A stretch of 64,000 nucleotides of DNA from Macrostomum lignano (Eukaryota). The stretch lies in assembly GCA_002269645.1 (NCBI GenBank), contig NIVC01002473.1, forward strand, positions 107,087 to 171,086, read 5' to 3'. The notes below the pieces were generated by a model. The model did no database searches. It saw only the letters and a program-made list of their open reading frames with translations, and had not been told where the DNA came from. Shown here piece by piece: positions 1 through 64,000 of the stretch (position 1 is the first letter of the stretch; each line of letters begins with the position of its first letter). A program made the translations under genes and the position numbers.

Positions 1-327
1 AAGCGTCATGTAAACAATCATAGAAGCGTCATGTAAAAATCATAGAAGCGTCATGTAAACAATCATAGAAGCGTCATGTAAACAATCATAGAAGCGTCAT
101 GTAATAAATCATAGAAGCGTCATGTAAACAATCATAGAAGCGTCATGTAAACAATCATAGAAGCGTCATGTAAAAATCATAGAAGCGTCATGTAAACAAT
201 CATAAAAGTGTCATGTAAACAATCATAGAAGCGTCATTTAAAAAATCATAGAAGCGTCATATAAACAATCATAGAAGCGTCATGTAAAAAATCATAGAAG
301 CGTCATTTAAAAAATCATAGAAGCGTC
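1..327 (+). repeat. ~23-bp tandem satellite (AAGCGTCATGTAAACAATCATAG)n
   Basis: About 14 near-identical tandem units from the window start. Confidence 0.95.
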
Positions 328-1072
328 TCATAACTGAGATTACGGGGGGGTTTCTGAGATGTCAAAGCAAAAGTCAGAAGCTAATTCAAAGTTCATGTAC
401 TTTACTCAATTTTTTATTGCATTCTTTGTTGGCTCGCCACGGGGGGCACTGATAGAAGAAGAGTCATGTAAAAAATAAAAGTAGCACTATGTATACATAA
501 AAGAAAAGTCATGTCGAAGTTAAAAGATTCATTTGGGAATTGCTACGATGTCAAAGCTAGGTGGAAATCGTTATAGTGCTGTGATTCTTAAAGAAGGAAT
601 CACTAAAATGTCAAGGCTTAGGGGAGAAGAATTGCTGAGATTTCAAGGCTTTATGTTGGGTTAAAGTTAGGTTTAGGTCAGGTGTGGGTTGAGGGTTACA
701 TTTTATCAGGTTTCAAGGTTAGCAGGGGATTTTTCAGATTTCAAGGTTTATGGGCGCCATCGCTGACATGTCAAGGCTTACGGGGGGAATAGCTGAGATG
801 TCAAGGCTCACGGGGGTATAAATGAGATTTCAAGGCTAAAGTCAGAAGCTACATGTAGTTTATTGAAAACTTTTTATTACATTATTTGATGCCTCCTCAG
901 GGGAGGGATCGCTGATTAAAAAAGCGTAATGTAAAAAAATAAAAGAAGCTTCATGTCGAAGTTAAGAGATTCATTTGGGAATCCCTACGATGTCGAGGCT
1001 TGCAGGGAATCGCTATAATGCTGTAGTAGTGCTATAATGACTCTTAGAGAGAATTACTGAAATTTCAATGCT

Positions 1073-1141
1073 TTAGGGTTAGGTTAGGGTTAGGGTTAGG
1101 GTTAGGGTTAGGGTTAGGGGTTAGGCTAGGGTTAGGGTTAG
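1073..1141 (+). repeat. Interstitial telomere-like (TTAGGG)n tract
   Basis: About 11 TTAGGG units with a few variants, flanked by non-telomeric sequence. Confidence 0.9.
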
Positions 1142-2055
1142 AAGGTTGACAGATATTTTTAGATTTCCAAGGCTTATTGAGGGCATTGCTGAGATGTCAA
1201 GGGGGGAAGTTGATATGTTAAAGCTTGTAGGGGGGGGGGAATTACTGACATGTCAAGGGTTACAAGGTTTGACAGGAGATTTTTTAAGATTTCAAGGATA
1301 CATGTAGCTTATTAAAAAAATATGTATTGCATTTCTTTGGCTCCCCAACGGGGGGCGTAGATTGCTAGTGATACAGACTGATAATTGGCTAGACGATTTA
1401 ATTTGATTACTTCAAGTTACAAGCTTCAATGCAATTGGCGGCGCAGATAATTTCGAACTGATAATAGCGGAAAATGATATCGAGACAAACGATTAATAAT
1501 AACTTAGTTACGCAATGGCAAGCAGATCTCAGCTTGAAGAAGAAAAACCGAACACGACCAACGGAGAAGACTCCTAACCCCTGGCCTAAACCAGAACCTA
1601 CACTCAAACGAGAGCCCTGCCGAATTGACCGTTCAACGGAGCACTGACTAAATTCTATCAGCACTGCCCTTCAGTGTGACACTGATCGAGGCCCTCTGGG
1701 TCGAGGCCACGTACTTGGTCAAATCCGACAGTCTCTATCTAACCGCGCTTGATAGCGACGACTTCAGACAGGAATCTGCCGTATACGTTACGCTACAAGA
1801 CTGAAGCGGTCGGGCAGGGGACAAAAATATGGACCGGGGGTGATGAACTCAAGCGCCTCAAAGCGCGAACCAAAACAATGGCAAGCGGCCGGAAAGCCGG
1901 GACAAAAATCAAAACCGGGGACGGAAAAACAGAAGTGAGATCTGATTGCCAAACACACTTTCATATATAGTCAGAGTCAAACCCTCACAACCCCCCTCAA
2001 GCCGGGTGGTGGTCGTCTGGCCGGCCGCTCGCTAAGCCGATTTGCACTGAAGACA

Positions 2056-2494
2056 CTCACTTAGACTTTGCGTGGCTTACACTGTTCGTAAGTCGTATCT
2101 GAAACGAAAAGTTGCATGTCTATGGTCATAAATCTGCAAATATCTTTACTTTAGTCTATCGTAAGTTGCTTTCGAGAAAGACTCACCTTCGATAAAGTTT
2201 AACTTGACTTGGCTTGACTAAAGCTTCACCACGTACTATGCGATTAGTGCTTAAGTGCGTCTTACGACTGATACCGAGCTGTCGTAGGGTTAAGAATCAA
2301 GATCAACCTTACGAAAGACCATAGACATACGAACGCTTCGAGAAACAGTCTTTTGCGCAAAGTTGCGAACTCGTAAAGTTGCGATCAATCTTACGCATAG
2401 CTAACTTGCGAGCCCTTCGAGCAACCCGTAAGTGTAGCTTACCCAACTTACGTCTATGGTCGATTGTAAGTTGCTTTCGAGAAAGACCCCCCTG
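2056..2494. mobile_element. Left-truncated copy of the Harbinger-like MITE at 11890-12426
   Basis: Near-identical to 11991-12429 but lacks the left TIR. Confidence 0.8.
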
Positions 2495-2730
2495 AAAAAT
2501 GCAGTTTTACTAGAGATTAACTGCCAAAAAACCGCTCAACTTGTTAATAGTGTTTACTAGCAGCAGTGACTATCCATTCGCAGTAAACGTGCTATTTTAG
2601 CATATACGAGTAGACATACACACCCATACAAAGTTTCTGATTGGTCCGTCGAACAGCTATTCATACCGTAAATATATTTGTGTTTCGGTGTACATCTGAA
2701 ATTTCAACTGCCACTCTCCATTCAATGCAG

Positions 2731-3123
2731 CAAAATTCAAATTCGTCAGCTGCAGCCAGGGCTCGAACCAGGATGACACAAATTACATGTGCAACAAGGC
2801 TTATGATGGCAAACTGGATTCAGATATAGGGTATCTATTAAACTGCGCTCACACGGGCAAACAAAACACCTGGTGGAAGGCGAAGACTGATAATCCCATG
2901 CTCTTCATGTACGTCAAAATCTACAACCGCGACATGCTGAGGGAGAGACTGACAGACTTCGAAGTGATCATCGACGATAAGAATGTGTGCAATCGGTACA
3001 AAGATTCGACACAATTCGCCTATAAGACTCTGAAATGCGACGGATACGGACATGAGATCATGGTGAAAAGTTACCTGCCTCAGCTGACGATCTGCGAGTT
3101 CGAGGCTTACGGAAAACCTTTGC
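2731..3123 (+). CDS. F-type lectin (fucolectin-like) domain exon 1
   Basis: AG at 2729-30, GTGAGT at 3124, 393 nt, phase 1-1. Motifs CAHT..NTWW, VKIYNRDMLRERL, LTICEFEAYG. Confidence 0.8.
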
Positions 3124-3320
3124 GTGAGTTCGACTTTGTTTTAGCTATTATAGAAAAAAGGAATAGTCGATGTAGTAACAAATATTTATGACTATTTATG
3201 TAAAGTCTACGCTTGCGCGCGGAAAATGGTGGCCACTGTTTTGCCTTGTCTACTCAATATATTTGGTCAGTTGACAGTGCAAGTGGGGGTGATGTGTGTG
3301 CTTGATCGTGACTTGGTCGG

Positions 3321-5742
3321 ATCGAAAATTACACGATACGCGAGTGTTGCGTCCTACTCACGTATCGTGTAATTTTTATTGGAGGCCTGGTCTTCACATA
3401 CATGTAATTTTCGACTAGTTGCACGTAGAAAGCTGATTCTTTCGGTGTTAGGTCCAGAATTTTGTTTTTCGTTAAAATGTCAGTGATAAAATAGTAGACT
3501 ACATTTATAAGCAGCGTACAGTTAAGTACAGTGAAAACAACCCAATTTCGTGCATTTTTGTGTAAAATACGCCAAATTTTCTTTAGAAATTTGTCAGTCT
3601 GTCACAATTCCTAGTCAATACTCAATAGCGAAAACGAGTTTTTAGTTTGTAAACTAATAATCTCATTAAGCAAGTGTAAAATAAAACAGTTTATGTATTA
3701 TAGAAAATATCACTGTCAAATGCCATTGGTTTATTTATTACGAGTATCAAAAAAGTTAATAAATTTGTGGCCTGCGTTAGAGTGAGACAAAACGGAAAAC
3801 AAACTCGACAAAGCATCTGCGACGAAGCAGAAATTTACCCGAAGGACCAGGACCTGGATCTGGATCCTGACCTAGATTTGGCTTTTTTTCAACACTAAAA
3901 CTGAGCAGCCCTGAGCAGCAAAACTGTTCCAAAAATCCACAGGTTTAGTCAAAATTTAAGTGATGGCTGATTCAAAAACAAACACAAACATCCGAGCCAA
4001 TCGAGTTGAGCAACACGGTCGCAGTGATGAGAACAGTCGGTAGCACAGTGCGGCAAAAACCAGGAGCCACTCTGGAGGCTTGCGCAGCTTGCCTCTCGAT
4101 AGTAAACGCGTGAACTCACAATCAGCGGGCAACTGAATTGGAGAATTCGAATCAGCTTGGCCACTGTCTTCTGAAACTGGGATCTGCTCCTTGCGAGCTA
4201 CATATCCGCATACATAGTACAGTGCCAACTGTTCTTCATCAGTGGGTATGGAGGATTCAGCGCTGTCTTTCGAAGTCGAAACTAGATCATTGAGATGTGC
4301 AAGTTCGTCGTCCGACAGCTCACCATCGCAACAAGCTGCTCGCGGGTTTCCGAAGCAACCCTCCTCGCGTTGGACCAACCAACTTGACATCCAGGCTGGC
4401 TTGTCTACCACAGCGGATGCAAAGTTCTCCCAGCCTCCAATTCTATCCTTTGTATTAAAGTCCTGTAGTTCATCAGGCATTTGTTGACAATGTGACGCCA
4501 GAATACAACGTTCAGTCACATTTCTAGATGACACTGAAATAATGCAATTGAGTGACAGCGCTGACTTATATTGAAAGCATTATTTAAAGAACTTTGGCAA
4601 AAATGTACCTGCAAATGTTTGCCGCATAGAGTGAGCTAGGTGGGCACATAAAGACAGATGGTGGGTCAATAGGTTGAAAATATCGCTTGATTTTTGTAAG
4701 CCTTGCATCCTTTGGCCAATGCTTTTTGCATATTCCCATGTGTTTGGTGACATTCTCGAATGATATAAAGTAAAAAAGTATTTTAAATTGCACATTTATA
4801 TGTTTATGAACCTTGTTTATCACTTAATAACCTATATAGCGCTAAATGAAATGTTATTGGTCAAAGATTTCTTATAGGTTTTATTTATAATAGCTGTAGG
4901 CCTATTAGTGTTTATACTATTTAGCACATTACAAGTTTCAAATTAATTCCTAGTGTTAGTTAATAAACAAGCTATTTAATGAAAAACATGGCTTTAAAAC
5001 TTTCTAACTACTAGGGGTAGTCATTAACATAAATAAGGTTTTTACTAATAGAAATATTTCAGTTTCAACTACAATGGGCCTAACAGACATGACATAGAAA
5101 TACATAGAAATACATAGAAAAAAAGCTTCCATTTTAATGTCAATTTCTAGAGTGTAAAATTTGAGAAACCCAAAAAGGCAAAAAGTGACTTTGGAAAAAT
5201 TGTCACTATTTTCTTGACTTATATTAGAATATAATAGGAGAACACACCCAGTCAACTATAAACAAGCCAAGCTTTCATGATGGAAGATTCCTAGACCATT
5301 TTTTCATATCAAATATGATGTTCTATATGTTATTTTTCAGAAAACAAAATTTAATTTTAGATGCAATGGTATTTGCAACCTAGAGCTATAATAACTATAA
5401 AAAAATGCTTTGTAAACATGGTCTCTTGTTGACAATTGTGATATAAAGAAACCATGTTTGTCAGCAAAAAAGAAAACAAGAAAACCAGTAGCTATTTCAC
5501 AAATCCAAATTAAAAAATGCATATTGTTATTGGCCATTAAGGGAACGTGATATAATTATTTTAATTAATAGGTGAAGTCAGCTTATCAAGTTTAGTAAGA
5601 AATGAAAACCTGAATGGTTTATTACAACACACACAGTCCTGTGCTCTATGTAGCGGTCGAATCCTAGGCTTATGTACGTAGAACTTTATACGGCTTACGG
5701 GCCTCCAAAAAAATTTCCACGAAAGCTGAGTGTCGCGTCCTA
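3321..5742 (-). mobile_element. Internally deleted THAP/P-element-like DNA transposon
   Basis: THAP-like C..HW..P.F segment (4584-4823) directly followed by a P-transposase C-terminal-like segment (LYYVCGYVARK, SRGKL; 3956-4534). Imperfect inverted repeats at ~3356-3387 and ~5700-5742. Confidence 0.65.
3956..4823 (-). pseudogene. THAP domain plus P-element transposase C-terminal remnant, catalytic core missing
   Basis: ICKKHWP...PIDPPSVF and LALYYVCGYVARK...LLSRGKL in two adjacent ORFs. Confidence 0.65.
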
Positions 5743-6398
5743 TATATAACGTAACTACTTAAGTTGTCCTTGTGTCACAAATGAGTTCCGACAAGAGCTC
5801 CATTACAACGCTTGAATGATTCTCCGCTAATGATGTTTACCTAGCGATCGACGGACGGGGATTCCATTTGCCGCTGAATGGCCGCACGAAAACAGAGACT
5901 TTAGCGCGTAGTATGTTCTAGATGTTGATGTTCTAGATGTTTGCCAAAATAGAATGGAAAAAGGTGTAGTGCGTAGTATGTTTTAGTATGCTGTAAGAAT
6001 GACGACATTCTAGTCTGTGAAAAAAAACCCGGGAAAATTTAGCCGATGTGATGAATACAATATGAATATATATTGCATGCACGATAAGCAATTATTTAGG
6101 CCCTAGACAAACCTACTTGGAGCGTTCGGAGATTTTAAAGCTAATCGCCTATCGCCGGTCGGCGAGTCCTACCAGTCTTTCTCCAATAGTCACAGTACGG
6201 TACAAGAAAAGGAAGAATGCCGATGAACACGAACCGAATAGATTTAGAGAGTGATAATCCTATATGATACAGACTGATAATTGGCTAGACGATTTAATTT
6301 GATTACTTCAAGTTACAAGCTTCAATGCAATTCGCGGCGCAGATAATTTCGAACTGATAATAGCGGAAAATGATATCGAGACAAACGATTAATAATAA

Positions 6399-9300
6399 CC
6401 CACGTAACCAAGAATCTCGCCAAAGGCTTGCGTCCCCATCGCGTGGCAATATTAGGCGATATCTCGCCTGGCGATATCTAAGCAATATCTAAGCGATATC
6501 GATCGGCGATAAATCAATACGATAGGAAATTGCCTCTAAAGTCCTATATATATGTCTAAAAGACACTAAAACGAAGTTCAAACCTATATTGGCCCATCTT
6601 GCGCGCATTCTTGCGAAATCGCCAAAACCTTGAGTTTCGATGCCTTGGCGATAATTGCACCATCGCCGAGCGATAGAACAACGTTGGGAATGCGATCCAT
6701 GCTTAATTCACATGTATTTTAGCCCACTCGACTTATAAATTCGCAATTTAAGGTCACTTCGTGAATGGTGAGTTGCAAGCGAGTGATGCTCTTCTGTTTT
6801 AGCATTATCTTCTTGGTCTATCGTACCGTACATATAAACAAGTTCGTGCATCGCGGCGCGATATTTTAGCGGTTGGCTGGCGCTGTTTTTAAGTTCATCT
6901 TGAAACTTTGATGCCAATAAGATGTATATCAAGTTAAATTTGCAGTTTTGATATATAAAAATAAAAAATATGTTCTTTTGTCGTCTTGTCCTGCTTTGTG
7001 TTTCTGACTGCAAAATTCATTTATTAATTTGATAAAATACGCGTTAAATGTATGCTCTTTTAAAAATGACGCTGCACAACTATAGTCAGAGGTCTTGATC
7101 GAATTAAGACAGATCATTAGATCGCATGTTCCCTTTTTACATATGTTATACATGTCTTACGCTCAAGATTATTTGTGAAACAAAAAACTGTGGTAAATAG
7201 TGGTAGATAGTAACAGTAGTCCAGTGCTCAGAGTTTTATTTTGTCAAACTGTGTTTTTAGCACTTCATTTTTAGATTTCTTTTGCACATCCAGATGCCAA
7301 TTTTGCACCTCGAAATGTTGGTAGACGCATACTTTTAATTACATTTCTAGAAATCAAATGCATTTTGGCTCTTTTAGAGAAATTATAACTATTACTGAAC
7401 TTAGATCAGTGCCAACTGCCAATGTAGTTGATTAGGGCCTAACTTAAATTTCCTTCATTGTTCATTTCAATTTCAACCTGATCTAGCATTGATTAGGTTT
7501 TGGAAAATTCTAAATAGCTAAACTAGCTCCAGCCTATATTCTACAAGTAGAAGATAGCTTTTGTGGACTTATTAAGGATCAGATGTATAAAATACTTGCT
7601 GATGTCCAAATCTTAAACTGCTTTTGTCAAATGTCAATACTACTACTAATGTAAAATTTAGGATTTTGGAGGATTTTTGACAAGTGGAAATTTTTATACC
7701 TAGCTATTAATGGTGATATTGATCTTCTTGAATAGAACAATAGGCCTTTCCAACCATAACCCATAGGCCATATTCCCCATGGTCCAAGTATTAAGGTTAA
7801 CTTGTTTTAGACCTTGACTTATTGTTAAATGCTAATTAGAAACTTATTTTATAGAATATAATGGCCATTGATCTTGAAATTAGATAGAACAGTGAGTCTC
7901 TATTAAAGATCAGTTACAATATAGGTAGCTAGTAGTCTATACTATATATGGCTATAGTTTATTGTCATTTTTCCATATCTATAATTTTTGACTTAGCCAT
8001 TTTCTTATGCCATGGTTTTTGGTGTTTAGGTTAGCTACCCTAGGGCTAGGCCTAGTCATTTCAAATTGACTAGATCTCAATTTTTAATATATTTTATAGT
8101 AGCTATTTATCTTAAATAGAAAAGTGGGCTTCTTTTAAAGATTAGGCTAGGCCTAATACTATATTAATACTATATTATATTACACTTCTACCTACCCTAA
8201 CACCCTGTTCCCTATACAGGTTATAGCTATGGTACTTAGCATTGATATTAGGATTATTCTAGTTATTTTTTGTAGTAAAAATGGATGCATTATTTGAACT
8301 CTCCATACCAAAAGACCTCTATTTAGACTATAGCTACAAATTTATGAACTGATATAAAATGGAACTATCCTAGTTATTTTATCATTTGGACCAAAAATGC
8401 TAGTTTTACTGGTTTAATAAAATTTGTTCACATCTTTATTTATGCAAGCAATTATATCCTTTCTTTCAGCTGTTCTACAATCTCAATTTTGGGGGCCAGT
8501 TTGTCAAGTATGCTCCCGAAGCATGAATTATCAGCCTACCAACATGCCAATGGCCTTGAGTGAGCAATGAATGACTGAAGGTCCTCAGAAGCAAAGGTTC
8601 AATTCCGGAGACTGACTGGGAGGCCCATTCCTGTACCATCCTGTCAAAGTGTGGTAAATAATTTTAAAGTTCTAGACTTCCTTTGAATTACTTATTTGGT
8701 GACTAACTGAACTGCATACTTCTGATGTGGGTGATATTCTGCACAAGCATGATAAGTCAAAGTAACTGGAATTTTACTTTGTTACATTTAATTTTTCCAT
8801 TGTGAAGTAACCAATATTTACTGTCGAATTGCTTGTTAAAGAAGTCAGAAATATTTAATATTTTGTTTTTTTTAGTCATCTGGGTTTTTCACCTTAGACT
8901 TCAAGTCATGTAATGACGTGACCGTCATTCTATTAGCATGACCAAATTGAGACGGGTTCATGCCAGCCTGGTATTTTCAAGAAATTTTATTGTTATGGGT
9001 GTCATTTTGACTTGGCTTAGGTTTTGTAAAGGGCAAAAATTTATTAAGTTACGAATTTTGAGTCATTTAAAGATTCGAGGAGTCTGACAAGAATGCATCA
9101 TACTTGTCAAATGTATGTTTTTTCTTATTGCCAACCAGCCCAGCATTTGTCTTCAATATTTGTCAAATGAAAGTCTTTAGTGCTCAAGTCTAACTATTGC
9201 TATTTTCCTCCTATATTATATTTTTCTCTCCCTGCCTGCTGCATATTTATAGCTGAATTTTCACCATACATGCTGCTGTAAGTAGCATCATTAGAAGTAA

Positions 9301-9653
9301 AATATATATTCAAAAATCGGGAGGCATTAATAAGAACTTGTGGAGTTTTCGTCTCCAGCGACTTAAAGGAAAGCTATAGGCTATCTGATGGAATAATAAA
9401 TTTGCAGTATTGAGCTGTGTCTGTTGATTCTTTCAATCATTTTTAATGCTATCATTTAAACAAGAATTATAACTGTATCGTCAATTCATCGCCAATTGCT
9501 CGCCAAACGATATCGCCGGGCGATACGGGACGATATCGCCCCTGCGGACAGCCGCGATATTTCGGCGAGATGAGGGCGATCGCTCGGCGATGTTTAGACG
9601 AATCGCCGGGCGGTATCGCCCCGATGTGGAGGCGAGGTTTTTGGTTATGTGGG
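6399..9653. mobile_element. Non-autonomous CMC (EnSpm/Mirage-like) DNA transposon, 3255 bp
   Basis: 23-bp TIRs CCCACGTAACCAAGAATCTCGCC / GGCGAGGTTTTTGGTTATGTGGG (20/23 match), 2-bp AA TSD, GCGATATC-rich subterminal repeats. Empty site with a single AA at 1501-1502. Confidence 0.8.
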
Positions 9654-10574
9654 AACTTAGTTACGCAATGGCAAGCAGATCTCAGCTTGAAGAAGAAAAA
9701 CCGAACACGACCAACGGAGAAGACTCCTAACCCCTGGCCTAAACCAGAACCTACACTCAAACGAGAGCCCTGCCGAATTGACCGTTCAACGGAGCACTGA
9801 CTAAATTCTATCAGCACTGCCCTTCAGTGTGACACTGATCGAGGCCCTCTGGGTCGAGGCCACGTACTTGGTCAAATCCGACAGTCTCTATCTAACCGCG
9901 CTTGATAGCGACGACTTCAGACAGGAATCTGCCGCATACGTTACGCTACAAGACTGAAGCAGTCGGGCAGGGGACAAAAATATGGACCGGGGGTGATGAA
10001 CTCAAGCGCCTCAAAGCGCGAACCAAAACAATGGCAAGCGGCCGGAAAGCCGGGACAAAAATCAAAACCGGGGACGGAAAAACAGAAGTGAGATCTGATT
10101 GCCAAACACACTTTCATATATAGTCAGAGTCAAACCCTCACAACCCCCCTCAAGCCGGGTGGTGGTCGTCTGGCCGGCCGCTCGCTAAGCCGATTTGCAC
10201 TGTGCCCGCGGCGCCGGGTAGACTTGGATTTTGCCGGGTGCCAGGGTCCAGGCCGGTTCTGATTGGCTGGCCGCGCAAAGCTGGGGTTCGCAGAAAAACT
10301 CAACCCTCCGCTGAGTCACGAAATGGCGTCTGACTTCTAACTGGTTTACAAATTTAAATTTTAACTAACAAGAAAAAAAGTACATTAGACCGCGTGACTA
10401 AATTGAAGCAAAATAATAATTAACAATATTTAAACTGATACAATCAATTAACTAACAAAATACACGCAAAAGATGCTCACACTACACCGACAAGACGCAA
10501 AAAATACTTAAAAGGCTGCAAGAGAATGACATCACACTGAATGCTTCTGTTTCCAAGCTTCAACAGAAGCCTGG

Positions 10575-11114
10575 TTGAAGCGAATGGGAGTGCTACACCT
10601 CAAGTCACCCAGATACCTTCCCGCTTCGAATGGAGTAGTCGAGGTAGCAGTGAAAAGGCTGAAGACCAAGCTAAAACAGCTAAACGATCCAGACCCGGAA
10701 GTTCGAATGCAACAAACTTTGTACGCCATTCGAGTCTGCCCAAGAGCCAACGGTGTCGCTCCGTGTCGAGAAATGTTTGGGCGCCAGTTTAATACTAGAC
10801 TGTCACTGCTACATCGTCGGTCGTTCCAGCACAAGAAAACAGATCAAATTCACAGTCCTGTTTGGGTCCAAGATCCCTTCAACAAGGAGTGGAGGGAGGG
10901 AGTACTTCAAGAAGCGGTTGGAGAACAGCTGAGACGAGTACAGGACCATAGAGGACGAGATCTGGTGGTGCACCGGAACCATGTCAGAGACAGAGCCGAG
11001 GCTGAAACCCACAAGCCTATCCAGGACGATGAAGAACCAAGTTCAATTCAACCTTCGGAGTCCAGGTACCCAGTGCGGATCCGGAGAGCATTGGACAGGT
11101 ACCAATCATCTTGA
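10575..11114 (+). pseudogene. Gypsy-type LTR retrotransposon integrase, C-terminal part
   Basis: SPRYLPASNGVVEVAVKRLK (integrase core end), APCREMFGR, VWVQD...WREG, HRNHVR. Confidence 0.85.
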
Positions 11115-11126
11115 AGGAAAGAGGGA

Positions 11127-11405
11127 TGATATGACGCGACTATAATATTGATATTATTTTAATTGCATATGCAGTTTGACGCGTTTTGTTTTATCTATGG
11201 ACTAAATGAAGCTGCAAAACAGGCTTGGGTTAAAATCCCGCTGTGAGAATGTGGAATAAAGAGAAATAAGAGCAAGACTAAGAACCTTGGAGCCGCGGAA
11301 ACGTCTGCTAGGATATCAGCACTAATAATTAATGCCTTAAGTATATTGAAGACTTTAAGTAACCTGAAGACATAACAATACATGTGTCCCAGAGTTGTAA
11401 TAACA
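11127..11405 (+). mobile_element. 3' LTR of the Gypsy remnant
   Basis: Polypurine tract GAAGGAAAGAGGGA (11113-11126) directly before TGATAT...ATAACA; internal AATAAA. Confidence 0.75.
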
Positions 11406-11889
11406 TCCTGCATCGCTGAATATACTACCGAAAGGTATAAAATCTATCGTTAATAATCAGTTTCATTCAAAAAAGCACAATAACGACATAGACAGATTCT
11501 TTAACGGCAGCAATTAGCTGCCGAAAAAAATCTGTATATATCGTTACATTATATTATTATTTTATAAATTATATATTATTAAGAATTTAATCAACCGCAG
11601 CGAAATAGGCACCAGCGGTTCACAAGGTAGCCCTTAGAACACAGTGGGTGGGTGAGGCCTACCACCTCAAACCAGCACCGACCCCCGACAAAGACAGTCG
11701 TTTCTTTTAAATGGATTTCTGTATAATGCATTTCTGCATAGCGATAAATTAGGGTTTTAACAATGACCAGAAAATTCCACAAAAATCATTCCAGAAAAAA
11801 TAAGCCAGGGAGACTAGAGCGGCAGAAATTTCGTAAGAACTTTGCTTGCTTGCCAGTCTTAGGTAGCATTTCATAAAAATTTCGGTCTG

Positions 11890-12426
11890 GGGGGTGTTTC
11901 TCGAAACTCACGTAAGTTCTATGGTAAGTTAGATCGTAAGAAAGAAATTTACGTGTAGCGTAAGTTTGCTCGTAAGACGCTTTCTCAAAACTCACTTAGA
12001 CTTTGCGTGGCTTACGCTGTTCGTAAGTCGTATCTGAAACGAAAAGTTGCATGTCTATGGTCATAAATCTGCAAATATCTTTACTTTAGTCTATCGTAAG
12101 TTGCTTTCGAGAAAGACTCACCTTCGATAAAGTTTAACTTGACTTGGCTTGACTAAAGCTTCACCACGTACTATGCGATTAGTGCTTAAGTGCGTCTTAC
12201 GACTGATACCGAGCTGTCGTAGGGTTAAGAATCAAGATCAACCTTACGAAAGACCATAGACATACGAACGCTTCGAGAAACAGTCTTTTGCGCAAAGTTA
12301 CGAACTCGTAAAGTTGCGATCAATCTTACGCATAGCTAACTTGCGAGCCCTTCGAGCAACCCGTAAGTGTAGCTTACCCAACTTACGTCTATGGTCGATT
12401 GTAAGTTGCTTTCGAGAAAGACCCCC
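11890..12426. mobile_element. PIF/Harbinger-like MITE
   Basis: TIRs GGGGGTGTTTCTCGAAA / TTTCGAGAAAGACCCCC with a 3-bp CTG duplication on both sides. Confidence 0.75.
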
Positions 12427-12665
12427 CTGAAAAATGCAGTTTTACTAGAGATTAACTGCCAAAAAACCGCTCAACTTGTTAATAGTGTTTACTAGCAGCA
12501 GTGACTATCCATTCGCAGTAAACGTGCTATTTTAGCATATACGAGTAGACATACACACCCATACAAAGTTTCTGATTGGTCCGTCGAACAGCTATTCATA
12601 CCGTAAATATATTTGTGTTTCGGTGTACATCTGAAATTTCAACTGCCACTCTCCATTCAATGCAG

Positions 12666-13058
12666 CAAAATTCAAATTCGTCAGCTGCAGCCAGGGCTCG
12701 AACCAGGATGACACAAATTACATGTGCAACAAGGCTTATGATGGCAAACTGGATTCAGATATAGGGTATCTATTAAACTGCGCTCACACGGGCAAACAAA
12801 ACACCTGGTGGAAGGCGAAGACTGATAATCCCATGCTCTTCATGTACGTCAAAATCTACAACCGCGACATGCTGAGGGAGAGACTGACAGATTTCGAAGT
12901 GATCATCGACGATAAGAATGTGTGCAATCGGTACAAAGATTCGACACAATTCGCCTATAAGACTCTGAAATGCGACGGATACGGACATGAGATCATGGTG
13001 AAAAGTTACCTGCCTCAGCTGACGATCTGCGAGTTCGAGGCTTACGGAAAACCTTTGC
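12666..13058 (+). CDS. F-type lectin domain exon 2 (same protein sequence as exon 1)
   Basis: AG/GTGAGT, 393 nt, phase 1-1. Confidence 0.8.
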
Positions 13059-14011
13059 GTGAGTTCGACTTTGTTTTAGCTATTATAGAAAAAAGGAATA
13101 GTCGATGTAGTAACAAATATTTATGACTATTTATGTAAAGTCTACGCTTGCGCGCGGAAAATGGTGGCCACTGTTTTGCCTTGTCTACTCAATATATTTG
13201 GTCAGTTGACAGTGCAAGTGGGGGTGATGTGTGTGCTTGATCGTGACTTGGCCGGATCTAGAGTTCCAACAGACGCTTTCAGCCCACGAGCCTGGGGATT
13301 GCTTCAGTTCACTGACCGGAATGCCTGCAATAGCTGAGCGTTGTAAACGTTGTACATTGCGTCGAGGAGAAAAGTTCAAAAGGCGCGCTCCCCCTTGCTC
13401 AACTCCAATACGTATTTCTATTTTTCACAAACAAATCCTTCCTCAAACCTCTAGGGGTTTGGGATGAGGACTCACTTCCTTTTTTCAGCCCCTGATTGGT
13501 CGGCACAAGCGCGTACACAATGAATTGAATCATAACTGAAGCACGGGGAAGCGTCGGTAGGCAGTTCAGCCAATCACACAGAAAGTGAGGTGGGGCGGTC
13601 GCAGGGCTGGCGCGTAAACATCGTAGTATTCAGCGATTAGGGACGCCAGACAAAGCGGCGGGTCGTGGGCATATGAGGAAAAGTGCAATGACGGCCGCAC
13701 CCCTCACTGAGGGCTGAATAGATCGCTCAACAGTGCAAGTACATGCCGGCACAACAGCAGCACTAATTTAGGCTTTAACAAAGACCAAAAAAGCCACAAA
13801 AATCCTGCTAGAAAATATTTCACAAAAGAAACAGGAAAAACAGAAAGTTGAAAGAAAATTTGCTTGTTTGCCGGTCTCAGGTGGCATTTCATGAAAATCC
13901 TGTTTCATAAAATTGTGAACGTAACTGTAACGAATGTTTAGAAGGTGCAAAAGACTGCATGTTGTCAGAAGGTTTTTTTTAACTTTCAACTGCCACACAT
14001 AACCCATGCAG

Positions 14012-14404
14012 CAAAATTCAGGTTTGTCAGCTGCAGCCAAGGCTCGAACTGGGATGGCACAAAGCACTTGTGCAACAAGGCTTATGATGGCAAACTGGAT
14101 ACAGGTAAATCAGGTATATTAAACTGCGCTCAAACTGACAAGCAAGACACCTGGTGGAAGGCGAAAACCGAAGTGCATGTGCGCTTCATGTACGTCAAAA
14201 TCTACAACCGCGCGACTCTGAGGGAGAGACTGACCGACTTCGAAGTGATCATCGACGATAACAACGTGTGCAATCGGTACAAAGATTCGAAACAATTCGC
14301 CACCAAGATTCTGCAATGCGACGGAATCGGACAGGAGATCATGGTGAAAAGTCGCCTGCCTCGACTGGCGATCTGCGAGTTCGAGGCTTACGGAAAAGCG
14401 CTGC
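14012..14404 (+). CDS. F-type lectin domain exon 3
   Basis: AG/GTGAGT, 393 nt, phase 1-1; CAQT, YNRATLRERL. Confidence 0.8.
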
Positions 14405-14899
14405 GTGAGTGCGACTTTGTTTTACCTGTTAGCATGGCCAATATAGTAAACAATATAAAGTATTCATACGAATTCTACGTTTGCGCGCGGGAAATGGTGG
14501 CCGCTGCTTTTCCTGGTCTGCTCAATATATTTGTCATTGGGGTGGGGTGTGAAATGATGCTTGATTGGTCGAGACTTGGTTAAAAATAAGTACGTTTCTA
14601 TGTGAGGGGTGTCGTAAACAGTATGGGGCAGATAGCGCATTGCACGCCTTACAGCCGTTCTATAAAGTAAATAATAACGAATTCCGTGTGAGTAGTAGAC
14701 AGTTGTGATTATCAAAAATCGTTGAACTCATGGGGCTTGGCGATCGCCGAAGGTGTCCCTGGAAGTTTTTTCGTCTCCTTTCTGATGATCTGATCGTTGC
14801 CGCTTCCCTCACAATGATGCAGTTTATTCTAACGCTGACGTTGTAAACGGCGGTTCGAAGCTTGTCCACCGGCTTGCTTGAACCGCACGAGTCCACTCG

Positions 14900-15249
14900 A
14901 TGCTTGCATGCCTTGCTCTGGCTCCAGTGGTCTTCAGGCTCATCAGTTTGCAGCCGGAGCCGCTGTCGATCGTATCAGGTCCGCTTTGCAACTCTTGATG
15001 GTCAACCTGACGCACGCGGCAGGCGATTTCTTTGGAATTCGAGACAGAAAATCTCACAGCTGGTCTGCAGGTCCTCTGGCTCGGCTCTTTTCTGGGCCGA
15101 TACTTCTTGTACTTTGTCGCCTTCGCCAGGCAACCGATTTTGCTGCATTTATGGCAAGTTTTCCATCTGGCCAATTCGCACGTGCGGTGGTCCAGCTCTC
15201 TACATCGAATACTGAGTGTGAGGTGGCAGTCCGTTGGGGAGCCATGCAC
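14900..15249 (-). pseudogene. Degenerate Gypsy gag zinc knuckle plus aspartic protease remnant
   Basis: HRTC...CHKCSKIGCLAK (decayed CCHC) followed by IDSGSGCKLMS (DSG protease-like). Confidence 0.55.
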
Positions 15250-15304
15250 ATAATCCAGAGGGGGGTGCTTGTGCGTGGCACATTATCGATGGTGGAGAAG
15301 GGTG

Positions 15305-15885
15305 GGGGAGCATCACAAACTCCAAAAGCCGCTTGCTATCATAAATCCGAAATATCACAAACCCAAAATATCATAAACCCGAAGTATCACAAACCCGAAA
15401 TATCACAAACCCGAAGTATCACAAACCCAAAATATCACAAACCCGAAGTATCACAAACCCGAAATATCACAAACCGGAAATATCACAAACCCGAAATATC
15501 ATAATCCCGAAATATCACAAACCGGAAATATCACAAACCCGAAATATCATAATCCCGAAATATCACAAACCCAAAATATCACAAACCTAAATATCGCAAA
15601 CCCGAAATATCACAAACCCGAAATATCACAAACATGAAATATCATAACTCCGAAAACTAAAATAGCAACGCCCATGATAAGTTCGAAATATCTCAAACCC
15701 GAAATATCACAACTACGAAATTGCTGGCAATGTACACCATAAACCCGAAATTTTATAAACCTGAAATATTATAATTCCGAAAAACAAAATAGCATTGGAC
15801 ATAGCTAGAAGGGTTTATGATATTTCGGGTTTCTGATTGGAAGTGCTTTCGGAGTTGTGATTTTTCGGGTTCATAATGTCGACCC
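15305..15885. repeat. Foldback-like element with a 16-bp tandem array (AAACCCGAAATATCAC)n
   Basis: About 25 units in 15340-15790; inverted copies of the unit and of the left flank in 15810-15885. Confidence 0.75.
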
Positions 15886-16020
15886 ATCGAAAGACACAAT
15901 CAAAGTACGAGCTAAGCAAGAAGTTTTTCGACTCTGCCGTTGGAGGTAATACTGCCTCAGTGAGTGTGGTGGGCGTTAATTTCGCCCTGTGTGAACGTGT
16001 AGCGTAGACCTACGTTTAGA

Positions 16021-16092
16021 ACCACGGATACTATATAACTTATATAATATATAGTAATATAGTAATATATTCACGTATATAGTATCTGTGGT
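16021..16092. mobile_element. 72-bp hairpin mini-element
   Basis: ACCACGGATACTATATA / TATATAGTATCTGTGGT inverted repeats with TAGA on both sides. Confidence 0.55.
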
Positions 16093-16486
16093 TAGAACTG
16101 GTGTAGATAAAGACATACCGTGTGTATATCTATGGCCCCGACCTAAGGCCTCATGCTGTGAGACAGGGCGAGAAAATATATATGAGGTAGATCCATGGAG
16201 GAAAGAATAGAATGGAGTGCTAATCTGAGCCAGTTATTTTTGTCTTGCTCGATTTTCGCTTTTAACATCCCTTTCCTCCCCGTTCCTTCCTATTGGCTGA
16301 AAGCATATTTTGATGCGAGCTCGTACTATGCTGGGAAATTCCTTTCAGAGGGGAGCGAAAAGGAAAACGAGACGAAAAATACTTTGTCTATGGCAGTCAC
16401 GAGCCAATAGGAAAGAACGGGGGGAAAGAGATGTTAAAAGTGAAGATCGAGGGAGACAAAAATAACTGGCTCAGATTAGCACTCCA

Positions 16487-17344
16487 CTAGCAATCCAGCC
16501 CGTTCGGGGAGTGCAAAAAGGAAAATGAAAATATTGCTAATATATTAAAGAATAGTCCCATGCGATGCTCCCAGTAAGCCTTTACATCTCAACAATCCCA
16601 CAAGCCTTGACATCTTAGAAATTCCTCATAAGCCTTGACATCCCAGCAATTCCCCATAAGCCTTGACATCCCAGCAATTCCTCATAAGCCTTGACATCCC
16701 AGCAATTCCCCATAAGCCTTGACATCCCAGCAATTCCCCATAAGCCTTGACATCTCAGCGATTCCACCAGTTGTAAGCCTTGACATCTTAGCAAGCAATT
16801 CCCCCAGCTGTAAGCCTTGGCATCTTAGCAATTCCCCCTTAAGCCTTGACATCTCAGCAATTCCCTCTTAAACCTAGCACAACGTCGTTCAGGCATTTCT
16901 GTTCAAGTGATTATGCACTTTAGTAACACCCGACCCAACTTTAATGCAAACAATCAGTTCCGGATTCAAACAATTCAAGTTGAAGACAAAGATATTCATT
17001 AATTTTACAATTTAATAAGCTAGGTATAGCTATTTATAACTCATAGCATCAGCTTAAGAATTTATAACTCATAGCATCAGCTTAAGAATTGAAGTTTAGT
17101 CTATGGCCATAGACGTATTGAGCTCTCACTGCAAGAAAAGTACACTAATTAGATAGGGAGAATACAGTTTTTCGAATATTTAATCCCTTTAGCATTGAGC
17201 AATTTCTTAGCCACGACCCATGTACCATCATGGAGAAATTTCTAATCGAATGGTGCAAGTTTGGTGGAAATCTGTTGAGCCGTTTTTTCTATTATCTATT
17301 GCACAGACAGACAGACAGAGACAGCTTAGATTTAGTTATATAGA
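16487..17344 (-). mobile_element. Complete non-autonomous Helitron (858 bp)
   Basis: On the minus strand: 5'-TC start, GC hairpin then CTAG-3' end, inserted at A|T with no TSD. Contains a 28-bp minisatellite and an ACAG tract. Confidence 0.85.
16590..16870 (+). repeat. 28-bp minisatellite (TAAGCCTTGACATCCCAGCAATTCCCCA)n
   Basis: About 9-10 tandem units; reverse-complement relatives occur in 340-1300. Confidence 0.9.
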
Positions 17345-17559
17345 TTCTATTCTTTCCTCCATGGGTAGATCCAACTTGTATCGCTGTTAGAGCAGCCCAA
17401 CATTGCAATAGATATAACAAGAACATTGGGACGTGAGGTGAGGTTAGGCGGAACCGCAAAAGTCATTGTCAGGGATATAAATCGAAACAATGATGGTCGT
17501 AAGGGTTTGTGATAATATGATTGGATTGAATGAATGACACAGGGGTCTCTGTCAGAGAG

Positions 17560-17778
17560 GTCCAATCTGTGCCAAGCTTTGAGATGGGTAGTCTCGAATA
17601 GGCTGCTCTAGGGTTCTGAGGGTCCTAAAAAATGTCAGAACCAACAGGAATGTCCGGAATCTTACCTTTCGTCGTCCAGGTCTCCTCAAGTAGAATAACT
17701 ATCGGTTTTGCTAAGTCCGTTACCTGCATCAGGTTGGCCTCGATGCAGTGGAGCAGGTTTGGCTGCAGGATGTTCACT
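17560..17778 (-). pseudogene. LINE ORF2 AP-endonuclease N-terminal fragment
   Basis: Manual translation VNILQPNLLHC...KPIVILLEETW...IFR resembles the APE start (ILQ.N, ..LQETW). Confidence 0.5.
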
Positions 17779-18222
17779 GCTGCCTCTTCCATAGACTCCT
17801 TCCCTGATGGTTTCCTCGGTCAAGGGCGAGGTCGCCACCGGGGCAGTGTCCGGATTCGCAGCCCTGTTGTCCGATGGAGAAGCAGTGGTGACACTGGGCT
17901 GGTTGCTGCAGTTTTGAACTTTGACGGTGTCTAGCAGCTGCTTCGCGCGCTGAGTCGGGCCTGAGCGGATAGTGTTCCGGGCTTGATACGGGCCTTTTCG
18001 AGTCCTTTTGCTGCAATTTTCGTGGTTTTTTGGCCCTGGCCGGGTTCACCTCGGAGGAGTCGTGGCGGAGCTCTTATTTCTGGGCGGTTAGGCCTCACAA
18101 ATCTCCCACTCGCCCGTTTCCGTTTCTGAGTTTTTTATTGCCGAGTCCAGAAGATATTCATGAATTTTTTTGTTTCGCTGTGTGCACCTGAAATTCCAAC
18201 TACTACTATAAATGAAATGCAG

Positions 18223-18615
18223 AAAAATTCGAGTTCGTCACCTGCAGCCAAGGCTCGTACTGGGATAACTTGAAGCACGTGTGCTTCAAGGCTTATGATG
18301 GCAAACTGGATAGAGGTACATTAGGTATATTAAACTGCGCTCACACGGACAACCAAAACACCTGGTGGAAGGCGAAGACTGATAATCCCATGCACTTCGT
18401 GTACGTCAAAATCTACAACCGCGACATTCTGAGGGAGAGACTGACCGACTTCGAAGTGATCATCGACGATAAGAACGTGTGCAATCGGTACAAAAATCCA
18501 AAACTATTCGCCACCAAGGTTCTGCGATGCGAAGGATACGGACATGAGATCATGGTGAAAAGTTACCTGCCAAAGCTGACAATCTGCGAGTTCGAGGCTT
18601 TCGGAGAACCAATGC
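18223..18615 (+). CDS. F-type lectin domain exon 4
   Basis: AG/GTGAGT, 393 nt, phase 1-1; CAHT, YNRDILRERL. Confidence 0.8.
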
Positions 18616-18888
18616 GTGAGTTGGACTTTTTCCTAACTATTATAGAGAAAAAAGCATAACCGATATACTAAATAATGCAGTAAGTTTAATGAAAGACACG
18701 GGGGATAGTGGAAAATCAGTGGTTTGTTAAAATTTTAGTTGCACTAGCAATCTGCGCCTTTTGTCTGACAGTTTACATATTTTGAATAAGTATACGTACG
18801 TTTCTGCTTTGTGCAGTCACTATTGTTAATCTTTAAGGGAAAATGGTGTTAAAAGTAAAAACAGTATAATAATATTATGCGAATATCG

Positions 18889-19024
18889 ATTGATTACACC
18901 TGCCCTACGAGTAACGGCCAGATGTGCAACCGACACCTCTGCCGCAGCTATTGCTCAGCGCCATCTGAAGGCTGCGTACGGCAGTTCAGTCCAAGAACTG
19001 GGGGTCGCCACACACCCTCAATTA
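18889..19024 (-). mobile_element. Truncated copy of SINE family B (3' part)
   Basis: Matches ~40831-40955 and abuts the (GATA)n tract. Confidence 0.7.
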
Positions 19025-19026
19025 TA

Positions 19027-19177
<151 letters not shown>

Positions 19178-19321
19178 CAAGCAGTGCACATTCTGTTTTG
19201 CATATAGACACGCATACTCTTGCAAGAGTTATTTTATTGGTTAGTTGGAAACAGATTCCAAAACATATTTGTGTTTCTGTGTGCATCTGAAATTTCAACT
19301 GCCACTCTCCATTCAACGCAG

Positions 19322-19717
19322 CAAAACTCAAACTCGTCAGCTGCAGCCAAGGCTCGAACCAGGATGAAACAAATTACTTGTGCGACAAGGCTTATGATGG
19401 CAAACTGGATACAGGTAAATTGGGTCTATTAAACTGCGCTCACACGGGAAAAGAAAACACCTGGTGGAAGGCGAAAACCGAGTTTCCTGTGCGGTTCATT
19501 TGCGTCAAAATCTACAACCGCGAGATTCTGAAGGAGAGACTCACCAACTTCGACGTGATTATCGACGATAAGAACGTGTGCAATCGGTACAACAAAAGTT
19601 GGAGTCGATTTGCCACTAAGATTCTGCGATGCGACGGATACGGCCAGGAGATCATGGTGAAAAGTCGCCTGCCTCAGCTGACAATCTGCGAGTTCGAGGC
19701 TTACGGAAAAGCACTGC
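19322..19717 (+). CDS. F-type lectin domain exon 5
   Basis: AG/GTGAGT, 396 nt, phase 1-1; CAHT, YNREILKERL. Confidence 0.8.
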
Positions 19718-19908
19718 GTGAGTTCGACTTTGTTTCTCCTGTTATTATACAGATAAAAGCATAGGCATAGCCAATATAGTTCATGCTTGACAGACATACG
19801 TACATTATTTTGCATATACTTGAACCAAAATCACGGGTTAGTGCTAATTAGTATCATTGCTTTGTTAAACTTTGACATAAACAGTTCTTTCGTTGTTAAA
19901 TTTTAATA

Positions 19909-20723
19909 TAGCATTTTGCAAGCTAGTAGAGCCTACGAGCAAGCAATTTAATCCAAGATAGCAAAAACACATGCATTTTGAGTCTCACTGCTAGTTGTCT
20001 TTGGTAAAAAGTGCGTCAAAACGGCAGGCAATTTAATCCTTGGAGCACTCATTTAAGCCATGGACTTCTATACTTAGCATCTAAGTATAGAAATCCATGA
20101 TTTAAGCACTATCTTGCTCGGCCTTTCCATTTATTTCATGCATGCCTCTAACGAAACCAACCAGGAAGCTCCATATGAAAAAGTTACGACGTAGAACAAG
20201 GTTCAGCAAAAAAGTTCACTTAACGAAACCTGCTTATAAAGAAACACACGACAGAAAAGTTTTTACATGTACGTTTAGACTTCAGTAAGTTACATAATCA
20301 CCTCCCCAGCGATGCAGCCTGTGCGAATTCTTGCCTGCGTGCCAAGTTGGCAATGCTTCTGTTGTTATCGCCTCTGTCGATACCGTCGATTATCAATCTA
20401 TGCTTTTTGTCGCTAATCTTAGCATATTGCACAGGTGGCGCTCCGGCATCTTCGGCAGCGATTCTGTCGATGTCTTTAAAAATGGTGCTGGCTTGGTCAC
20501 ATTCGTCTGACATGTAGTATAAACTGAGAGTGGAATGGCATAGACAGCGCTGTTTATGGATTTCAGTGCTTAAATGAGTGCTCCAAGGATTAAATTTCCT
20601 GCCGGTTTGACACACTTTTTACCATGGATAACTAGCAGTGAGGCTCAAAATGCATGTGTTTTTGCTATCTTGGATTAAATTGCTTGCTCGTAGTCTTTAC
20701 TAGCTTACAAAATGCTATTGCTA
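19909..20723. mobile_element. Tc1/mariner-like non-autonomous element with ~160-bp TIRs
   Basis: TA|TAGCATTTTGCAAGC... and its reverse complement at the right end; internal HTH-like remnant (RLIIDGIDRGDNNRSIANL). Confidence 0.65.
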
Positions 20724-20919
20724 TATACACCGTGTTTAAGGGTATTCACTACATGAATGAACCCAAGGACCACTGTATATAATTTTATAATGTTATATAA
20801 AGTATACATTGTTATTTACAGTGGTCCTTGAATGAATCACAAACTAGATTAATGGACAAGCGAATAAATACAGAGAGAACCGGCAGAGATTGATGCAGTG
20901 CGATAGACAGAAACAAAAA

Positions 20920-21668
20920 TAGCTTTTTGCAGTCCATTTGGGGGCTTGGGGGCTTGAATGTAATCCAAGATACTTTTTCCAATGTAACGGAGCTTTTGTC
21001 TATGGTAGCAAGGATGTCACAGCGGCATTTAATTTGGTCCATCAAGCATCAATTTGGTCCATAGCTACATTAGCAACGGCTTCGGAGGAGCAAGATCAGC
21101 CCCAGATAAGTGGACCTGATGCTAGGCTGTCGAACGAATGCCATTGGCTTGCGATCGAAGCACTGGACAGAGGTGAACGCCCCAAGGACATTGCAAGGTT
21201 GCTGAATGTAGAAGAAAAGATGGTTTACAGCATCAATCAGCGCGTTAGAACCAGTGGCGGCAGAGATCGCCTTTAAAGGGCTGGCAATTGCCAAAGCAAG
21301 TTGCTCGAGACCCTCATAATCCAACTGCTACTCGATGCAGTTGAGACGAGCACTTTGTTGACGGTTCAGAAATGCAGCAGAAGTTAAAGGAACAGTCCCA
21401 GTTGGTTTTTCAGATTTAGACTATGAGCAGAGCTCTGGAAAAGCGACTGAAAATTGTTGGTAGACACGCTGACATTCCAGCGGTACGCAACTACCCGCAG
21501 ACGGTTGCGAGGGGACAAGAGTTTGTCGAATGGCTCAGGAGCGTTTGGATCAAATTAAGTGCCTCAGTGCCAGCCTTGCTACCATAGACAAAAGCTCCGT
21601 TACATTGGCAAACATATCTTTTGGATTAAGTTTAATGCGCGTAAAGCCCAAATGGGCTGCAAAAGCCA
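20920..21668 (+). mobile_element. Tc1/IS630-like non-autonomous element with N-terminal HTH transposase remnant
   Basis: Long TIRs starting TAGCTTTT; LAIEALDRGERPKDIARLLNVEEKMVYSI. Homologous to 27439-28199. Confidence 0.65.
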
Positions 21669-21814
21669 TTTTTCATATCTTTTTCCAATTTACTGTTCAG
21701 TCTGTGTTTTGGAATATTTTGTGTAATTTTGATTTAATAACCCGCAAAAAGTTTTAATAAAAAGTTTTCAGTTGGAACTTTTTGAACCCACCATACTTTC
21801 AACCATTTCACCAG

Positions 21815-22183
21815 CTAAACTCAAGTTTGACGGCTGCAGTCAGGGCTCGAACGCTGATGACGCTAAACACCTTTGCCATGAAGCTTTCGATAGTTCTCTA
21901 GCCCAGTGTGCAATCACCAATAGTGACAACACCTGGTGGAAGGCACAAACTTCACAACCTGTGTGGTTCATGTTCGTCAAAATCTTCAGCCGTGCTAAAC
22001 AACGGGACAGTCTGACCAACTTTGAAGTTCTAATCGACGAAAATGTTTGCAATCGGTACAAAGATTCAACAGAATTCGATACAAAAATACTGCCTTGCGG
22101 CGGATACGGACATGAGATCATGGTGAGGAGTCACCTGCCCAAGCTGGCGATCTGCGAGTTCGAGGCTTACGGAAAAGTGCTGC
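21815..22183 (+). CDS. F-type lectin domain exon 6
   Basis: AG/GTAAGT, 369 nt, phase 1-1; CAIT, FSRAKQRDSL. Confidence 0.8.
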
Positions 22184-24830
22184 GTAAGTGCGAATGAAGT
22201 TTACGTGTTAGTTTAGTGTGGCTAAACGGACCACTAAGAATCGGTAGCAAAGTTGGCTCTTAAGAGGAATCAAGGCTTGACCAGGGACGAAAAGGGGAAC
22301 GGGAAACGCTTCAATTCATGCAGAAAATAACATGAAAGGCCTATTCATTTCTAATATGTACTGTATCTATGGGTGCACGTTAGCTCATGCTTGTAGCCTT
22401 CGACTTCAGCTACAGCAGTATATAGAGCTGAGAGATATGTCAAGCGCCTCAGTTGCCAGTTATAGATATCTACGAGCTCGTACGTGCCCACGTGGCATAT
22501 ATATACGAGCCGTGACTATAAGCGTACCTGTTTCGTTTAGCGTTCTTGCATACTTTCAACCATGTACTACTGTATCATTTTGTGTCACGTGTTGTGTAGA
22601 GTATAGGAGTGTTGATCAGTGCCGCTTCCACTTCTAGACACTGGGGAGCAAGTGCAAGTGCAAAATCAAATAACTCTTACTTAGGAGCGGCTCCTTTAGT
22701 AGCTTGTAGACGTCTTTGCTTGGCTTGGGTGAATCGATACCTCCGGGAGTCCTTGACTTTATCTGTGGGTCAACCGAAAGCGAGAGCGAATCAGAAATCT
22801 TGACGGTCCTCGAGCTCGGAATTAACAATAGAATGTGCGCTCTAATGAACAATTGAATTCTTTGAGTACCTGTAATAGGTCCTCATGAAGGGCGTCTTCT
22901 TTGTCACGTCCGAAATGTAACAGATAGCTCAAATCAATCAATTAATCCTTTAGGAATATCTTAGAAAATAAGGAGGCCTTTCTAAAATGTTTCGACAATA
23001 AACGGCTCTCGAAAAACTTAATTAATCTACTTATTAACGCTAGCAACAAAGAACTAAATCTGTTAAACGCTTACCAACTGGAGAAGTAGCTCGTATCGTC
23101 CCTCAGAGATTGGTCTTCTTGTTTCTTCGAAGTCTTTTTAGATACCGCTCCGAGTCTGAATTTTTTACGCAGATTTTCACTTATATTTATAGCAAAATTT
23201 TGGGTAAAAACCGGTTCGAGATCGGATATTAACTTAGGTCATTTATGTTTGATTAGGCGGTCATGCATGTTTGAGCACTACCATACATGGAGTAAAGCAA
23301 ATACTTGAAAACCGGTTCCTTGATCAAACAAACGTTGGTCCTACGTAGGGTTCTGATTCATTCTATTTGCGCCTGGCTCTATAGGTTGCAGGTTTAAATA
23401 GACTTTTCTTAGAGTATTACTTTAAGTAGCACATTACGGTATGGTTTTAATAACTCTACAGTTGTAATAACTTTACGCGTTTACGGTACTTGAATTGCAT
23501 CTCCTTTGAATCTGACTTTATAGTCCGCTCCCTTTGATTGTCTGTCTGCAAGTGTTTCCATTTTCCGAAACAACACTTTTCAAGTTCGCGAATGCATTTA
23601 AAGCCATAAGAAATGCACAAAGACATAGACACATAATAGAAATTACTTCATAATAGGCTTTCAAGATTTTTCTGCATGAATTAAGGCGTTTCCCACTTTT
23701 CTAGTTGGCTTGACACAAGCAATCCTGCATATTCGCTTCGGTAGTTTTGCAGTAGCCTCACGAGAGCTTTGAAAGTAAAAACTTCCTAAAAAATTTGCGG
23801 TGCAAAAAACCTTGTTTTACTCGCCAAAGAACCTTTAAAAAAGGACCTACGGTGAGTTTTGCTTCAAAACAGGACATTTGACGTGTGAAAAAAACAGATT
23901 TTATCAAAATCGACAATAAAAATTCGTTGAATCAGACCGAAGTTATGCCAAATAGTAGGACAAGGTACTCTACAACTTGCCTATCTGGTTCTTTGTATTT
24001 GTTCTACCGAAATTTCCATGTTAGGGCAAGTCAGTGTCGCATTCTGAAGAGCAAAGCGACGATACGATAGAAGTGCATGCTTATTGTTTATACTTTTACA
24101 CTTTTACAAGCTCTCCTTGCGTTTCATAGTGGCTGAGCTGGAACTTATCAGATGCAGCCGTCTATGACAAAAGTGCGCAAGTCACGCATTTGTATTAATT
24201 TTGTCTAGGCATGTAAATTTTATCAATCTGGGCTAATCTGAGGTAATCTGGAAAAACTACTGTATATACGGCCCTTACTTTCTGAACGCCAACATTAAAT
24301 ATCGGCGTCAACCATATTGGAGGGGTCGCAACCCTAATGGGCGCCAATATTTGGTGTCCCGTGTCTCAGGTGCCTCTGTCTCTTGATGGTCCAAGTCTGT
24401 TTCATCGGCCGTTCGGTGGATGCGACGTCCAAGACGTGGCAAAAATTGACCTCCTGATATTTATCAAGCTTGGTTACTACACCTTCATTCGGTTTTTGGT
24501 GGACGCGCTTCCTGGGGGGGGGGGAGAGGGCGATTACAGTCCTAGCACTCTCTCTGCGTACAGCACTGTTACCACTTATGTTGTATAAAAGCACAAGCTG
24601 TTCTGTAGGAAGCACGCTTTTATTGTGTAAACCAGAGTCTAAATGGCATAGTAGTAAGCAGGTCACTTTGTGATAAAAAATATACGAGATTTACTCTTGA
24701 TTGAACAATGTCCCAAGGCTCATCATGTTAGCGTTGGGTTTACTGCTCTAAGCTACATGTAATAAGCTCAGAACTTGGAGATTATTACGTAGAAATAACG
24801 TTGCCACACTCTCATAAACTTAATTGCCAG

Positions 24831-25229
24831 AAAAACTGAAGCTTCATGGTTGTCGCCAGGGCTCAAACTTGCCTGGCGGAAAGAACATGTGTTATAAGGC
24901 CTACGACGGTAAGTCAAATGAAGATGGCTCTCTATTGAACTGTGCACGAACCGGCGATCGCAAAACTTGGTGGATGGCAAAAACTCAGCAACCCGTGCGG
25001 TTCAACTATGTCAAAATCTACAACCAGCTCAAACAACGAGAAGGGCTGACCGACTTCGAAGTGATCATCGACGATAAGACAGTGTGCAATCGGTACAAAA
25101 ATTCGACGGGATTTGCTTCAAAGATTCTAAAATGCGACGCGTACGGTCAGAAGATCATGGTGAGAAGTAACCGGCCCAATTTGACGATCTGCGAGTTCGA
25201 GGCTTACGGAGAGACTGTACCTTCGGAGA
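24831..25229 (+). CDS. F-type lectin domain exon 7
   Basis: AG/GTGAGT, 399 nt, phase 1-1; CART, YNQLKQREGL. Confidence 0.8.
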
Positions 25230-25518
25230 GTGAGTATAGATTGACCTGTTTAAGATTGACGAGAGTTGTGACAAGGTGACAAGGGTAGCTAAAATAAATT
25301 ACATCCTAGGCTTGATGCACCAGTATGGCGTCGGCATGTCCTTTGATTAACCACTGTGGGTTTACCAATAATAGGACTGCCGCATCTTCCGATTCAGGAG
25401 ATCGCTAGTGACTGGCATTTTTCAGTAATCAGCAACTTACATATTAGAAGTACATATGCGTCTTTACTCCGTATCATTTAGATATCAAGAAAAACTCTCC
25501 CCAAAATTTGCATAGTAT

Positions 25519-25800
25519 CCCTATGAAAAATTGGCCCGAATTTTCACCCTTCTCTTCACCCGAAATCGTCAGCACTTTGCGGGTGTAAAAATTGCCGGGC
25601 TACTGGCCCGGAATCGTTACGAAAAGTTCGCTTTTCGGGCGATGCACCCGTGCATGCACCCGCATTTATACCCGAATATTTACGGGCGATTCACCCAGAA
25701 TTATTCTGCGCCGAGAAATCCGGGCCAGTTAACCGATATTTTGCTGTCTAATCCGGCCCGAAGAGCTGGCCATATTTCCTGCTTTGATTTTCTCATAGTG
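25519..25800. mobile_element. Possible CACTA-like MITE
   Basis: CCCTATGAAAAAT / ATTTTCTCATAGTG ends and internal CCCG-rich repeats; no clear TSD. Confidence 0.35.
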
Positions 25801-26275
25801 CACGATAATTATAGTACGTTTTTTGAGGGCATATAACTTTACAGTGACTGCCAATTTTTATACTGCAAAACTTGTATGTATCTAGATAGTTTAATAGGAA
25901 GATGTTGCACGTAAATGACCCACCCCCTCCAAGAGATACATATCGAGAAAAAAATAAGACAATTCTGGAGGGATTCAATAAGAAATTTAGATAGAAAATG
26001 AAGGGGCTTGACATAGAGAAATGCTGAAGAAAACCATAAAAAGGAGAAATAACTAACTGTAGCTATTCATAGGGCATTTGCAGCTAAGAAATAACCAAAT
26101 ATACTAGTACGTTTGCGACTGAAAAGAGGTAGATTTAAGGCACAGAGTGCAGGGAGAGGGTGCACACAGGATGCACATGTGAAAATGCATATAGTATTCA
26201 CTTTTCAAACACTGAAAAATATTTCAAGTTATGGCGCAAGTTAACCATTCAATTATTCTTGACACAACTCAACAG

Positions 26276-26680
26276 AAAAACTGAAGCTTGTCAGCTGCGA
26301 ACAGAATACAGATCGGGATAATAGTACTACCTGCGATAAAGCTATCGATAATCGGTTAGAATATGGAAAAGAATTGGGAGACCACTGCGCAATCACCAGT
26401 CGCAACCATTCGAATACCTATTGGTGGGCGCGAACTGAGCACCCTGTGCGGTTCACGTACGTCAAACTTTACGACCGGCTCGACTTTAAAAACAAGCAGA
26501 CTGACTTTGATGTTCTTATCGACGGGAAAAAAGTGTGCACTCGATACAAACCTACGGATAGATTTGCTTCTAAAATTCTGCGATGCGATGGATACGGACA
26601 GGAACTCAAGATAAGCACCGCTGCTGGACAGCTGACCGTCTGTGAGTTCGAGGCTTATGGACTGACCGTGCCTACAGACG
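26276..26680 (+). CDS. F-type lectin domain exon 8
   Basis: AG/GTGAGT, 405 nt, phase 1-1, open by manual translation; CAIT, YDRLDFKNKQ. Confidence 0.8.
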
Positions 26681-26916
26681 GTGAGTCGAAGCTGATTTCT
26701 TCTGATAAAGCGATAGACATGCAACTTGAGCTGTTTCTGGACCAGTTTAGAGGTTTTTTTAAAGCAATGAAAACGCTATGCGTTTAACAAAAGTAGCGGA
26801 AAAAGTTTCAGCACAAATTGACTACACAAGGAAAAGTATACCAACGAAAAATAGTGCCATATATCATATTACGAACTAAAAGCACCCCTTGTTTAAAATA
26901 CAAATATTTTTTTCAG

Positions 26917-27321
26917 AAAAGTTAAAGTTCGTCAACTGCAGCCAGGGCTCGAACTGGGATGGCACAAATCACTTGTGCAACAAGGCTTACGATGATAAGC
27001 TGGATACAAGTGAGCCGGGTTCTGTTATAAACTGCGCTCACACGGGCAAAGAAAACACCTGGTGGAAAGCGAAAACCGAGCATCCCGTGCGGTTTAAGTA
27101 CGTTGTAATCTACAACCGCGCGACTCGGAGGTATAGACTGACCAACTTCGATGTGATCATTGACGAGAAGAACGTGTGCAATCGGTACCAGAGTATATTT
27201 TTCTTTGCCTATAAAACCATGCGATGCGACGGATATGGCCAGGAGATCATGGTGAAAAGTCGCCTGCCGAAGCTGACGATCTGCGAGTTCGAGGCTTACG
27301 GGGAAACGGTACCTACTGAGG
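26917..27321 (+). CDS. F-type lectin domain exon 9
   Basis: AG/GTGAGT, 405 nt, phase 1-1; CAHT, YNRATRRYRL. Confidence 0.8.
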
Positions 27322-27438
27322 GTGAGTAGCATATGATACTCTGCTGAAAGACGACAACTGTGTGACAACGCAACTTGTACATGCTTTTTAATCGCTTTTT
27401 GCCATAGTTGTGTTATCGGTGGTCTGACTAATTAATTA

Positions 27439-28199
27439 TAGCTTTTGGCAGCCTATTTGGGCTTACGCGCATTTAATTTAATCCAAGATACGTTTGCCAA
27501 TGCAACAGAGCTTTTGTCTATGGTAGCAAGACTGCCACAGCGCCACTCAATTTGGTCCAACAAGCATCAATTTGGTCCATAGCTTTATTTTCAACTGTTG
27601 CGGAGGAGCAACACCAGCCCCAGAATTGTGAACCATGCTAGGTTGTCGAACGTATGCCACTGGCTTGTGATCAAAGCACTCAACAGAGGTGAACACCCAA
27701 AGGACATTGCAAGGCTGCTGAATATAGAAGAAAAATGGTTTACAGCATCCATCAGCGTGTTGAAACCACTTCTGGCATAGGTCGCCTGTGGAAAGGTGGC
27801 AATCGCCTCGGCAAGTTGCTAGAGACTCAGGTCCAACTGCTACTTAATGCAATTGAGACGAACCCTTTGTTGACGTTGCAGAAAATGCAGCAGCAGTTGA
27901 AGTTACAGTTCCAGTTGGTTATCAGATTTGGACTATCAGCAGAGCTCTGGAAAAGCGACTGGAAACTGCTGGTACAGACGCTGACATTCCAGCGGTGCGC
28001 AACAACCCTTAGGCGGTTGCGAGAAGGCAAGAGTTTGCCACTGGCTCACGAGCATTTGGACCAAATTGATGCTTGTTGGACCAAATTGAATGCCGCTGCG
28101 GCAGCCTTGCTACCATAGACAAAAAAGCTCCATTACATTGGCAAGCGTATCTTGGATTAAATTAAATGCGCGTAAGCCCAAATAGGCTGCCAAAAGCTA
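27439..28199 (+). mobile_element. Tc1/IS630-like non-autonomous element
   Basis: TA TSD, ~120-bp TIRs TAGCTTTTGGCAGCC.../...GGCTGCCAAAAGCTA, frameshifted HTH remnant. Confidence 0.75.
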
Positions 28200-28549
28200 T
28201 ATTATTCCTATTGCCATCAAAATGGCTCGTATTAATGTTTTTTAGTGTAGCAAAGCTATCAATCTGCAATAGTAAATCCAGATTTTTATCGGGGCGCGAT
28301 TTCTGGATTGCCATCGATTGAGTCAGTACAAAGGGGCGCTGACTAGGTAGGGGGTGTGGGAGCTCGGCATCTTTAATCGACATCTTAAGCCAAACCTTTT
28401 ACAGTGTAGGCATCCGTTTTCAGAATTAGTTTGTACTCATTGATCACATCACTTATTCTATCTGAATTAATTAAGGTCACAGACAAGCAAAAGTACAAGA
28501 TGAACTGAATGTAAAGTACATGAATAATATACTTCTCACAAATTGCCAG

Positions 28550-28951
28550 ATAAAATCCAGCTTATCGGCTGCAGACAGGGCTCGAACTTGAACAGCACGG
28601 AAAACTTGTGCGATAAGGCTTACGATGATAAGCTGGACGATCCAGATAACCCCATTCAGAACTGCGCCATCACCAATATTGACAACACCTGGTGGAAGGC
28701 GAAGACTGAATATCCCGTGCGGTTCGTGTACGTCAAAATCTACAATCGGCTCACGCATCGAGACACACTGACCGACTTCGAAGTTGTAATAGACGAGAGG
28801 AACGTGTGCAACCGGTACAAAAATTCGACACAATTCGCCTCCAAGACTCTGCGATGCGACGGATACGGACATGAGATCATGGTGAGAAGTCACATGCCTC
28901 AGCTGACGATCTGCGAGTTCGAGGCTTACGGACAAAAATCAATACGTCATG
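28550..28951 (+). CDS. F-type lectin domain exon 10
   Basis: AG/GTGAGG, 402 nt, phase 1-1; CAIT, YNRLTHRDTL. Confidence 0.8.
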
Positions 28952-29074
28952 GTGAGGACAAGATCCGTTAATAACTCTGCTTTGGTTCCTAGTTCAGTAA
29001 TTACCTGACCTTTTCGTCCATGGTAAATCTACAATAATTTCAAGCGACCCCTCTAGTCGGAACTCAAGCCTCGC

Positions 29075-29997
<923 letters not shown>

Positions 29998-30425
29998 GCA
30001 TTTCTTCTACAACGCTTCTAAAACTCAGGTATATTAGCAAAGAAATTGAATGGTGCAAGCGAAATGTCCTCTTCAAACGCAGAGCATTGCACCCTTTTAC
30101 GATGCGAATAAATTTGAATTGTTTTCTATACAGTTTTTTATGGGAACATTTACAATTTCTCGAGACAGCAAAGGTTTTTTATTAGTCTACTATGCAAACA
30201 AGAGCGCCAAAACTCTCATGTCTTTTTAAATTGAAAGGTTCAATGCAATCATGAGAATGATTTGATGGCTAGGTTACCAATCAAAGCTCGTCTACATCTG
30301 CCCGTTCTGCCTTTAACTGAAAAATCGCGACAAAAATTAACTTGGATGACTATAAAATCACAAACAAAAAACCTAAACCTTGTAATAAAGCAAACAGTTT
30401 ACTTATTCCTTTTTTATCTTGACAG

Positions 30426-30830
30426 AAAAACTCAAGTTGGTCAACTGTAGCCAAGGCTCGAGCTTAGACGGCATCAAGCACTCTTGCGACAAAGCTTACG
30501 ATGATAAGCTGGACGATCCAGATAATCCCATTCAGAACTGCGCCATCACCAATAATGACAACACCTGGTGGAAGGCGAAAACTGAGCATCCTGTGCGCTT
30601 CATGTACATCAAAATCTACAATCGGCTCACGAATCGAGACACACTGACCGACTTCGAAGTTGTAATAGACGAAACGAACGTGTGCAATCGGTACAAAGAT
30701 TCGACACAATTCGCCTCCAAGACTCTACGATGCGACGCATCCGGACAGGAGATCATGGTGAGAAGTCACCTGCCCAAGCAGCTGGCGATCTGCGAGATTG
30801 AGGCGTTTGGAGAAACTCTTCCGATGGAAA
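30426..30830 (+). CDS. F-type lectin domain exon 11
   Basis: AG/GTGAGT, 405 nt, phase 1-1; CAIT, YNRLTNRDTL. Confidence 0.8.
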
Positions 30831-31070
30831 GTGAGTACGATATTGATTAAGAGCACAAGGAATTATTATAATCGATTACACCTTTAACTTCCTATTTGGA
30901 CAAAACTCATGTGTTAGCATGTGGAAGCAATTATTTAATATTATTTAGAAACTCAAATGTATAAGTACAGTTTTTACTATTATGAGTCATAGGGTATTCT
31001 TAATAACTGATAGAAATATCCGTTCGTCTTCAATAAAATCTACTCCACTCCAACAAAAACCATTCAGCAG

Positions 31071-31469
31071 AGAAGCTCAAGCTGACCAACTGCAGCCAGG
31101 GCTCGGATAAGTTCAGTTCGACTTCTCTCTGCGATAGAGCTTACGATAATAAATTAGGCGACACGCTGGACCACTGCGCGCTGACCAATGCAGACAACTC
31201 CTGGTGGAGGGCTCAAACTGAAAAGCCCGTACGGTTTATCTACGTCAAAATCTACAACCGATTGACAAAGGAACGTCAGTCTAGACGGACAAACTTAGAA
31301 GTGATCATTGACGAGAAGAAAGTGTGCAATCGGTACACAGATTCGGAATACTTTTTGTCGAAAACTCTGAGATGCGATGGATACGGACAGGAGATCATGG
31401 TGAAAAGCAATATTCCATACTTGACACTCTGCGAGTTTGAAGCCTACGGAGAGTCTTTGCCTGCCGAAG
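31071..31469 (+). CDS. F-type lectin domain exon 12
   Basis: AG/GTAAGA, 399 nt, phase 1-1, open by manual translation; CALT, YNRLTKERQSRR. Confidence 0.8.
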
Positions 31470-31559
31470 GTAAGAACAAATCAGTTTAGTGCAAACGCGT
31501 CTTTGAAACCTAATTAATCTAAAATTCAAAATTAATGTTTACGTATTATCACGGAAATT

Positions 31560-31927
31560 AAGGAGGGCCGTAGCCCAGCGGTCTAGCGCAGGCTCTGGTG
31601 TGCCAGCAACCCAGGCTCGATTCCAAGTGCAGTCACAATAATTTGGGGCTGAATTGGAATCTCTGTTTGGCTCTGCTCGTGACATTAACGGCCTTGAGAG
31701 CCAACCCCCCAAGGCGCAGTGAAGTGTACATGCCTAACGATAATATAAAGTTAGGGCCGCTGTACACTCCTGTGTGAGTGTGTGCCTGCGTACGTATCCG
31801 CGCGCTTGTATGCCCTGCTCAGGGGAGTCGGCGGAATGGGCAGCAATGCCTCTCGCCGGTTGTGTGCCTATGTCGCTTAAAGTGCGCCAGGGTGCACACA
31901 GCCCCCCCCCTGCCTCTAATAAAAAAG
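31560..31927 (+). mobile_element. tRNA-derived SINE family A
   Basis: A box TAGCCCAGCGG, B box GGCTCGATTCC, A-rich tail, 11-bp TSD TCACGGAAATT. Two more copies in the window. Confidence 0.85.
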
Positions 31928-32104
31928 TCACGGAAATTGTAATAATTCTATGTGATAAGCTGTTTTCGACAAGTATATTGAGAAGTGTCCGAAAATTCTC
32001 CGATCCGAATTGATACAGTGTTGGTTAATACTGTCAACTCAGGAATGCAATTGATGCTTTTATGCTTATAATTTAAAAGGAATTTTTAATTCGGGAACCC
32101 TCAG

Positions 32105-32508
32105 ACAAGTTGCCTCTGACGCGTTGCAAACAGAGCTCATCATACTACACCCACACGTGCGAAAAAGCTATTGATGACCGCCTGGAAGATCCGTCTACTC
32201 ACCTGCAGACCTGCGCTTTTGTGGACAGTGCAAGAGCCGGCTGGTGGAGGGCGGCCACCGATTATCAGGTGCAATTCATGATGGTCAAAATTTACAACCG
32301 ACTCAATCGACGATCCGGATTGACCAACTTTGCCATCTATATTGACGAGAAAAGCGAGTGCAGTCGGTATAGCAATGGCGAAGAGTTCAGCTCCAAGGCG
32401 CTACCATGCGAGGGTGTTGGACAGGAGATCATGGTGAAAAGTAGCCTGGGATATCTGACCATCTGTGAGCTAGAGGCGTTCGGAAAATTTCTGCCCCAAA
32501 GGCAGTAA
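32105..32508 (+). CDS. F-type lectin domain exon 13 (probable terminal exon)
   Basis: Phase-1 AG acceptor; divergent domain ending FLPQRQ*; AATAAA shortly downstream; no phase-1 donor. Confidence 0.75.
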
Positions 32509-33237
32509 TATTAAAACAGTGCGGTAAACTCGAATTTCGAAAATAAATTAACTTTGAAAGCTCTAAATACATTATTCAGTTTTACTGCAAGACGCTATAA
32601 GTGAACTGCTTGATTGTCACGCATAATAACAAGTGCCTCTAAATATTATTGACAGTTTAGTAGTCTACTACGAGCACGTAGTTTATTAGCCATTGTTTTT
32701 GATCATTAGTCGCAGTACAGTCATATACTGGACTCAAATTTGTCCAGCTGGGACGGCGGTGAAGGGACTCGAACTTGTGACCTCAGCAACAACTGAACAG
32801 CTGCGGGCCTGTGAGGGGACGGCGGATTCACGAGGCTGAGCGGGCGGGGAGGGCAAAGCGGGCAAATGATCAATATGGGGCTGGATAATTAGCAGTGGCT
32901 GACTGACCAGCTCGCATTCCTACAGATAACTAATAACCAGATTAACTGTTTGAATTGATACTTGGAACAACAGCGATTATAACAGAAATTAAACACAGAT
33001 AACATCTGCGATTATAACAATAGATAAAATGAAACACAGACAAAGTTATGAGCAAACAAATCCCAGAACCTAAGTGAAAAAACTTCAGACAGAAACATAT
33101 GTTAATTAAAATAAAAATTTAGCGCAGTAAAAATTCCGTTGGCGGGGCAAGTCAGGAGGTTACATGTCTGTGGAAGTTTAATCGAACGCATTTAAGAACG
33201 CTAGAAGCGTCAGTTTTTAACTCAAGTTCGTAAGAGC

Positions 33238-33765
33238 TTACGTCTCTGCATGAGTCACTTCAGCACTTGCAACTGTGTGGTTAACCATATTTGACGCAGC
33301 CCGGTGCGTTATACAGGAAATTCCGCAGGTACAAATGAGAATTATTAAGCATGCAGTAATAAAAATCAAAAAAATTAAAGTCGACAGCCAGGTTTTGTGA
33401 TGGGAGTAGCTAATTGAACAGATGAGCACATAGGTTCCAAGGAAGACAAACAAGACGCAATTGCCAATCATAATGTTTCTAGCAGACGAGTACCGGCCCA
33501 GAACGCTTCCTCTGACGCGGCGAGCGAGATGCTTGCGAACGGCTGCCACCAGGCACTCCTTGCCAATGGAAAATCCGTAGCGCCGGGACTTCTGCGCTAA
33601 GAAGACCAGGGGCGACAAGCTGCAAAGGCAGATGAATAGCTTAACAAGGATGAACCTTACGGGTCGGTCTCTTCCCCGGCCTAGAAACAGCTGGTCCTCA
33701 TCAGTGCTTTCTGGACCAGGCAACGCTCGCGCTGTCCTTCGGAAGCTCCTTTCAGCCAGGGACTG
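33238..33765 (-). CDS. Probable last exon of the ANK-cGLR gene; hydrophobic, putative transmembrane tail
   Basis: TTGCAG acceptor at 33766 is phase-0 compatible with the GTAAGT donor at 33872; two or three long hydrophobic stretches. Confidence 0.5.
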   Translation of the reverse strand, partial: QSLAERSFRRTARALPGPESTDEDQLFLGRGRDRPVRFILVKLFICLCSLSPLVFLAQKSRRYGFSIGKECLVAAVRKHLARRVRGSVLGRYSSARNIMIGNCVLFVFLGTYVLICSISYSHHKTWLSTLIFLIFITACLIILICTCGISCITHRAASNMVNHTVASAEVTHAET

Positions 33766-33872
33766 CTGCAAGAGAATCGGAAATCACTCATGAGCAATAA
33801 TTGATGTGGCCTCTAGCTTTTTTCATTTTTAATAATTGTTGTAAAGGTATTGCAATGACCAGGCTGACTTAC

Positions 33873-35281
33873 CGACTCCTGCATCAGCTGCTCGACCTTC
33901 TCTCTCGTGCCCTGGTGGTCGCAAATGGCTCGCCTGTGTCTCTGAACCAGTTGGGCAAGCAGGTCGCTATCCCCACAAAGCTCAAGAGTTACAAGCAGCT
34001 CCTGAACGTCTGGACTCGCACAGCGGAGAGTTTCTTCAAACCACAGTTCAAGTTCCACATCGTGATCCAGATAGAGGCTGAGAGCTTTCAGCAGCGCGTC
34101 AAAGTTCACGTAGTACCAGTCGAACTGGCCACAGCTCAGTGAGAAATGCTGCCTGAATTTGGCTGGCAGAAACGACAGAACGGGCGGCTTGTCGGCTTGA
34201 ATCAGGAGCTTCCAAACCGAACTGGATCTTTCCAGGTGCTGCCACACCGCCAACTCAGACTCTGCGTCAGTGGCGCGCACCTTCCAGCGTGACAGTCCTC
34301 GGCTGACCTGGTGGTAGCGGAACGAGCGCAAGACCCTTCGCGCCGCGTAGCGCATTTCGAATTTCAAGTAGATCAGCGCGAAGAGGCAGTGCTTCGGACA
34401 TGCAGCGTAGTTGGGAACTCTGCGAGCCAGCTTCATCATGACCTTTTTGTCTTCTTCGCGGCACTCTTCATGAGCCAAGTTCAGCAGAACGGACCGGATC
34501 GCGTCATACACATCGTGGAACTGCAGGTTTGATGCCATCGGAACTGGCCTCGGGATCAAAACTGGCAGCACCAGGAACGGATGAAAGCTAAAGTTTTTCG
34601 CATCCTCCAGTGGTCGCAGCGTTTCGTAAAAACACGACACAACTTCTGACAGCTTTTCGATGATGTCCTTCACAACATCTGAAATCAGCTTCTTTCCACT
34701 GTGGCGCTTCTTTAAATACACCCAGGCATCTCTCATGAAGAAGTGCTTCATGCACTTGTCCGCATCTGAAATATCCTTGTCCAGCAGACACCGCAACAGA
34801 ATCGAAAGTGCTCGTTTCGCCAGACTGATTAGGTTTTCGGACTGCCAGTGAGTAGCAGGCGTCTCATCCAGCAGGTAAAACATCAGACTCTTGGCTATGT
34901 AGGTCTTGAGTCCATTGGCTCGGGCTGAAATCACTTTCTTAATGATGAACTTGATAAGCACGAACACGTGTCCCTGCTCAGTTGTCAGGCTTCTGAGCAG
35001 CCTTCGTTCCAGGAAGGTGGTGCTGATCCTCAGCTGCTGCCCGTCCTTGCTGGGGGGAGCCGCTGCCACCAGGTGACATGGAGACTCCAGCATCTCCTGC
35101 CTCAGGCTCTGCAGCACTGATGGCGCAATGTGAGTACTGTATCCTGGCTGCAGCACTTCCACTTTTGGATAGCAACAGCAGCGGAACGCCCACACAAGAT
35201 CCACTGCCGGTCTGACCTCCGACCCGGCCCAGGTCTGCGACGGATTCGAGGCTGTTTGGGGCGAAATTGTTGGTGGGTGAG
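33873..35281 (-). CDS. cGAS-like/Mab-21 nucleotidyltransferase, exon C
   Basis: PAVDLV (third acidic residue), CHLVAA, LRISTTFLERRLL, LKTYIAKSLMFY, MKHFFM: Mab-21-type motifs. Joined by a 92-nt phase-1 intron (35282-35373). Confidence 0.85.
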
Positions 35282-35373
35282 CTTTTAGGAAAATGATGCT
35301 TTTGGTAAAATGATGCAAATGAGGGTACACAAGTGAAAATGAAAATCACAGATTCCAGCCAATATCCTCTTAC

Positions 35374-35816
35374 GCGATCCAGGCCACTTAATGTGCCCGT
35401 CTTCATATTCAACTGCCCTATGTCGTTCTTCATCGAATCTGCAGTTGATGCAGCTGCAGCTGCCTTTGAGATGAAAGAGCATCCCTCTCGCAACGAAGCA
35501 GACGTCGATGTCGGAGTCTGCGTCCGTTTGGCCATCCAACCGAACCAGACTGTTGGACCAGCCTTCACTGAAGCTCCCGACGATGTACACTTCGCAGTCA
35601 TTGTACTCCTGAGCGTCGAGGCGGTTTCTAGTGATGCGCTGCAGGACATCAGAACATGCGGATTGCAGTTTCACACGATTCAGCTCAAACCCGGACTCTT
35701 TCAGGGCTCTGTGCAGCTGAGCGCTTTTGTGGCTCTCTGCCAAACTTTCTTGTTCATCTTCCACAGCCTCCACATCGATAAGGACCTCGCACAGGCTGTT
35801 TGAGTCGGGCTGCTCA
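35374..35816 (-). CDS. cGAS-like/Mab-21 nucleotidyltransferase, exon B (catalytic GS...DxD)
   Basis: YIVGSFSEG...SDIDV; CAG acceptor at 35817 and GTAAGA donor at 35373. Confidence 0.85.
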
Positions 35817-36891
35817 CTGAAAGTTTTGTTGAGTTACAGTGGTTCTGTCAGCTGCATATCATGCATTGGCAATTAATTATCAATAATGAAAGTAATACAA
35901 TTTTGGGACTGTATTAGTAACAGACCAAGTGACTAAATATAGGGATTTGCAGTGATATAGTCATATTGAGTACGAATGATACTAAATCACTACTTCACTT
36001 ATATCACTACTTAGACATACGGGACCCACCGTATGTACGTCAGTTGGCCGTGAGAGGAGCTTGAATGAATGGTTTTCAAGGGCAATACAATCTTTGTCAA
36101 CGCAAGCGTGATTTGAATATATTTAAATCGAAGTACGTAATAAAACTTACCGTGACTGCGTACGTCACAGACTGCCAAATCAAACCATGCAGTATTCAGA
36201 AAGGGTGAAACAAAAATAAATCCAATGTGACGGTTTGAGCTTTTGTAGATCGTTTCATGTGCCGCCGTCGTTGTGAAAGTCTTTACAAAGTAATTATTGG
36301 TATTTTATTATTCTATTTAACTGTACATCTGCACGTATTGCTTGACACGCTAAGCAGATTAAGTTTACTCTCTTTTGTTTAAATCTTTATACTCCAATTT
36401 CAAATTACTATAAAAACGTTTTGAATTTCGCCTCCAAGCTGGTGGTCTGGTTTTGTCGCTCGTCGCTCTTGGCTTTGTGCTGGCCCTAATACGAGCGTAC
36501 TTAATAGATAAATATATTGAATACTCGTGTTCAACAGTATTTCGACAGCTCCCTGTAATTCGCCAAGTTTACGAGCGTACTACTACTTATTCATACACGT
36601 TAAAGTTGTAAATCCTGATAGACCGCTATACAACTCATCAACATTAGCAAAAGAAAAGTAGGCCTACAACTTCGTCACACCAAGTAGCCTAGAGCCACGA
36701 TTCCAGATGCAAGGTACAATAATTAATAGTGTTAACGGATGATTGTGAGATGTGTTACTAGCAAGAGGGATGTTTCGAATATCAGGTACATATCAAGCTG
36801 TCGAGATATCAGTTGGCAACAAAATATCCTTATTCTGTACTTATGTAACATACGTTTAGACCGTTTCATTACTGACATCACAAACGCTTAC

Positions 36892-37775
36892 CGCTCTTCG
36901 TGCAAAAACGTTCCGCGAGACTGAGCTGCAGGAACAAGCGAATTCTTGAATCGCTGCAGCCTTTCGTTGGTTTCTTCGTGCCGGATTCCGAGCTCTCTGG
37001 CGTGAGTCACTTGCTTGAGCAGCAGATGCAAGACCTCGCGATGCCCGAAGCGACAGGCGATGGCAGCGGGGCTGAGCCCGTTCTTGTTGAGGTCGACGAG
37101 CCCGCAGCCGAGCTGCAGCAGAGTCTGGGCGGTGGCCTCGTGCCCCATTGCTGCCGCGGCGTGCAGCGGCGTCGACCCATCGCTTGCCAGCGAGTCGGCG
37201 GCGACTCCCGCCCGGACGAGCAGCTCAATGGCGGCCCGCTGGCCGTGGAGAGCCGCGGAGTGCAGCGGGGTCTGGCCGCGCGCATTCCTGGCGCTCGGAT
37301 CCGCGGCTGCCAGCAGCAAAGCAGCGAGCACGAGCTGCTGCCCGAGCGGAGCAGCCAGGTGCACCGGCGAGTCTCCGTCTGCGAGCTGCTGATCGCAGTC
37401 GGCCTGCCGGCTCAGCAGCTGCACGACTTCGAGGTGGCCGTTCCGCGAGGCGAGGTGCAGCGCCGAGGAGCTGGACTTCGTCACCAGGCTGGTGTTGGCC
37501 TCGGACTCGAGCAGCAGCCGGACCGCATCCCGGTGACCGTGCATCGAGGCCAGGTGCAGAGCGGTCGCCCCGCTGCTGTCCTGAGCGTCCAGCTGAGCTC
37601 CGGCCTCGATGAGAAGCCTCGCCACCCTGGACTGGCCTCGCTCGGCTGCCCAGTGCAGCGCCGTCCGCTGCCGGTCGTCAGCGACGTCCGGACTGACGCT
37701 GCTCCGTAGAAACTGCCGCACCTTGCCGACTCTGCCGTCCATGGCGGCGCTCTTCAGCTCCGGGAGCAGATTCAT
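36892..37775 (-). CDS. Ankyrin-repeat exon (7-8 repeats), probable first coding exon of the ANK-cGLR gene
   Basis: Repeated TALH/TPLH..A motifs; ends CG|GTAAGC (phase 2), in frame with the acceptor at 35817. Confidence 0.9.
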
Positions 37776-40700
37776 TGCTGCTTAAAGCTACACTTGTTTC
37801 AGCTTTAGTGCCTTTGTTTCAATTAGTGGACCGAATCGTCAGCTTCTCACTTCATATTCTAGAAAGTCGGTATGTTTAGCTGAGAATGAAATTTGTTAAA
37901 AGCAGGTACATGAGCATTGGCGGTATACTTTTTTCTGGCTTGCTCTCTTTTAACTTAAGGTGTAATTTTTGGCAAGTCAAAAGGTCAGACTGCTGTCTAC
38001 CGGAAGCATGAGAGTCCTGCTGGACCATTAGAGCGTATGGAATTTAGACATTTCCTGCAGAAGATGCTCCTGCATCATCCAAACTCTGCTTAGTGCCAAC
38101 GTTTTTTCTAATTTTAGCCTTGATTCTATAAAGTTAGACGGAAAATAAAATGCTTGATCTACAAAAATTATCTAGTCGATTCACCCATTTATCCATTAAT
38201 TTTCGTTCTTTCCGCAACCCATTTTTTCTCGAATTTACAGTATCTTCGATCGAACCGTCATGAAGTTTTAGTAAAATTGCTTTCTCAAATAGTTTAAGAA
38301 TCAACAATGTTATTGTTAGAAAACCACTCAGCCTCTCATATTTTAGAAAACTACGTGGCAACAACAACAATCACTGTGCATAAATTGAACAAGCAGTACA
38401 ATAGGAGCAATGTATGTTGTATGTAGTAAGTTGTATAGTATGTATAGTATATGCAGCTCTAGAAATTTGTGGAAAAATAAAAACGCAACGTAAGCATGAC
38501 TCAACTAGCTTTACCCATGCTCAACCCTCTGTTTATCTTTTTTGCCATTACGAGCGTGAGATATTTACAACCCAAGCATCACTTCTAATAGCTATTTAAA
38601 ACATTACTCGTATATGTAATGGTTGTTTATAAAAATGAAAGTACCCCGTTATAATGTAAAATGCAATGGTTTTTAAGCTAGAATTGTAGGAGAGCCTTCC
38701 TTACATACTCCTTTAAAGACAAATACGTACAAAGGCCCTGAAACGGCTGAAATCCTCAGACTACTCCCACAGGAAGAGCTTGCCCAGTTGAAGTTCAGTT
38801 CACAGTTGGGACAGTAAACTCTAGAAATAGCCACAAGACCGGTGGAAGGCGGCGTCAGATGACACCCCGTTGCTAATTTCTTTAGTTTCACTGATCAAGC
38901 CTCAACAGTGGGCAAACCTCAACTGCTGGACATCCTCAGCTGGTCTCTCAAGCATCCCTTCATCACCCGACGCCGTCGGCACCTTCAAAAGATGGCATCA
39001 GGCGACTAATGGACACCGGAACGAGATCGATTTTTCATTGTTGCCGTTAACATTTTTGAATTCTACAGACTAACAAAAAGCAAAGAAAAACTTACACTGA
39101 GAAGCCAGCTAGCAGTTTCAGAACGCAAGCGTAATGGGCTGGGTATCGAGGGGCTGTCAGTGCTAAAGGAAGAATGGTCTACTAAAAAGGCTGCAAGAAA
39201 GGCGGTTAGTACCCAGCTGCCCACCTCTATGCGGCCATTCGCTCTTAGAGATTTGAGACAAGTCTCTGTACAGCAGGTAAAAACTTTATTTAGAATATTA
39301 AACTGAACTGGCTGGTATACCTCTGCGTTACCCTTGCCCCTCTATATTTACCAAGCACAGAAAAAACACTAACTTGCTTCATTTGAATCGGAGAGCTCCG
39401 CCTGCTGGACAGCTGTCAGGGCGATCGAGTTGTGTATGGGAGCTGTCTCGTCAGACTCGCTGATGGTCTCTATTTCCGTTGGCTCCTCCCAGGTGATTTA
39501 TTTGGTGGAGGGCCACATAGATCTGGAAATTCGCAGCCCGGTAAGTGGAGACTGGAATAAATAGCCAACTGAGGTGAACAAAATCGCAGTGGAGCTATGT
39601 TTGAGTGCGAATACAGCAAACTTTCTTAATTCTTAGAAATAAACTTGACGCAGGTATTCATGAAATTTACTTGGTACTTAAACTGGATTTACAAGAGAAA
39701 AAAATATTCGATGGAAAAATAATTCCAATGCACGTATGATAGAGGTAATTAAGTTTTGCTGGGGTGCAGCTCAGGTGGTGTCGACCCCTCCGCTGGGTCA
39801 ATTAGCCGGTTTGCTAAAAAATAATAATTAACACCTAACAATAATTTCTTATTTCTCATCAATAACTTTATGTACACAACTCTATGATTATTAACCAATG
39901 AACAAAAAAACTTTATGTAACGTGCTCACAGACGAGAAAGAGCAATGTACACTATTATATAGTAACCAACCAGAATAATAAGCGGGCTTTTAGATTACCA
40001 TTTTAGGCTTGAAACCCTGTTGCAATTTATAATTAAATACGTTCTGAAAGAAACCACGCTTAAGCAGATTTGAATTTGAACTTCTGTTAATTCTCAGGAC
40101 CCTTGACGTAAAAATTCTAACGTTATTAGAATTAACGTGTTGTTGAGAAGTAAGCCACATTTTGGAACTTTTTCAAGTTTTTCATCCTTGTAAATTGTTC
40201 ATTTTAAAATTAAGATTCATTTACAAAACTGAGAGTTTTATAATGTTGATAGGCGTACACCTCTCCCAACGGGCGTCAATAAATATTTTGTGTCTTTTTG
40301 ATCTTGTCTTAATCTTGATGAGCCAATTAAGTCTGCTTGGTTTGGCCAGTTGATGCAACGATCTTCTTTTTGTATCGAGCTGTTTGCGTCAGAGATATCC
40401 GTGATTGCTTTCCTGATGCACTTAAAACTTTGTCGAGTTAAAACTCATTCATAGAAGAGTCTACTATCCTGGTGATTTTCTATCATAGGTGAGTCTACTA
40501 TCCTGAGGCACGTAGGAATTTATTCAGTGTCCGTGTCGACCCATGTGCAGGCAACACCAAGGACAACTCACGAAGGACGGGAAGCTATGTTTCTTGGAGA
40601 AATTTAAAAAAGGCAGGTTTTTACCGAAGAATACATTACGGGAGATAATAGGTTTCCATTTTTGCAGCACAAAAACTGCTATTGCTTTTGATAGGAGGCA

Positions 40701-40830
40701 AATTTAATCTTTATCGATTGATATGCCTTTCCTTTCTTATAGATTGATATTTAAAGAACTTTTCGTTAAGAAAATGAGGGTTCAATTTTAGTTTTATATT
40801 CAATGCACGTTTCCTATTCCTAATTTAATA

Positions 40831-41103
40831 ATTGATTGCACCTGCTGTAATGGCCAGATGCGCAACCGACAGCTATTGCGCGGCGCATCTGAAGGCTGCG
40901 TACGGCTGTTCAGTCCAAGGACTGGGGGGGTCGCCACACACACCCTCAATTACCCCAGCTAATGCTGGGAACCATTTTACAGCTGGGGGGAACTGAAGCA
41001 ATGCAGAGTTAAGTCTCTTGCTGAAGGACACAAATCGTTCCAGTGGGATAGGGAATCGAACCCCCGACCCTCAAGCCGTGAGTCTGACACTGTAACCACT
41101 AGG
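40831..41103 (-). mobile_element. tRNA-derived SINE family B with a V/Meta-like central domain
   Basis: Minus strand: TAGTGGTT A box, GGTTCGATTCC B box, then GTGTCCTTCAGCAAGAGACTTAAC. Partial second copy at 18889. Confidence 0.7.
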
Positions 41104-42131
41104 TTAAAACCCATTTTTGCCTATATCACTATATACTTTGAAGGCCCTATGCCTAGAACTCATAAGTGCTATATAAGAACAAAGCATATCCAAAGATGAA
41201 CATTAAGTCTGTCTCCTATCAAAAGCAATACAAATATTTGTGCTGAAAAAAAGGAAGACCCTCTATCCTCGTAATTGTATTTTTGGTAAAACTTGCCTAC
41301 TGAGCCATTTTCGAACAAAGTAACACTTACACAATCATTAGTTTCGAGTTAATATATAACGCATGGCTCAGATACCACTATAGTAAAAAAACTATAATCG
41401 TTTTTTTTCAATATATAAGTCGGCGAAATTAGTGGCCCATATTCAACATATCGAATACAGATGATAAATATTAGATAGACAAATAAAAAACAAGCTTATT
41501 AGTATCCGGTTAGGCAAAGCCATCGATAAATATTTGGACAGGGACACATGCTTGCACATCAATAGCGATTGAAGCAATATTGTTTAGACAGAAAGGAGAA
41601 TATAGTCTTGATATTATTAAAGACAAAGAAAAATAATTCAAAGAAGGTTAAGTTTATAGAGCGTATTGCACATGCACTTAGCAGAACAAGGTGGCCAGAC
41701 AAAGCGTTTCTAATAATAAATAATTCATTATTTAATGAGATGCCAAACGTGCAAGGCGTACAATTGAATTTTGAATTTAGCGCGAAAATTTTTGCCGAAC
41801 AATAACAAAATTACTTGACAGAATCGAGCTGCCAATCAAACTGTGCGCAAATTAAAACGCCGAAAAAACACCCTGACGAGACTACTGACAGACAAACAGT
41901 CAGTAGGCAGTTTTGAATTTTACTGTTTTTTAATAGAAATTTTAAGAAAAAAACGACAAAACTTTTCTATTATCTTTATTAATAATTTTATGTGCTCTAG
42001 AAGATGAAGATAGAGTATAGAATAATTAATTTAATCAACAGGATATAATTTTAGGAGTTAGTAAAACAGGCCATGCTAGAAGAACCCACACCTGATAGTT
42101 GGGGGGGGTTTTTCAAAGTCAAGTCCATCGC

Positions 42132-42632
42132 CTAAGCCGTGGCCGAGGCTCCTGGCAGTTTGCCAAGGGCTTTGGACAGATCAACTCCGGTCAGGGCCTG
42201 CACGGCTGGCGGCAGGCTGCTCAGAAGGCGCGACACCTCAGACGTGGTTCGATCGTCGCCCAGCACAACAATCTCGTCAATCTTGGACAGCGGCGCGGCC
42301 ACCTCGGCAGCAACGCGCGGCAGAGCGTCCAGTGTCAGCTCCAAGATGGCGGCGTCGCCGTAGGCTCGGAAAGCCGAGGCCTTGAGTCGCATCTCCTCTG
42401 CCTGGGCCTTGCCAACCGCCTCGATGCTGGCGGCCTCGGCTGAGCCGCGCACCCGGATGGACTCGGCCTCGGCCTGGGCCACCTTCACCTTGCGGAACCG
42501 GTCACCGGCCGCGATGGTCTGCACTTTGAAGGCCTGCGCCTCGGCAGGGCGGCGAACGTTGGCGTCAAGCTCCTTCTCGTTGCGAATGATTTCTTTCTCT
42601 TCGATTTCAATCAGCTTGCGCTTCTCGCGAAC
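42132..42632 (-). CDS. FLOT2: Flotillin-2 exon 5 (last)
   Basis: VRRPAEAQA...YGDAA...APLSKIDEIVVL...LTGVDLSK; CAG acceptor, phase 0. Confidence 0.92.
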   Translation of the reverse strand, partial: VREKRKLIEIEEKEIIRNEKELDANVRRPAEAQAFKVQTIAAGDRFRKVKVAQAEAESIRVRGSAEAASIEAVGKAQAEEMRLKASAFRAYGDAAILELTLDALPRVAAEVAAPLSKIDEIVVLGDDRTTSEVSRLLSSLPPAVQALTGVDLSKALGKLPGASATA

Positions 42633-42672
42633 CTGCCGGGGTACGGGGGAGGTGCGACTTATTTTATTTGTT

Positions 42673-43290
42673 ATCGATACATATCGGCGCAATAATTAAA
42701 AAAATCAGTTTTCAATACATATCGGCGAGATATTTGTTAAACCTGCTTTCGATACATATCGGCGGGATACTTTATTAAACCAGTTTTCGATACATTTCGG
42801 CAGGTTAATTATTAAACATGCTTTCAATACATATCGGCGGGATATTTATTAAACCTGCTTTCGATACATATCAACGGGATAATTTATTAAACATGCTTTC
42901 GATACATATCGGTATGCCAATTAATTATTAAACCTGCTTTCAATACATATCGGCGGGATAATTTATTAAACCTGCTTTCGATACATATCGGCGGGATAAT
43001 TATTAAACCTGCTTTCGATATATTTCGGTATGTCAATTATTAAACCTGCTTTCAATACATATCGGCGGGATAATTTATTAAACCTGCTTTCGATACATAT
43101 CGGCGGGATAATTATTAAACCTGCTTTCTATACATATCGGCGGGATAATTATTAAATCTGCTTTCAATACATTTCGGCAGGGTAATTAAGAAACCAATTT
43201 TTTATACATATAGGCGGTGAAGTGATGATTAATGATTTTTTCGATACATATCGGCGTGGTAATTATTAAACTTGTTTTCGATACATATAG
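42673..43290 (+). repeat. ~37-38-bp minisatellite with internal palindrome CGATACATATCG
   Basis: About 16 head-to-tail units with no unique spacers. Confidence 0.92.
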
Positions 43291-43639
43291 ACAGTGTAAC
43301 GTACTATATTATTAAGTTTTTTTGTCAATGCAGTACATAAATAATATTAATTTGACCTTACTTGACCTTTACTAATGGCAAAAAAATCAAATTAAATGTT
43401 TCAAGTTCAGAAATTAAGAATGTTTAGACGAACATAATTGCTGCGCACTGTCCCCAGCTAGTTGTAAATCTATAAAAATAGGTTCTCGCCTTATCTTAAA
43501 TATACAGTAAATTCGCATAGCGCACTATCTGAATTCTGCTGTTCGCTGTGAATGATAAGGGGTGCGCCAAATCAGGATTGATTTATTTGACTATCTCTGT
43601 TTCTAACACAGACCGTGGGACAGACTAGAGCAATTTGAA

Positions 43640-44430
43640 ATTAAATTACCCTCTCCCTCCCCTGTTAACCTCTTCCCACCCTGCCTTGTTACCCTCTCCC
43701 GTTACCCTTTTCTCACCCTCCCCTGTTTTTTTATTAGAGGCAGGGGGCTGTGTGCACCCTGGCGCACTTTAAGCGACATAGGCACACAACCGGCGAGAGG
43801 CATTGCTGCCCATCCCGCCGACTCCCCTGAGCAGGCATACAAGCGAGCGGATACGTACGCAGGCACACACTCACACAGGAGTGTACAGCAACCCTAACTT
43901 TATTTTATCGTTAGGCATGTACACTTCACTGCGCCTTGGGGGTTGGCTCTCAAGGCCGTTAATTGCACGAGCAGAGCCAAGCCGAGATTCCAATTCAGCC
44001 CCAAATTAATGGGACTGCACTTGGAATCGAGCCTAGGTCGCTGGCACACCAGAGCCTGCGCTACCGCTGGGCTACGGCCCCCTTTACCCTCCCCTGTTAC
44101 CCTCATCTCACCCTCCCGTTACCCTCTTCTCACCCTCCCATGTTACCCTCAATGTCCCTCATCTCCCCCTCCCCTGTTACCCTCTTCTCACCATCCCCTG
44201 TTATCCTCTTCTCACCCTCCCCTGTTACCCTCATCTCACCCTCCCCTGTTACCCTATTCTCACCCTCCCCTGTTATCCTCTTCTCACCCTCCCCTGTTAC
44301 CCTCATCTCACCCTCCCCTGTTACCTTCTCACCCTCCCCTGTTACCCTCTCCTCACCCTCCCCTGTTACCCTCTTCTCACCATCCCCTGTTACCCTCTTC
44401 TCACCCTCCCCTGTTATCTTCTTCACACCC
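43640..44430 (+). repeat. 24-bp pyrimidine-rich minisatellite (CCCTCCCCTGTTACCCTCTTCTCA)n, interrupted by a SINE
   Basis: Direct observation. Confidence 0.9.
43726..44083 (-). mobile_element. tRNA-derived SINE family A
   Basis: Reverse complement of 31560-31927. Confidence 0.85.
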
Positions 44431-44464
44431 TGTCTTCCACCCACAAAACATTAGATTATATCAC

Positions 44465-45033
44465 CTCAATTTCGATTTCCTCAGCTCGAATCTTCTGCCT
44501 CTCCTTGGCACCCTGGAGATTATAGGCCAGCTCGGACTCGGCCTTGGCCCTGTTCACTTCCACATCGAAAGCGCCCTTCTGCATCTGGAAGGTCCTGGCA
44601 CTGTCGGCAATTTTCGAGTCCATGTCGTACTTGACATCCATTCTGGCTCGCTGGCAGGACGATTCAACAATGCCGGCGTCTCTCTCGGCTTCGGCCACGC
44701 CAATATCGGCGTCTCTCTTGATAACGGCAGTCTGGGTGCGGCCGAGGCTGTTTAAATAGTCCACCTTGTCGTAGATGTCCTTGATGGTGAAGGACAGAAT
44801 TTCGATGCCCATTTTGCCCACATCCGGTGCGGCCACTTCGCGGACAAGTTCAGCGAATTGGTCACGATCTTTGTAGATGGCCTCGACAGTCAGGGTGCCC
44901 AGGATGGCGCGCAGATGGCCCTCCATGGTCTGCAGGATTGTCTCCTCCATCTCTTGGCGGGACTTGCCCAGAAACTGCTCGCAGGCGGTGGCCAGAATCT
45001 CATCATCTCGCATCACCTTCACTTGGGCGACGC
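44465..45033 (-). CDS. FLOT2: Flotillin-2 exon 4 (SPFH core)
   Basis: ACEQFLGK...EGHLRAILGTLTVEAIYKDRDQFAELVREVAAPDVGKMGIEILSFTIKD; 569 nt, phase 1-0. Confidence 0.95.
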
Positions 45034-45109
45034 CTTTGATTAAAGGGATGCCATTCGTGTCATCTACTGTCGATTCGCTGTTTTTAACATCCCCTCAGAA
45101 CTTTCCCGT

Positions 45110-45580
45110 CTCTACATCCCCTCTGGGTTCTCCCCTCTACACCTCTGGGTTCTCCCCTCTACATCCCTTCTAGGTTCTCCCCTCTCTACATCCCCTCTGG
45201 GTTCTCCCCTCTCTACATCCCCTCTGGGTTCTCCCCTCTCTACACCCCTCTGAGTTCTCCCCTCTCTACACCCCTCTGGGTTCTCCCCTCTCTACACCCC
45301 TCTGGGTTCTCACCTCTCTACACTCCCTATGGGTTCTCCCCTCTCTACACCCCTCTGGGTTCTCACCTCTCTACACTCCCTATGGGTTCTCCCCTCTCTA
45401 CACCCCTCTGGGTTCTCACTTCTCACCTCTCTACACTCCCTATGGGTTCTCCCCTCTCTACACCCCTCTGGGTTCTCCCCTCTCTACACTCCCTATGGGG
45501 TCTCACCTCTCTACATCCCTTCTGTATTTTCCCCTCTCTACATCCCTTCTGTATTTTCCCCTCTCTACATCCCCACTAAA
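45110..45580 (+). repeat. ~26-bp minisatellite (CCCCTCTCTACACCCCTCTGGGTTCT)n
   Basis: Direct observation. Confidence 0.9.
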
Positions 45581-45666
45581 ATCTCCCATTTTCCATACGT
45601 CACTTCCAGTTTAAATCTTATCACTCCCAACCCCAGAAAAATGAATAAAATAAATCAATACCATAC

Positions 45667-45746
45667 CTGTCACTGTCAGAGCAACACCCTCGGAGGTTTC
45701 AACACTCTCACAGCGCGGCTTTAGTGTGAACACCTCCAAAGTTAGT
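45667..45746 (-). CDS. FLOT2: Flotillin-2 exon 3
   Basis: LTLEVFTLKPRCESVETSEGVALTVTG; 80 nt; AG/GT flanks. Confidence 0.9.
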
Positions 45747-45834
45747 CTGAAAAAAATAAACAAAAATTATAGACAAATGCGCTGGACCCACTACATTAAT
45801 ATATTATCAAGTTTAACAATAACTAATTACTCAC

Positions 45835-45916
45835 TTCTGAGTTTGTGTTACAAGCCACCAAGCCCAGCCCCAGCCTCCAATGATGCGACGGACACTCTGG
45901 TCGCCACAGCAACCAC
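45835..45916 (-). CDS. FLOT2: Flotillin-2 exon 2
   Basis: GGCCGDQSVRRIIGGWGWAWWLVTQTQ; 82 nt; AG/GT flanks. Confidence 0.9.
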
Positions 45917-47867
45917 CTTAAAAGTTTGAAGTAATTGATATTATGATTTCAAACTGATTATTTTACTTGTTTGGATTGGATTTGGATTTTAAATTGGCAA
46001 TATTAACTTGGTAATATTGATACTGGCTAAGGGTGAACATAAAAGTTGAGCAAGATATTTGTAAAAATAGTTGCATATATAACAAATTTTAAAATAATAC
46101 TTGTAGATATTTAAAACAAAATAAACATAAAACAAGGTAAAAATGACTAAATTTTGTCTACTACCCTGTTTTCTAACGTTTGTAAAAAGTTATTTTATCT
46201 AAGCCTACCAGTTTGGTCATTTTCTGTCATAAAATGTTCTGATGAAGAAGCTATATATAGTTTTAACACTAAGAACTCTGAATTAAGTATTCAAGAATCA
46301 AGTCCTAATTAGGGGCTAATAATATTGAATTGCAAAAGAGCCTATTGTTCTATTATATATTATATTATATAAGAAACAAAACATATTAAGTTATATAGCA
46401 TGTAACTTATAATACTTATTCAAAAAGGTATATTTTTCTATTCATTTATTTACCATTTATTCATATATTCATAGACTTTGACATGCTATCTGACACTCCT
46501 TCCACTGACATACTATATTTTATTGTAGTTGTTCATTATCTTTAAACAAATAAAATAAAATATAAATTTATTTTAATTCATTGGAGCCTATCTCACAGGC
46601 AAGGACAATCATAAGAGTTAGAGTTTAAAAAAGCATATATTAGATTGGACTTATATCTTTATAAAAAGAGCATATATATTCACTTTTGTTGTACTATCAT
46701 ATAAATGATTGCATGAAGCTGATTGTAAGACAAACTGAAGACATCTATTTAATATAAGATTGATTGCACTAGATAATAACATGAAATCATAGCATAAAGT
46801 TATAGCATATCCAATGTAATATAGTAGCTGAAGATATATGCACCTTCTGACCTTCTTTTATTTTTATCTTACAATCCCATCTTATTATAAAGACACAGTT
46901 AATTTCCATATGAAAGCATTAAAAAAGTACATATTATTATTAGATTTTATTGACTTAAATATTTACAAATAAGTCTATAGATATAGTTTTTAACATTTTG
47001 ATATTGATCAGACTCTAGGCTTATCTTTGAAATGACTAATTGACATTTATTATTAGTAATAACTAGCAATCTAGTACCTTCCTTTGGGGCACACAATAAG
47101 CAAAGAGCCAAAATAAATCTCATTAAAATGATCATAACAAAAGTAAAAATAAAATCATAGGCTTTCAGTTTCACTTGGTTTTACTTGCACTAAATGCTAT
47201 TTTTTGCTTTAAATATTTTGCTTGCAGTAAAAGTATAGAAATAAATACTATTGCTATATAATATTTTTACATACTATTTTGTCAGGGTCCAGATTGTAAA
47301 AGTAGTATGAACAGGAACAAGAATCCTTTTTAGCTAAATATATCAATGTATGCCAAAAAATAGAATGTTTTCCTAAAATGTAAACTTAAAATATATATAA
47401 GGTTTGCCACTTGTGACAACTCAATTGACATTATCATTGTCTATGATATAAGTTTCCTGATAGATATTTTCTAATAAATATTAATTTTTCAAACAAAAAA
47501 ATGAATTTATATTTCAGGTAGCATTCTTTACTATGTCCTATAATACTATATTCAGCTTTAAAATTTAAAAGGCCTAAGCAAAAATTTCTATCCTAAAAAA
47601 GCATTTGACATAAATAAATAGAAAGTATGTCAAATGATGAATTCAGTGGCACCCTTTACAAAACATATTTTGAAAGCAAATGTCTGAGAAAATACAAAAG
47701 GCCATCATGTGACTTCTTCAAGTTTATATTGATGAATTAGTTGCAATTTTAACAGGAGCATCATTTTGTCTCTATAGAGGTTTTTAATGGTGCTGATTTT
47801 AAATTCAAGCTTCTATTTTTGGTAGCTTTAACCCAACTATATATAGCTTAAAACTAACCATCAAGTC

Positions 47868-48275
47868 ATGGGGAATGAGGGTTTTAGGGTAGGGAGATTC
47901 TTTATAGGGATCAATTTTATCAACATAAACTTGAATAGAGGCATGGAGACCTATTCAAGATGGTTTTGATAAGTTCCAGACTTGGGTAGGGGGATAAACC
48001 CTAGGGCCTACCAAAGGTCAATGACCAAATACTAGGACATGGGGAATAAGGGGTTTATAGGTGGGGATCCTTGATAGGAGTTGATTTTATCAACAAAAAC
48101 TTAAATAGAGGCCTAGAGACCTATTTAAGAAAGTGTTGATAAATTCCAGACTTAGGAAAAAGGGATTAATCCTTACAAAAAGGTCAATGACCAACTATTA
48201 GGGTATAGAATAGGATGAAGGGTTTTTGGGTAGGGGATTCTTCATGGAGGTTGATTTTATCAATGCAAACTTGAA
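47868..48275 (+). repeat. ~171-bp diverged tandem repeat, about 2.4 copies
   Basis: CATGGGGAAT...GATTTTATCAAC...GGTCAATGACCAA recurs at ~171-bp spacing. Confidence 0.8.
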
Positions 48276-48984
48276 TATTATAGACATTTATATGATTAAT
48301 TACTTACATCACTAAATCATTCACCAAAAGGTATTAATCTTGACCATAACACAATGGAAAAGGTAGCAATAAATCAGAATGTGGTCAAGATGATTATCAA
48401 TATATCGTAGAAGTAGCAAATTTAAAAAAGAGGAAACCATGATGTAGTAATTATTTGACATTATAAAAAAACTCAATATCAAATTTGATTTAGTTATCTG
48501 TATTCACTAGGGCCTATATATTATAATTTAAAAGTGGTTAATATTACTTGTGATATTTTAATTTTCTATTCACAAAACATGTTATATATTTTTTGTTTAA
48601 AAAATGTTCATTTATAAACACAAAATTTATTAAAACATTTTTGTTCAAATTCTTATTGACATCATAAGGCCTAAAGGGATTAATAAACTGAGGTCACATC
48701 ACATCACCACAGAATGCAGTTTTTTGGAGATTTTTTTTACTTTTTTATTATTTCCAGCATCTTCCAACCCAAGTTTCTGGTGAAAATTACTGAAAAATTG
48801 GAAAATCGAAAGTATTTTATCAACATAAACTTGAAGAAGTCCCAATCATGTGTCCAGAGTAAATGGTGGCAGACAAAATAACTGTAGTGTACACAAAAAA
48901 CAATTATAGCTCAGTGGCTTTAGCCTGACTCACTGACTGACAGATTTTGCTACTGAAAAGTTATATTATATTAGGGGCCTAATC

Positions 48985-49354
48985 AGGGGGGCCGTAGCCC
49001 AGCGGTAGCGCAGCTGCTCTGGTGTGCCAGCGACCCAGGCTCGATTCCAAGTGCAGTCACATTAATTTGGGGTTGAATTGGAATTTCGGCTTGGCTCGCT
49101 TGTGCAATTAACGGCCTTGAGAGCCAACCCCCCAAGGCGCAGTGAAGTGTACATGCCTAACAATTGATAAAGTTAGGGCCGCTGTACACTCCTGTGTGAG
49201 TGTGTGCCTGCGTAACGTATCCGCGCGCTTGTATGCCTGCTCAGGGGAGTCGGCGGAATGGGCAGCAATGCCTCTCGCCAGTTGTGTGCCTATGTCGCCT
49301 AAAAGTGCGCCAGGGTGCACACAACCCCCCTGCCTCTAAAAAAAAAAAAAAAAA
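48985..49354 (+). mobile_element. tRNA-derived SINE family A
   Basis: A and B boxes, poly(A) tail, perfect 13-bp TSD TAGGGGCCTAATC. Confidence 0.9.
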
Positions 49355-49485
49355 TAGGGGCCTAATCCAGTCTAAGAAATTCTGAAAAACAATGAGAAAC
49401 ATTGCAAATTCTAGCCTAGTTTTAAATATTTTTTTCAAATTACGAAAACACTTTAAACGTGAAAGTAATACTCTAACTTACATAC

Positions 49486-49534
49486 CTGAAATTACCAAGG
49501 CTTCATTAGGTCCGACTGTGTGTATATTTCCCAT
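49486..49534 (-). CDS. FLOT2: Flotillin-2 exon 1
   Basis: MGNIHTVGPNEALVISG, 49 nt, GTATGT donor. The five exons sum to 1281 nt (426 aa plus stop). Confidence 0.92.
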
Positions 49535-49854
49535 TTAGGCTAAAAAAGTATTGAAATGAAAAGCTAAAAATCGAAAACGTAGCTTTGCGTTAAACCTAAA
49601 AATAAACCTAAATTATTTGACTACAACCGCAACTTTAATATGTAGTCGTGGGCTCGTCGCAAGTATATATATTGATGAAATTATGTAATTTGAATTATAA
49701 AGTACTCTATTTTGCAAGTCTAAAGCAGAACATGTTTAATATAATTATAATTTAACTAGGTTATTAAAATGATTGTTTAGCTGCAAATTTTACTTAGTAA
49801 ACATTTACTTAAAATATAAAATATTAACTTTGTTTCACTACTATAAAAACGGTA

Positions 49855-50125
49855 AGTAGTATATAAAAAGACGCTTCTAGACCCAGAGCACTTTTTTAAT
49901 GACCGTTTTAAGGGTCTAGAGGGGGGACACGGGGGGTAAATAAAAAAACACATCTAAACACCCTTAACACATCTAATCACCCATAATCACCCCTAACAAT
50001 AAAAATCACTTCCCAACACTTCCAAACACTCCCCAACACCCCCCTCGCGTCCCCCCTCTTAAGACCTTACAAACGGCCATTAAAATAAGGTCTGATCTAG
50101 AAGCGTCTTTTTCTATACTACTACT
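49855..50125. repeat. Fold-back terminal region AGTAGT...ACTACT
   Basis: ~85-bp imperfect inverted repeat at both ends of a 270-bp segment. Confidence 0.8.
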
Positions 50126-50343
50126 CTATAACCCCTTGCCCGCGCCGCAGGCGCGAAGGGTCGGAAAGAATAGAAGCTATTTATAGTCAGCTCACCTACC
50201 CACCCAACATTCCATTTAGACCAGATTTTAGACCAAACAAAACTAGACTATCGTTTTGGTTTTCGTTTTCAAAAATTTGGTCTAAAATCTGGTCTAAATG
50301 GAATGCAGACAATCTTTTTCTGTTACTAAAAATAGAACAAAAA

Positions 50344-50742
50344 ATGACACACGTTACACATATGCAAAATCTGAATGAATTGCAGGTAGGAGACCCAGTT
50401 GAATACCGAGGTGAGGGGCTTTTTGATGTGGTTGGAACAGCAGCAAATTTTGTTAAAGACAATATGGGGCTTATAGGGCAAGCTGGCTCTGCAGCAGGCT
50501 CTATAACCAACGCCGTAAAGGGCGGAATTGAAGCAGCTAGAGCGGCAGAAGAACTAAAGAAATTGAGAGATTTTAACGACACCCTCTCACAAATAAATGC
50601 AATAAAAGATTTAAAGCTGGCACAAGCCGCACAACCAACAGAAACCCCCACGAAAAGCGCACCAATAAGTAATAAAGATATTCAGGATTTTAATAAAATG
50701 TTAAATACTATTAAAGGTGGAAAAGGATTAAAGAAATTTTAA
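50344..50742 (+). CDS. Polinton putative virion core/membrane-active protein
   Basis: YRGEGLFDVVG amphipathic segment, Gly/Ala-rich, C-terminal IKGGKGLKKF. Confidence 0.55.
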   Translation: MTHVTHMQNLNELQVGDPVEYRGEGLFDVVGTAANFVKDNMGLIGQAGSAAGSITNAVKGGIEAARAAEELKKLRDFNDTLSQINAIKDLKLAQAAQPTETPTKSAPISNKDIQDFNKMLNTIKGGKGLKKF

Positions 50743-50752
50743 CAATATAAAA

Positions 50753-51738
50753 ATGGACACAGATAACGACCGCTTATATTTTATAGGAGAAATTGTAGAT
50801 ACTTTAGATCTAGATGATAATAAACATAGCCACACAATGTTAAAAAGATTGGATCGATTAGGTAAAAAGTTTGACTACGACATCGATACATTTAAACTCG
50901 CAGCAAAATATGCACAAGAAGGAAGGCCAATATCCTTTAAGAATCGCGGCAGAAATTATAGGTTGACAGACTCCGATGTGAAATTTTTAATGGAGACTCA
51001 CACTAAAAAGGACGGCGGATTACTACCCATTCTACCGCTTCTTTTAGGACTTGGTGCAGCTGGAGCAGTCGGTTTAGCCGGAAAAAGAATTCATGATAAT
51101 GTAAAACAGCTAGGAGAGTTAAGAGCGAAACAGGGGGAATCTTGCCCCTTGCAGCTTTGCTCCCAATAATTTTTGCAGGAATTGGAGCAGCTGGAGGAGT
51201 TGCTGGCGGAGCAGCTGGAATTGCAAAAGCAGTAAATGACAAAAAAGCTGCGGACGAAAAAGCTAAAAGAGAGGCCGAATTTCAAAGACAGCAAATAACG
51301 CAGGACGCACAATTTAAACAAAAACTTATCGATACAATTAATAGTAGTTCAGCAACAGCAGAGCAAAAAAGAAATGCAGAAGCTAGGTTAGCAGCCGGAA
51401 AAGGTTTACTCTTGCAAGGAACAAATCACGGGAATGGTTTGGTACTAAAAGGAACAACCCAAGGAAGTGGAGTTGTAGCAGATAAACTACATGAATTTGG
51501 TCAAACTTTAGAAAAAACGGGTGAGAAAGCTAAAGGATTTTTTGACAATATTGGGGCTAATTTTAGGCCAGCAGTTCAGAAGATTTTTAATAAATTAGGA
51601 AAAGATTTTAACATCATTGAAAAACACGACGGAAGCGGATTATATCTCGAAATGAGACCAAAAGCAGGTTCAGGAATTTTCTTAAATTCAAATGTTATGG
51701 GAAATGGATTGCTATTACCAAAAGCAGATCTCGAATAG
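50753..51738 (+). CDS. Polinton pX(mu)-like core precursor (one gene split by a 1-nt deletion in the G run at 51133-51137)
   Basis: DGGLLPILPLLLGLGAAG, plus QGGILPLAALLPIIFAGIGAAGG once the frame is restored; repeated GxG-hydrophobic motifs. Confidence 0.6.
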
Positions 51739-51822
51739 GCTCCTGGGGGGAGGGTCTGGACACCAAAAACACAAAATTAAAAAATCAATAATTCAAACAT
51801 TATATAAATTTTATTCTATAAA

Positions 51823-54800
51823 ATGGAAGCAATTTTAGCTCAAATCGACAACCCTGAACTTAGAGCACAATTAATAGCTCAAATCGATGCACAACGAATT
51901 GCCGATAGGGCTGAAATAGAAGCAAGAATTAGGGCAGAAAATGAGATACGTTTAGAAAGACAATTAAATGATATTAATAACCCCCAACCACAAGGACAAA
52001 ATGGAGCTGAAGTAATATATATAGATATAGATATAAATACAAATTATAAAGAATATTTTAAACAAATGAAAGATAAATTAAAGACTATATTAAACAATTA
52101 TACTATAAGGCCAAATAACAAACGACAGCCAATTAAGTATAAAATAGAAGTTGAAACAGAATTTAAAAAACCAAATATTCTTAATGCAAATTCAGAAATT
52201 GAAGTAATAAATAACTTTTCACAAGAATCATATAAAACATTATTATCAATGGGAAATTACAACAATCAATTCGATCAAATAGAAGCTGAGTTTGATGAAT
52301 GGATAGATAAGATGACAGAAAACGGATCTGGGTTTATATTTGTTTCATGCAATTCAGCAACAGTAAAGATTGCACCCATAGAAATTCTTAAAGGACGATC
52401 ACATATGAAGCTCAAATTTAAATCACCTATGATTATAAATCCAGACAATAAAGATAATAAATGTTTATTATGGTGTTTATTAATTCATAAATATCACAAT
52501 CAAGTAGAATCACACATTAATAAAATATATAATTATAGACAATATGAGGATGAAATAATAATGAAAAACATATCATACCCAGTAGCAATAGATGATATAT
52601 ATAAGATTGAAAAAATGAATGGTTTAAATATTAATGTTTTTACAATTGAAGAACCAAAAGATCTAGAAGAAATTCAACAGGTTGATCCAGAATGGTATAA
52701 GAAAAACTGTTATCTTGTTAAGCCAGCAACTGATATAACAGCACCAGATCAAATCGATCTTTTGTACATGCAGCGCGAAAATGAAACACATTATATATAC
52801 ATAAAAGATATTAGTTCTTTTTTAAGAGAAAATAGAAATAGATATCCGCTATGTAGAAATTGTTTTACATTTAAAAAGGATGAAACAGCTCTTAAAAACC
52901 ACCAACGATTTTGTTTAGATCACAAATTTACTAATGCTATAATGCCAGCATCTGAAGATGCAACCCTAAAGTTCCAACAACATTATATGGCAGTTAAAAA
53001 ACCAATAGTAATATATGCTGATTTTGAAGCAACAAATGTTCCCTTAAAAGAATCACAGACGACATCTGATGACGGGGATCATGCAAAGCATGCGACCCTA
53101 CGGGACGAATGCACAAAAAAATTGGCACAACAGTTTCCGAATAGTTATTGTATATATGTACACTCTGTAGCTGATCATATATTTAAATCAAGGATGATTA
53201 CTTACCACGGTAATGATGCAGCTAAGCACATGGCAGAATCATTAGTAAATGTATTTGAATATATTCAAAATCAATATGATAAATTATCAAAAAATATTAA
53301 TATGACAAATAAGGATAGAGACAATTATAAAAATGCAACAAATTGTTTTATGTGCAAAAGACATTTAAGTAAGAATAATAAGATACGAGAACATTGTCAT
53401 CTAACAGGAAATTATCGAGGGGCAGCATGTAGATCATGTAACGCAAAAGAAGGAAAAGGATGTAAGGAAATACCAGTATTTTTTCATAATGGTCCGGATA
53501 TGATTTTCATTTCTTAGTTCGAGAATTGCTTCATTTAGGAAAGGATGAATATGAAATAAATATATTACCTAAAACATCAGAAAATTACATATCAATAACA
53601 TATGGTAAGAAATACTCCCATCTAGTTTTTCTAGATCCTTGAGATTCTTATCAACATCTTTAGCAAATGTTGTTTCATCATTAGTTCCAAAACCATGGGA
53701 TTTAGAAATAGTAAAGAAAAACTTTCCAATACTATTGAATCGTTTCAAAAAGGAAAAACTATCCGAGGAAGAACTAATGCTATTAACTCGTAAGGGCATC
53801 TACCATATGAATATGTAACATCTGAAGACGTATTTTTTCATACCGAATTACCCCCAATTGAAAAGTTTTATTCAACATTATCACAAACAAACATAAGTGA
53901 ATCGGATTATGAACACGCTCAAAAAGTATGGAAATACTTTAATTGTAAAACATTTAAAGATTATCATAATCTATATCTTAAAGCAGATGTTCTCCTATTA
54001 GCTGATGCATTTGAAAACTTTAGGAATCATACATATGAGAATTTTAAAATTGATCCCGCATATTGTTTCAGTGCACCGGGATTAACATGGGCTTGTGGTT
54101 TGAAACATACAGATGTTAAGATTGATTTACTAACTGATCATGATATGTTGTTAATGATTGAGAGAGGAATTCGCGGTGGATTCTCGGGTGTACTAGGAGA
54201 TAGATATACTAAAGTAAATAATAAATATCTACCAAATTATAATAAAAAAGAAAAATCATCATATGTATTATATCTAGATGCAAACAATTTATACGGTGGT
54301 TGTATGAAACAAAAATTACCAATAGCTGATTTCCAATGGGAAGATGACCCCGATTATTACAAAAATATTCCCGAAGGAAGGGGCTGTATCGTAGAAGTGG
54401 ATTTGCAATATACTCGGGAAGCAAAAGCAAAAACATATAAATATCCTTTAGCTCCAGAGCATTGTTCAGTTAATGAAGATGATTTATCACAAACACAAAA
54501 AGATTATCTTAAAGTAGATAATACAAAACATCTAGCAACAAAAAAATTAATATTAAATTTACATGATAAGAAAAACTATGTAGTGCATTATAAGCTTCTA
54601 CAATTTTATGAAAAGCAGGGATTAAAAGTGTCTAAAGTACATCGAACAATATCGTTTATTGAGGAAGATTGGTTAGCTAAATATATTGACTTTAATTCAA
54701 ATCAGAGACAGATGTCAAAAACAAATTTTGAGAAAGATTATTGGAAATTAATGAATAATGCTTTTTATGGAAAAACGGTTGAAAATATTAGAGATAGAAC

Positions 54801-55539
54801 CCAATTCCATTTAGAAAAGGATATTGATAAAGCAAAGAAATATTTCTCAAAACCTAACTTTAAAGACTTTATAAAATTTGATGATAACTTTATGGGTATT
54901 CATATGAGAAATAAAACAACAAAATTTCTTAAACCAATATTTATTGGAATGGTTGTTTTAGATTTTGCAAAGCTAGTAATGTATGAATACTATTATGATG
55001 TTATAAATAAAACATGGCCAGATAACTATCCAATATATGCAGACACCGACAGTTTGGTATTTAAGGTTGAAACAGATGACCGGACGGAGTCCGCGAACCA
55101 AAGGTTCGATGTCTATAAAGATATGGAAAAAATTAAGGATACATTGGATACCTCCGACTATCCGGATAACCATCCTTTAAAATCAGATCAAAATAAAAAA
55201 GTTGTACTTAAAATGAAAGATGAATTAAATAGCAAAATCATAACCGAGTTTATAGCAATAAGATCAAAATGCTATGCATTTAAGGTTTTAGGACAGGAGG
55301 GAGAGGTAAAAAAAATAAAAGGGGTATCAAGAGCAGCAGTAAAAAAGATAACATTTGATGATTATAAAAACGTACTTTTAGATTACCTTAATACAATTGA
55401 AAATTATCATGCTCCACAATATCGATTAAATTCAGATAAGCATCAGATGTTTGTCATCGAGACAGATAAAAAAACATTAAGTCCATTTGATGATAAAAGA
55501 TATTTAGATGATAAAATTAAAACATATCCATTGGTTTAA
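51823..55539 (+). CDS. polB: Protein-primed family B DNA polymerase (three 1-nt frameshifts at ~53493, ~53636, ~53804)
   Basis: IYADFE, FHN.SGYD, RKGIYPYEY (restored), YLDANNLYG, KLMNNAFYGK, YADTDS. Confidence 0.95.
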
Positions 55540-55556
55540 AAGAAGAGATAAAAAAT

Positions 55557-55817
55557 ATGATAAAAGATAAAAAACAAAAAGAAGATATAATAAGTAAATA
55601 TAATGAATACAAAGCGGCAATAAATAATTATTATTACGATTGTGATTGTGAATCCGAATGTGATTGTGAATATAATACATTTCTAGAATATGAAAAAGAT
55701 ATAGATAATTATTATTCAACATTTCCAAAAGAACTTAAAAAATTAAATAAGGAAAAAGTCTTGAATAACTGGAAGAGATTAACAGAAAAATTACTTATCG
55801 GGTCTGTAAAAAACTAA
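55557..55817 (+). CDS. Polinton small hypothetical protein
   Basis: Open ORF directly after polB with an A-rich start context. Confidence 0.5.
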   Translation: MIKDKKQKEDIISKYNEYKAAINNYYYDCDCESECDCEYNTFLEYEKDIDNYYSTFPKELKKLNKEKVLNNWKRLTEKLLIGSVKN

Positions 55818-56150
55818 AGCATGTAATTGTTTGAGCAAATCATTAACTTCAATTTCATATATTATTGAGCACCAATTATCCTCACAGTCGGCAGGGTAAC
55901 TTAAACAATCCTTTATTTTTTTCCTAAGTTTTTTTATTTTTCTAACCAATCTATCTATTTCAATTTCAATTACTATTTCAGCATAAACAATATCTTGTCT
56001 TAAAAAACGTTTTCTTTTATCTATCTCATATCGGATGGGAAACATATCGTCCCCATACTCATGATATTTCTGAGATATAATTATATTTATTTTTTTATTA
56101 ATATCATTAAGTTCACGCTCTTTAGTGATAAGGATTTTTATCGTATCCAT
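55791..56150 (-). CDS. Polinton hypothetical coiled-coil protein
   Basis: AAAATG start; compact packing. Confidence 0.55.
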   Translation of the reverse strand: MDTIKILITKERELNDINKKINIIISQKYHEYGDDMFPIRYEIDKRKRFLRQDIVYAEIVIEIEIDRLVRKIKKLRKKIKDCLSYPADCEDNWCSIIYEIEVNDLLKQLHALVFYRPDK

Positions 56151-56165
56151 TTTCTTATAAAAAAT

Positions 56166-56498
56166 TTAGTCTTCGTCGTCATCCTCCCAAACAGCCGCCA
56201 ATTTTACAGTCCTATCACTCTTTTTATTATTTGTTTGTTTTAGTTTAAATTGCAATCCACCCTCGTTGCAGTATTTCATAACAAACGCTTTAGGTTTATT
56301 AATAACTAAAACAGGAAAATTTTTAACATCATCTCCGCTTAGACATAAAATTTTTTGCCCATCTAATTGTAAAAATATTGATTGAAGCCCAATAAATTTA
56401 ACCTGTCTCAAACATATAATATTATATTCTTTATTCTCCAACATATTGGGTGTGAGATAATTAATCACATTAGAATCGGTTTTGAACCAGCTCTCCAT
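56166..56498 (-). CDS. Polinton hypothetical beta-rich protein with acidic C-terminal tail
   Basis: TAAAAATG start; ends WEDDDED. Confidence 0.6.
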   Translation of the reverse strand: MESWFKTDSNVINYLTPNMLENKEYNIICLRQVKFIGLQSIFLQLDGQKILCLSGDDVKNFPVLVINKPKAFVMKYCNEGGLQFKLKQTNNKKSDRTVKLAAVWEDDDED

Positions 56499-56524
56499 TT
56501 TTAATCTAAAAAAATAACAAAAAA

Positions 56525-56986
56525 ATGAAAGACATTTATGTTTGTAATAAATGTAATGTGACTATGCACAGAGGGCAAACAGCAAACGGAGATATATATC
56601 ATATGTGTTATTCATGTTCTAAAATATATCAATTTGAAAAAACAAAAAAGATTGAAAACTCATATTACTATTTTAAAAACACAATTTTAAGAAATCTTAC
56701 AAGAGACATTTCTGATCCAATTTTAATTCCCGGAAATAATGTTTATTTATATAATAACTTTTTCCATTTAAATAAAGGAAAGGGATTAAGTTCGAAAGAC
56801 TCTGAAAGGATTTTAATTTTAGTTGGATATTATTTCAATTTTCTTATTCGAGAGAATACAAAGTTTATAAGGATAGGTAACATACCTAACGAAATGTTAT
56901 TGAAAAAGTCATTGGAATTTTTATGTATTGATAAAAAATTTAAACCTAGATCAGAAGAGAGTTACCACTTTGGGAAGAATATATAA
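56525..56986 (+). CDS. Polinton hypothetical protein with N-terminal CxxC...CxxC zinc ribbon
   Basis: CNKC...CYSC. Confidence 0.6.
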   Translation: MKDIYVCNKCNVTMHRGQTANGDIYHMCYSCSKIYQFEKTKKIENSYYYFKNTILRNLTRDISDPILIPGNNVYLYNNFFHLNKGKGLSSKDSERILILVGYYFNFLIRENTKFIRIGNIPNEMLLKKSLEFLCIDKKFKPRSEESYHFGKNI

Positions 56987-57003
56987 CATATGCATTAGAA
57001 AAA

Positions 57004-57660
57004 CTAAACAACCTGAAGTTCTACCGCACTTCCTGACCGCGGGCTTTGTGCCCCAGTAGCAATAGTTTCAGGTTCGTAAATGCCTAATGTTTCTATCGGT
57101 GGAGCTTTGGGTTTATCGAGTCTCAACTCTTTTAATTCCATATCGGTAAAAGTTTCAACATCTAAAATTCTATTTCTATCTTTTAAATATTTTTCATATA
57201 ATTCAACCGCGGTTGATAATTCATGAATCGTTATCTCTCCGTCATCCAATATTTTTTGCACATATAAATATAATTGATTTTTATATTGTTTTGCAACATC
57301 TCTTAATGATTTATATTTTTCCTTTCTTTTTTTAAGATATAATTTAATTGCTAAAAGTATTGATAAGTTCCTGATCAATTCAAAACCTGATATTGAGCCA
57401 ATTGAAATACCTAAAAATAATTGAGATAAATTAAGAGTTGGAATAGATTGTAAAATACCTAAAACGATTACACATAACATTGATAAGCTTCCAAATCCAA
57501 TATTGAAAAAGTCCATATTTCTTATATGGTTTGAAACTCTTCTTACTTTTTTAGCATATAAATCATAATCATAATTTATTCGATCAACATTACTTAACAT
57601 CTGACCTTTACGTTGGTTGAACCGGTCGCGTTCCCATTTATCTGCTTCAGATACCGACAT
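57004..57660 (-). CDS. Polinton membrane protein (TM hairpin plus DGEIT..E helix)
   Basis: Hydrophobic hairpin at ~aa 52-108, then KEKY...ILDDGEITIHEL. Confidence 0.65.
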   Translation of the reverse strand: MSVSEADKWERDRFNQRKGQMLSNVDRINYDYDLYAKKVRRVSNHIRNMDFFNIGFGSLSMLCVIVLGILQSIPTLNLSQLFLGISIGSISGFELIRNLSILLAIKLYLKKRKEKYKSLRDVAKQYKNQLYLYVQKILDDGEITIHELSTAVELYEKYLKDRNRILDVETFTDMELKELRLDKPKAPPIETLGIYEPETIATGAQSPRSGSAVELQVV

Positions 57661-57973
57661 TCTCGTCTATTTTTAATAGCACCAAAATGAATTCCCCACG
57701 CTCTTTGGGTATTTGCCCGGAGCTTAATAGGTATTGTATTGGAGTGATTCTTTCTTTTTTCTCCCATTTAAATCCTATTTTCCAAAACTCTTGAAGTATA
57801 ATATGATTTTTTAATAACTTAATTAATTCTTGAAGCTTCTTATTATCCTGAACATTTACAGTACTAAATAAAAATTTGGTATGAGATTTGAATGTTTTTA
57901 TATTTGATTCTTGTTTAGGAATAGGAATAATAACATTATTTTGCCGCATCGATGGAGTTCTACTAAAAGCCAT
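57647..57973 (-). CDS. Polinton hypothetical protein
   Basis: TATAAAATG start (MAFSRTP...) inside the longer track ORF. Confidence 0.5.
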   Translation of the reverse strand: MAFSRTPSMRQNNVIIPIPKQESNIKTFKSHTKFLFSTVNVQDNKKLQELIKLLKNHIILQEFWKIGFKWEKKERITPIQYLLSSGQIPKERGEFILVLLKIDENVGI

Positions 57974-58004
57974 TTTATATAGAAATATTTTATATATAAA
58001 TATT

Positions 58005-60050
58005 TTATATTTGAGTAGGAGGTTTTTCCAAATAAGCAGTAGAGGGAAAAACATAACCAAACGACGTACTACCACATACAACTGCACCACGAATAAAATG
58101 TGCAGCATCCGCTCCACCAGTTCGAGCACCAAAACCCATAAGGGTTCCAGATTTATCTAAAGTTCCCCAAGTTCCACTATCATATGTGAAAACGTTCTGT
58201 CCAATGAGGGTAAAAGAATCACCAGCAACATTGTATGACTGTAATCGGTACCAAACCCTTTGATTTAAAATATTAACTTCAAATAAATGCCAATCACCGT
58301 TATCAATATTAGCATAGGCTACAGTTTGATCCGCATCACTACTAACATCGTTACGAACCGTAGATCCGTCTGATTTTTTATTACTCCAAACAACTCCAAA
58401 CCTATCATGCCACTCACTTGCAAAAACTATCAATCCGGCGTCGGTTGATAATCCAGATCCAAATTCCGATGTTGGACGTTGGTGACAGTATGCATAAAAC
58501 CAAACCGCATCTGCACCATCTCCTGTAGCATTAGCAACTCGGAAAAAGAAAGACGCAGATATATTTTGAAAATGTGTGAAATTGAATTGTAAAGCACCAC
58601 TTACTCCAGAAGTTTCACGAGTAATTCTAGCGCCGTTTTGATAATCGATATAAGAAGCGTCACCAATTAAAGAACCGACTGGATATATATCTCCGGCGGT
58701 TGTTGGATTTTGATATCCAGACCAATTGCAAATTACTGGTTCGAACAAGGCCGCATCAATAGCAGGTATTCCATCCAATTTATTTTTATCGCTTCCAGAC
58801 ATTCTACCATTTGATGTTGGAGTAGCTAGCTGATCTACGTACGCTCGCGGAACTGCAGAAAGTATTTGAGTTGGCCAATTAAGATCTTGAATTTCAACAC
58901 GGTGTTCAAATAATTGTATTTGACGAACCTCGATAGGTTGTGTACCGGTACCACCAGTTGGGAAGAATACGCTATAATATTTCCAAAAATTAGTCGTTAA
59001 ATTAGATAGAGCAAATGATGTTGCTTGAACTGGTGATCCCGACGTAGTTAATGTCGTCCATGAATCGGTAGCAACATTTTTTGCGCGAACCGACCACCCG
59101 AGGGTATCTCAATTGTTTCACTGCCTGTAATTCTTAATTCAAATATTCTTCTATTATAACCTAAAAATTCAAATTGAATTTCCATATTGGTTGTGGTTCC
59201 GGTATTTGGTGACCATTGGGTCGCAAGGCTTCCATCTCCAACTCGAAAAGCTGTGTTGCCATTTTCAGATGCTGTAAGAACAACATCAGGATTTGAAGTA
59301 TTTGATGTAAGCGGCGTGGTAAAAATATCGGCGTCGGTTGCATTAGCTCGCTCATTTACTTGGCCTAGAGTTATCGAGTCTGCGTTCTCTGTTCCAAATA
59401 ATAAATTTGTTAATTTAAAATTATTCATATTAATATTACCACTACGAGTGGCAACTTGATTATCGACATAGTTCTTATCAACCACTGAATCACTAGTTGT
59501 AATTGAAACATTTATAATTCGGTTGTTGCTCATATCTAGGTTTCCGGTTGCGGTGGTTTGAACATAACGTGAATCAGAATCAGTTCGAGAATAAGAATCA
59601 GTTACATCTCTTTTTAAATTTAATCCATTATCAACTTCGGTTTTGGTATAAGAATCGGCTACGTTCCGTTTCAAATTTAATGAATTATCAACTTCGGTTT
59701 TGGTATAAGAATCGGCTGTATTGCGTTTTAAATTTAATGAATTATCAACTCGTTTTGGTATAAGAATCGGCTGTATTGCGTTTTAAATTTAATGAATTAT
59801 CAACTTCGGTTTTGGTATAGGAATCGGCTACGTTCCGTTTCAGATTTAGTGAATCATCTATTTGAGTTTTGGTATAGGAATCTGCAACATTTCTTTTTAA
59901 ATTTAGTTTAGTATCAACTTCACTTTTTTTATAACCTTCATCTTCATTAATATATCGATTATCTCCAAATGTAACACTTATTCCACCAGATGTGCCACCA
60001 CCACCACTACTTGTTGTTCCGTTCCATGAGGGTGTTCCAGAAAATAACAT
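58005..60050 (-). CDS. Fibre-like protein: 19-aa shaft repeats, discoidin/F5-8C-like domain, ConA/L-lectin-like C-terminus (frameshifts ~59750 and ~59100)
   Basis: VDNSLNLKRNVADSYTKTE x~6; NLDMSNNRIIN...KNYVD; AFRVGDGSLATQWSP...EIQF; MSGSDKNKLDGI; GDGADAVWF...DNGDWHLFEV. Confidence 0.65.
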
Positions 60051-60054
60051 TTTT

Positions 60055-60528
60055 TACTGTCTATTTTATAGAGTCTAAAATCGTAGCTCGTAAACTTCGC
60101 ATGCTTTGCATGATACTTAAATACTTCGGGTTTCCTTCGAGTTATTAATTTTATATATAAAAAATACAACGCCGCTTGCCCGCAATAACTTTTATCAAAG
60201 TTTGAAATTGTTCGTGATGATCTCCACATAAACGATTTTTAGTATGATTAAATTTGTCTTTTATTTCCTGTAACGGAGGAAGCGCGTATGAATCAAAAAA
60301 ATAAACAAGTTTAGGTTTGGAATAAACTGCCGACCAATGAACACCATTTTCTTTTGTTGTTTCAATATTAACAATGAAAGATCCATATTGTGGTAAGTCT
60401 TTGATCTCATCTCGCATAACACATCTGAATGGTTTTATTTTTAACTGCCTCGCCCAATTTGTTAATTCGATATTGCTTGTTGTGTCCGTTCCATATCTTT
60501 GTTTAAAATCATCCCACGTCATGGTCAT
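60055..60528 (-). CDS. Adenain-like cysteine (maturation) protease, frameshift ~60201
   Basis: GVHW (His), FFDSY (Asp), Q.FDKSYCG (Gln/Cys, second frame). Confidence 0.85.
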
Positions 60529-60529
60529 T

Positions 60530-60736
60530 TTATGTTCCTGAAAAACTCTTGGTTTTAGTTAGTTTCGTAGGTGTGGGTTTTAACAATTCCTTTCTTATTT
60601 TATCAGCTTGTAACTGCCTTAATTTTGCTAGTTCTAGTTCGTAATTATCTTCAGCTTTTTTAACTTTTTCTGATTGTTTTTTTATTAAATTATTATTATC
60701 GTGCTTTGCACGCGAACATGTTGTTCGATTACCCAT
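60530..60736 (-). CDS. Small basic protein with MGN..C N-terminus
   Basis: TAAAAATG start; lies between penton and protease. Confidence 0.55.
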   Translation of the reverse strand: MGNRTTCSRAKHDNNNLIKKQSEKVKKAEDNYELELAKLRQLQADKIRKELLKPTPTKLTKTKSFSGT

Positions 60737-60739
60737 TTT

Positions 60740-61550
60740 TACTATAGGAAACGGACAAAGTCCGATACCTGTAAACTGTTTTATACGTAAAATTATTGTT
60801 ATTGACTGCCCACCAAAACTTATTAATCTATCGCTTTCATCTACAATCCTAATATAAATTGATTGAACTATATTGATTTAAAGGTAATATATTGGGGTTT
60901 GGGTGCAACAATCATTTTCTCTCCAATTGGAACAGCAAGAAATGGGATTGAATAAATAATTCCACGTTGAACCAAAACTCCGTTATCGTCTGTTATATAA
61001 CCACCGTTTGAAATGTCGGTTGTTATATTAATTGTATTTACTCCACCCTCTATATTTCCAACTGTATCACCGGTGCTTGATGTGGTAACTATTCGGGAAT
61101 TAAATCCAAGTATGGTTCTGAGTGAATTTGCAATTGTGAAATCAACCTGATATCCGGATCCTAGTGATAGTGTGAATCTGCCAGACGGTAAATCAACACC
61201 TATAACAATTGCTCCTGCTACCCAATCACCATTAGTTGTTAATTCTCCTTCTATATAAGCATTCAAATCAGTATAGCTATACGCTCCTGGGTTAACGCTA
61301 AATGTTGTCCAATTGGCTCCGGAATCTTTAGAATATCTAAATTGATTATTTGTTGCATTAATTAATTGAGGCATGTTGAAAACCGAAAATAGTATTAAAC
61401 CTATTTGATAACTTAGGCTTTGATCAAGTTGTAATGGATCGCGCAATTGAATCCGTTGCTCGCTGGTTGTCATTATAAACTGTAATGTTGTACTAAATTT
61501 TGAATTAGTTCGATCTACCAATTGTTTTATAGTATTAAATTTGTAGTCAT
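60740..61550 (-). CDS. Minor capsid protein (penton), frameshifted near both ends
   Basis: NNQFRYS...PGAYSYTDLN, LGF, INITTDI, IIYSIPF; C-terminal IYIRIVDESDRLISFGG in a shifted frame. Confidence 0.75.
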
Positions 61551-61552
61551 TT

Positions 61553-62402
61553 TTATAGTGGGAAATTAATCGACGAAGTCGCGTTCCGCGGAACGATCGA
61601 ACGAAGTCGCGTGCTATGTCTCTCTTCCTCATTATCTTCTTTATCAAATTTGTTAAAATTCTATGTTTCCTTTCTAACCTCGGATTGATATAAATATGTT
61701 TGTATTGGCTATCATCCCAAATTTTTTTACACATACTTTTAAATGGTTTTGCATCCAATCCGGGATTAAATCTAGCGTGAATATTTTGTAGATCATAGTT
61801 ATCTAAATCAAACATTACACAACAGCTAGCATTCTTTTTTATAATCGATTCTAATTCTCTAAAGGATTGAGTAAGATAAAAGCTCCAATTCCATCTCCTC
61901 TACCACTAACAAAAATTTCCTTTTGCAATTCTTGATCACCGTCATTAATACAATCATCAAAAATAATTAGTGTTTTATCATGTTTTGGAATTTGATCATA
62001 GGCTAATCGGGTTGATACTCTAACAGTTGGGCGCGATCGGACGAAGTCCGCGACCCTTCGGGCGATCGGTGATGTTTTCTGGCTGTTGTGCCATTGTTTT
62101 ACATAAATCCTCAATGTCTGCTAGATTAAATCGCGGTTCGTCATCATCCTCATATTGCTCATATGCTCTTAACATTCTAAACAAGACATCTTTTTTTAAT
62201 TTGTTTTTTAATCCATGTTTAAGAAATTCATAATATTTTATTCTAGGTTTATTAGTATAAATTATTAAATTATTATAGTCTAACATTCCATCTGTTGTTA
62301 ATAAATCGTAAACAAAGTGTGTTTTTCCTTTACCTGATCCTCCGATTACTAAACAAAGAAAAGGATCATTTGGAAATATTTATCGTGTTTTGCCTTTACC
62401 AT
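61553..62402 (-). CDS. A32/FtsK-like DNA packaging ATPase, frameshifted
   Basis: Walker A GGSGKGKT (62310-62350), Walker B LIIFDD, SGRG arginine-finger region, .SQS-like motif C. Confidence 0.85.
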
Positions 62403-62453
62403 TTTTAAAGAAATAATTTAAATAGGCGCGACGGTCGGAGACCTGCACTCATT

Positions 62454-63951
62454 TTACAGCGGCGCGTCCCGAACAATCGTGCCATCAGCTTTAGCAATTG
62501 ACATATATTCCTCTAGAAACAATACGTGGGCGTCAAGTGCCTGATTACCGGTTTTATTAATCTCTAACATATAATTAAGTCCAATATTGGCTACGTTTTC
62601 TTTCTGTGCCGTTAGATCATAAACAACCACTGGATGAATGTTTAGAAACTCTGTGGTGTGTACTGAGGGACGGCATACGCTTCATTTTTGGCATAATCTT
62701 GATAATATTTTATAAAATCATTAACATTATTATTTGCAATATTAAATTTAGGGTCTTTAACGGATAATATTGATCATCAACCTGCAGGCCGGATAATATT
62801 GATCATCAACCTGCAGGCGGATATTCTGAACATTAAACTCGTTAATTGCAGCAACTGCGTTGTCTGTTGCGGTGGCTGCTTGTCTGCTATGGCACCGGAT
62901 TGAAGCCAATATAAATCCCCATTTGCTCTTTTACTCCTTCTATTTGTTATCTTAAACAAACAAAAATATATCTCACCCGACGTTTTGATGTCAGTATTTG
63001 CCACTGGAATGAATCCTGATTGTTATTAATGGTTCGCATAAAGTGTCTACGATTCAAATAAAATATTTCCTGATCATGCGTTAACTGATTATCGATGTGT
63101 TTTAAAAGGGGGCTGTTACCTCAATAGTTGGTACGACTAATTGAATTGAATCTATACGAACTGCTATATCGGTTGAAATTGAGGTTCCATAAAGTATCCT
63201 AGGCTGATATCCACCAGATATTTGCAACTGTATCCCAAATTTTAATCCTTTCCATACCCGATTTGGTGAGAAAAACCCAAATAGTGGAAAGATTGAAAAG
63301 TCCTGCTCATATGCTGTTGCTGTGGTTAAAACCGCGACTGGGAATTTATTCTGACGATCTATAAAACCAGTATTAATATCTTTTGTATTAGTCATAGTGG
63401 TTACAACTGGAACTATGTTTGTATTAAGGTAAACAATTAGCGCTGCAGTATCTGCACCGGCTGCGTTTTGTACATTAGGGTAAAACTACTGCTTGCCCGT
63501 TACCTTTATCCGGCATCCACCCAACATTATCACCAAACTTGTTTTGATAAATAAGTATAATTTAAATGTTTCAAAACTCCATTAATCTCTGCGGGGTTTG
63601 ATGATGTCTCAAACCTCAGCACCATTAACAGTTAGTTGAGCTTGGGAAAAACATTTATAAAACCAATCATTTTCAATTATTATTCCGGATCGATCTGCGA
63701 TATCTCCGCCTGCAAGAGCAGTTCCATCATTTCTAGTATACAACCATCTAACGCGGAAAAACGCATTTTTCATATCCAATATAGTGTTGGTTGCGCCGAT
63801 GTCAAAAGTTACCGTTCCAGTAGTAAAGTTATTTGAATTATCACTTGTTGGTAGGGTATAATTTAAATCTTTTGGCTCTGACCTCATTAATATACTGTCG
63901 GTGCTTTTTGAAATGAAATTTATCACTCCACATAGTTTTTGTTTCAGCCAT
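62454..63951 (-). CDS. Major capsid protein (double jelly-roll, Polinton type), multiple frameshifts
   Basis: TFDI...LDMKNAFFRV, FSQAQLTVNGAEV, IFPLFGFF...GLKFGIQL, HPVVVYDLT; position next to the ATPase. Confidence 0.7.
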
Positions 63952-64000
63952 TTTTTTAAGCTTAAAAAAGTTTTTTATGTTAAAAAAATGAGTCAATTTA

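Follow-up and report, generated by a model that had tools for sequence, protein, structure and literature searches.

What does a row of 13 homologous, lectin-like exons in a flatworm genome encode, one protein or many, and for what purpose? The window, that is, the whole 64,000-nucleotide stretch of DNA analysed here, is NIVC01002473.1:107087-171086 of Macrostomum lignano (assembly Mlig_3_7). A sequence-only reading had proposed a giant multidomain F-type lectin or a splice-diversified receptor, at a locus for innate recognition. F-type lectins are known as immune opsonins, as bacterial toxin modules and as sperm bindin in oysters, and M. lignano, a hermaphroditic flatworm in which RNAi and transgenesis can be used, serves as a laboratory model for sexual conflict. 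The locus probably holds a single gene, with all exons joined, for a secreted 14-domain lectin of a prostate-expressed family, which would cross-link fucosylated glycoconjugates as a putative seminal-fluid protein.

The exons belong to one annotated gene

A tblastn search with one repeat as query returned exactly 13 strong plus-strand copies (E 1e-40 to 1e-98) and no comparable further copy elsewhere in the window. Reading of the exon boundaries agreed with what had been described from the letters alone: 13 homologous exons, all on the + strand, of which the first 12 have AG/GT flanks, lengths of 369-405 nt divisible by 3 and phase 1 at both ends, and the last ends in a stop codon (TAA at 32506-32508). 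Exons are numbered in window order, window exon 1 being exon 3 of the gene and lectin domain 2 of 14; the triad listed with them is the basic His/Arg/Arg motif considered below.

2731-3123, + strand: lectin exon 1 (gene exon 3, domain 2 of 14), 393 nt, phase 1-1; triad and acidic residue intact
12666-13058, + strand: lectin exon 2, 393 nt; one synonymous base different from exon 1, a recent tandem duplicate
14012-14404, + strand: lectin exon 3, 393 nt; triad His replaced by Gln
18223-18615, + strand: lectin exon 4, 393 nt; triad intact
19322-19717, + strand: lectin exon 5, 396 nt; triad intact
21815-22183, + strand: lectin exon 6, 369 nt, with an 8-residue loop deletion; triad lost (Ile / Arg / Ser)
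24831-25229, + strand: lectin exon 7, 399 nt; triad lost (Arg / Gln / Gly)
26276-26680, + strand: lectin exon 8, 405 nt; triad His replaced by Ile
26917-27321, + strand: lectin exon 9, 405 nt; His/Arg/Arg kept, no acidic residue
28550-28951, + strand: lectin exon 10, 402 nt; triad lost (Ile / Arg / Thr)
30426-30830, + strand: lectin exon 11, 405 nt; triad lost; domain used for the AlphaFold2 model
31068-31469 (or 31071-31469), + strand: lectin exon 12, 402 (or 399) nt; triad lost
32105-32508, + strand: lectin exon 13, the terminal coding exon, 404 nt including the stop; no hydrophobic tail
32542-32547, + strand: AATAAA polyadenylation signal, 34 nt past the stop codon, read from the sequence

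The two versions of exon 12 reflect an in-frame tandem acceptor, CAGCAG, with the annotated site at 31068 and the alternative at 31071. Exons 8 and 13 are the most divergent repeats (41-54% and 41-52% identity to the others). Phase 1 is found in each of the 12 internal exons of the window, in the domain-0 exon upstream and at the donor of the signal-peptide exon; because the exons are paralogues, this common phase and length are inherited and do not represent 13 independent coincidences.

The window matches locus L002 18042-60549 (NIVC01002473.1) at 100% identity, and its 13 exons correspond to exons 3-15 in the annotation of the gene BOX15_Mlig002920g1 (PAA57549.1, 1875 aa, UniProt A0A267E9Q8), which spans 40.5 kb. 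Spliced together they give a single open frame of 1718 aa, close to the ~1700 aa anticipated for inclusion of all exons and the same as residues 158-1875 of PAA57549.1, the sole difference lying in the choice of the exon-12 acceptor (NAGNAG). No start exon is present in window positions 1-2730, which hold satellite, TTAGGG-like repeats and other non-coding sequence. The sequence-only reading had likewise seen no start or signal-peptide exon in the window and had suggested looking upstream, and there we located the signal-peptide exon, MTKLLGSLLVAVALAVYGNERTYA (donor G|GTGAGT, phase 1), 8.0 kb from window base 1, and a 14th lectin exon (domain 0) 5.4 kb from it. In the gene model, the signal-peptide exon is followed by the 14 lectin exons, joined in order. 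These results confirm the 13 repeats as real exons of one gene, for which GenBank and UniProt already carry a hypothetical 'FTP domain-containing' protein.

The repeats are divergent F-type lectin domains

We compared the repeats with the F-type lectin domain (FTLD; SMART FTP, Pfam PF22633 F5_F8_type_C_2). A profile of 12 repeats had six matches at E<=10 among PDB sequences, all of them F-type lectins and five significant: FBP32 (3cqo) was the best at E=1.4e-12, with lectinolysin (4gwi, 3e-5; 3le0, 5e-5) and fucolectin-related proteins of S. pneumoniae (2j1r, 3e-5; 2j22, 7e-5) also found, and eel agglutinin (1k12) reaching only E=0.87. An HMM search of each exon had been proposed as a check: single repeat domains alone fell below Pfam thresholds, and PF22633 scored 34.1 and 35.7 bits (cut-off 27.8) on the whole homeologue/paralogue proteins P0001 and P0002, not on P0004 itself. 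An AlphaFold2 model of the exon-11 domain is all-beta (pLDDT 80, pTM 0.77), and its ten best Foldseek matches in the PDB are all F-type lectin domains (including 2j1r, 3le0, 2j1t, 3lek, 4gwi, 3lei, 4gwj, 2j22 and 1k12), a result tempered by moderate TM-scores (0.45-0.65) and a low-confidence loop region at 10-45. The profile search, Foldseek and PF22633 together bear out the original assignment, and the exons encode divergent F-type lectin domains.

For fucose binding, we searched for the basic triad His ... Arg-x-Asp-x4-Arg/Lys. His/Arg/Arg is present in 6 of the 14 domains (domain 0 and exons 1, 2, 4, 5 and 9), and exons 1, 2, 4 and 5 also have the acidic residue and the R-D-x4-R spacing seen in the FBP32 C-terminal domain. 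The remaining eight lack the His, the second Arg or both, with exon 7 also lacking the first Arg; loss of the triad from some tandem domains is known among accepted members of the family as well (PMC5712786). The calcium motif h-h-D-G-x reads A-Y-D-G-K in domain 0, exons 1-5 and exon 7; its Asp is invariant (14/14 domains), and in exons 6 and 8-13 its Gly gives way to D, N or S. No repeat has the Cys-Cys pair. The six triad-bearing domains would bind fucose, their spacing being like that of the Cys-Cys-less C-terminal domain of striped-bass FBP32, and the eight triad-less ones may bind other ligands or serve as spacers. The whole protein would be a high-avidity, multivalent cross-linker of fucosylated glycoconjugates.

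The architecture is that of a secreted protein

The 1875-aa protein consists of a signal peptide and 14 tandem F-type lectin domains separated by linkers of 3-8 residues. Its N terminus, MTKLLGSLLVAVALAVYG, has, judged by eye, the hydrophobic character of a signal peptide, and its C terminus reads ...FGKFLPQRQ before the stop; no transmembrane segment, later hydrophobic stretch or other domain was found along its 1875 residues. Of the two options first offered, the giant multidomain lectin is shown by the RNA-seq-derived gene models, and the receptor is not supported by a product with a signal peptide but neither a transmembrane segment nor another domain. This architecture points to a secreted multivalent lectin and not to a receptor.

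Prostate expression suggests a role in seminal fluid

In Table S11 of Brand et al. 2020, the primer pair RNA815_14112 (probe length 521 bp) is labelled 'prostate' with reference to Lengerer et al. 2018, and RNA815_471.4 has the same label. The forward primer of RNA815_14112 matches the domain-0 exon exactly, and the reverse primer lies at the 3' end of exon 1/2 with its last base in the next exon, so that the predicted spliced amplicon (127+393+1 = 521 bp) has the reported probe length. As the three sister loci are 95-99% identical, this probe would hybridise with each of them, and the same table lists it under Mlig031901.g2 and not under Mlig002920; what the staining shows is thus prostate expression of the gene family, and not of BOX15_Mlig002920g1 specifically. 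In the files searched, the named transcripts Mlig-pro1-76 do not include this gene. Of the criteria of Weber et al. 2018 for prostate-limited transcripts, or putative seminal fluid proteins, two are seen here, namely a prostate in-situ signal and predicted secretion; a third is transfer to the partner in the ejaculate. As in-situ primers labelled 'prostate' map to the gene across an exon junction, we consider its product a putative seminal-fluid protein. Its most likely role would be that of a lectin transferred in the ejaculate to the mating partner, where it may bind glycans on sperm or in the female antrum.

This evidence also bears on the proposed innate-recognition locus. On this view the protein would be an immune agglutinin, a humoral or mucosal pattern-recognition lectin that, like the F-type lectins of fish and horseshoe crabs, cross-links fucosylated glycans of microbes. 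A secreted, multivalent protein with no other domain would fit, and the characterised F-type lectins include many opsonins and agglutinins (PMC5712786, PMC12221842); staining of the prostate would in that case be incidental, or a sign that the lectin protects the ejaculate against microbes. We consider this unlikely, as the in-situ signal in the prostate gland is the only expression evidence found and favours reproduction over immunity, and for these probes no staining of gut, epidermis or pharyngeal glands is noted. Searches of other published supplements recovered neither infection-response data nor the gene ids.

Public gene models join consecutive exons

In the reading that we consider probable, the mRNA joins all exons in order and encodes the secreted 1875-aa protein. 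The BOX15 models were built from RNA-seq only (StringTie/TACO, de novo transcriptome, TransDecoder; PMC5730564), and that of BOX15_Mlig002920g1 rests on short reads, which cannot phase 14 similar exons or distinguish exon 1 from exon 2. Among RNA-seq-based models, P0004 holds all 15 exons, P0001 exons 5-13, and P0005 exons 1 and 3-13. No isoforms differing in homologous exons occur among the short-read-derived public models of the three sister loci, a weak test, and the deposited annotation at the sister loci apparently has one model per gene, so that skipped isoforms could go unseen. Donors read GTRAG in 12/12 cases and GTRAGT in 10/12, and all acceptors are CAG.

As the sequence-only reading pointed out, subsets of exons could be skipped with the frame kept, because the internal exons are all in phase 1-1. 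Cassette-exon diversification, in the manner of oyster bindin and loosely of Dscam, would use this symmetry to produce many isoforms that differ in the number or combination of domains. There are precedents, as oyster sperm bindin, a reproductive F-lectin repeat protein, shows 1 to 5 repeats by alternative splicing (PMC5712786) and Xenopus tropicalis LOC100491211 has several predicted isoforms of 529-2055 aa. Closer to this locus, P0002 links exon 6 straight to exon 11 in frame, but this ab initio-style model stems from an assembly that is older and fragmented, and its chimeric exon 3/5 and doubled exon 12 suggest assembly or locus differences, not splicing. P0005 has one of the two exon-1 copies found at its own locus, but the copy it misses is one that short reads cannot distinguish. 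Against these, P0004, P0001 and P0005 keep every consecutive exon that they span, the GTRAG donors and CAG acceptors are unlike typical weak cassette sites, and no observation implies a mutually exclusive choice in the Dscam sense. We thus find cassette diversification quite improbable and the suggested Dscam-like exon choice, or any combinatorial splicing at the locus, unsupported; exon skipping itself, given the bindin precedent, seems unsupported rather than refuted.

More speculative still is a flatworm counterpart of oyster bindin, in which exon skipping, unequal crossing-over between the near-identical N-terminal exons and fast evolution of binding loops would create seminal-fluid lectin repertoires that vary between individuals. 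We regard it as a long shot; if true, the variable lectins of this hermaphrodite would, under sexual conflict, target glycans of the partner or of sperm.

The array may have grown by tandem duplication of one exon

Exons 1 and 2 lie in a segmental duplication.

1501-3323, strand not given: copy 1, carrying exon 1; 99.6-99.7% identical to copy 2
9654-13258, strand not given: copy 2, carrying exon 2; with a 1.8-kb insertion at 10203-11989

An open reading frame inside the insertion (10575-11114) looks integrase-like by eye and has no Pfam hit.

Both exons are present in PAA57549.1 and at sister locus L003. Two sister loci, 95-99% identical, have the same exon order; pN/pS between sister loci is 0.15-0.36 per exon, and dN/dS among the young repeats is 0.55-0.95. 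An assembly artefact or dead pseudo-exons in part of the array, for example with the exon 1/2 pair a falsely duplicated haplotype, would fit the near-identity of these exons and 1.8 kb of their flanks and the known high redundancy of the DV1 genome assembly (PMC5730564). We find this very improbable, since the doubled exon 1 recurs at L003 on another contig and in P0010 and P0007 (models from an independent older assembly), copy 2 has an insertion of its own, and the exons at all three loci are free of stop codons and frameshifts, with differences biased towards synonymous ones.

The array would have grown as a one-domain exon of phase 1-1 was repeatedly duplicated in tandem, with the youngest group at the N terminus (domain 0 and exons 1-5, plus exon 9) and the exon 1/2 pair as probably the latest event.

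Comparison with known systems

A seminal-fluid lectin of this kind would be a second, independent case of a reproductive-tract protein made only of F-lectin repeats, and would offer a tractable system for the effects of such lectins on sperm or partner. The locus would also be a clean textbook case of domain-array growth via tandem phase 1-1 exon duplication, with three sister loci to compare.

The sperm bindin of the oyster Crassostrea gigas is, like the flatworm gene product, a reproductive-tract protein of a signal peptide and tandem F-type lectin repeats only; in both, the His/Arg/Arg triad is kept in some repeats and lost in others, repeats duplicate within the gene, and transposon-like sequence adjoins them (PMC5712786). 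Whereas bindin has 1-5 repeats, each split by a highly variable intron, the flatworm gene has 14, with one exon per repeat. Bindin is a protein of the sperm acrosome, the flatworm gene is reported in prostate gland cells, and alternative splicing and extreme polymorphism are demonstrated for bindin but not for the flatworm gene.

The C-terminal domain of striped bass FBP32 / MsFTL1 (3cqo) shares with the flatworm repeats the loss of the adjacent Cys-Cys pair and the R-D-x4-R spacing; Cys pairs equivalent to C38-C122 and C86-C102 align, and repeats of the FBP32 gene are also flanked by phase-1 introns (PMC12221842). The flatworm domains differ in having one more Cys pair, at the N-terminal end (C7, C20), and one residue fewer in the loop that follows the His, and FBP32, unlike the flatworm gene, has two domains, each in two exons, and is a serum and liver opsonin.

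Drosophila Dscam1 resembles the flatworm locus in its arrays of homologous exons on one strand, with one domain-sized unit per exon. Its exons are mutually exclusive, with one per cluster in the mRNA, and it is a membrane receptor, whereas the flatworm model includes its exons serially and lacks a membrane anchor.

Long F-lectin arrays are already predicted in other animals: secreted proteins with ~12 or more tandem domains include Xenopus tropicalis LOC100491211 (1800-2055 aa), Gigantopelta aegis LOC121376881 (2619 aa) and Nucella lapillus KAL8585202.1 (2865 aa), the first two with 12 matched stretches each, and the 13-14 domains seen here are thus not unprecedented. These giants are uncharacterised database predictions from phyla distant from the flatworm, and the Xenopus (P0013) and Gigantopelta (P0022) proteins mostly keep the canonical NRxDCC motif, unlike the flatworm domains. 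The arrays of Xenopus, Gigantopelta, Nucella and the flatworm almost certainly expanded independently.

A fourteen-domain lectin gene

Searching the whole window with one repeat (tblastn) recovered 13 strong copies on the + strand, with E values from 1e-40 to 1e-98, and no comparable copies elsewhere in the window. Exon limits were then set by looking near every copy for AG acceptors and GT donors that keep the frame.

Lectin exons in the window, each defined by tblastn and splice sites
2731-3123, + strand, exon 1
12666-13058, + strand, exon 2
14012-14404, + strand, exon 3
18223-18615, + strand, exon 4
19322-19717, + strand, exon 5
21815-22183, + strand, exon 6
24831-25229, + strand, exon 7
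26276-26680, + strand, exon 8
26917-27321, + strand, exon 9
28550-28951, + strand, exon 10
30426-30830, + strand, exon 11
31071-31469 (or 31068-31469), + strand, exon 12
32105-32508, + strand, exon 13

Exons 1-12 are 369-405 nt long, each divisible by 3 and in phase 1 at both ends, and exon 13 closes with a TAA stop at 32506-32508, with AATAAA 34 nt downstream. As splicing all 13 in silico yields a single, uninterrupted frame of 1718 codons, the sequence-only reading had described the array accurately. Donors read GTRAG in 12/12 cases and GTRAGT in 10/12, and every acceptor is CAG, that of exon 12 being a tandem CAGCAG. Exons 1 and 2, one synonymous base apart, sit in a segmental duplication (1501-3323 = 9654-13258, 99.6-99.7% identical), the second copy of which (9654-13258) is broken by a 1.8-kb insertion. 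We considered and rejected an assembly artefact, as the doubled exon 1 is also found at a sister locus (L003) and in an older assembly.

The introns between lectin exons contain long microsatellites with tetranucleotide units, (ACAG)122 at 29243-29730 and (ATAG)38 at 19026-19177. The largest intron of the gene, between exons 1 and 2, encloses a 192-aa minus-strand ORF (3956-4534) that is called as a 190-aa gene on the contig and annotated at L003 too; it bears a faint resemblance to the P-element transposase C terminus (E=0.16) and is probably a transposon remnant.

Among the cluster members from the homologue search was a full-length model, P0004 (PAA57549.1, BOX15_Mlig002920g1; 1875 aa), named 'Fucolectin tachylectin-4 pentraxin-1 domain-containing protein' in UniProt. 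Its residues 158-1875 are the splice product of the 13 exons, with the sole difference that the annotation takes the 31068 acceptor. The gene is already in public annotation, as a hypothetical protein, and BOX15 models derive from RNA-seq only, via StringTie/TACO, a de novo transcriptome and TransDecoder (PMC5730564), so it is transcribed and spliced at these sites.

The start exon had been expected outside the window, which is the end of contig NIVC01002473.1 (assembly Mlig_3_7, positions 107087-171086), and we located it upstream of the window. That contig, on which P0004 lies, matches the window at 100% identity over 42.5 kb. Searching window positions 1-2730 for a start or signal-peptide exon found none; the stretch is all non-coding and includes a 23-bp satellite and TTAGGG-like repeats. 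The signal-peptide exon (MTKLLGSLLVAVALAVYGNERTYA; sequence starting ATGACGAAATTGCTTGG...) is found 8.0 kb before base 1 of the window, with a G|GTGAGT donor in phase 1, and is followed, 5.4 kb upstream of that base, by a further lectin exon, domain 0, with AG/GT flanks and phase 1-1. The gene thus comprises a signal peptide and 14 lectin exons across 40.5 kb. The satellite (14 copies, 1-327, at the window start) and the telomeric TTAGGG-like repeats, a short interstitial run at 1078-1140, ~1.6 kb upstream of exon 1, both fall inside the 7.8-kb intron between domain 0 and exon 1.

The repeats are F-type lectin domains

Single repeats matched nothing significantly in Pfam (best F5_F8_type_C, E=0.085), so a profile and a structural search were required. 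Against PDB sequences, a 12-repeat profile gave six matches at E<=10, all F-type lectins and five of them significant: FBP32 at the top (3cqo, E=1.4e-12), the Streptococcus pneumoniae fucolectin-related proteins 2j1r and 2j22, and lectinolysin (4gwi, 3le0), with eel agglutinin (1k12) reaching E=0.87 only. PF22633 scores above its curated cut-off in P0001 and P0002, close paralogue/homeologue proteins of the gene, and the ten best Foldseek matches of an AlphaFold2 model of one repeat (pLDDT 80) are all F-type lectin domains. These three lines of evidence support the F-type lectin identity first proposed from the sequence.

Six cysteines are invariant across the repeats, two pairs aligning with conserved cysteines of FBP32 and the N-terminal pair being extra. 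The fucose-binding His/Arg/Arg triad is retained in domain 0 and exons 1, 2, 4, 5 and 9, accompanied by the acidic residue in exons 1, 2, 4 and 5. Each of the remaining eight domains has lost at least one of the His and the second Arg. Arrays mixing triad-bearing and triad-less domains are normal for the family (PMC5712786).

Probably one giant protein rather than a choice of exons

The architecture had been read as either a giant multidomain lectin or a splice-diversified receptor, with a Dscam-like choice among exons as one possibility. RNA-seq-derived models all take consecutive exons: P0004 joins all of them, P0001 part of exon 5 plus 6-13, and P0005, another M. lignano model, 1 plus 3-13, its absent copy being one indistinguishable to short reads. 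The sole discordant model is P0002, from the older assembly, in which exon 6 is joined to exon 11, exon 12 occurs twice and one exon is a chimera of 3 and 5; these features may reflect differences in assembly or locus rather than splicing.

The same assembly contains three sister loci (L001, L003 and that of the window), 95-99% identical and with the same lectin exon order, consistent with the known redundancy of the DV1 genome (PMC5730564). L003 carries all 13 window exons in unchanged order, doubled exon 1 included, and the range retrieved for L001 covers exons 4-13. Absence of exons 1-3 from L001 was rejected: its upstream 7.4 kb is the counterpart of the longer intron 3 of L003, so these exons merely lie beyond that range. 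Between loci, exons are 97.5-100% identical and free of stop codons, with pN/pS of 0.15-0.36, so no exon looks dead.

Consecutive-exon models from short-read RNA-seq, GTRAG donors and exons with no sign of decay therefore favour the giant multidomain lectin; exon skipping may in principle occur, and none of this evidence supports a Dscam-like choice.

The sister loci also differ by kb-scale intron insertions (3.4 kb in L001 after exon 5; intron 3 longer in L001 and L003), and exon 4 of L001 differs from the window copy by 8.5 non-synonymous versus 1.5 synonymous changes, unlike other exons.

A predicted secreted protein of a gene family expressed in the prostate

With its signal peptide, and with neither a further hydrophobic stretch nor a domain of another type, the protein is predicted to be secreted, which argues against the receptor suggested earlier. 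In Table S11 of Brand et al. 2020, two primer pairs for in-situ probes are labelled 'prostate': RNA815_14112 (a 521-bp probe, citing Lengerer et al. 2018) and RNA815_471.4, assigned to Mlig031901.g2 and Mlig029438.g2, respectively (PMC7336406); Mlig031901 and Mlig029438 are the transcript clusters of two sister loci. The RNA815_14112 forward primer matches the domain-0 exon exactly, and the reverse primer lies at the 3' end of exon 1/2, its last nucleotide being the one that opens the following exon. After splicing, an amplicon of 127+393+1 = 521 bp is predicted, exactly the length reported. Primer positions and amplicon length together confirm the domain-0-to-exon-1 junction and donor use at the cDNA level, and the primer mapping connects this gene family with the 'prostate' pattern.

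Prostate-limited secreted proteins of M. lignano are regarded as putative seminal-fluid proteins (PMC5977470). Given predicted secretion and the in-situ pattern, the gene product is most likely a secreted, multivalent lectin of the seminal fluid, for which we infer transfer to the partner and glycan binding. The innate-recognition locus proposed from the sequence fits this pattern poorly, and the protein is probably not primarily immune. In the main texts and supplements of M. lignano papers searched for gene ids, Mlig031901 and Mlig029438 occur only in Table S11 and Mlig002920 itself was not found; the lectin transcripts are also absent from the supplements of Weber et al. 2018.

Evolution of the array

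Domain 0, exons 1-5 and exon 9 form a group at 64-75% pairwise identity, exons 10 and 11 share 76%, and the outlier exons 8 and 13 are 41-54% identical to the others. The young N-terminal group has dS of 0.17-0.25 and dN/dS of 0.55-0.95, and older comparisons among repeats give dN/dS of 0.13-0.5. In predicted loops, variable columns are slightly over-represented (Fisher p=0.04, a weak test), in keeping with selection that was relaxed or diversifying following recent duplication. Repeats and transposon fragments abound in the introns and are the type of substrate that would favour unequal crossing-over.

Neighbouring sequence

Immediately after the lectin gene comes a minus-strand region, 33255-37775 (ORFs 33813-35330, 35285-35773 and 36888-37775), which encodes N-terminal ankyrin repeats (Ank_2, E=1e-61) followed by a part that weakly matches Mab-21_C (E=1.4e-4); ORF 35285-35773 contains the motif GS...DSDID. 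The gene appears to fuse ankyrin repeats to a Mab-21/cGAS-like nucleotidyltransferase, and its equivalent is called as a 1073-aa gene at L003, with no call on the window's own contig. Minus-strand exons of a flotillin/Band 7 (SPFH) gene follow at 42132-45022 (ORFs 42132-42692 and 44456-45022; Band_7 E=2e-16), interleaved with strongly C-rich tandem repeats (44156-44431 and 45104-45574) that account for a spike in GC skew (-0.41, 44-46 kb).

Over the final 18 kb of the contig (about 46000-64000), GC content falls to 27-38%, compared to 40-50% elsewhere, and both strands carry long intronless ORFs. ORF 51823-53517 has an endonuclease VII domain (E=8e-7), ORF 54100-55539 has PolB-like motifs read by eye (KLMNNAFYGKT, YADTDSLVF), and ORF 59048-59674 has a weak phage tail-fibre-like match. 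Searches of Pfam, PHROGs, PDB sequences and IMG/VR confirmed the endonuclease VII domain alone, and neither a polymerase nor a capsid protein. Its sequence suggests that the block is an insertion of virus-like or Maverick/Polinton-like type, or else foreign DNA at the contig end.

Comparison with known F-type lectins

When homologues of the repeat alignment were sought with a word-indexed search, there were no matches; two single-sequence searches returned M. lignano proteins only, and an exhaustive profile search of representative sequences found 545 relatives. According to reviews, characterised F-type lectin proteins have at most about five tandem domains (PMC12221842); the relatives include predicted proteins with at least 12 in Xenopus tropicalis, Gigantopelta aegis and Nucella lapillus, so the array has precedents of similar length. 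Further F-lectin proteins of M. lignano have canonical NRxDCC motifs plus Kringle or WSC domains, and our literature search found no paper discussing F-type lectins in Macrostomum. The closest known domain to the repeats is the C-terminal domain of FBP32, which likewise lacks the adjacent Cys-Cys pair and has the R-D-x4-R spacing; FBP32/MsFTL1 share with the flatworm gene this Cys-Cys-less domain type and phase-1 introns around the repeats (PMC12221842).

The closest system is oyster sperm bindin, a reproductive protein made of 1-5 F-lectin repeats, whose diversity comes from positive selection, recombination in introns and alternative splicing (PMC5712786). The two differ in repeat number, in cell type and in the intron that bindin has inside each repeat, and isoform diversity is demonstrated in bindin, in contrast to the flatworm gene. 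In oyster bindin introns, microsatellites adjoin each repeat exon and are proposed to promote repeat duplication (PMC5712786), a likeness to the microsatellites between the lectin exons described here.

Follow-up and report, generated by a model that had tools for sequence, protein, structure and literature searches.

A probable Polinton (adintovirus-like) provirus beside animal flotillin-2: a virion-building gene set frameshifted in the copy as assembled

Background

Capsid-encoding Polintons are common among invertebrate genomes according to the literature, and the element described here adds to this well-known class of endogenous virus. The closest described systems are the Beta adintoviruses, or Polinton group 1 (class Polintoviricetes; Starrett et al. 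2021, PMC8502044), in whose description integrase-free MELD viruses are also reported, and the vertebrate Mavericks (Barreat and Katzourakis 2021, PMC8097293), for which 5'-(AGT)2, that is AGTAGT, is reported as the end motif, in a paper which also states that no virions of animal Polintons have been observed. In the literature on free-living flatworms no description of such an element was found, which is weak evidence.

The window, by which we mean the whole stretch of 64,000 nt analysed, carries at 49855..64000 a Polinton-type virus genome, of which it takes in the left 14 kb while the right part lies beyond it; the gene set, the AGTAGT end, the reading-frame breaks and the depth excess over the flank are seen directly in the data. 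Our main reading, to which we give a probability of roughly 0.78, is that a Polinton (adintovirus-like) provirus sits immediately upstream of flotillin-2 in an animal genome. Its virion-building set is complete, but this set and the family B polymerase are all frameshifted in this copy, and it likely belongs to a young family with tens of near-identical integrated copies.

Results

Table 1. Features of the element and its host flank (window coordinates)
Feature	Position	Strand	Basis
Host flank: flotillin-2 first coding exon	49486..49534	-	downstream exon matches flotillin-2, E 1.7e-8
Left terminus, self-folding, 268 nt	49855..50122	.	~83-nt imperfect arms, ~100-nt loop
Left terminal inverted repeat (TIR), inferred, ~308 nt	49855..50162	.	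contig start at 50133 and family-depth joint at 50160
Second hairpin, 30-nt perfect arms	50208..50305	.	repeat/hairpin analysis
Core-like ORF, 132 aa, Gly/Ala-rich, role inferred	50344..50742	+	no Pfam match
Core-like gene, two protein-X(mu)-like motifs, repeated GxG-hydrophobic motifs	50753..51738	+	two overlapping frames
Family B DNA polymerase (pPolB), protein-primed type, EndoVII/HNH zinc insertion	51823..55539	+	homologs, motifs; 3 frameshifts at ~53500-53800
Four small ORFs, no assigned role	55557-55817, 55791-56150, 56166-56498, 56525-56986	+, -, -, +	no significant Pfam match
TM ORF, 218 aa, with hydrophobic helices	57004..57660	-	weak kinship to ORFs of the same module in related elements
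Small ORF	57647..57970	-	ORF listing
Fibre-like gene, three frame pieces	58005..60050	-	57-nt (19-aa) repeats, phage-tail-fibre-like shaft
Adenain/Ulp1-like protease, one frameshift before catalytic Cys region	60100..60528	-	family profile
Small basic ORF, 68 aa	60530..60736	-	ORF listing
Penton (minor capsid protein), at least 1 frameshift near 3' end	60776..61540	-	structural matches
A32-like packaging ATPase, at least 2 frameshifts	61639..62420	-	Pox_A32, homology
Major capsid protein (MCP), whole gene, 9 frameshifts	62454..63951	-	homologs and structure of relative

As shown in Table 1, the inventory proposed in the earlier note (pPolB, core-like proteins, fibre, adenain-like protease, penton, A32-like ATPase and MCP) holds by homology, profile and structure matches. 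The MCP is 44-50% identical to P0121-P0123 along its full length and matches 6 database proteins, 5 of them unnamed; PF21738 gave no match for the window MCP, while the more distant relatives P0125 and L014 do match it. The double jelly-roll fold, whose rejection by structure prediction would have counted against the earlier note, was tested on P0121, an intact relative of the broken window gene (~50% identical, model pLDDT 63.8), and was confirmed there, with a Foldseek E of 1e-11 to mavirus MCP and a VIA Z of 21.1 (rmsd 3.6, 325 aligned) to faustovirus MCP; a double jelly-roll type is hence supported for the MCP via its close relative. For the penton fragment model, the top five structural matches are all pentons (Z 9.7 to 6.1, rmsd 2.2-3.3, ~100 aligned, residues 37-143), and the best Foldseek E is 0.009. 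The ATPase fragment of the window scores E 0.008 to Pox_A32, below the Pfam cut-off, but it has a homolog, an A32 ATPase, with a score of E 4e-8. The His and Asp of the protease are present and invariant in the alignment, and a 6-sequence profile matches adenain 1avp (E 3.4e-4), whereas a single protease sequence as query gave no adenain match. The fibre matches phage tail-fibre profiles (E 4e-6), with no match among PDB sequences and weak repeat matches only to the L049 fibre; its C-terminal domain is legume-lectin-like by an Atlas score of 0.89, which is a lead only, and a lectin head is predicted.

All the exonuclease and polymerase motifs looked for (Exo I-III, Pol A-C) are present in the two main pieces of pPolB, which is 40-57% identical to the best 120 of 2557 homologs. 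It sits in a 49-sequence clade of the pPolB tree, and the nearest pPolBs there are unnamed and ~0.97 substitutions per site away. PF03175 gave no match for the window pieces and a weak one (55 bits) for the clade member P0016, and the pPolB profile against PDB retrieved EndoVII and zinc fingers only, with no polymerase. Judged from the weak PF03175 match, and set against the Beta references by description only, this polymerase would be classed as divergent (Beta-like). With such a pPolB and 6 detectable MCP relatives, the lineage looks unnamed, so that the "undescribed lineage" proposed before stands in this modest sense only. IMG/VR gave one distant pPolB locus, and none with alignments as queries. 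A MAG collection gave 51 loci; identity in their best segments is mostly 36-48%, and the metagenome matches are at least as close as any of them.

The two frames at 50753..51738 are likely one broken core-like gene, which matches an L014 ORF (E 3e-8) and scores E 0.0013 to Adeno_PX, below the Pfam cut-off. The TM ORF is a candidate membrane-active protein by its sequence features, and it shows weak matches to syntenic ORFs of related elements (E 6e-5 to L023; probability 76% in a second comparison). A homolog search with it was empty, and the Atlas returned unnamed clusters at low recognition. The label "GasderminX", that of a Beta adintovirus accessory gene, is tentative for it; its PDB matches include no gasdermin, and those to FtsH were taken as chance.

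In fact, viral ORF pieces span ~97% of 50344-63951 and no sign of introns was seen, which bears out the compact intronless block of the earlier note, and the L014 module shares the gene order (pol / TM / fibre / protease / penton / ATPase / MCP). The description of the element as an AT-rich block distinct from host DNA fails, however: the GC content of the element is 32.8%, against 43.1% in the first 46 kb of the window, but the adjoining intron (46001-48970) is even lower at 27.8%, and AT-richness was rejected as a boundary marker. An Rfam search of 46000-64000 gave 0 matches.

The left end at 49855 begins with AGTAGT, and this terminal motif reappears inverted 268 nt inside. The first 27 nt are 96% complementary within the fold-back arms, and the fold has a z of -13.1, with 0 of 200 shuffles equally good. 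A separately inserted MITE was rejected as the origin of the 268-nt hairpin, no flanking duplication being visible. Neither a target-site duplication nor a right TIR was seen within the window, the right end lying outside it. A terminus that folds on itself is of interest for the way in which Polinton ends get primed and freed for integration.

On the host side, flotillin-2 and the element are arranged head to head, with the ATG of the gene 321 nt away from the end of the element, which places this end upstream of a spliced host gene; a spliced flotillin-2 contig is found in run X14. In run X6, a contig whose depth (50.7) is that of single-copy DNA spans 49679-49881 across the junction without difference. 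It breaks off at the point expected of a single-copy contig that runs into a repeat, though just 27 nt of it belong to the element, short of the 31-nt bar, and X6 is possibly the assembly's own source. The junction is therefore without bridging by 31 nt on both sides, as would be expected if free virus or contaminant DNA had been mis-joined to the host contig. We regard such a mis-join as very improbable, since the join is exactly the AGTAGT terminus, the single-copy contig crosses it, the element/flank depth ratio is similar in runs from different studies and years, and the element has hundreds of variant sites (40 shown and 448 more) plus internally deleted forms.

In public runs the element contigs are ~30-40x deeper than the flank, although contig depth is not copy number and free viral DNA could likewise raise it. 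For example, among the contigs listed for X1, five flank contigs have depths of 5.6-11.2 against 273-397 for three element contigs, and among those listed for X6, six flank contigs have 39-62 against 1470 and 214 for two element contigs. More than half of the words are present in 20 of the 24 listed runs (7 studies, 2015-2024). Long contigs diverge 0-2.5% from this copy, such as by 5 letters in 1649 or 23 in 1567. The depth excess together with this divergence of a few percent points to a young family, and the element likely belongs to one of tens of copies. As to expression, no RNA run is on record as carrying the element; in X14 the element coverage is even beside the spliced flotillin contig, but carried-over multi-copy DNA would look the same as transcripts.

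Discussion

The element as assembled has ~20 frameshifts (3 in pPolB, 9 in the MCP), every hallmark gene is hit, and no in-frame stop codon is aligned among the broken genes. Because every hallmark gene is broken, this copy is not "reactivatable" as it reads, and the suggestion of a potentially reactivatable virus finds no support in it; likewise the "full" virion module stands as a gene inventory and falls as to intactness. The breaks are either private to this copy or assembly errors. It is a serious possibility, to which we give somewhat less than even odds, that the element is as described but its frameshifts are mostly long-read assembly errors in a poorly polished repeat, in which case the sequence as it reads greatly overstates the decay of this locus. 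So many frameshifts without an aligned stop codon would be unusual for neutral decay of AT-rich genes, and in places the long family contigs have about as many gaps as letter differences (5 letters and 3 gaps in X20 record 17, over the 3 pPolB breaks; 3 letters and 4 gaps in X14 record 14). However, the single-copy flank contigs of both X1 and X6 have 0 gaps in ~2 kb, and private mutations of this copy would look alike, as contigs drop rare variants. Homopolymer errors in particular were rejected as the cause, the mean longest run at the breaks being 3.89 against 3.85 at random.

A six-frame search of 49855-64000 for an rve integrase was empty, in agreement with the earlier note on these 14 kb, and the element runs off the window. 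Most likely the integrase sits to the right of the MCP, beyond the window. An integrase profile matches 8 of 10 related loci of at least 10 kb (6 of these 8 being among the 9 loci from which it was built); of 17 further loci of at least 8 kb, it matches 9. A fragment of rve is present in L006, a member of the nearest pPolB clade, and an own integrase is the simplest explanation for a young high-copy family. These points make it unlikely that the family lacks an integrase altogether, being a "MELD"/PLV-type virus of ~15 kb that enters the genome in trans or through host repair, or that persists partly as free linear DNA. Such a virus would nevertheless agree with an MCP already complete 50 nt before the window end, with contigs of X14 and X20 (two studies) that both end exactly 280 nt beyond the window, as at a shared repeat boundary, and with only core genes between the left end and pol; moreover, the TIR-bounded relative L009 (13.2 kb) is without an integrase ORF, and integrase-free MELD viruses exist in the literature (Starrett et al.). 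As to that boundary, in X14 the putative other-TIR contig has a depth of 47.5 against 70.6 for the MCP-start contigs, and more sequence may intervene. More speculative still, and quite doubtful to us, is an integrase-free Polinton-like virus of ~15 kb, recently amplified in the animal germline, whose ends would carry a second inverted AGTAGT origin on the 268-nt fold-back (as an alternative replication start or for integration in trans); its fibre would be lectin-tipped, and its MCP lineage would be one known from a handful of unnamed contigs.

Returning to the provirus with its own integrase, family knowledge suggests that a functional member would start replication of its linear genome from protein primers at the AGTAGT ends, that the A32 ATPase would package it into a double jelly-roll/penton capsid with a lectin-tipped fibre, that adenain would mature the core proteins, and that the rve integrase would carry out integration. 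This copy as assembled would give none of these proteins at full length. The interest is limited, as the class is common and this copy broken; still, particles, transcripts or piRNAs could be looked for in a young family of tens of copies such as this, whose virion module is complete and whose animal host has been sequenced in at least 7 studies.

Compared with known systems, the element shares with Adenoviridae the adenain-like protease, protein-X-like motifs, penton, fibre and protein-primed polymerase, whereas it has an A32 ATPase instead of IVa2, an MCP of ~490 aa, a chromosomal location and no close sequence kinship; with the A32-type ATPase and a site in host DNA beside flotillin-2, membership in Adenoviridae was rejected. 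Coral polintoviruses (PMC11131425) and the cnidarian pPolBs P0080 and P0081 have the same EndoVII insertion in pPolB at 42-44% identity, but P0080 and P0081 fall outside the 49-sequence clade, at a distance of ~1.7 substitutions per site. The metagenomic loci L014 and L023 have the same gene neighbourhood (protease 37-49%, penton ~28%, MCP detectably related), while they are partial contigs, and L014 has its pX-like gene at another place, between ATPase and MCP.

As for the vertebrate Mavericks, the available part of their account (PMC8097293) describes a 5'-(AGT)2 end, intronless modules in opposite orientation, a TIR of a few hundred nt and mostly defective copies (96% among the Mavericks), features that have their likeness here; the window element differs in its invertebrate-like host context, its fibre and its self-folding terminus, of which that part makes no mention. 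With the Beta adintoviruses (PMC8502044), compared by description, it shares a divergent PolB that PF03175 matches weakly or not at all, together with adenain, FtsK/A32 ATPase, hexon, penton, fibre, pX-like motifs, an animal host and degraded endogenous copies; it differs in that no integrase is seen in the 14 kb, the MCP misses PF21738 and matches only the few database proteins given above, and core genes lie between the left end and pol. Altogether the PolB motifs, double jelly-roll MCP, penton, A32/FtsK ATPase, Ulp1/adenain protease and 5'-AGTAGT end are those of Polintons/Mavericks (Polintoviricetes), and the reading as a Polinton/adintovirus-like, endogenous and capsid-encoding element is borne out by the gene identities, the host context and the double jelly-roll of the intact relative.

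Boundaries, gene content and host side

The motif at the left end of the element has been reported as the commonest end motif of Mavericks (PMC8097293), and the element shares no DNA similarity with the window's initial 49.8 kb. [quoted passage not shown] The earlier note described an AT-rich block distinct from host DNA; this is not borne out, as the element has 32.8% GC and the adjoining intron 27.8%, so that composition is no marker of the boundary.

The first-exon ATG of flotillin-2 lies 321 nt from the element end in a CpG-rich stretch, and the insertion may touch the promoter of this gene. A contig of the public sequencing run X14 joins its exons 1 and 2 by splicing across the intron. 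The CpG depletion of the intron listed below is suggestive of invertebrate-type gene-body methylation. One contig of run X6, at single-copy depth, spans the junction without difference, with an element side of 27 nt against a bar of 31 nt and from a run that may be the source of the assembly.

Coordinates of features in the window and in two related loci
Feature	Position (strand)	Observation
Tandem domains	2700-32508 (+)	at least 12 copies of a ~150-aa domain, presumably F-type lectin/discoidin-like, apparently one exon each; two identical, 9935 nt apart
Fragment	10530-11114 (+)	39 kb from the element; no match to the Polinton integrase profile; presumably like an LTR-retrotransposon integrase in its C-terminal portion
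MITE-like pairs	19908-29987	several inverted-repeat pairs ~500-600 nt apart; long GATA/GACA microsatellites
Long ORFs	33813-35833 (-)	two frames; presumably Mab-21/cGAS-like nucleotidyltransferase
Ankyrin-repeat ORF	36888-37781 (-)	297 aa, intronless, GC-rich
Flotillin-2	42132-49534 (-)	nearest host gene; exon match E 1.7e-8
Intron	46001-48970	CpG o/e 0.05; the window's first 46 kb have 0.91
SINE-like repeat	~48985-49345	very high copy, with copies near 31584-31911 and 43738-44063; poly(A) tail, target duplication ~14 nt; tRNA-like head assumed by us; no Rfam match
Left end of element	49855	AGTAGT
Fold-back	49855-50122	arms ~83 nt, both beginning AGTAGT; z -13.1
Viral ORF pieces	50344-63951	~97% of the stretch
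L009	1-13235	13.2-kb Polinton-like genome: pPolB, ATPase, MCP, penton, fibre
L049	3898-5064	poxvirus intermediate transcription factor domain (E 2e-20) in a related Polinton, which also has a PLA2-integrase fusion

Capsid and other virion genes

A 127-aa piece of the MCP matched two proteins among 1.84 billion representatives, and a profile from these two, scored against 8000 candidates, retrieved six proteins. One of these bears a double jelly-roll (DJR) Pfam domain, and another carries a name, from Lottia gigantea; to three of the six the window gene aligns in full length at 44-50% identity. The predicted structure of the intact relative P0121 (14-row alignment, pLDDT 63.8, pTM 0.67) matches the MCPs of mavirus, iridovirus, Sputnik and PBCV-1 (Foldseek, E 1e-11), and in BFVD an adintovirus protein comes third at 10% identity. 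In a wide structure search every one of the top 15 rows is a capsid or scaffold protein of the DJR type (best match Z 21.1, rmsd 3.6 over 325 aligned), which bears out, on this predicted structure, the DJR fold proposed earlier. For the penton, the window's own 196-aa fragment was modelled (pLDDT 77); its five best structural matches are pentons, and none of its Foldseek matches has E < 0.001. The protease family profile matches adenain (E 3.4e-4), the ATPase is of the A32-like type by homology to relatives, the Pfam match of the window fragment itself falling below the cut-off, and the fibre gene has tail-fibre profile matches and 57-nt repeats, with a legume-lectin lead in its head scoring 0.89 against a bar of 0.9. 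In the core region an Adeno_PX match falls below the cut-off, and from the sequence these ORFs are putatively core-like.

A probably young family and a copy frameshifted as assembled

The stretch is present in 20 of the 24 listed runs, from 7 studies. Among the contigs listed for X1 and X6, those of the element are ~30-40x deeper than those of the flank, one X6 element contig having only 4x, and the long contigs diverge from this copy by 0-2.5%; this suggests tens of young copies, contig depth being no strict copy number. The family contigs show 488 variant sites, and there are joints skipping 2.5 and 10.4 kb, weak ones as their short sides measure 27-31 nt; together these indicate many copies, with internal deletions in some.

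Compared with intact relatives, the copy in the window has three frameshifts in pPolB (~53500-53800), nine in the MCP, two or three in the ATPase, one or two in the penton and one in the protease; the frame listing adds two in the fibre and one in the core region, making ~20 in total, and the alignments show no in-frame stop. In its assembled form the copy encodes no full-length hallmark protein: the gene identities of the virion module in the earlier note stand, its intactness does not. Family contigs of four runs show 131 small gaps against this copy, and the long ones are gapped within its frameshifted stretches, so that each break would be a mutation private to this copy or an error of the assembly. 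The contigs of the flank are gap-free, and homopolymers at the frameshifts are no longer than at random sites.

Polymerase relationships

The pPolB carries motifs Exo I-III, Pol A-C and KxY and an EndoVII insertion (Pfam, E 8e-7), and a search of longer proteins gave 2557 homologs, with 40-57% identity for the best 120. In a midpoint-rooted FastTree phylogeny of the polymerase domain, built from 125 of the 181 sequences of sufficient length (19 short matches were left out, and thinning removed 56 from the broad group), it is sister to 40 unnamed sequences with support 0.90, the nearest sequence lying at 0.97 substitutions per site and named cnidarian proteins at 1.7. Clusters within this clade reach 92 sequences, and the contigs bearing its members reach 5 Mb, a pattern such as multi-copy endogenous elements would give. 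Two close relatives, P0018 and P0035, bear a LAGLIDADG intein within the polymerase domain, a possible sign that some members of the clade have unicellular hosts. Polinton-type pPolB contigs also occur within 'bacterial' MAGs (L082-L132), and in several of them (L110, L118, L131) the integrase is present as a pair of inverted copies; such contigs are probably of eukaryotic or viral origin and were misbinned.

Integrase and terminus

As the earlier note had it, the 14 kb hold no integrase: a six-frame search of the element within the window, with a profile built from nine related integrases, was blank. The gene probably lies beyond the window, because the profile matches eight of ten long relatives (six of these eight were used to build it) and nine of 17 further relatives carry an integrase. 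Against these counts stand the related locus L009, apparently complete and TIR-bounded with no integrase ORF found, and contigs of two studies that share one end point, 280 nt beyond the window; an integrase-free genome of the family thus keeps a low probability.

An integrase-free genome with fold-back ends seems very unlikely. The fold-back at the left end is followed by a perfect second hairpin. A set of 162 locus ends included five of the AGTAGT type, and an inner AGTAGT copy of this kind recurs at none of the five; a description of such an inverted inner copy at Polinton-type ends was not found in the literature searched. In X14 and X20 a contig of family depth starts at 50133 and another, also of that depth, departs at 50160 from the sequence of the window, which suggests a TIR of ~308 nt common to two ends. 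The fold-back may represent a duplication of the origin, or it may be a MITE-like relic left when the end was rearranged.

Comparison with known elements

Following the cycle outlined in PMC11161782, pPolB would prime on a terminal protein, the DJR MCP and penton would form the capsid, the A32 ATPase would package DNA, the Ulp1-family protease would mature virion proteins, and the retrovirus-like (rve) integrase would insert the genome; the family probably spread recently, through such a cycle or through intracellular copying. Close relatives number dozens for pPolB and very few for the MCP, which fits the module swapping reported for such viruses (10.64898/2026.10.13.758929; 10.1101/2023.08.22.554363), but limits of the search may account for it as well. 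The weak PF03175 match of this pPolB type agrees with Starrett's Beta class as outlined in PMC8502044, a candidate assignment, class and novelty being provisional. Polintons that encode a capsid are widespread, with >22,000 integrase-linked pPolBs reported across eukaryotic assemblies (10.1101/2023.08.22.554363) and 4,862 elements in corals (PMC11131425); vertebrate copies are reported as 96% defective (PMC8097293), and reports on MELD viruses include lectin genes, fibre genes and forms that lack an integrase (PMC8502044; PMC11071296). Among these capsid-encoding Polintons, the element is an unnamed lineage of a known kind.
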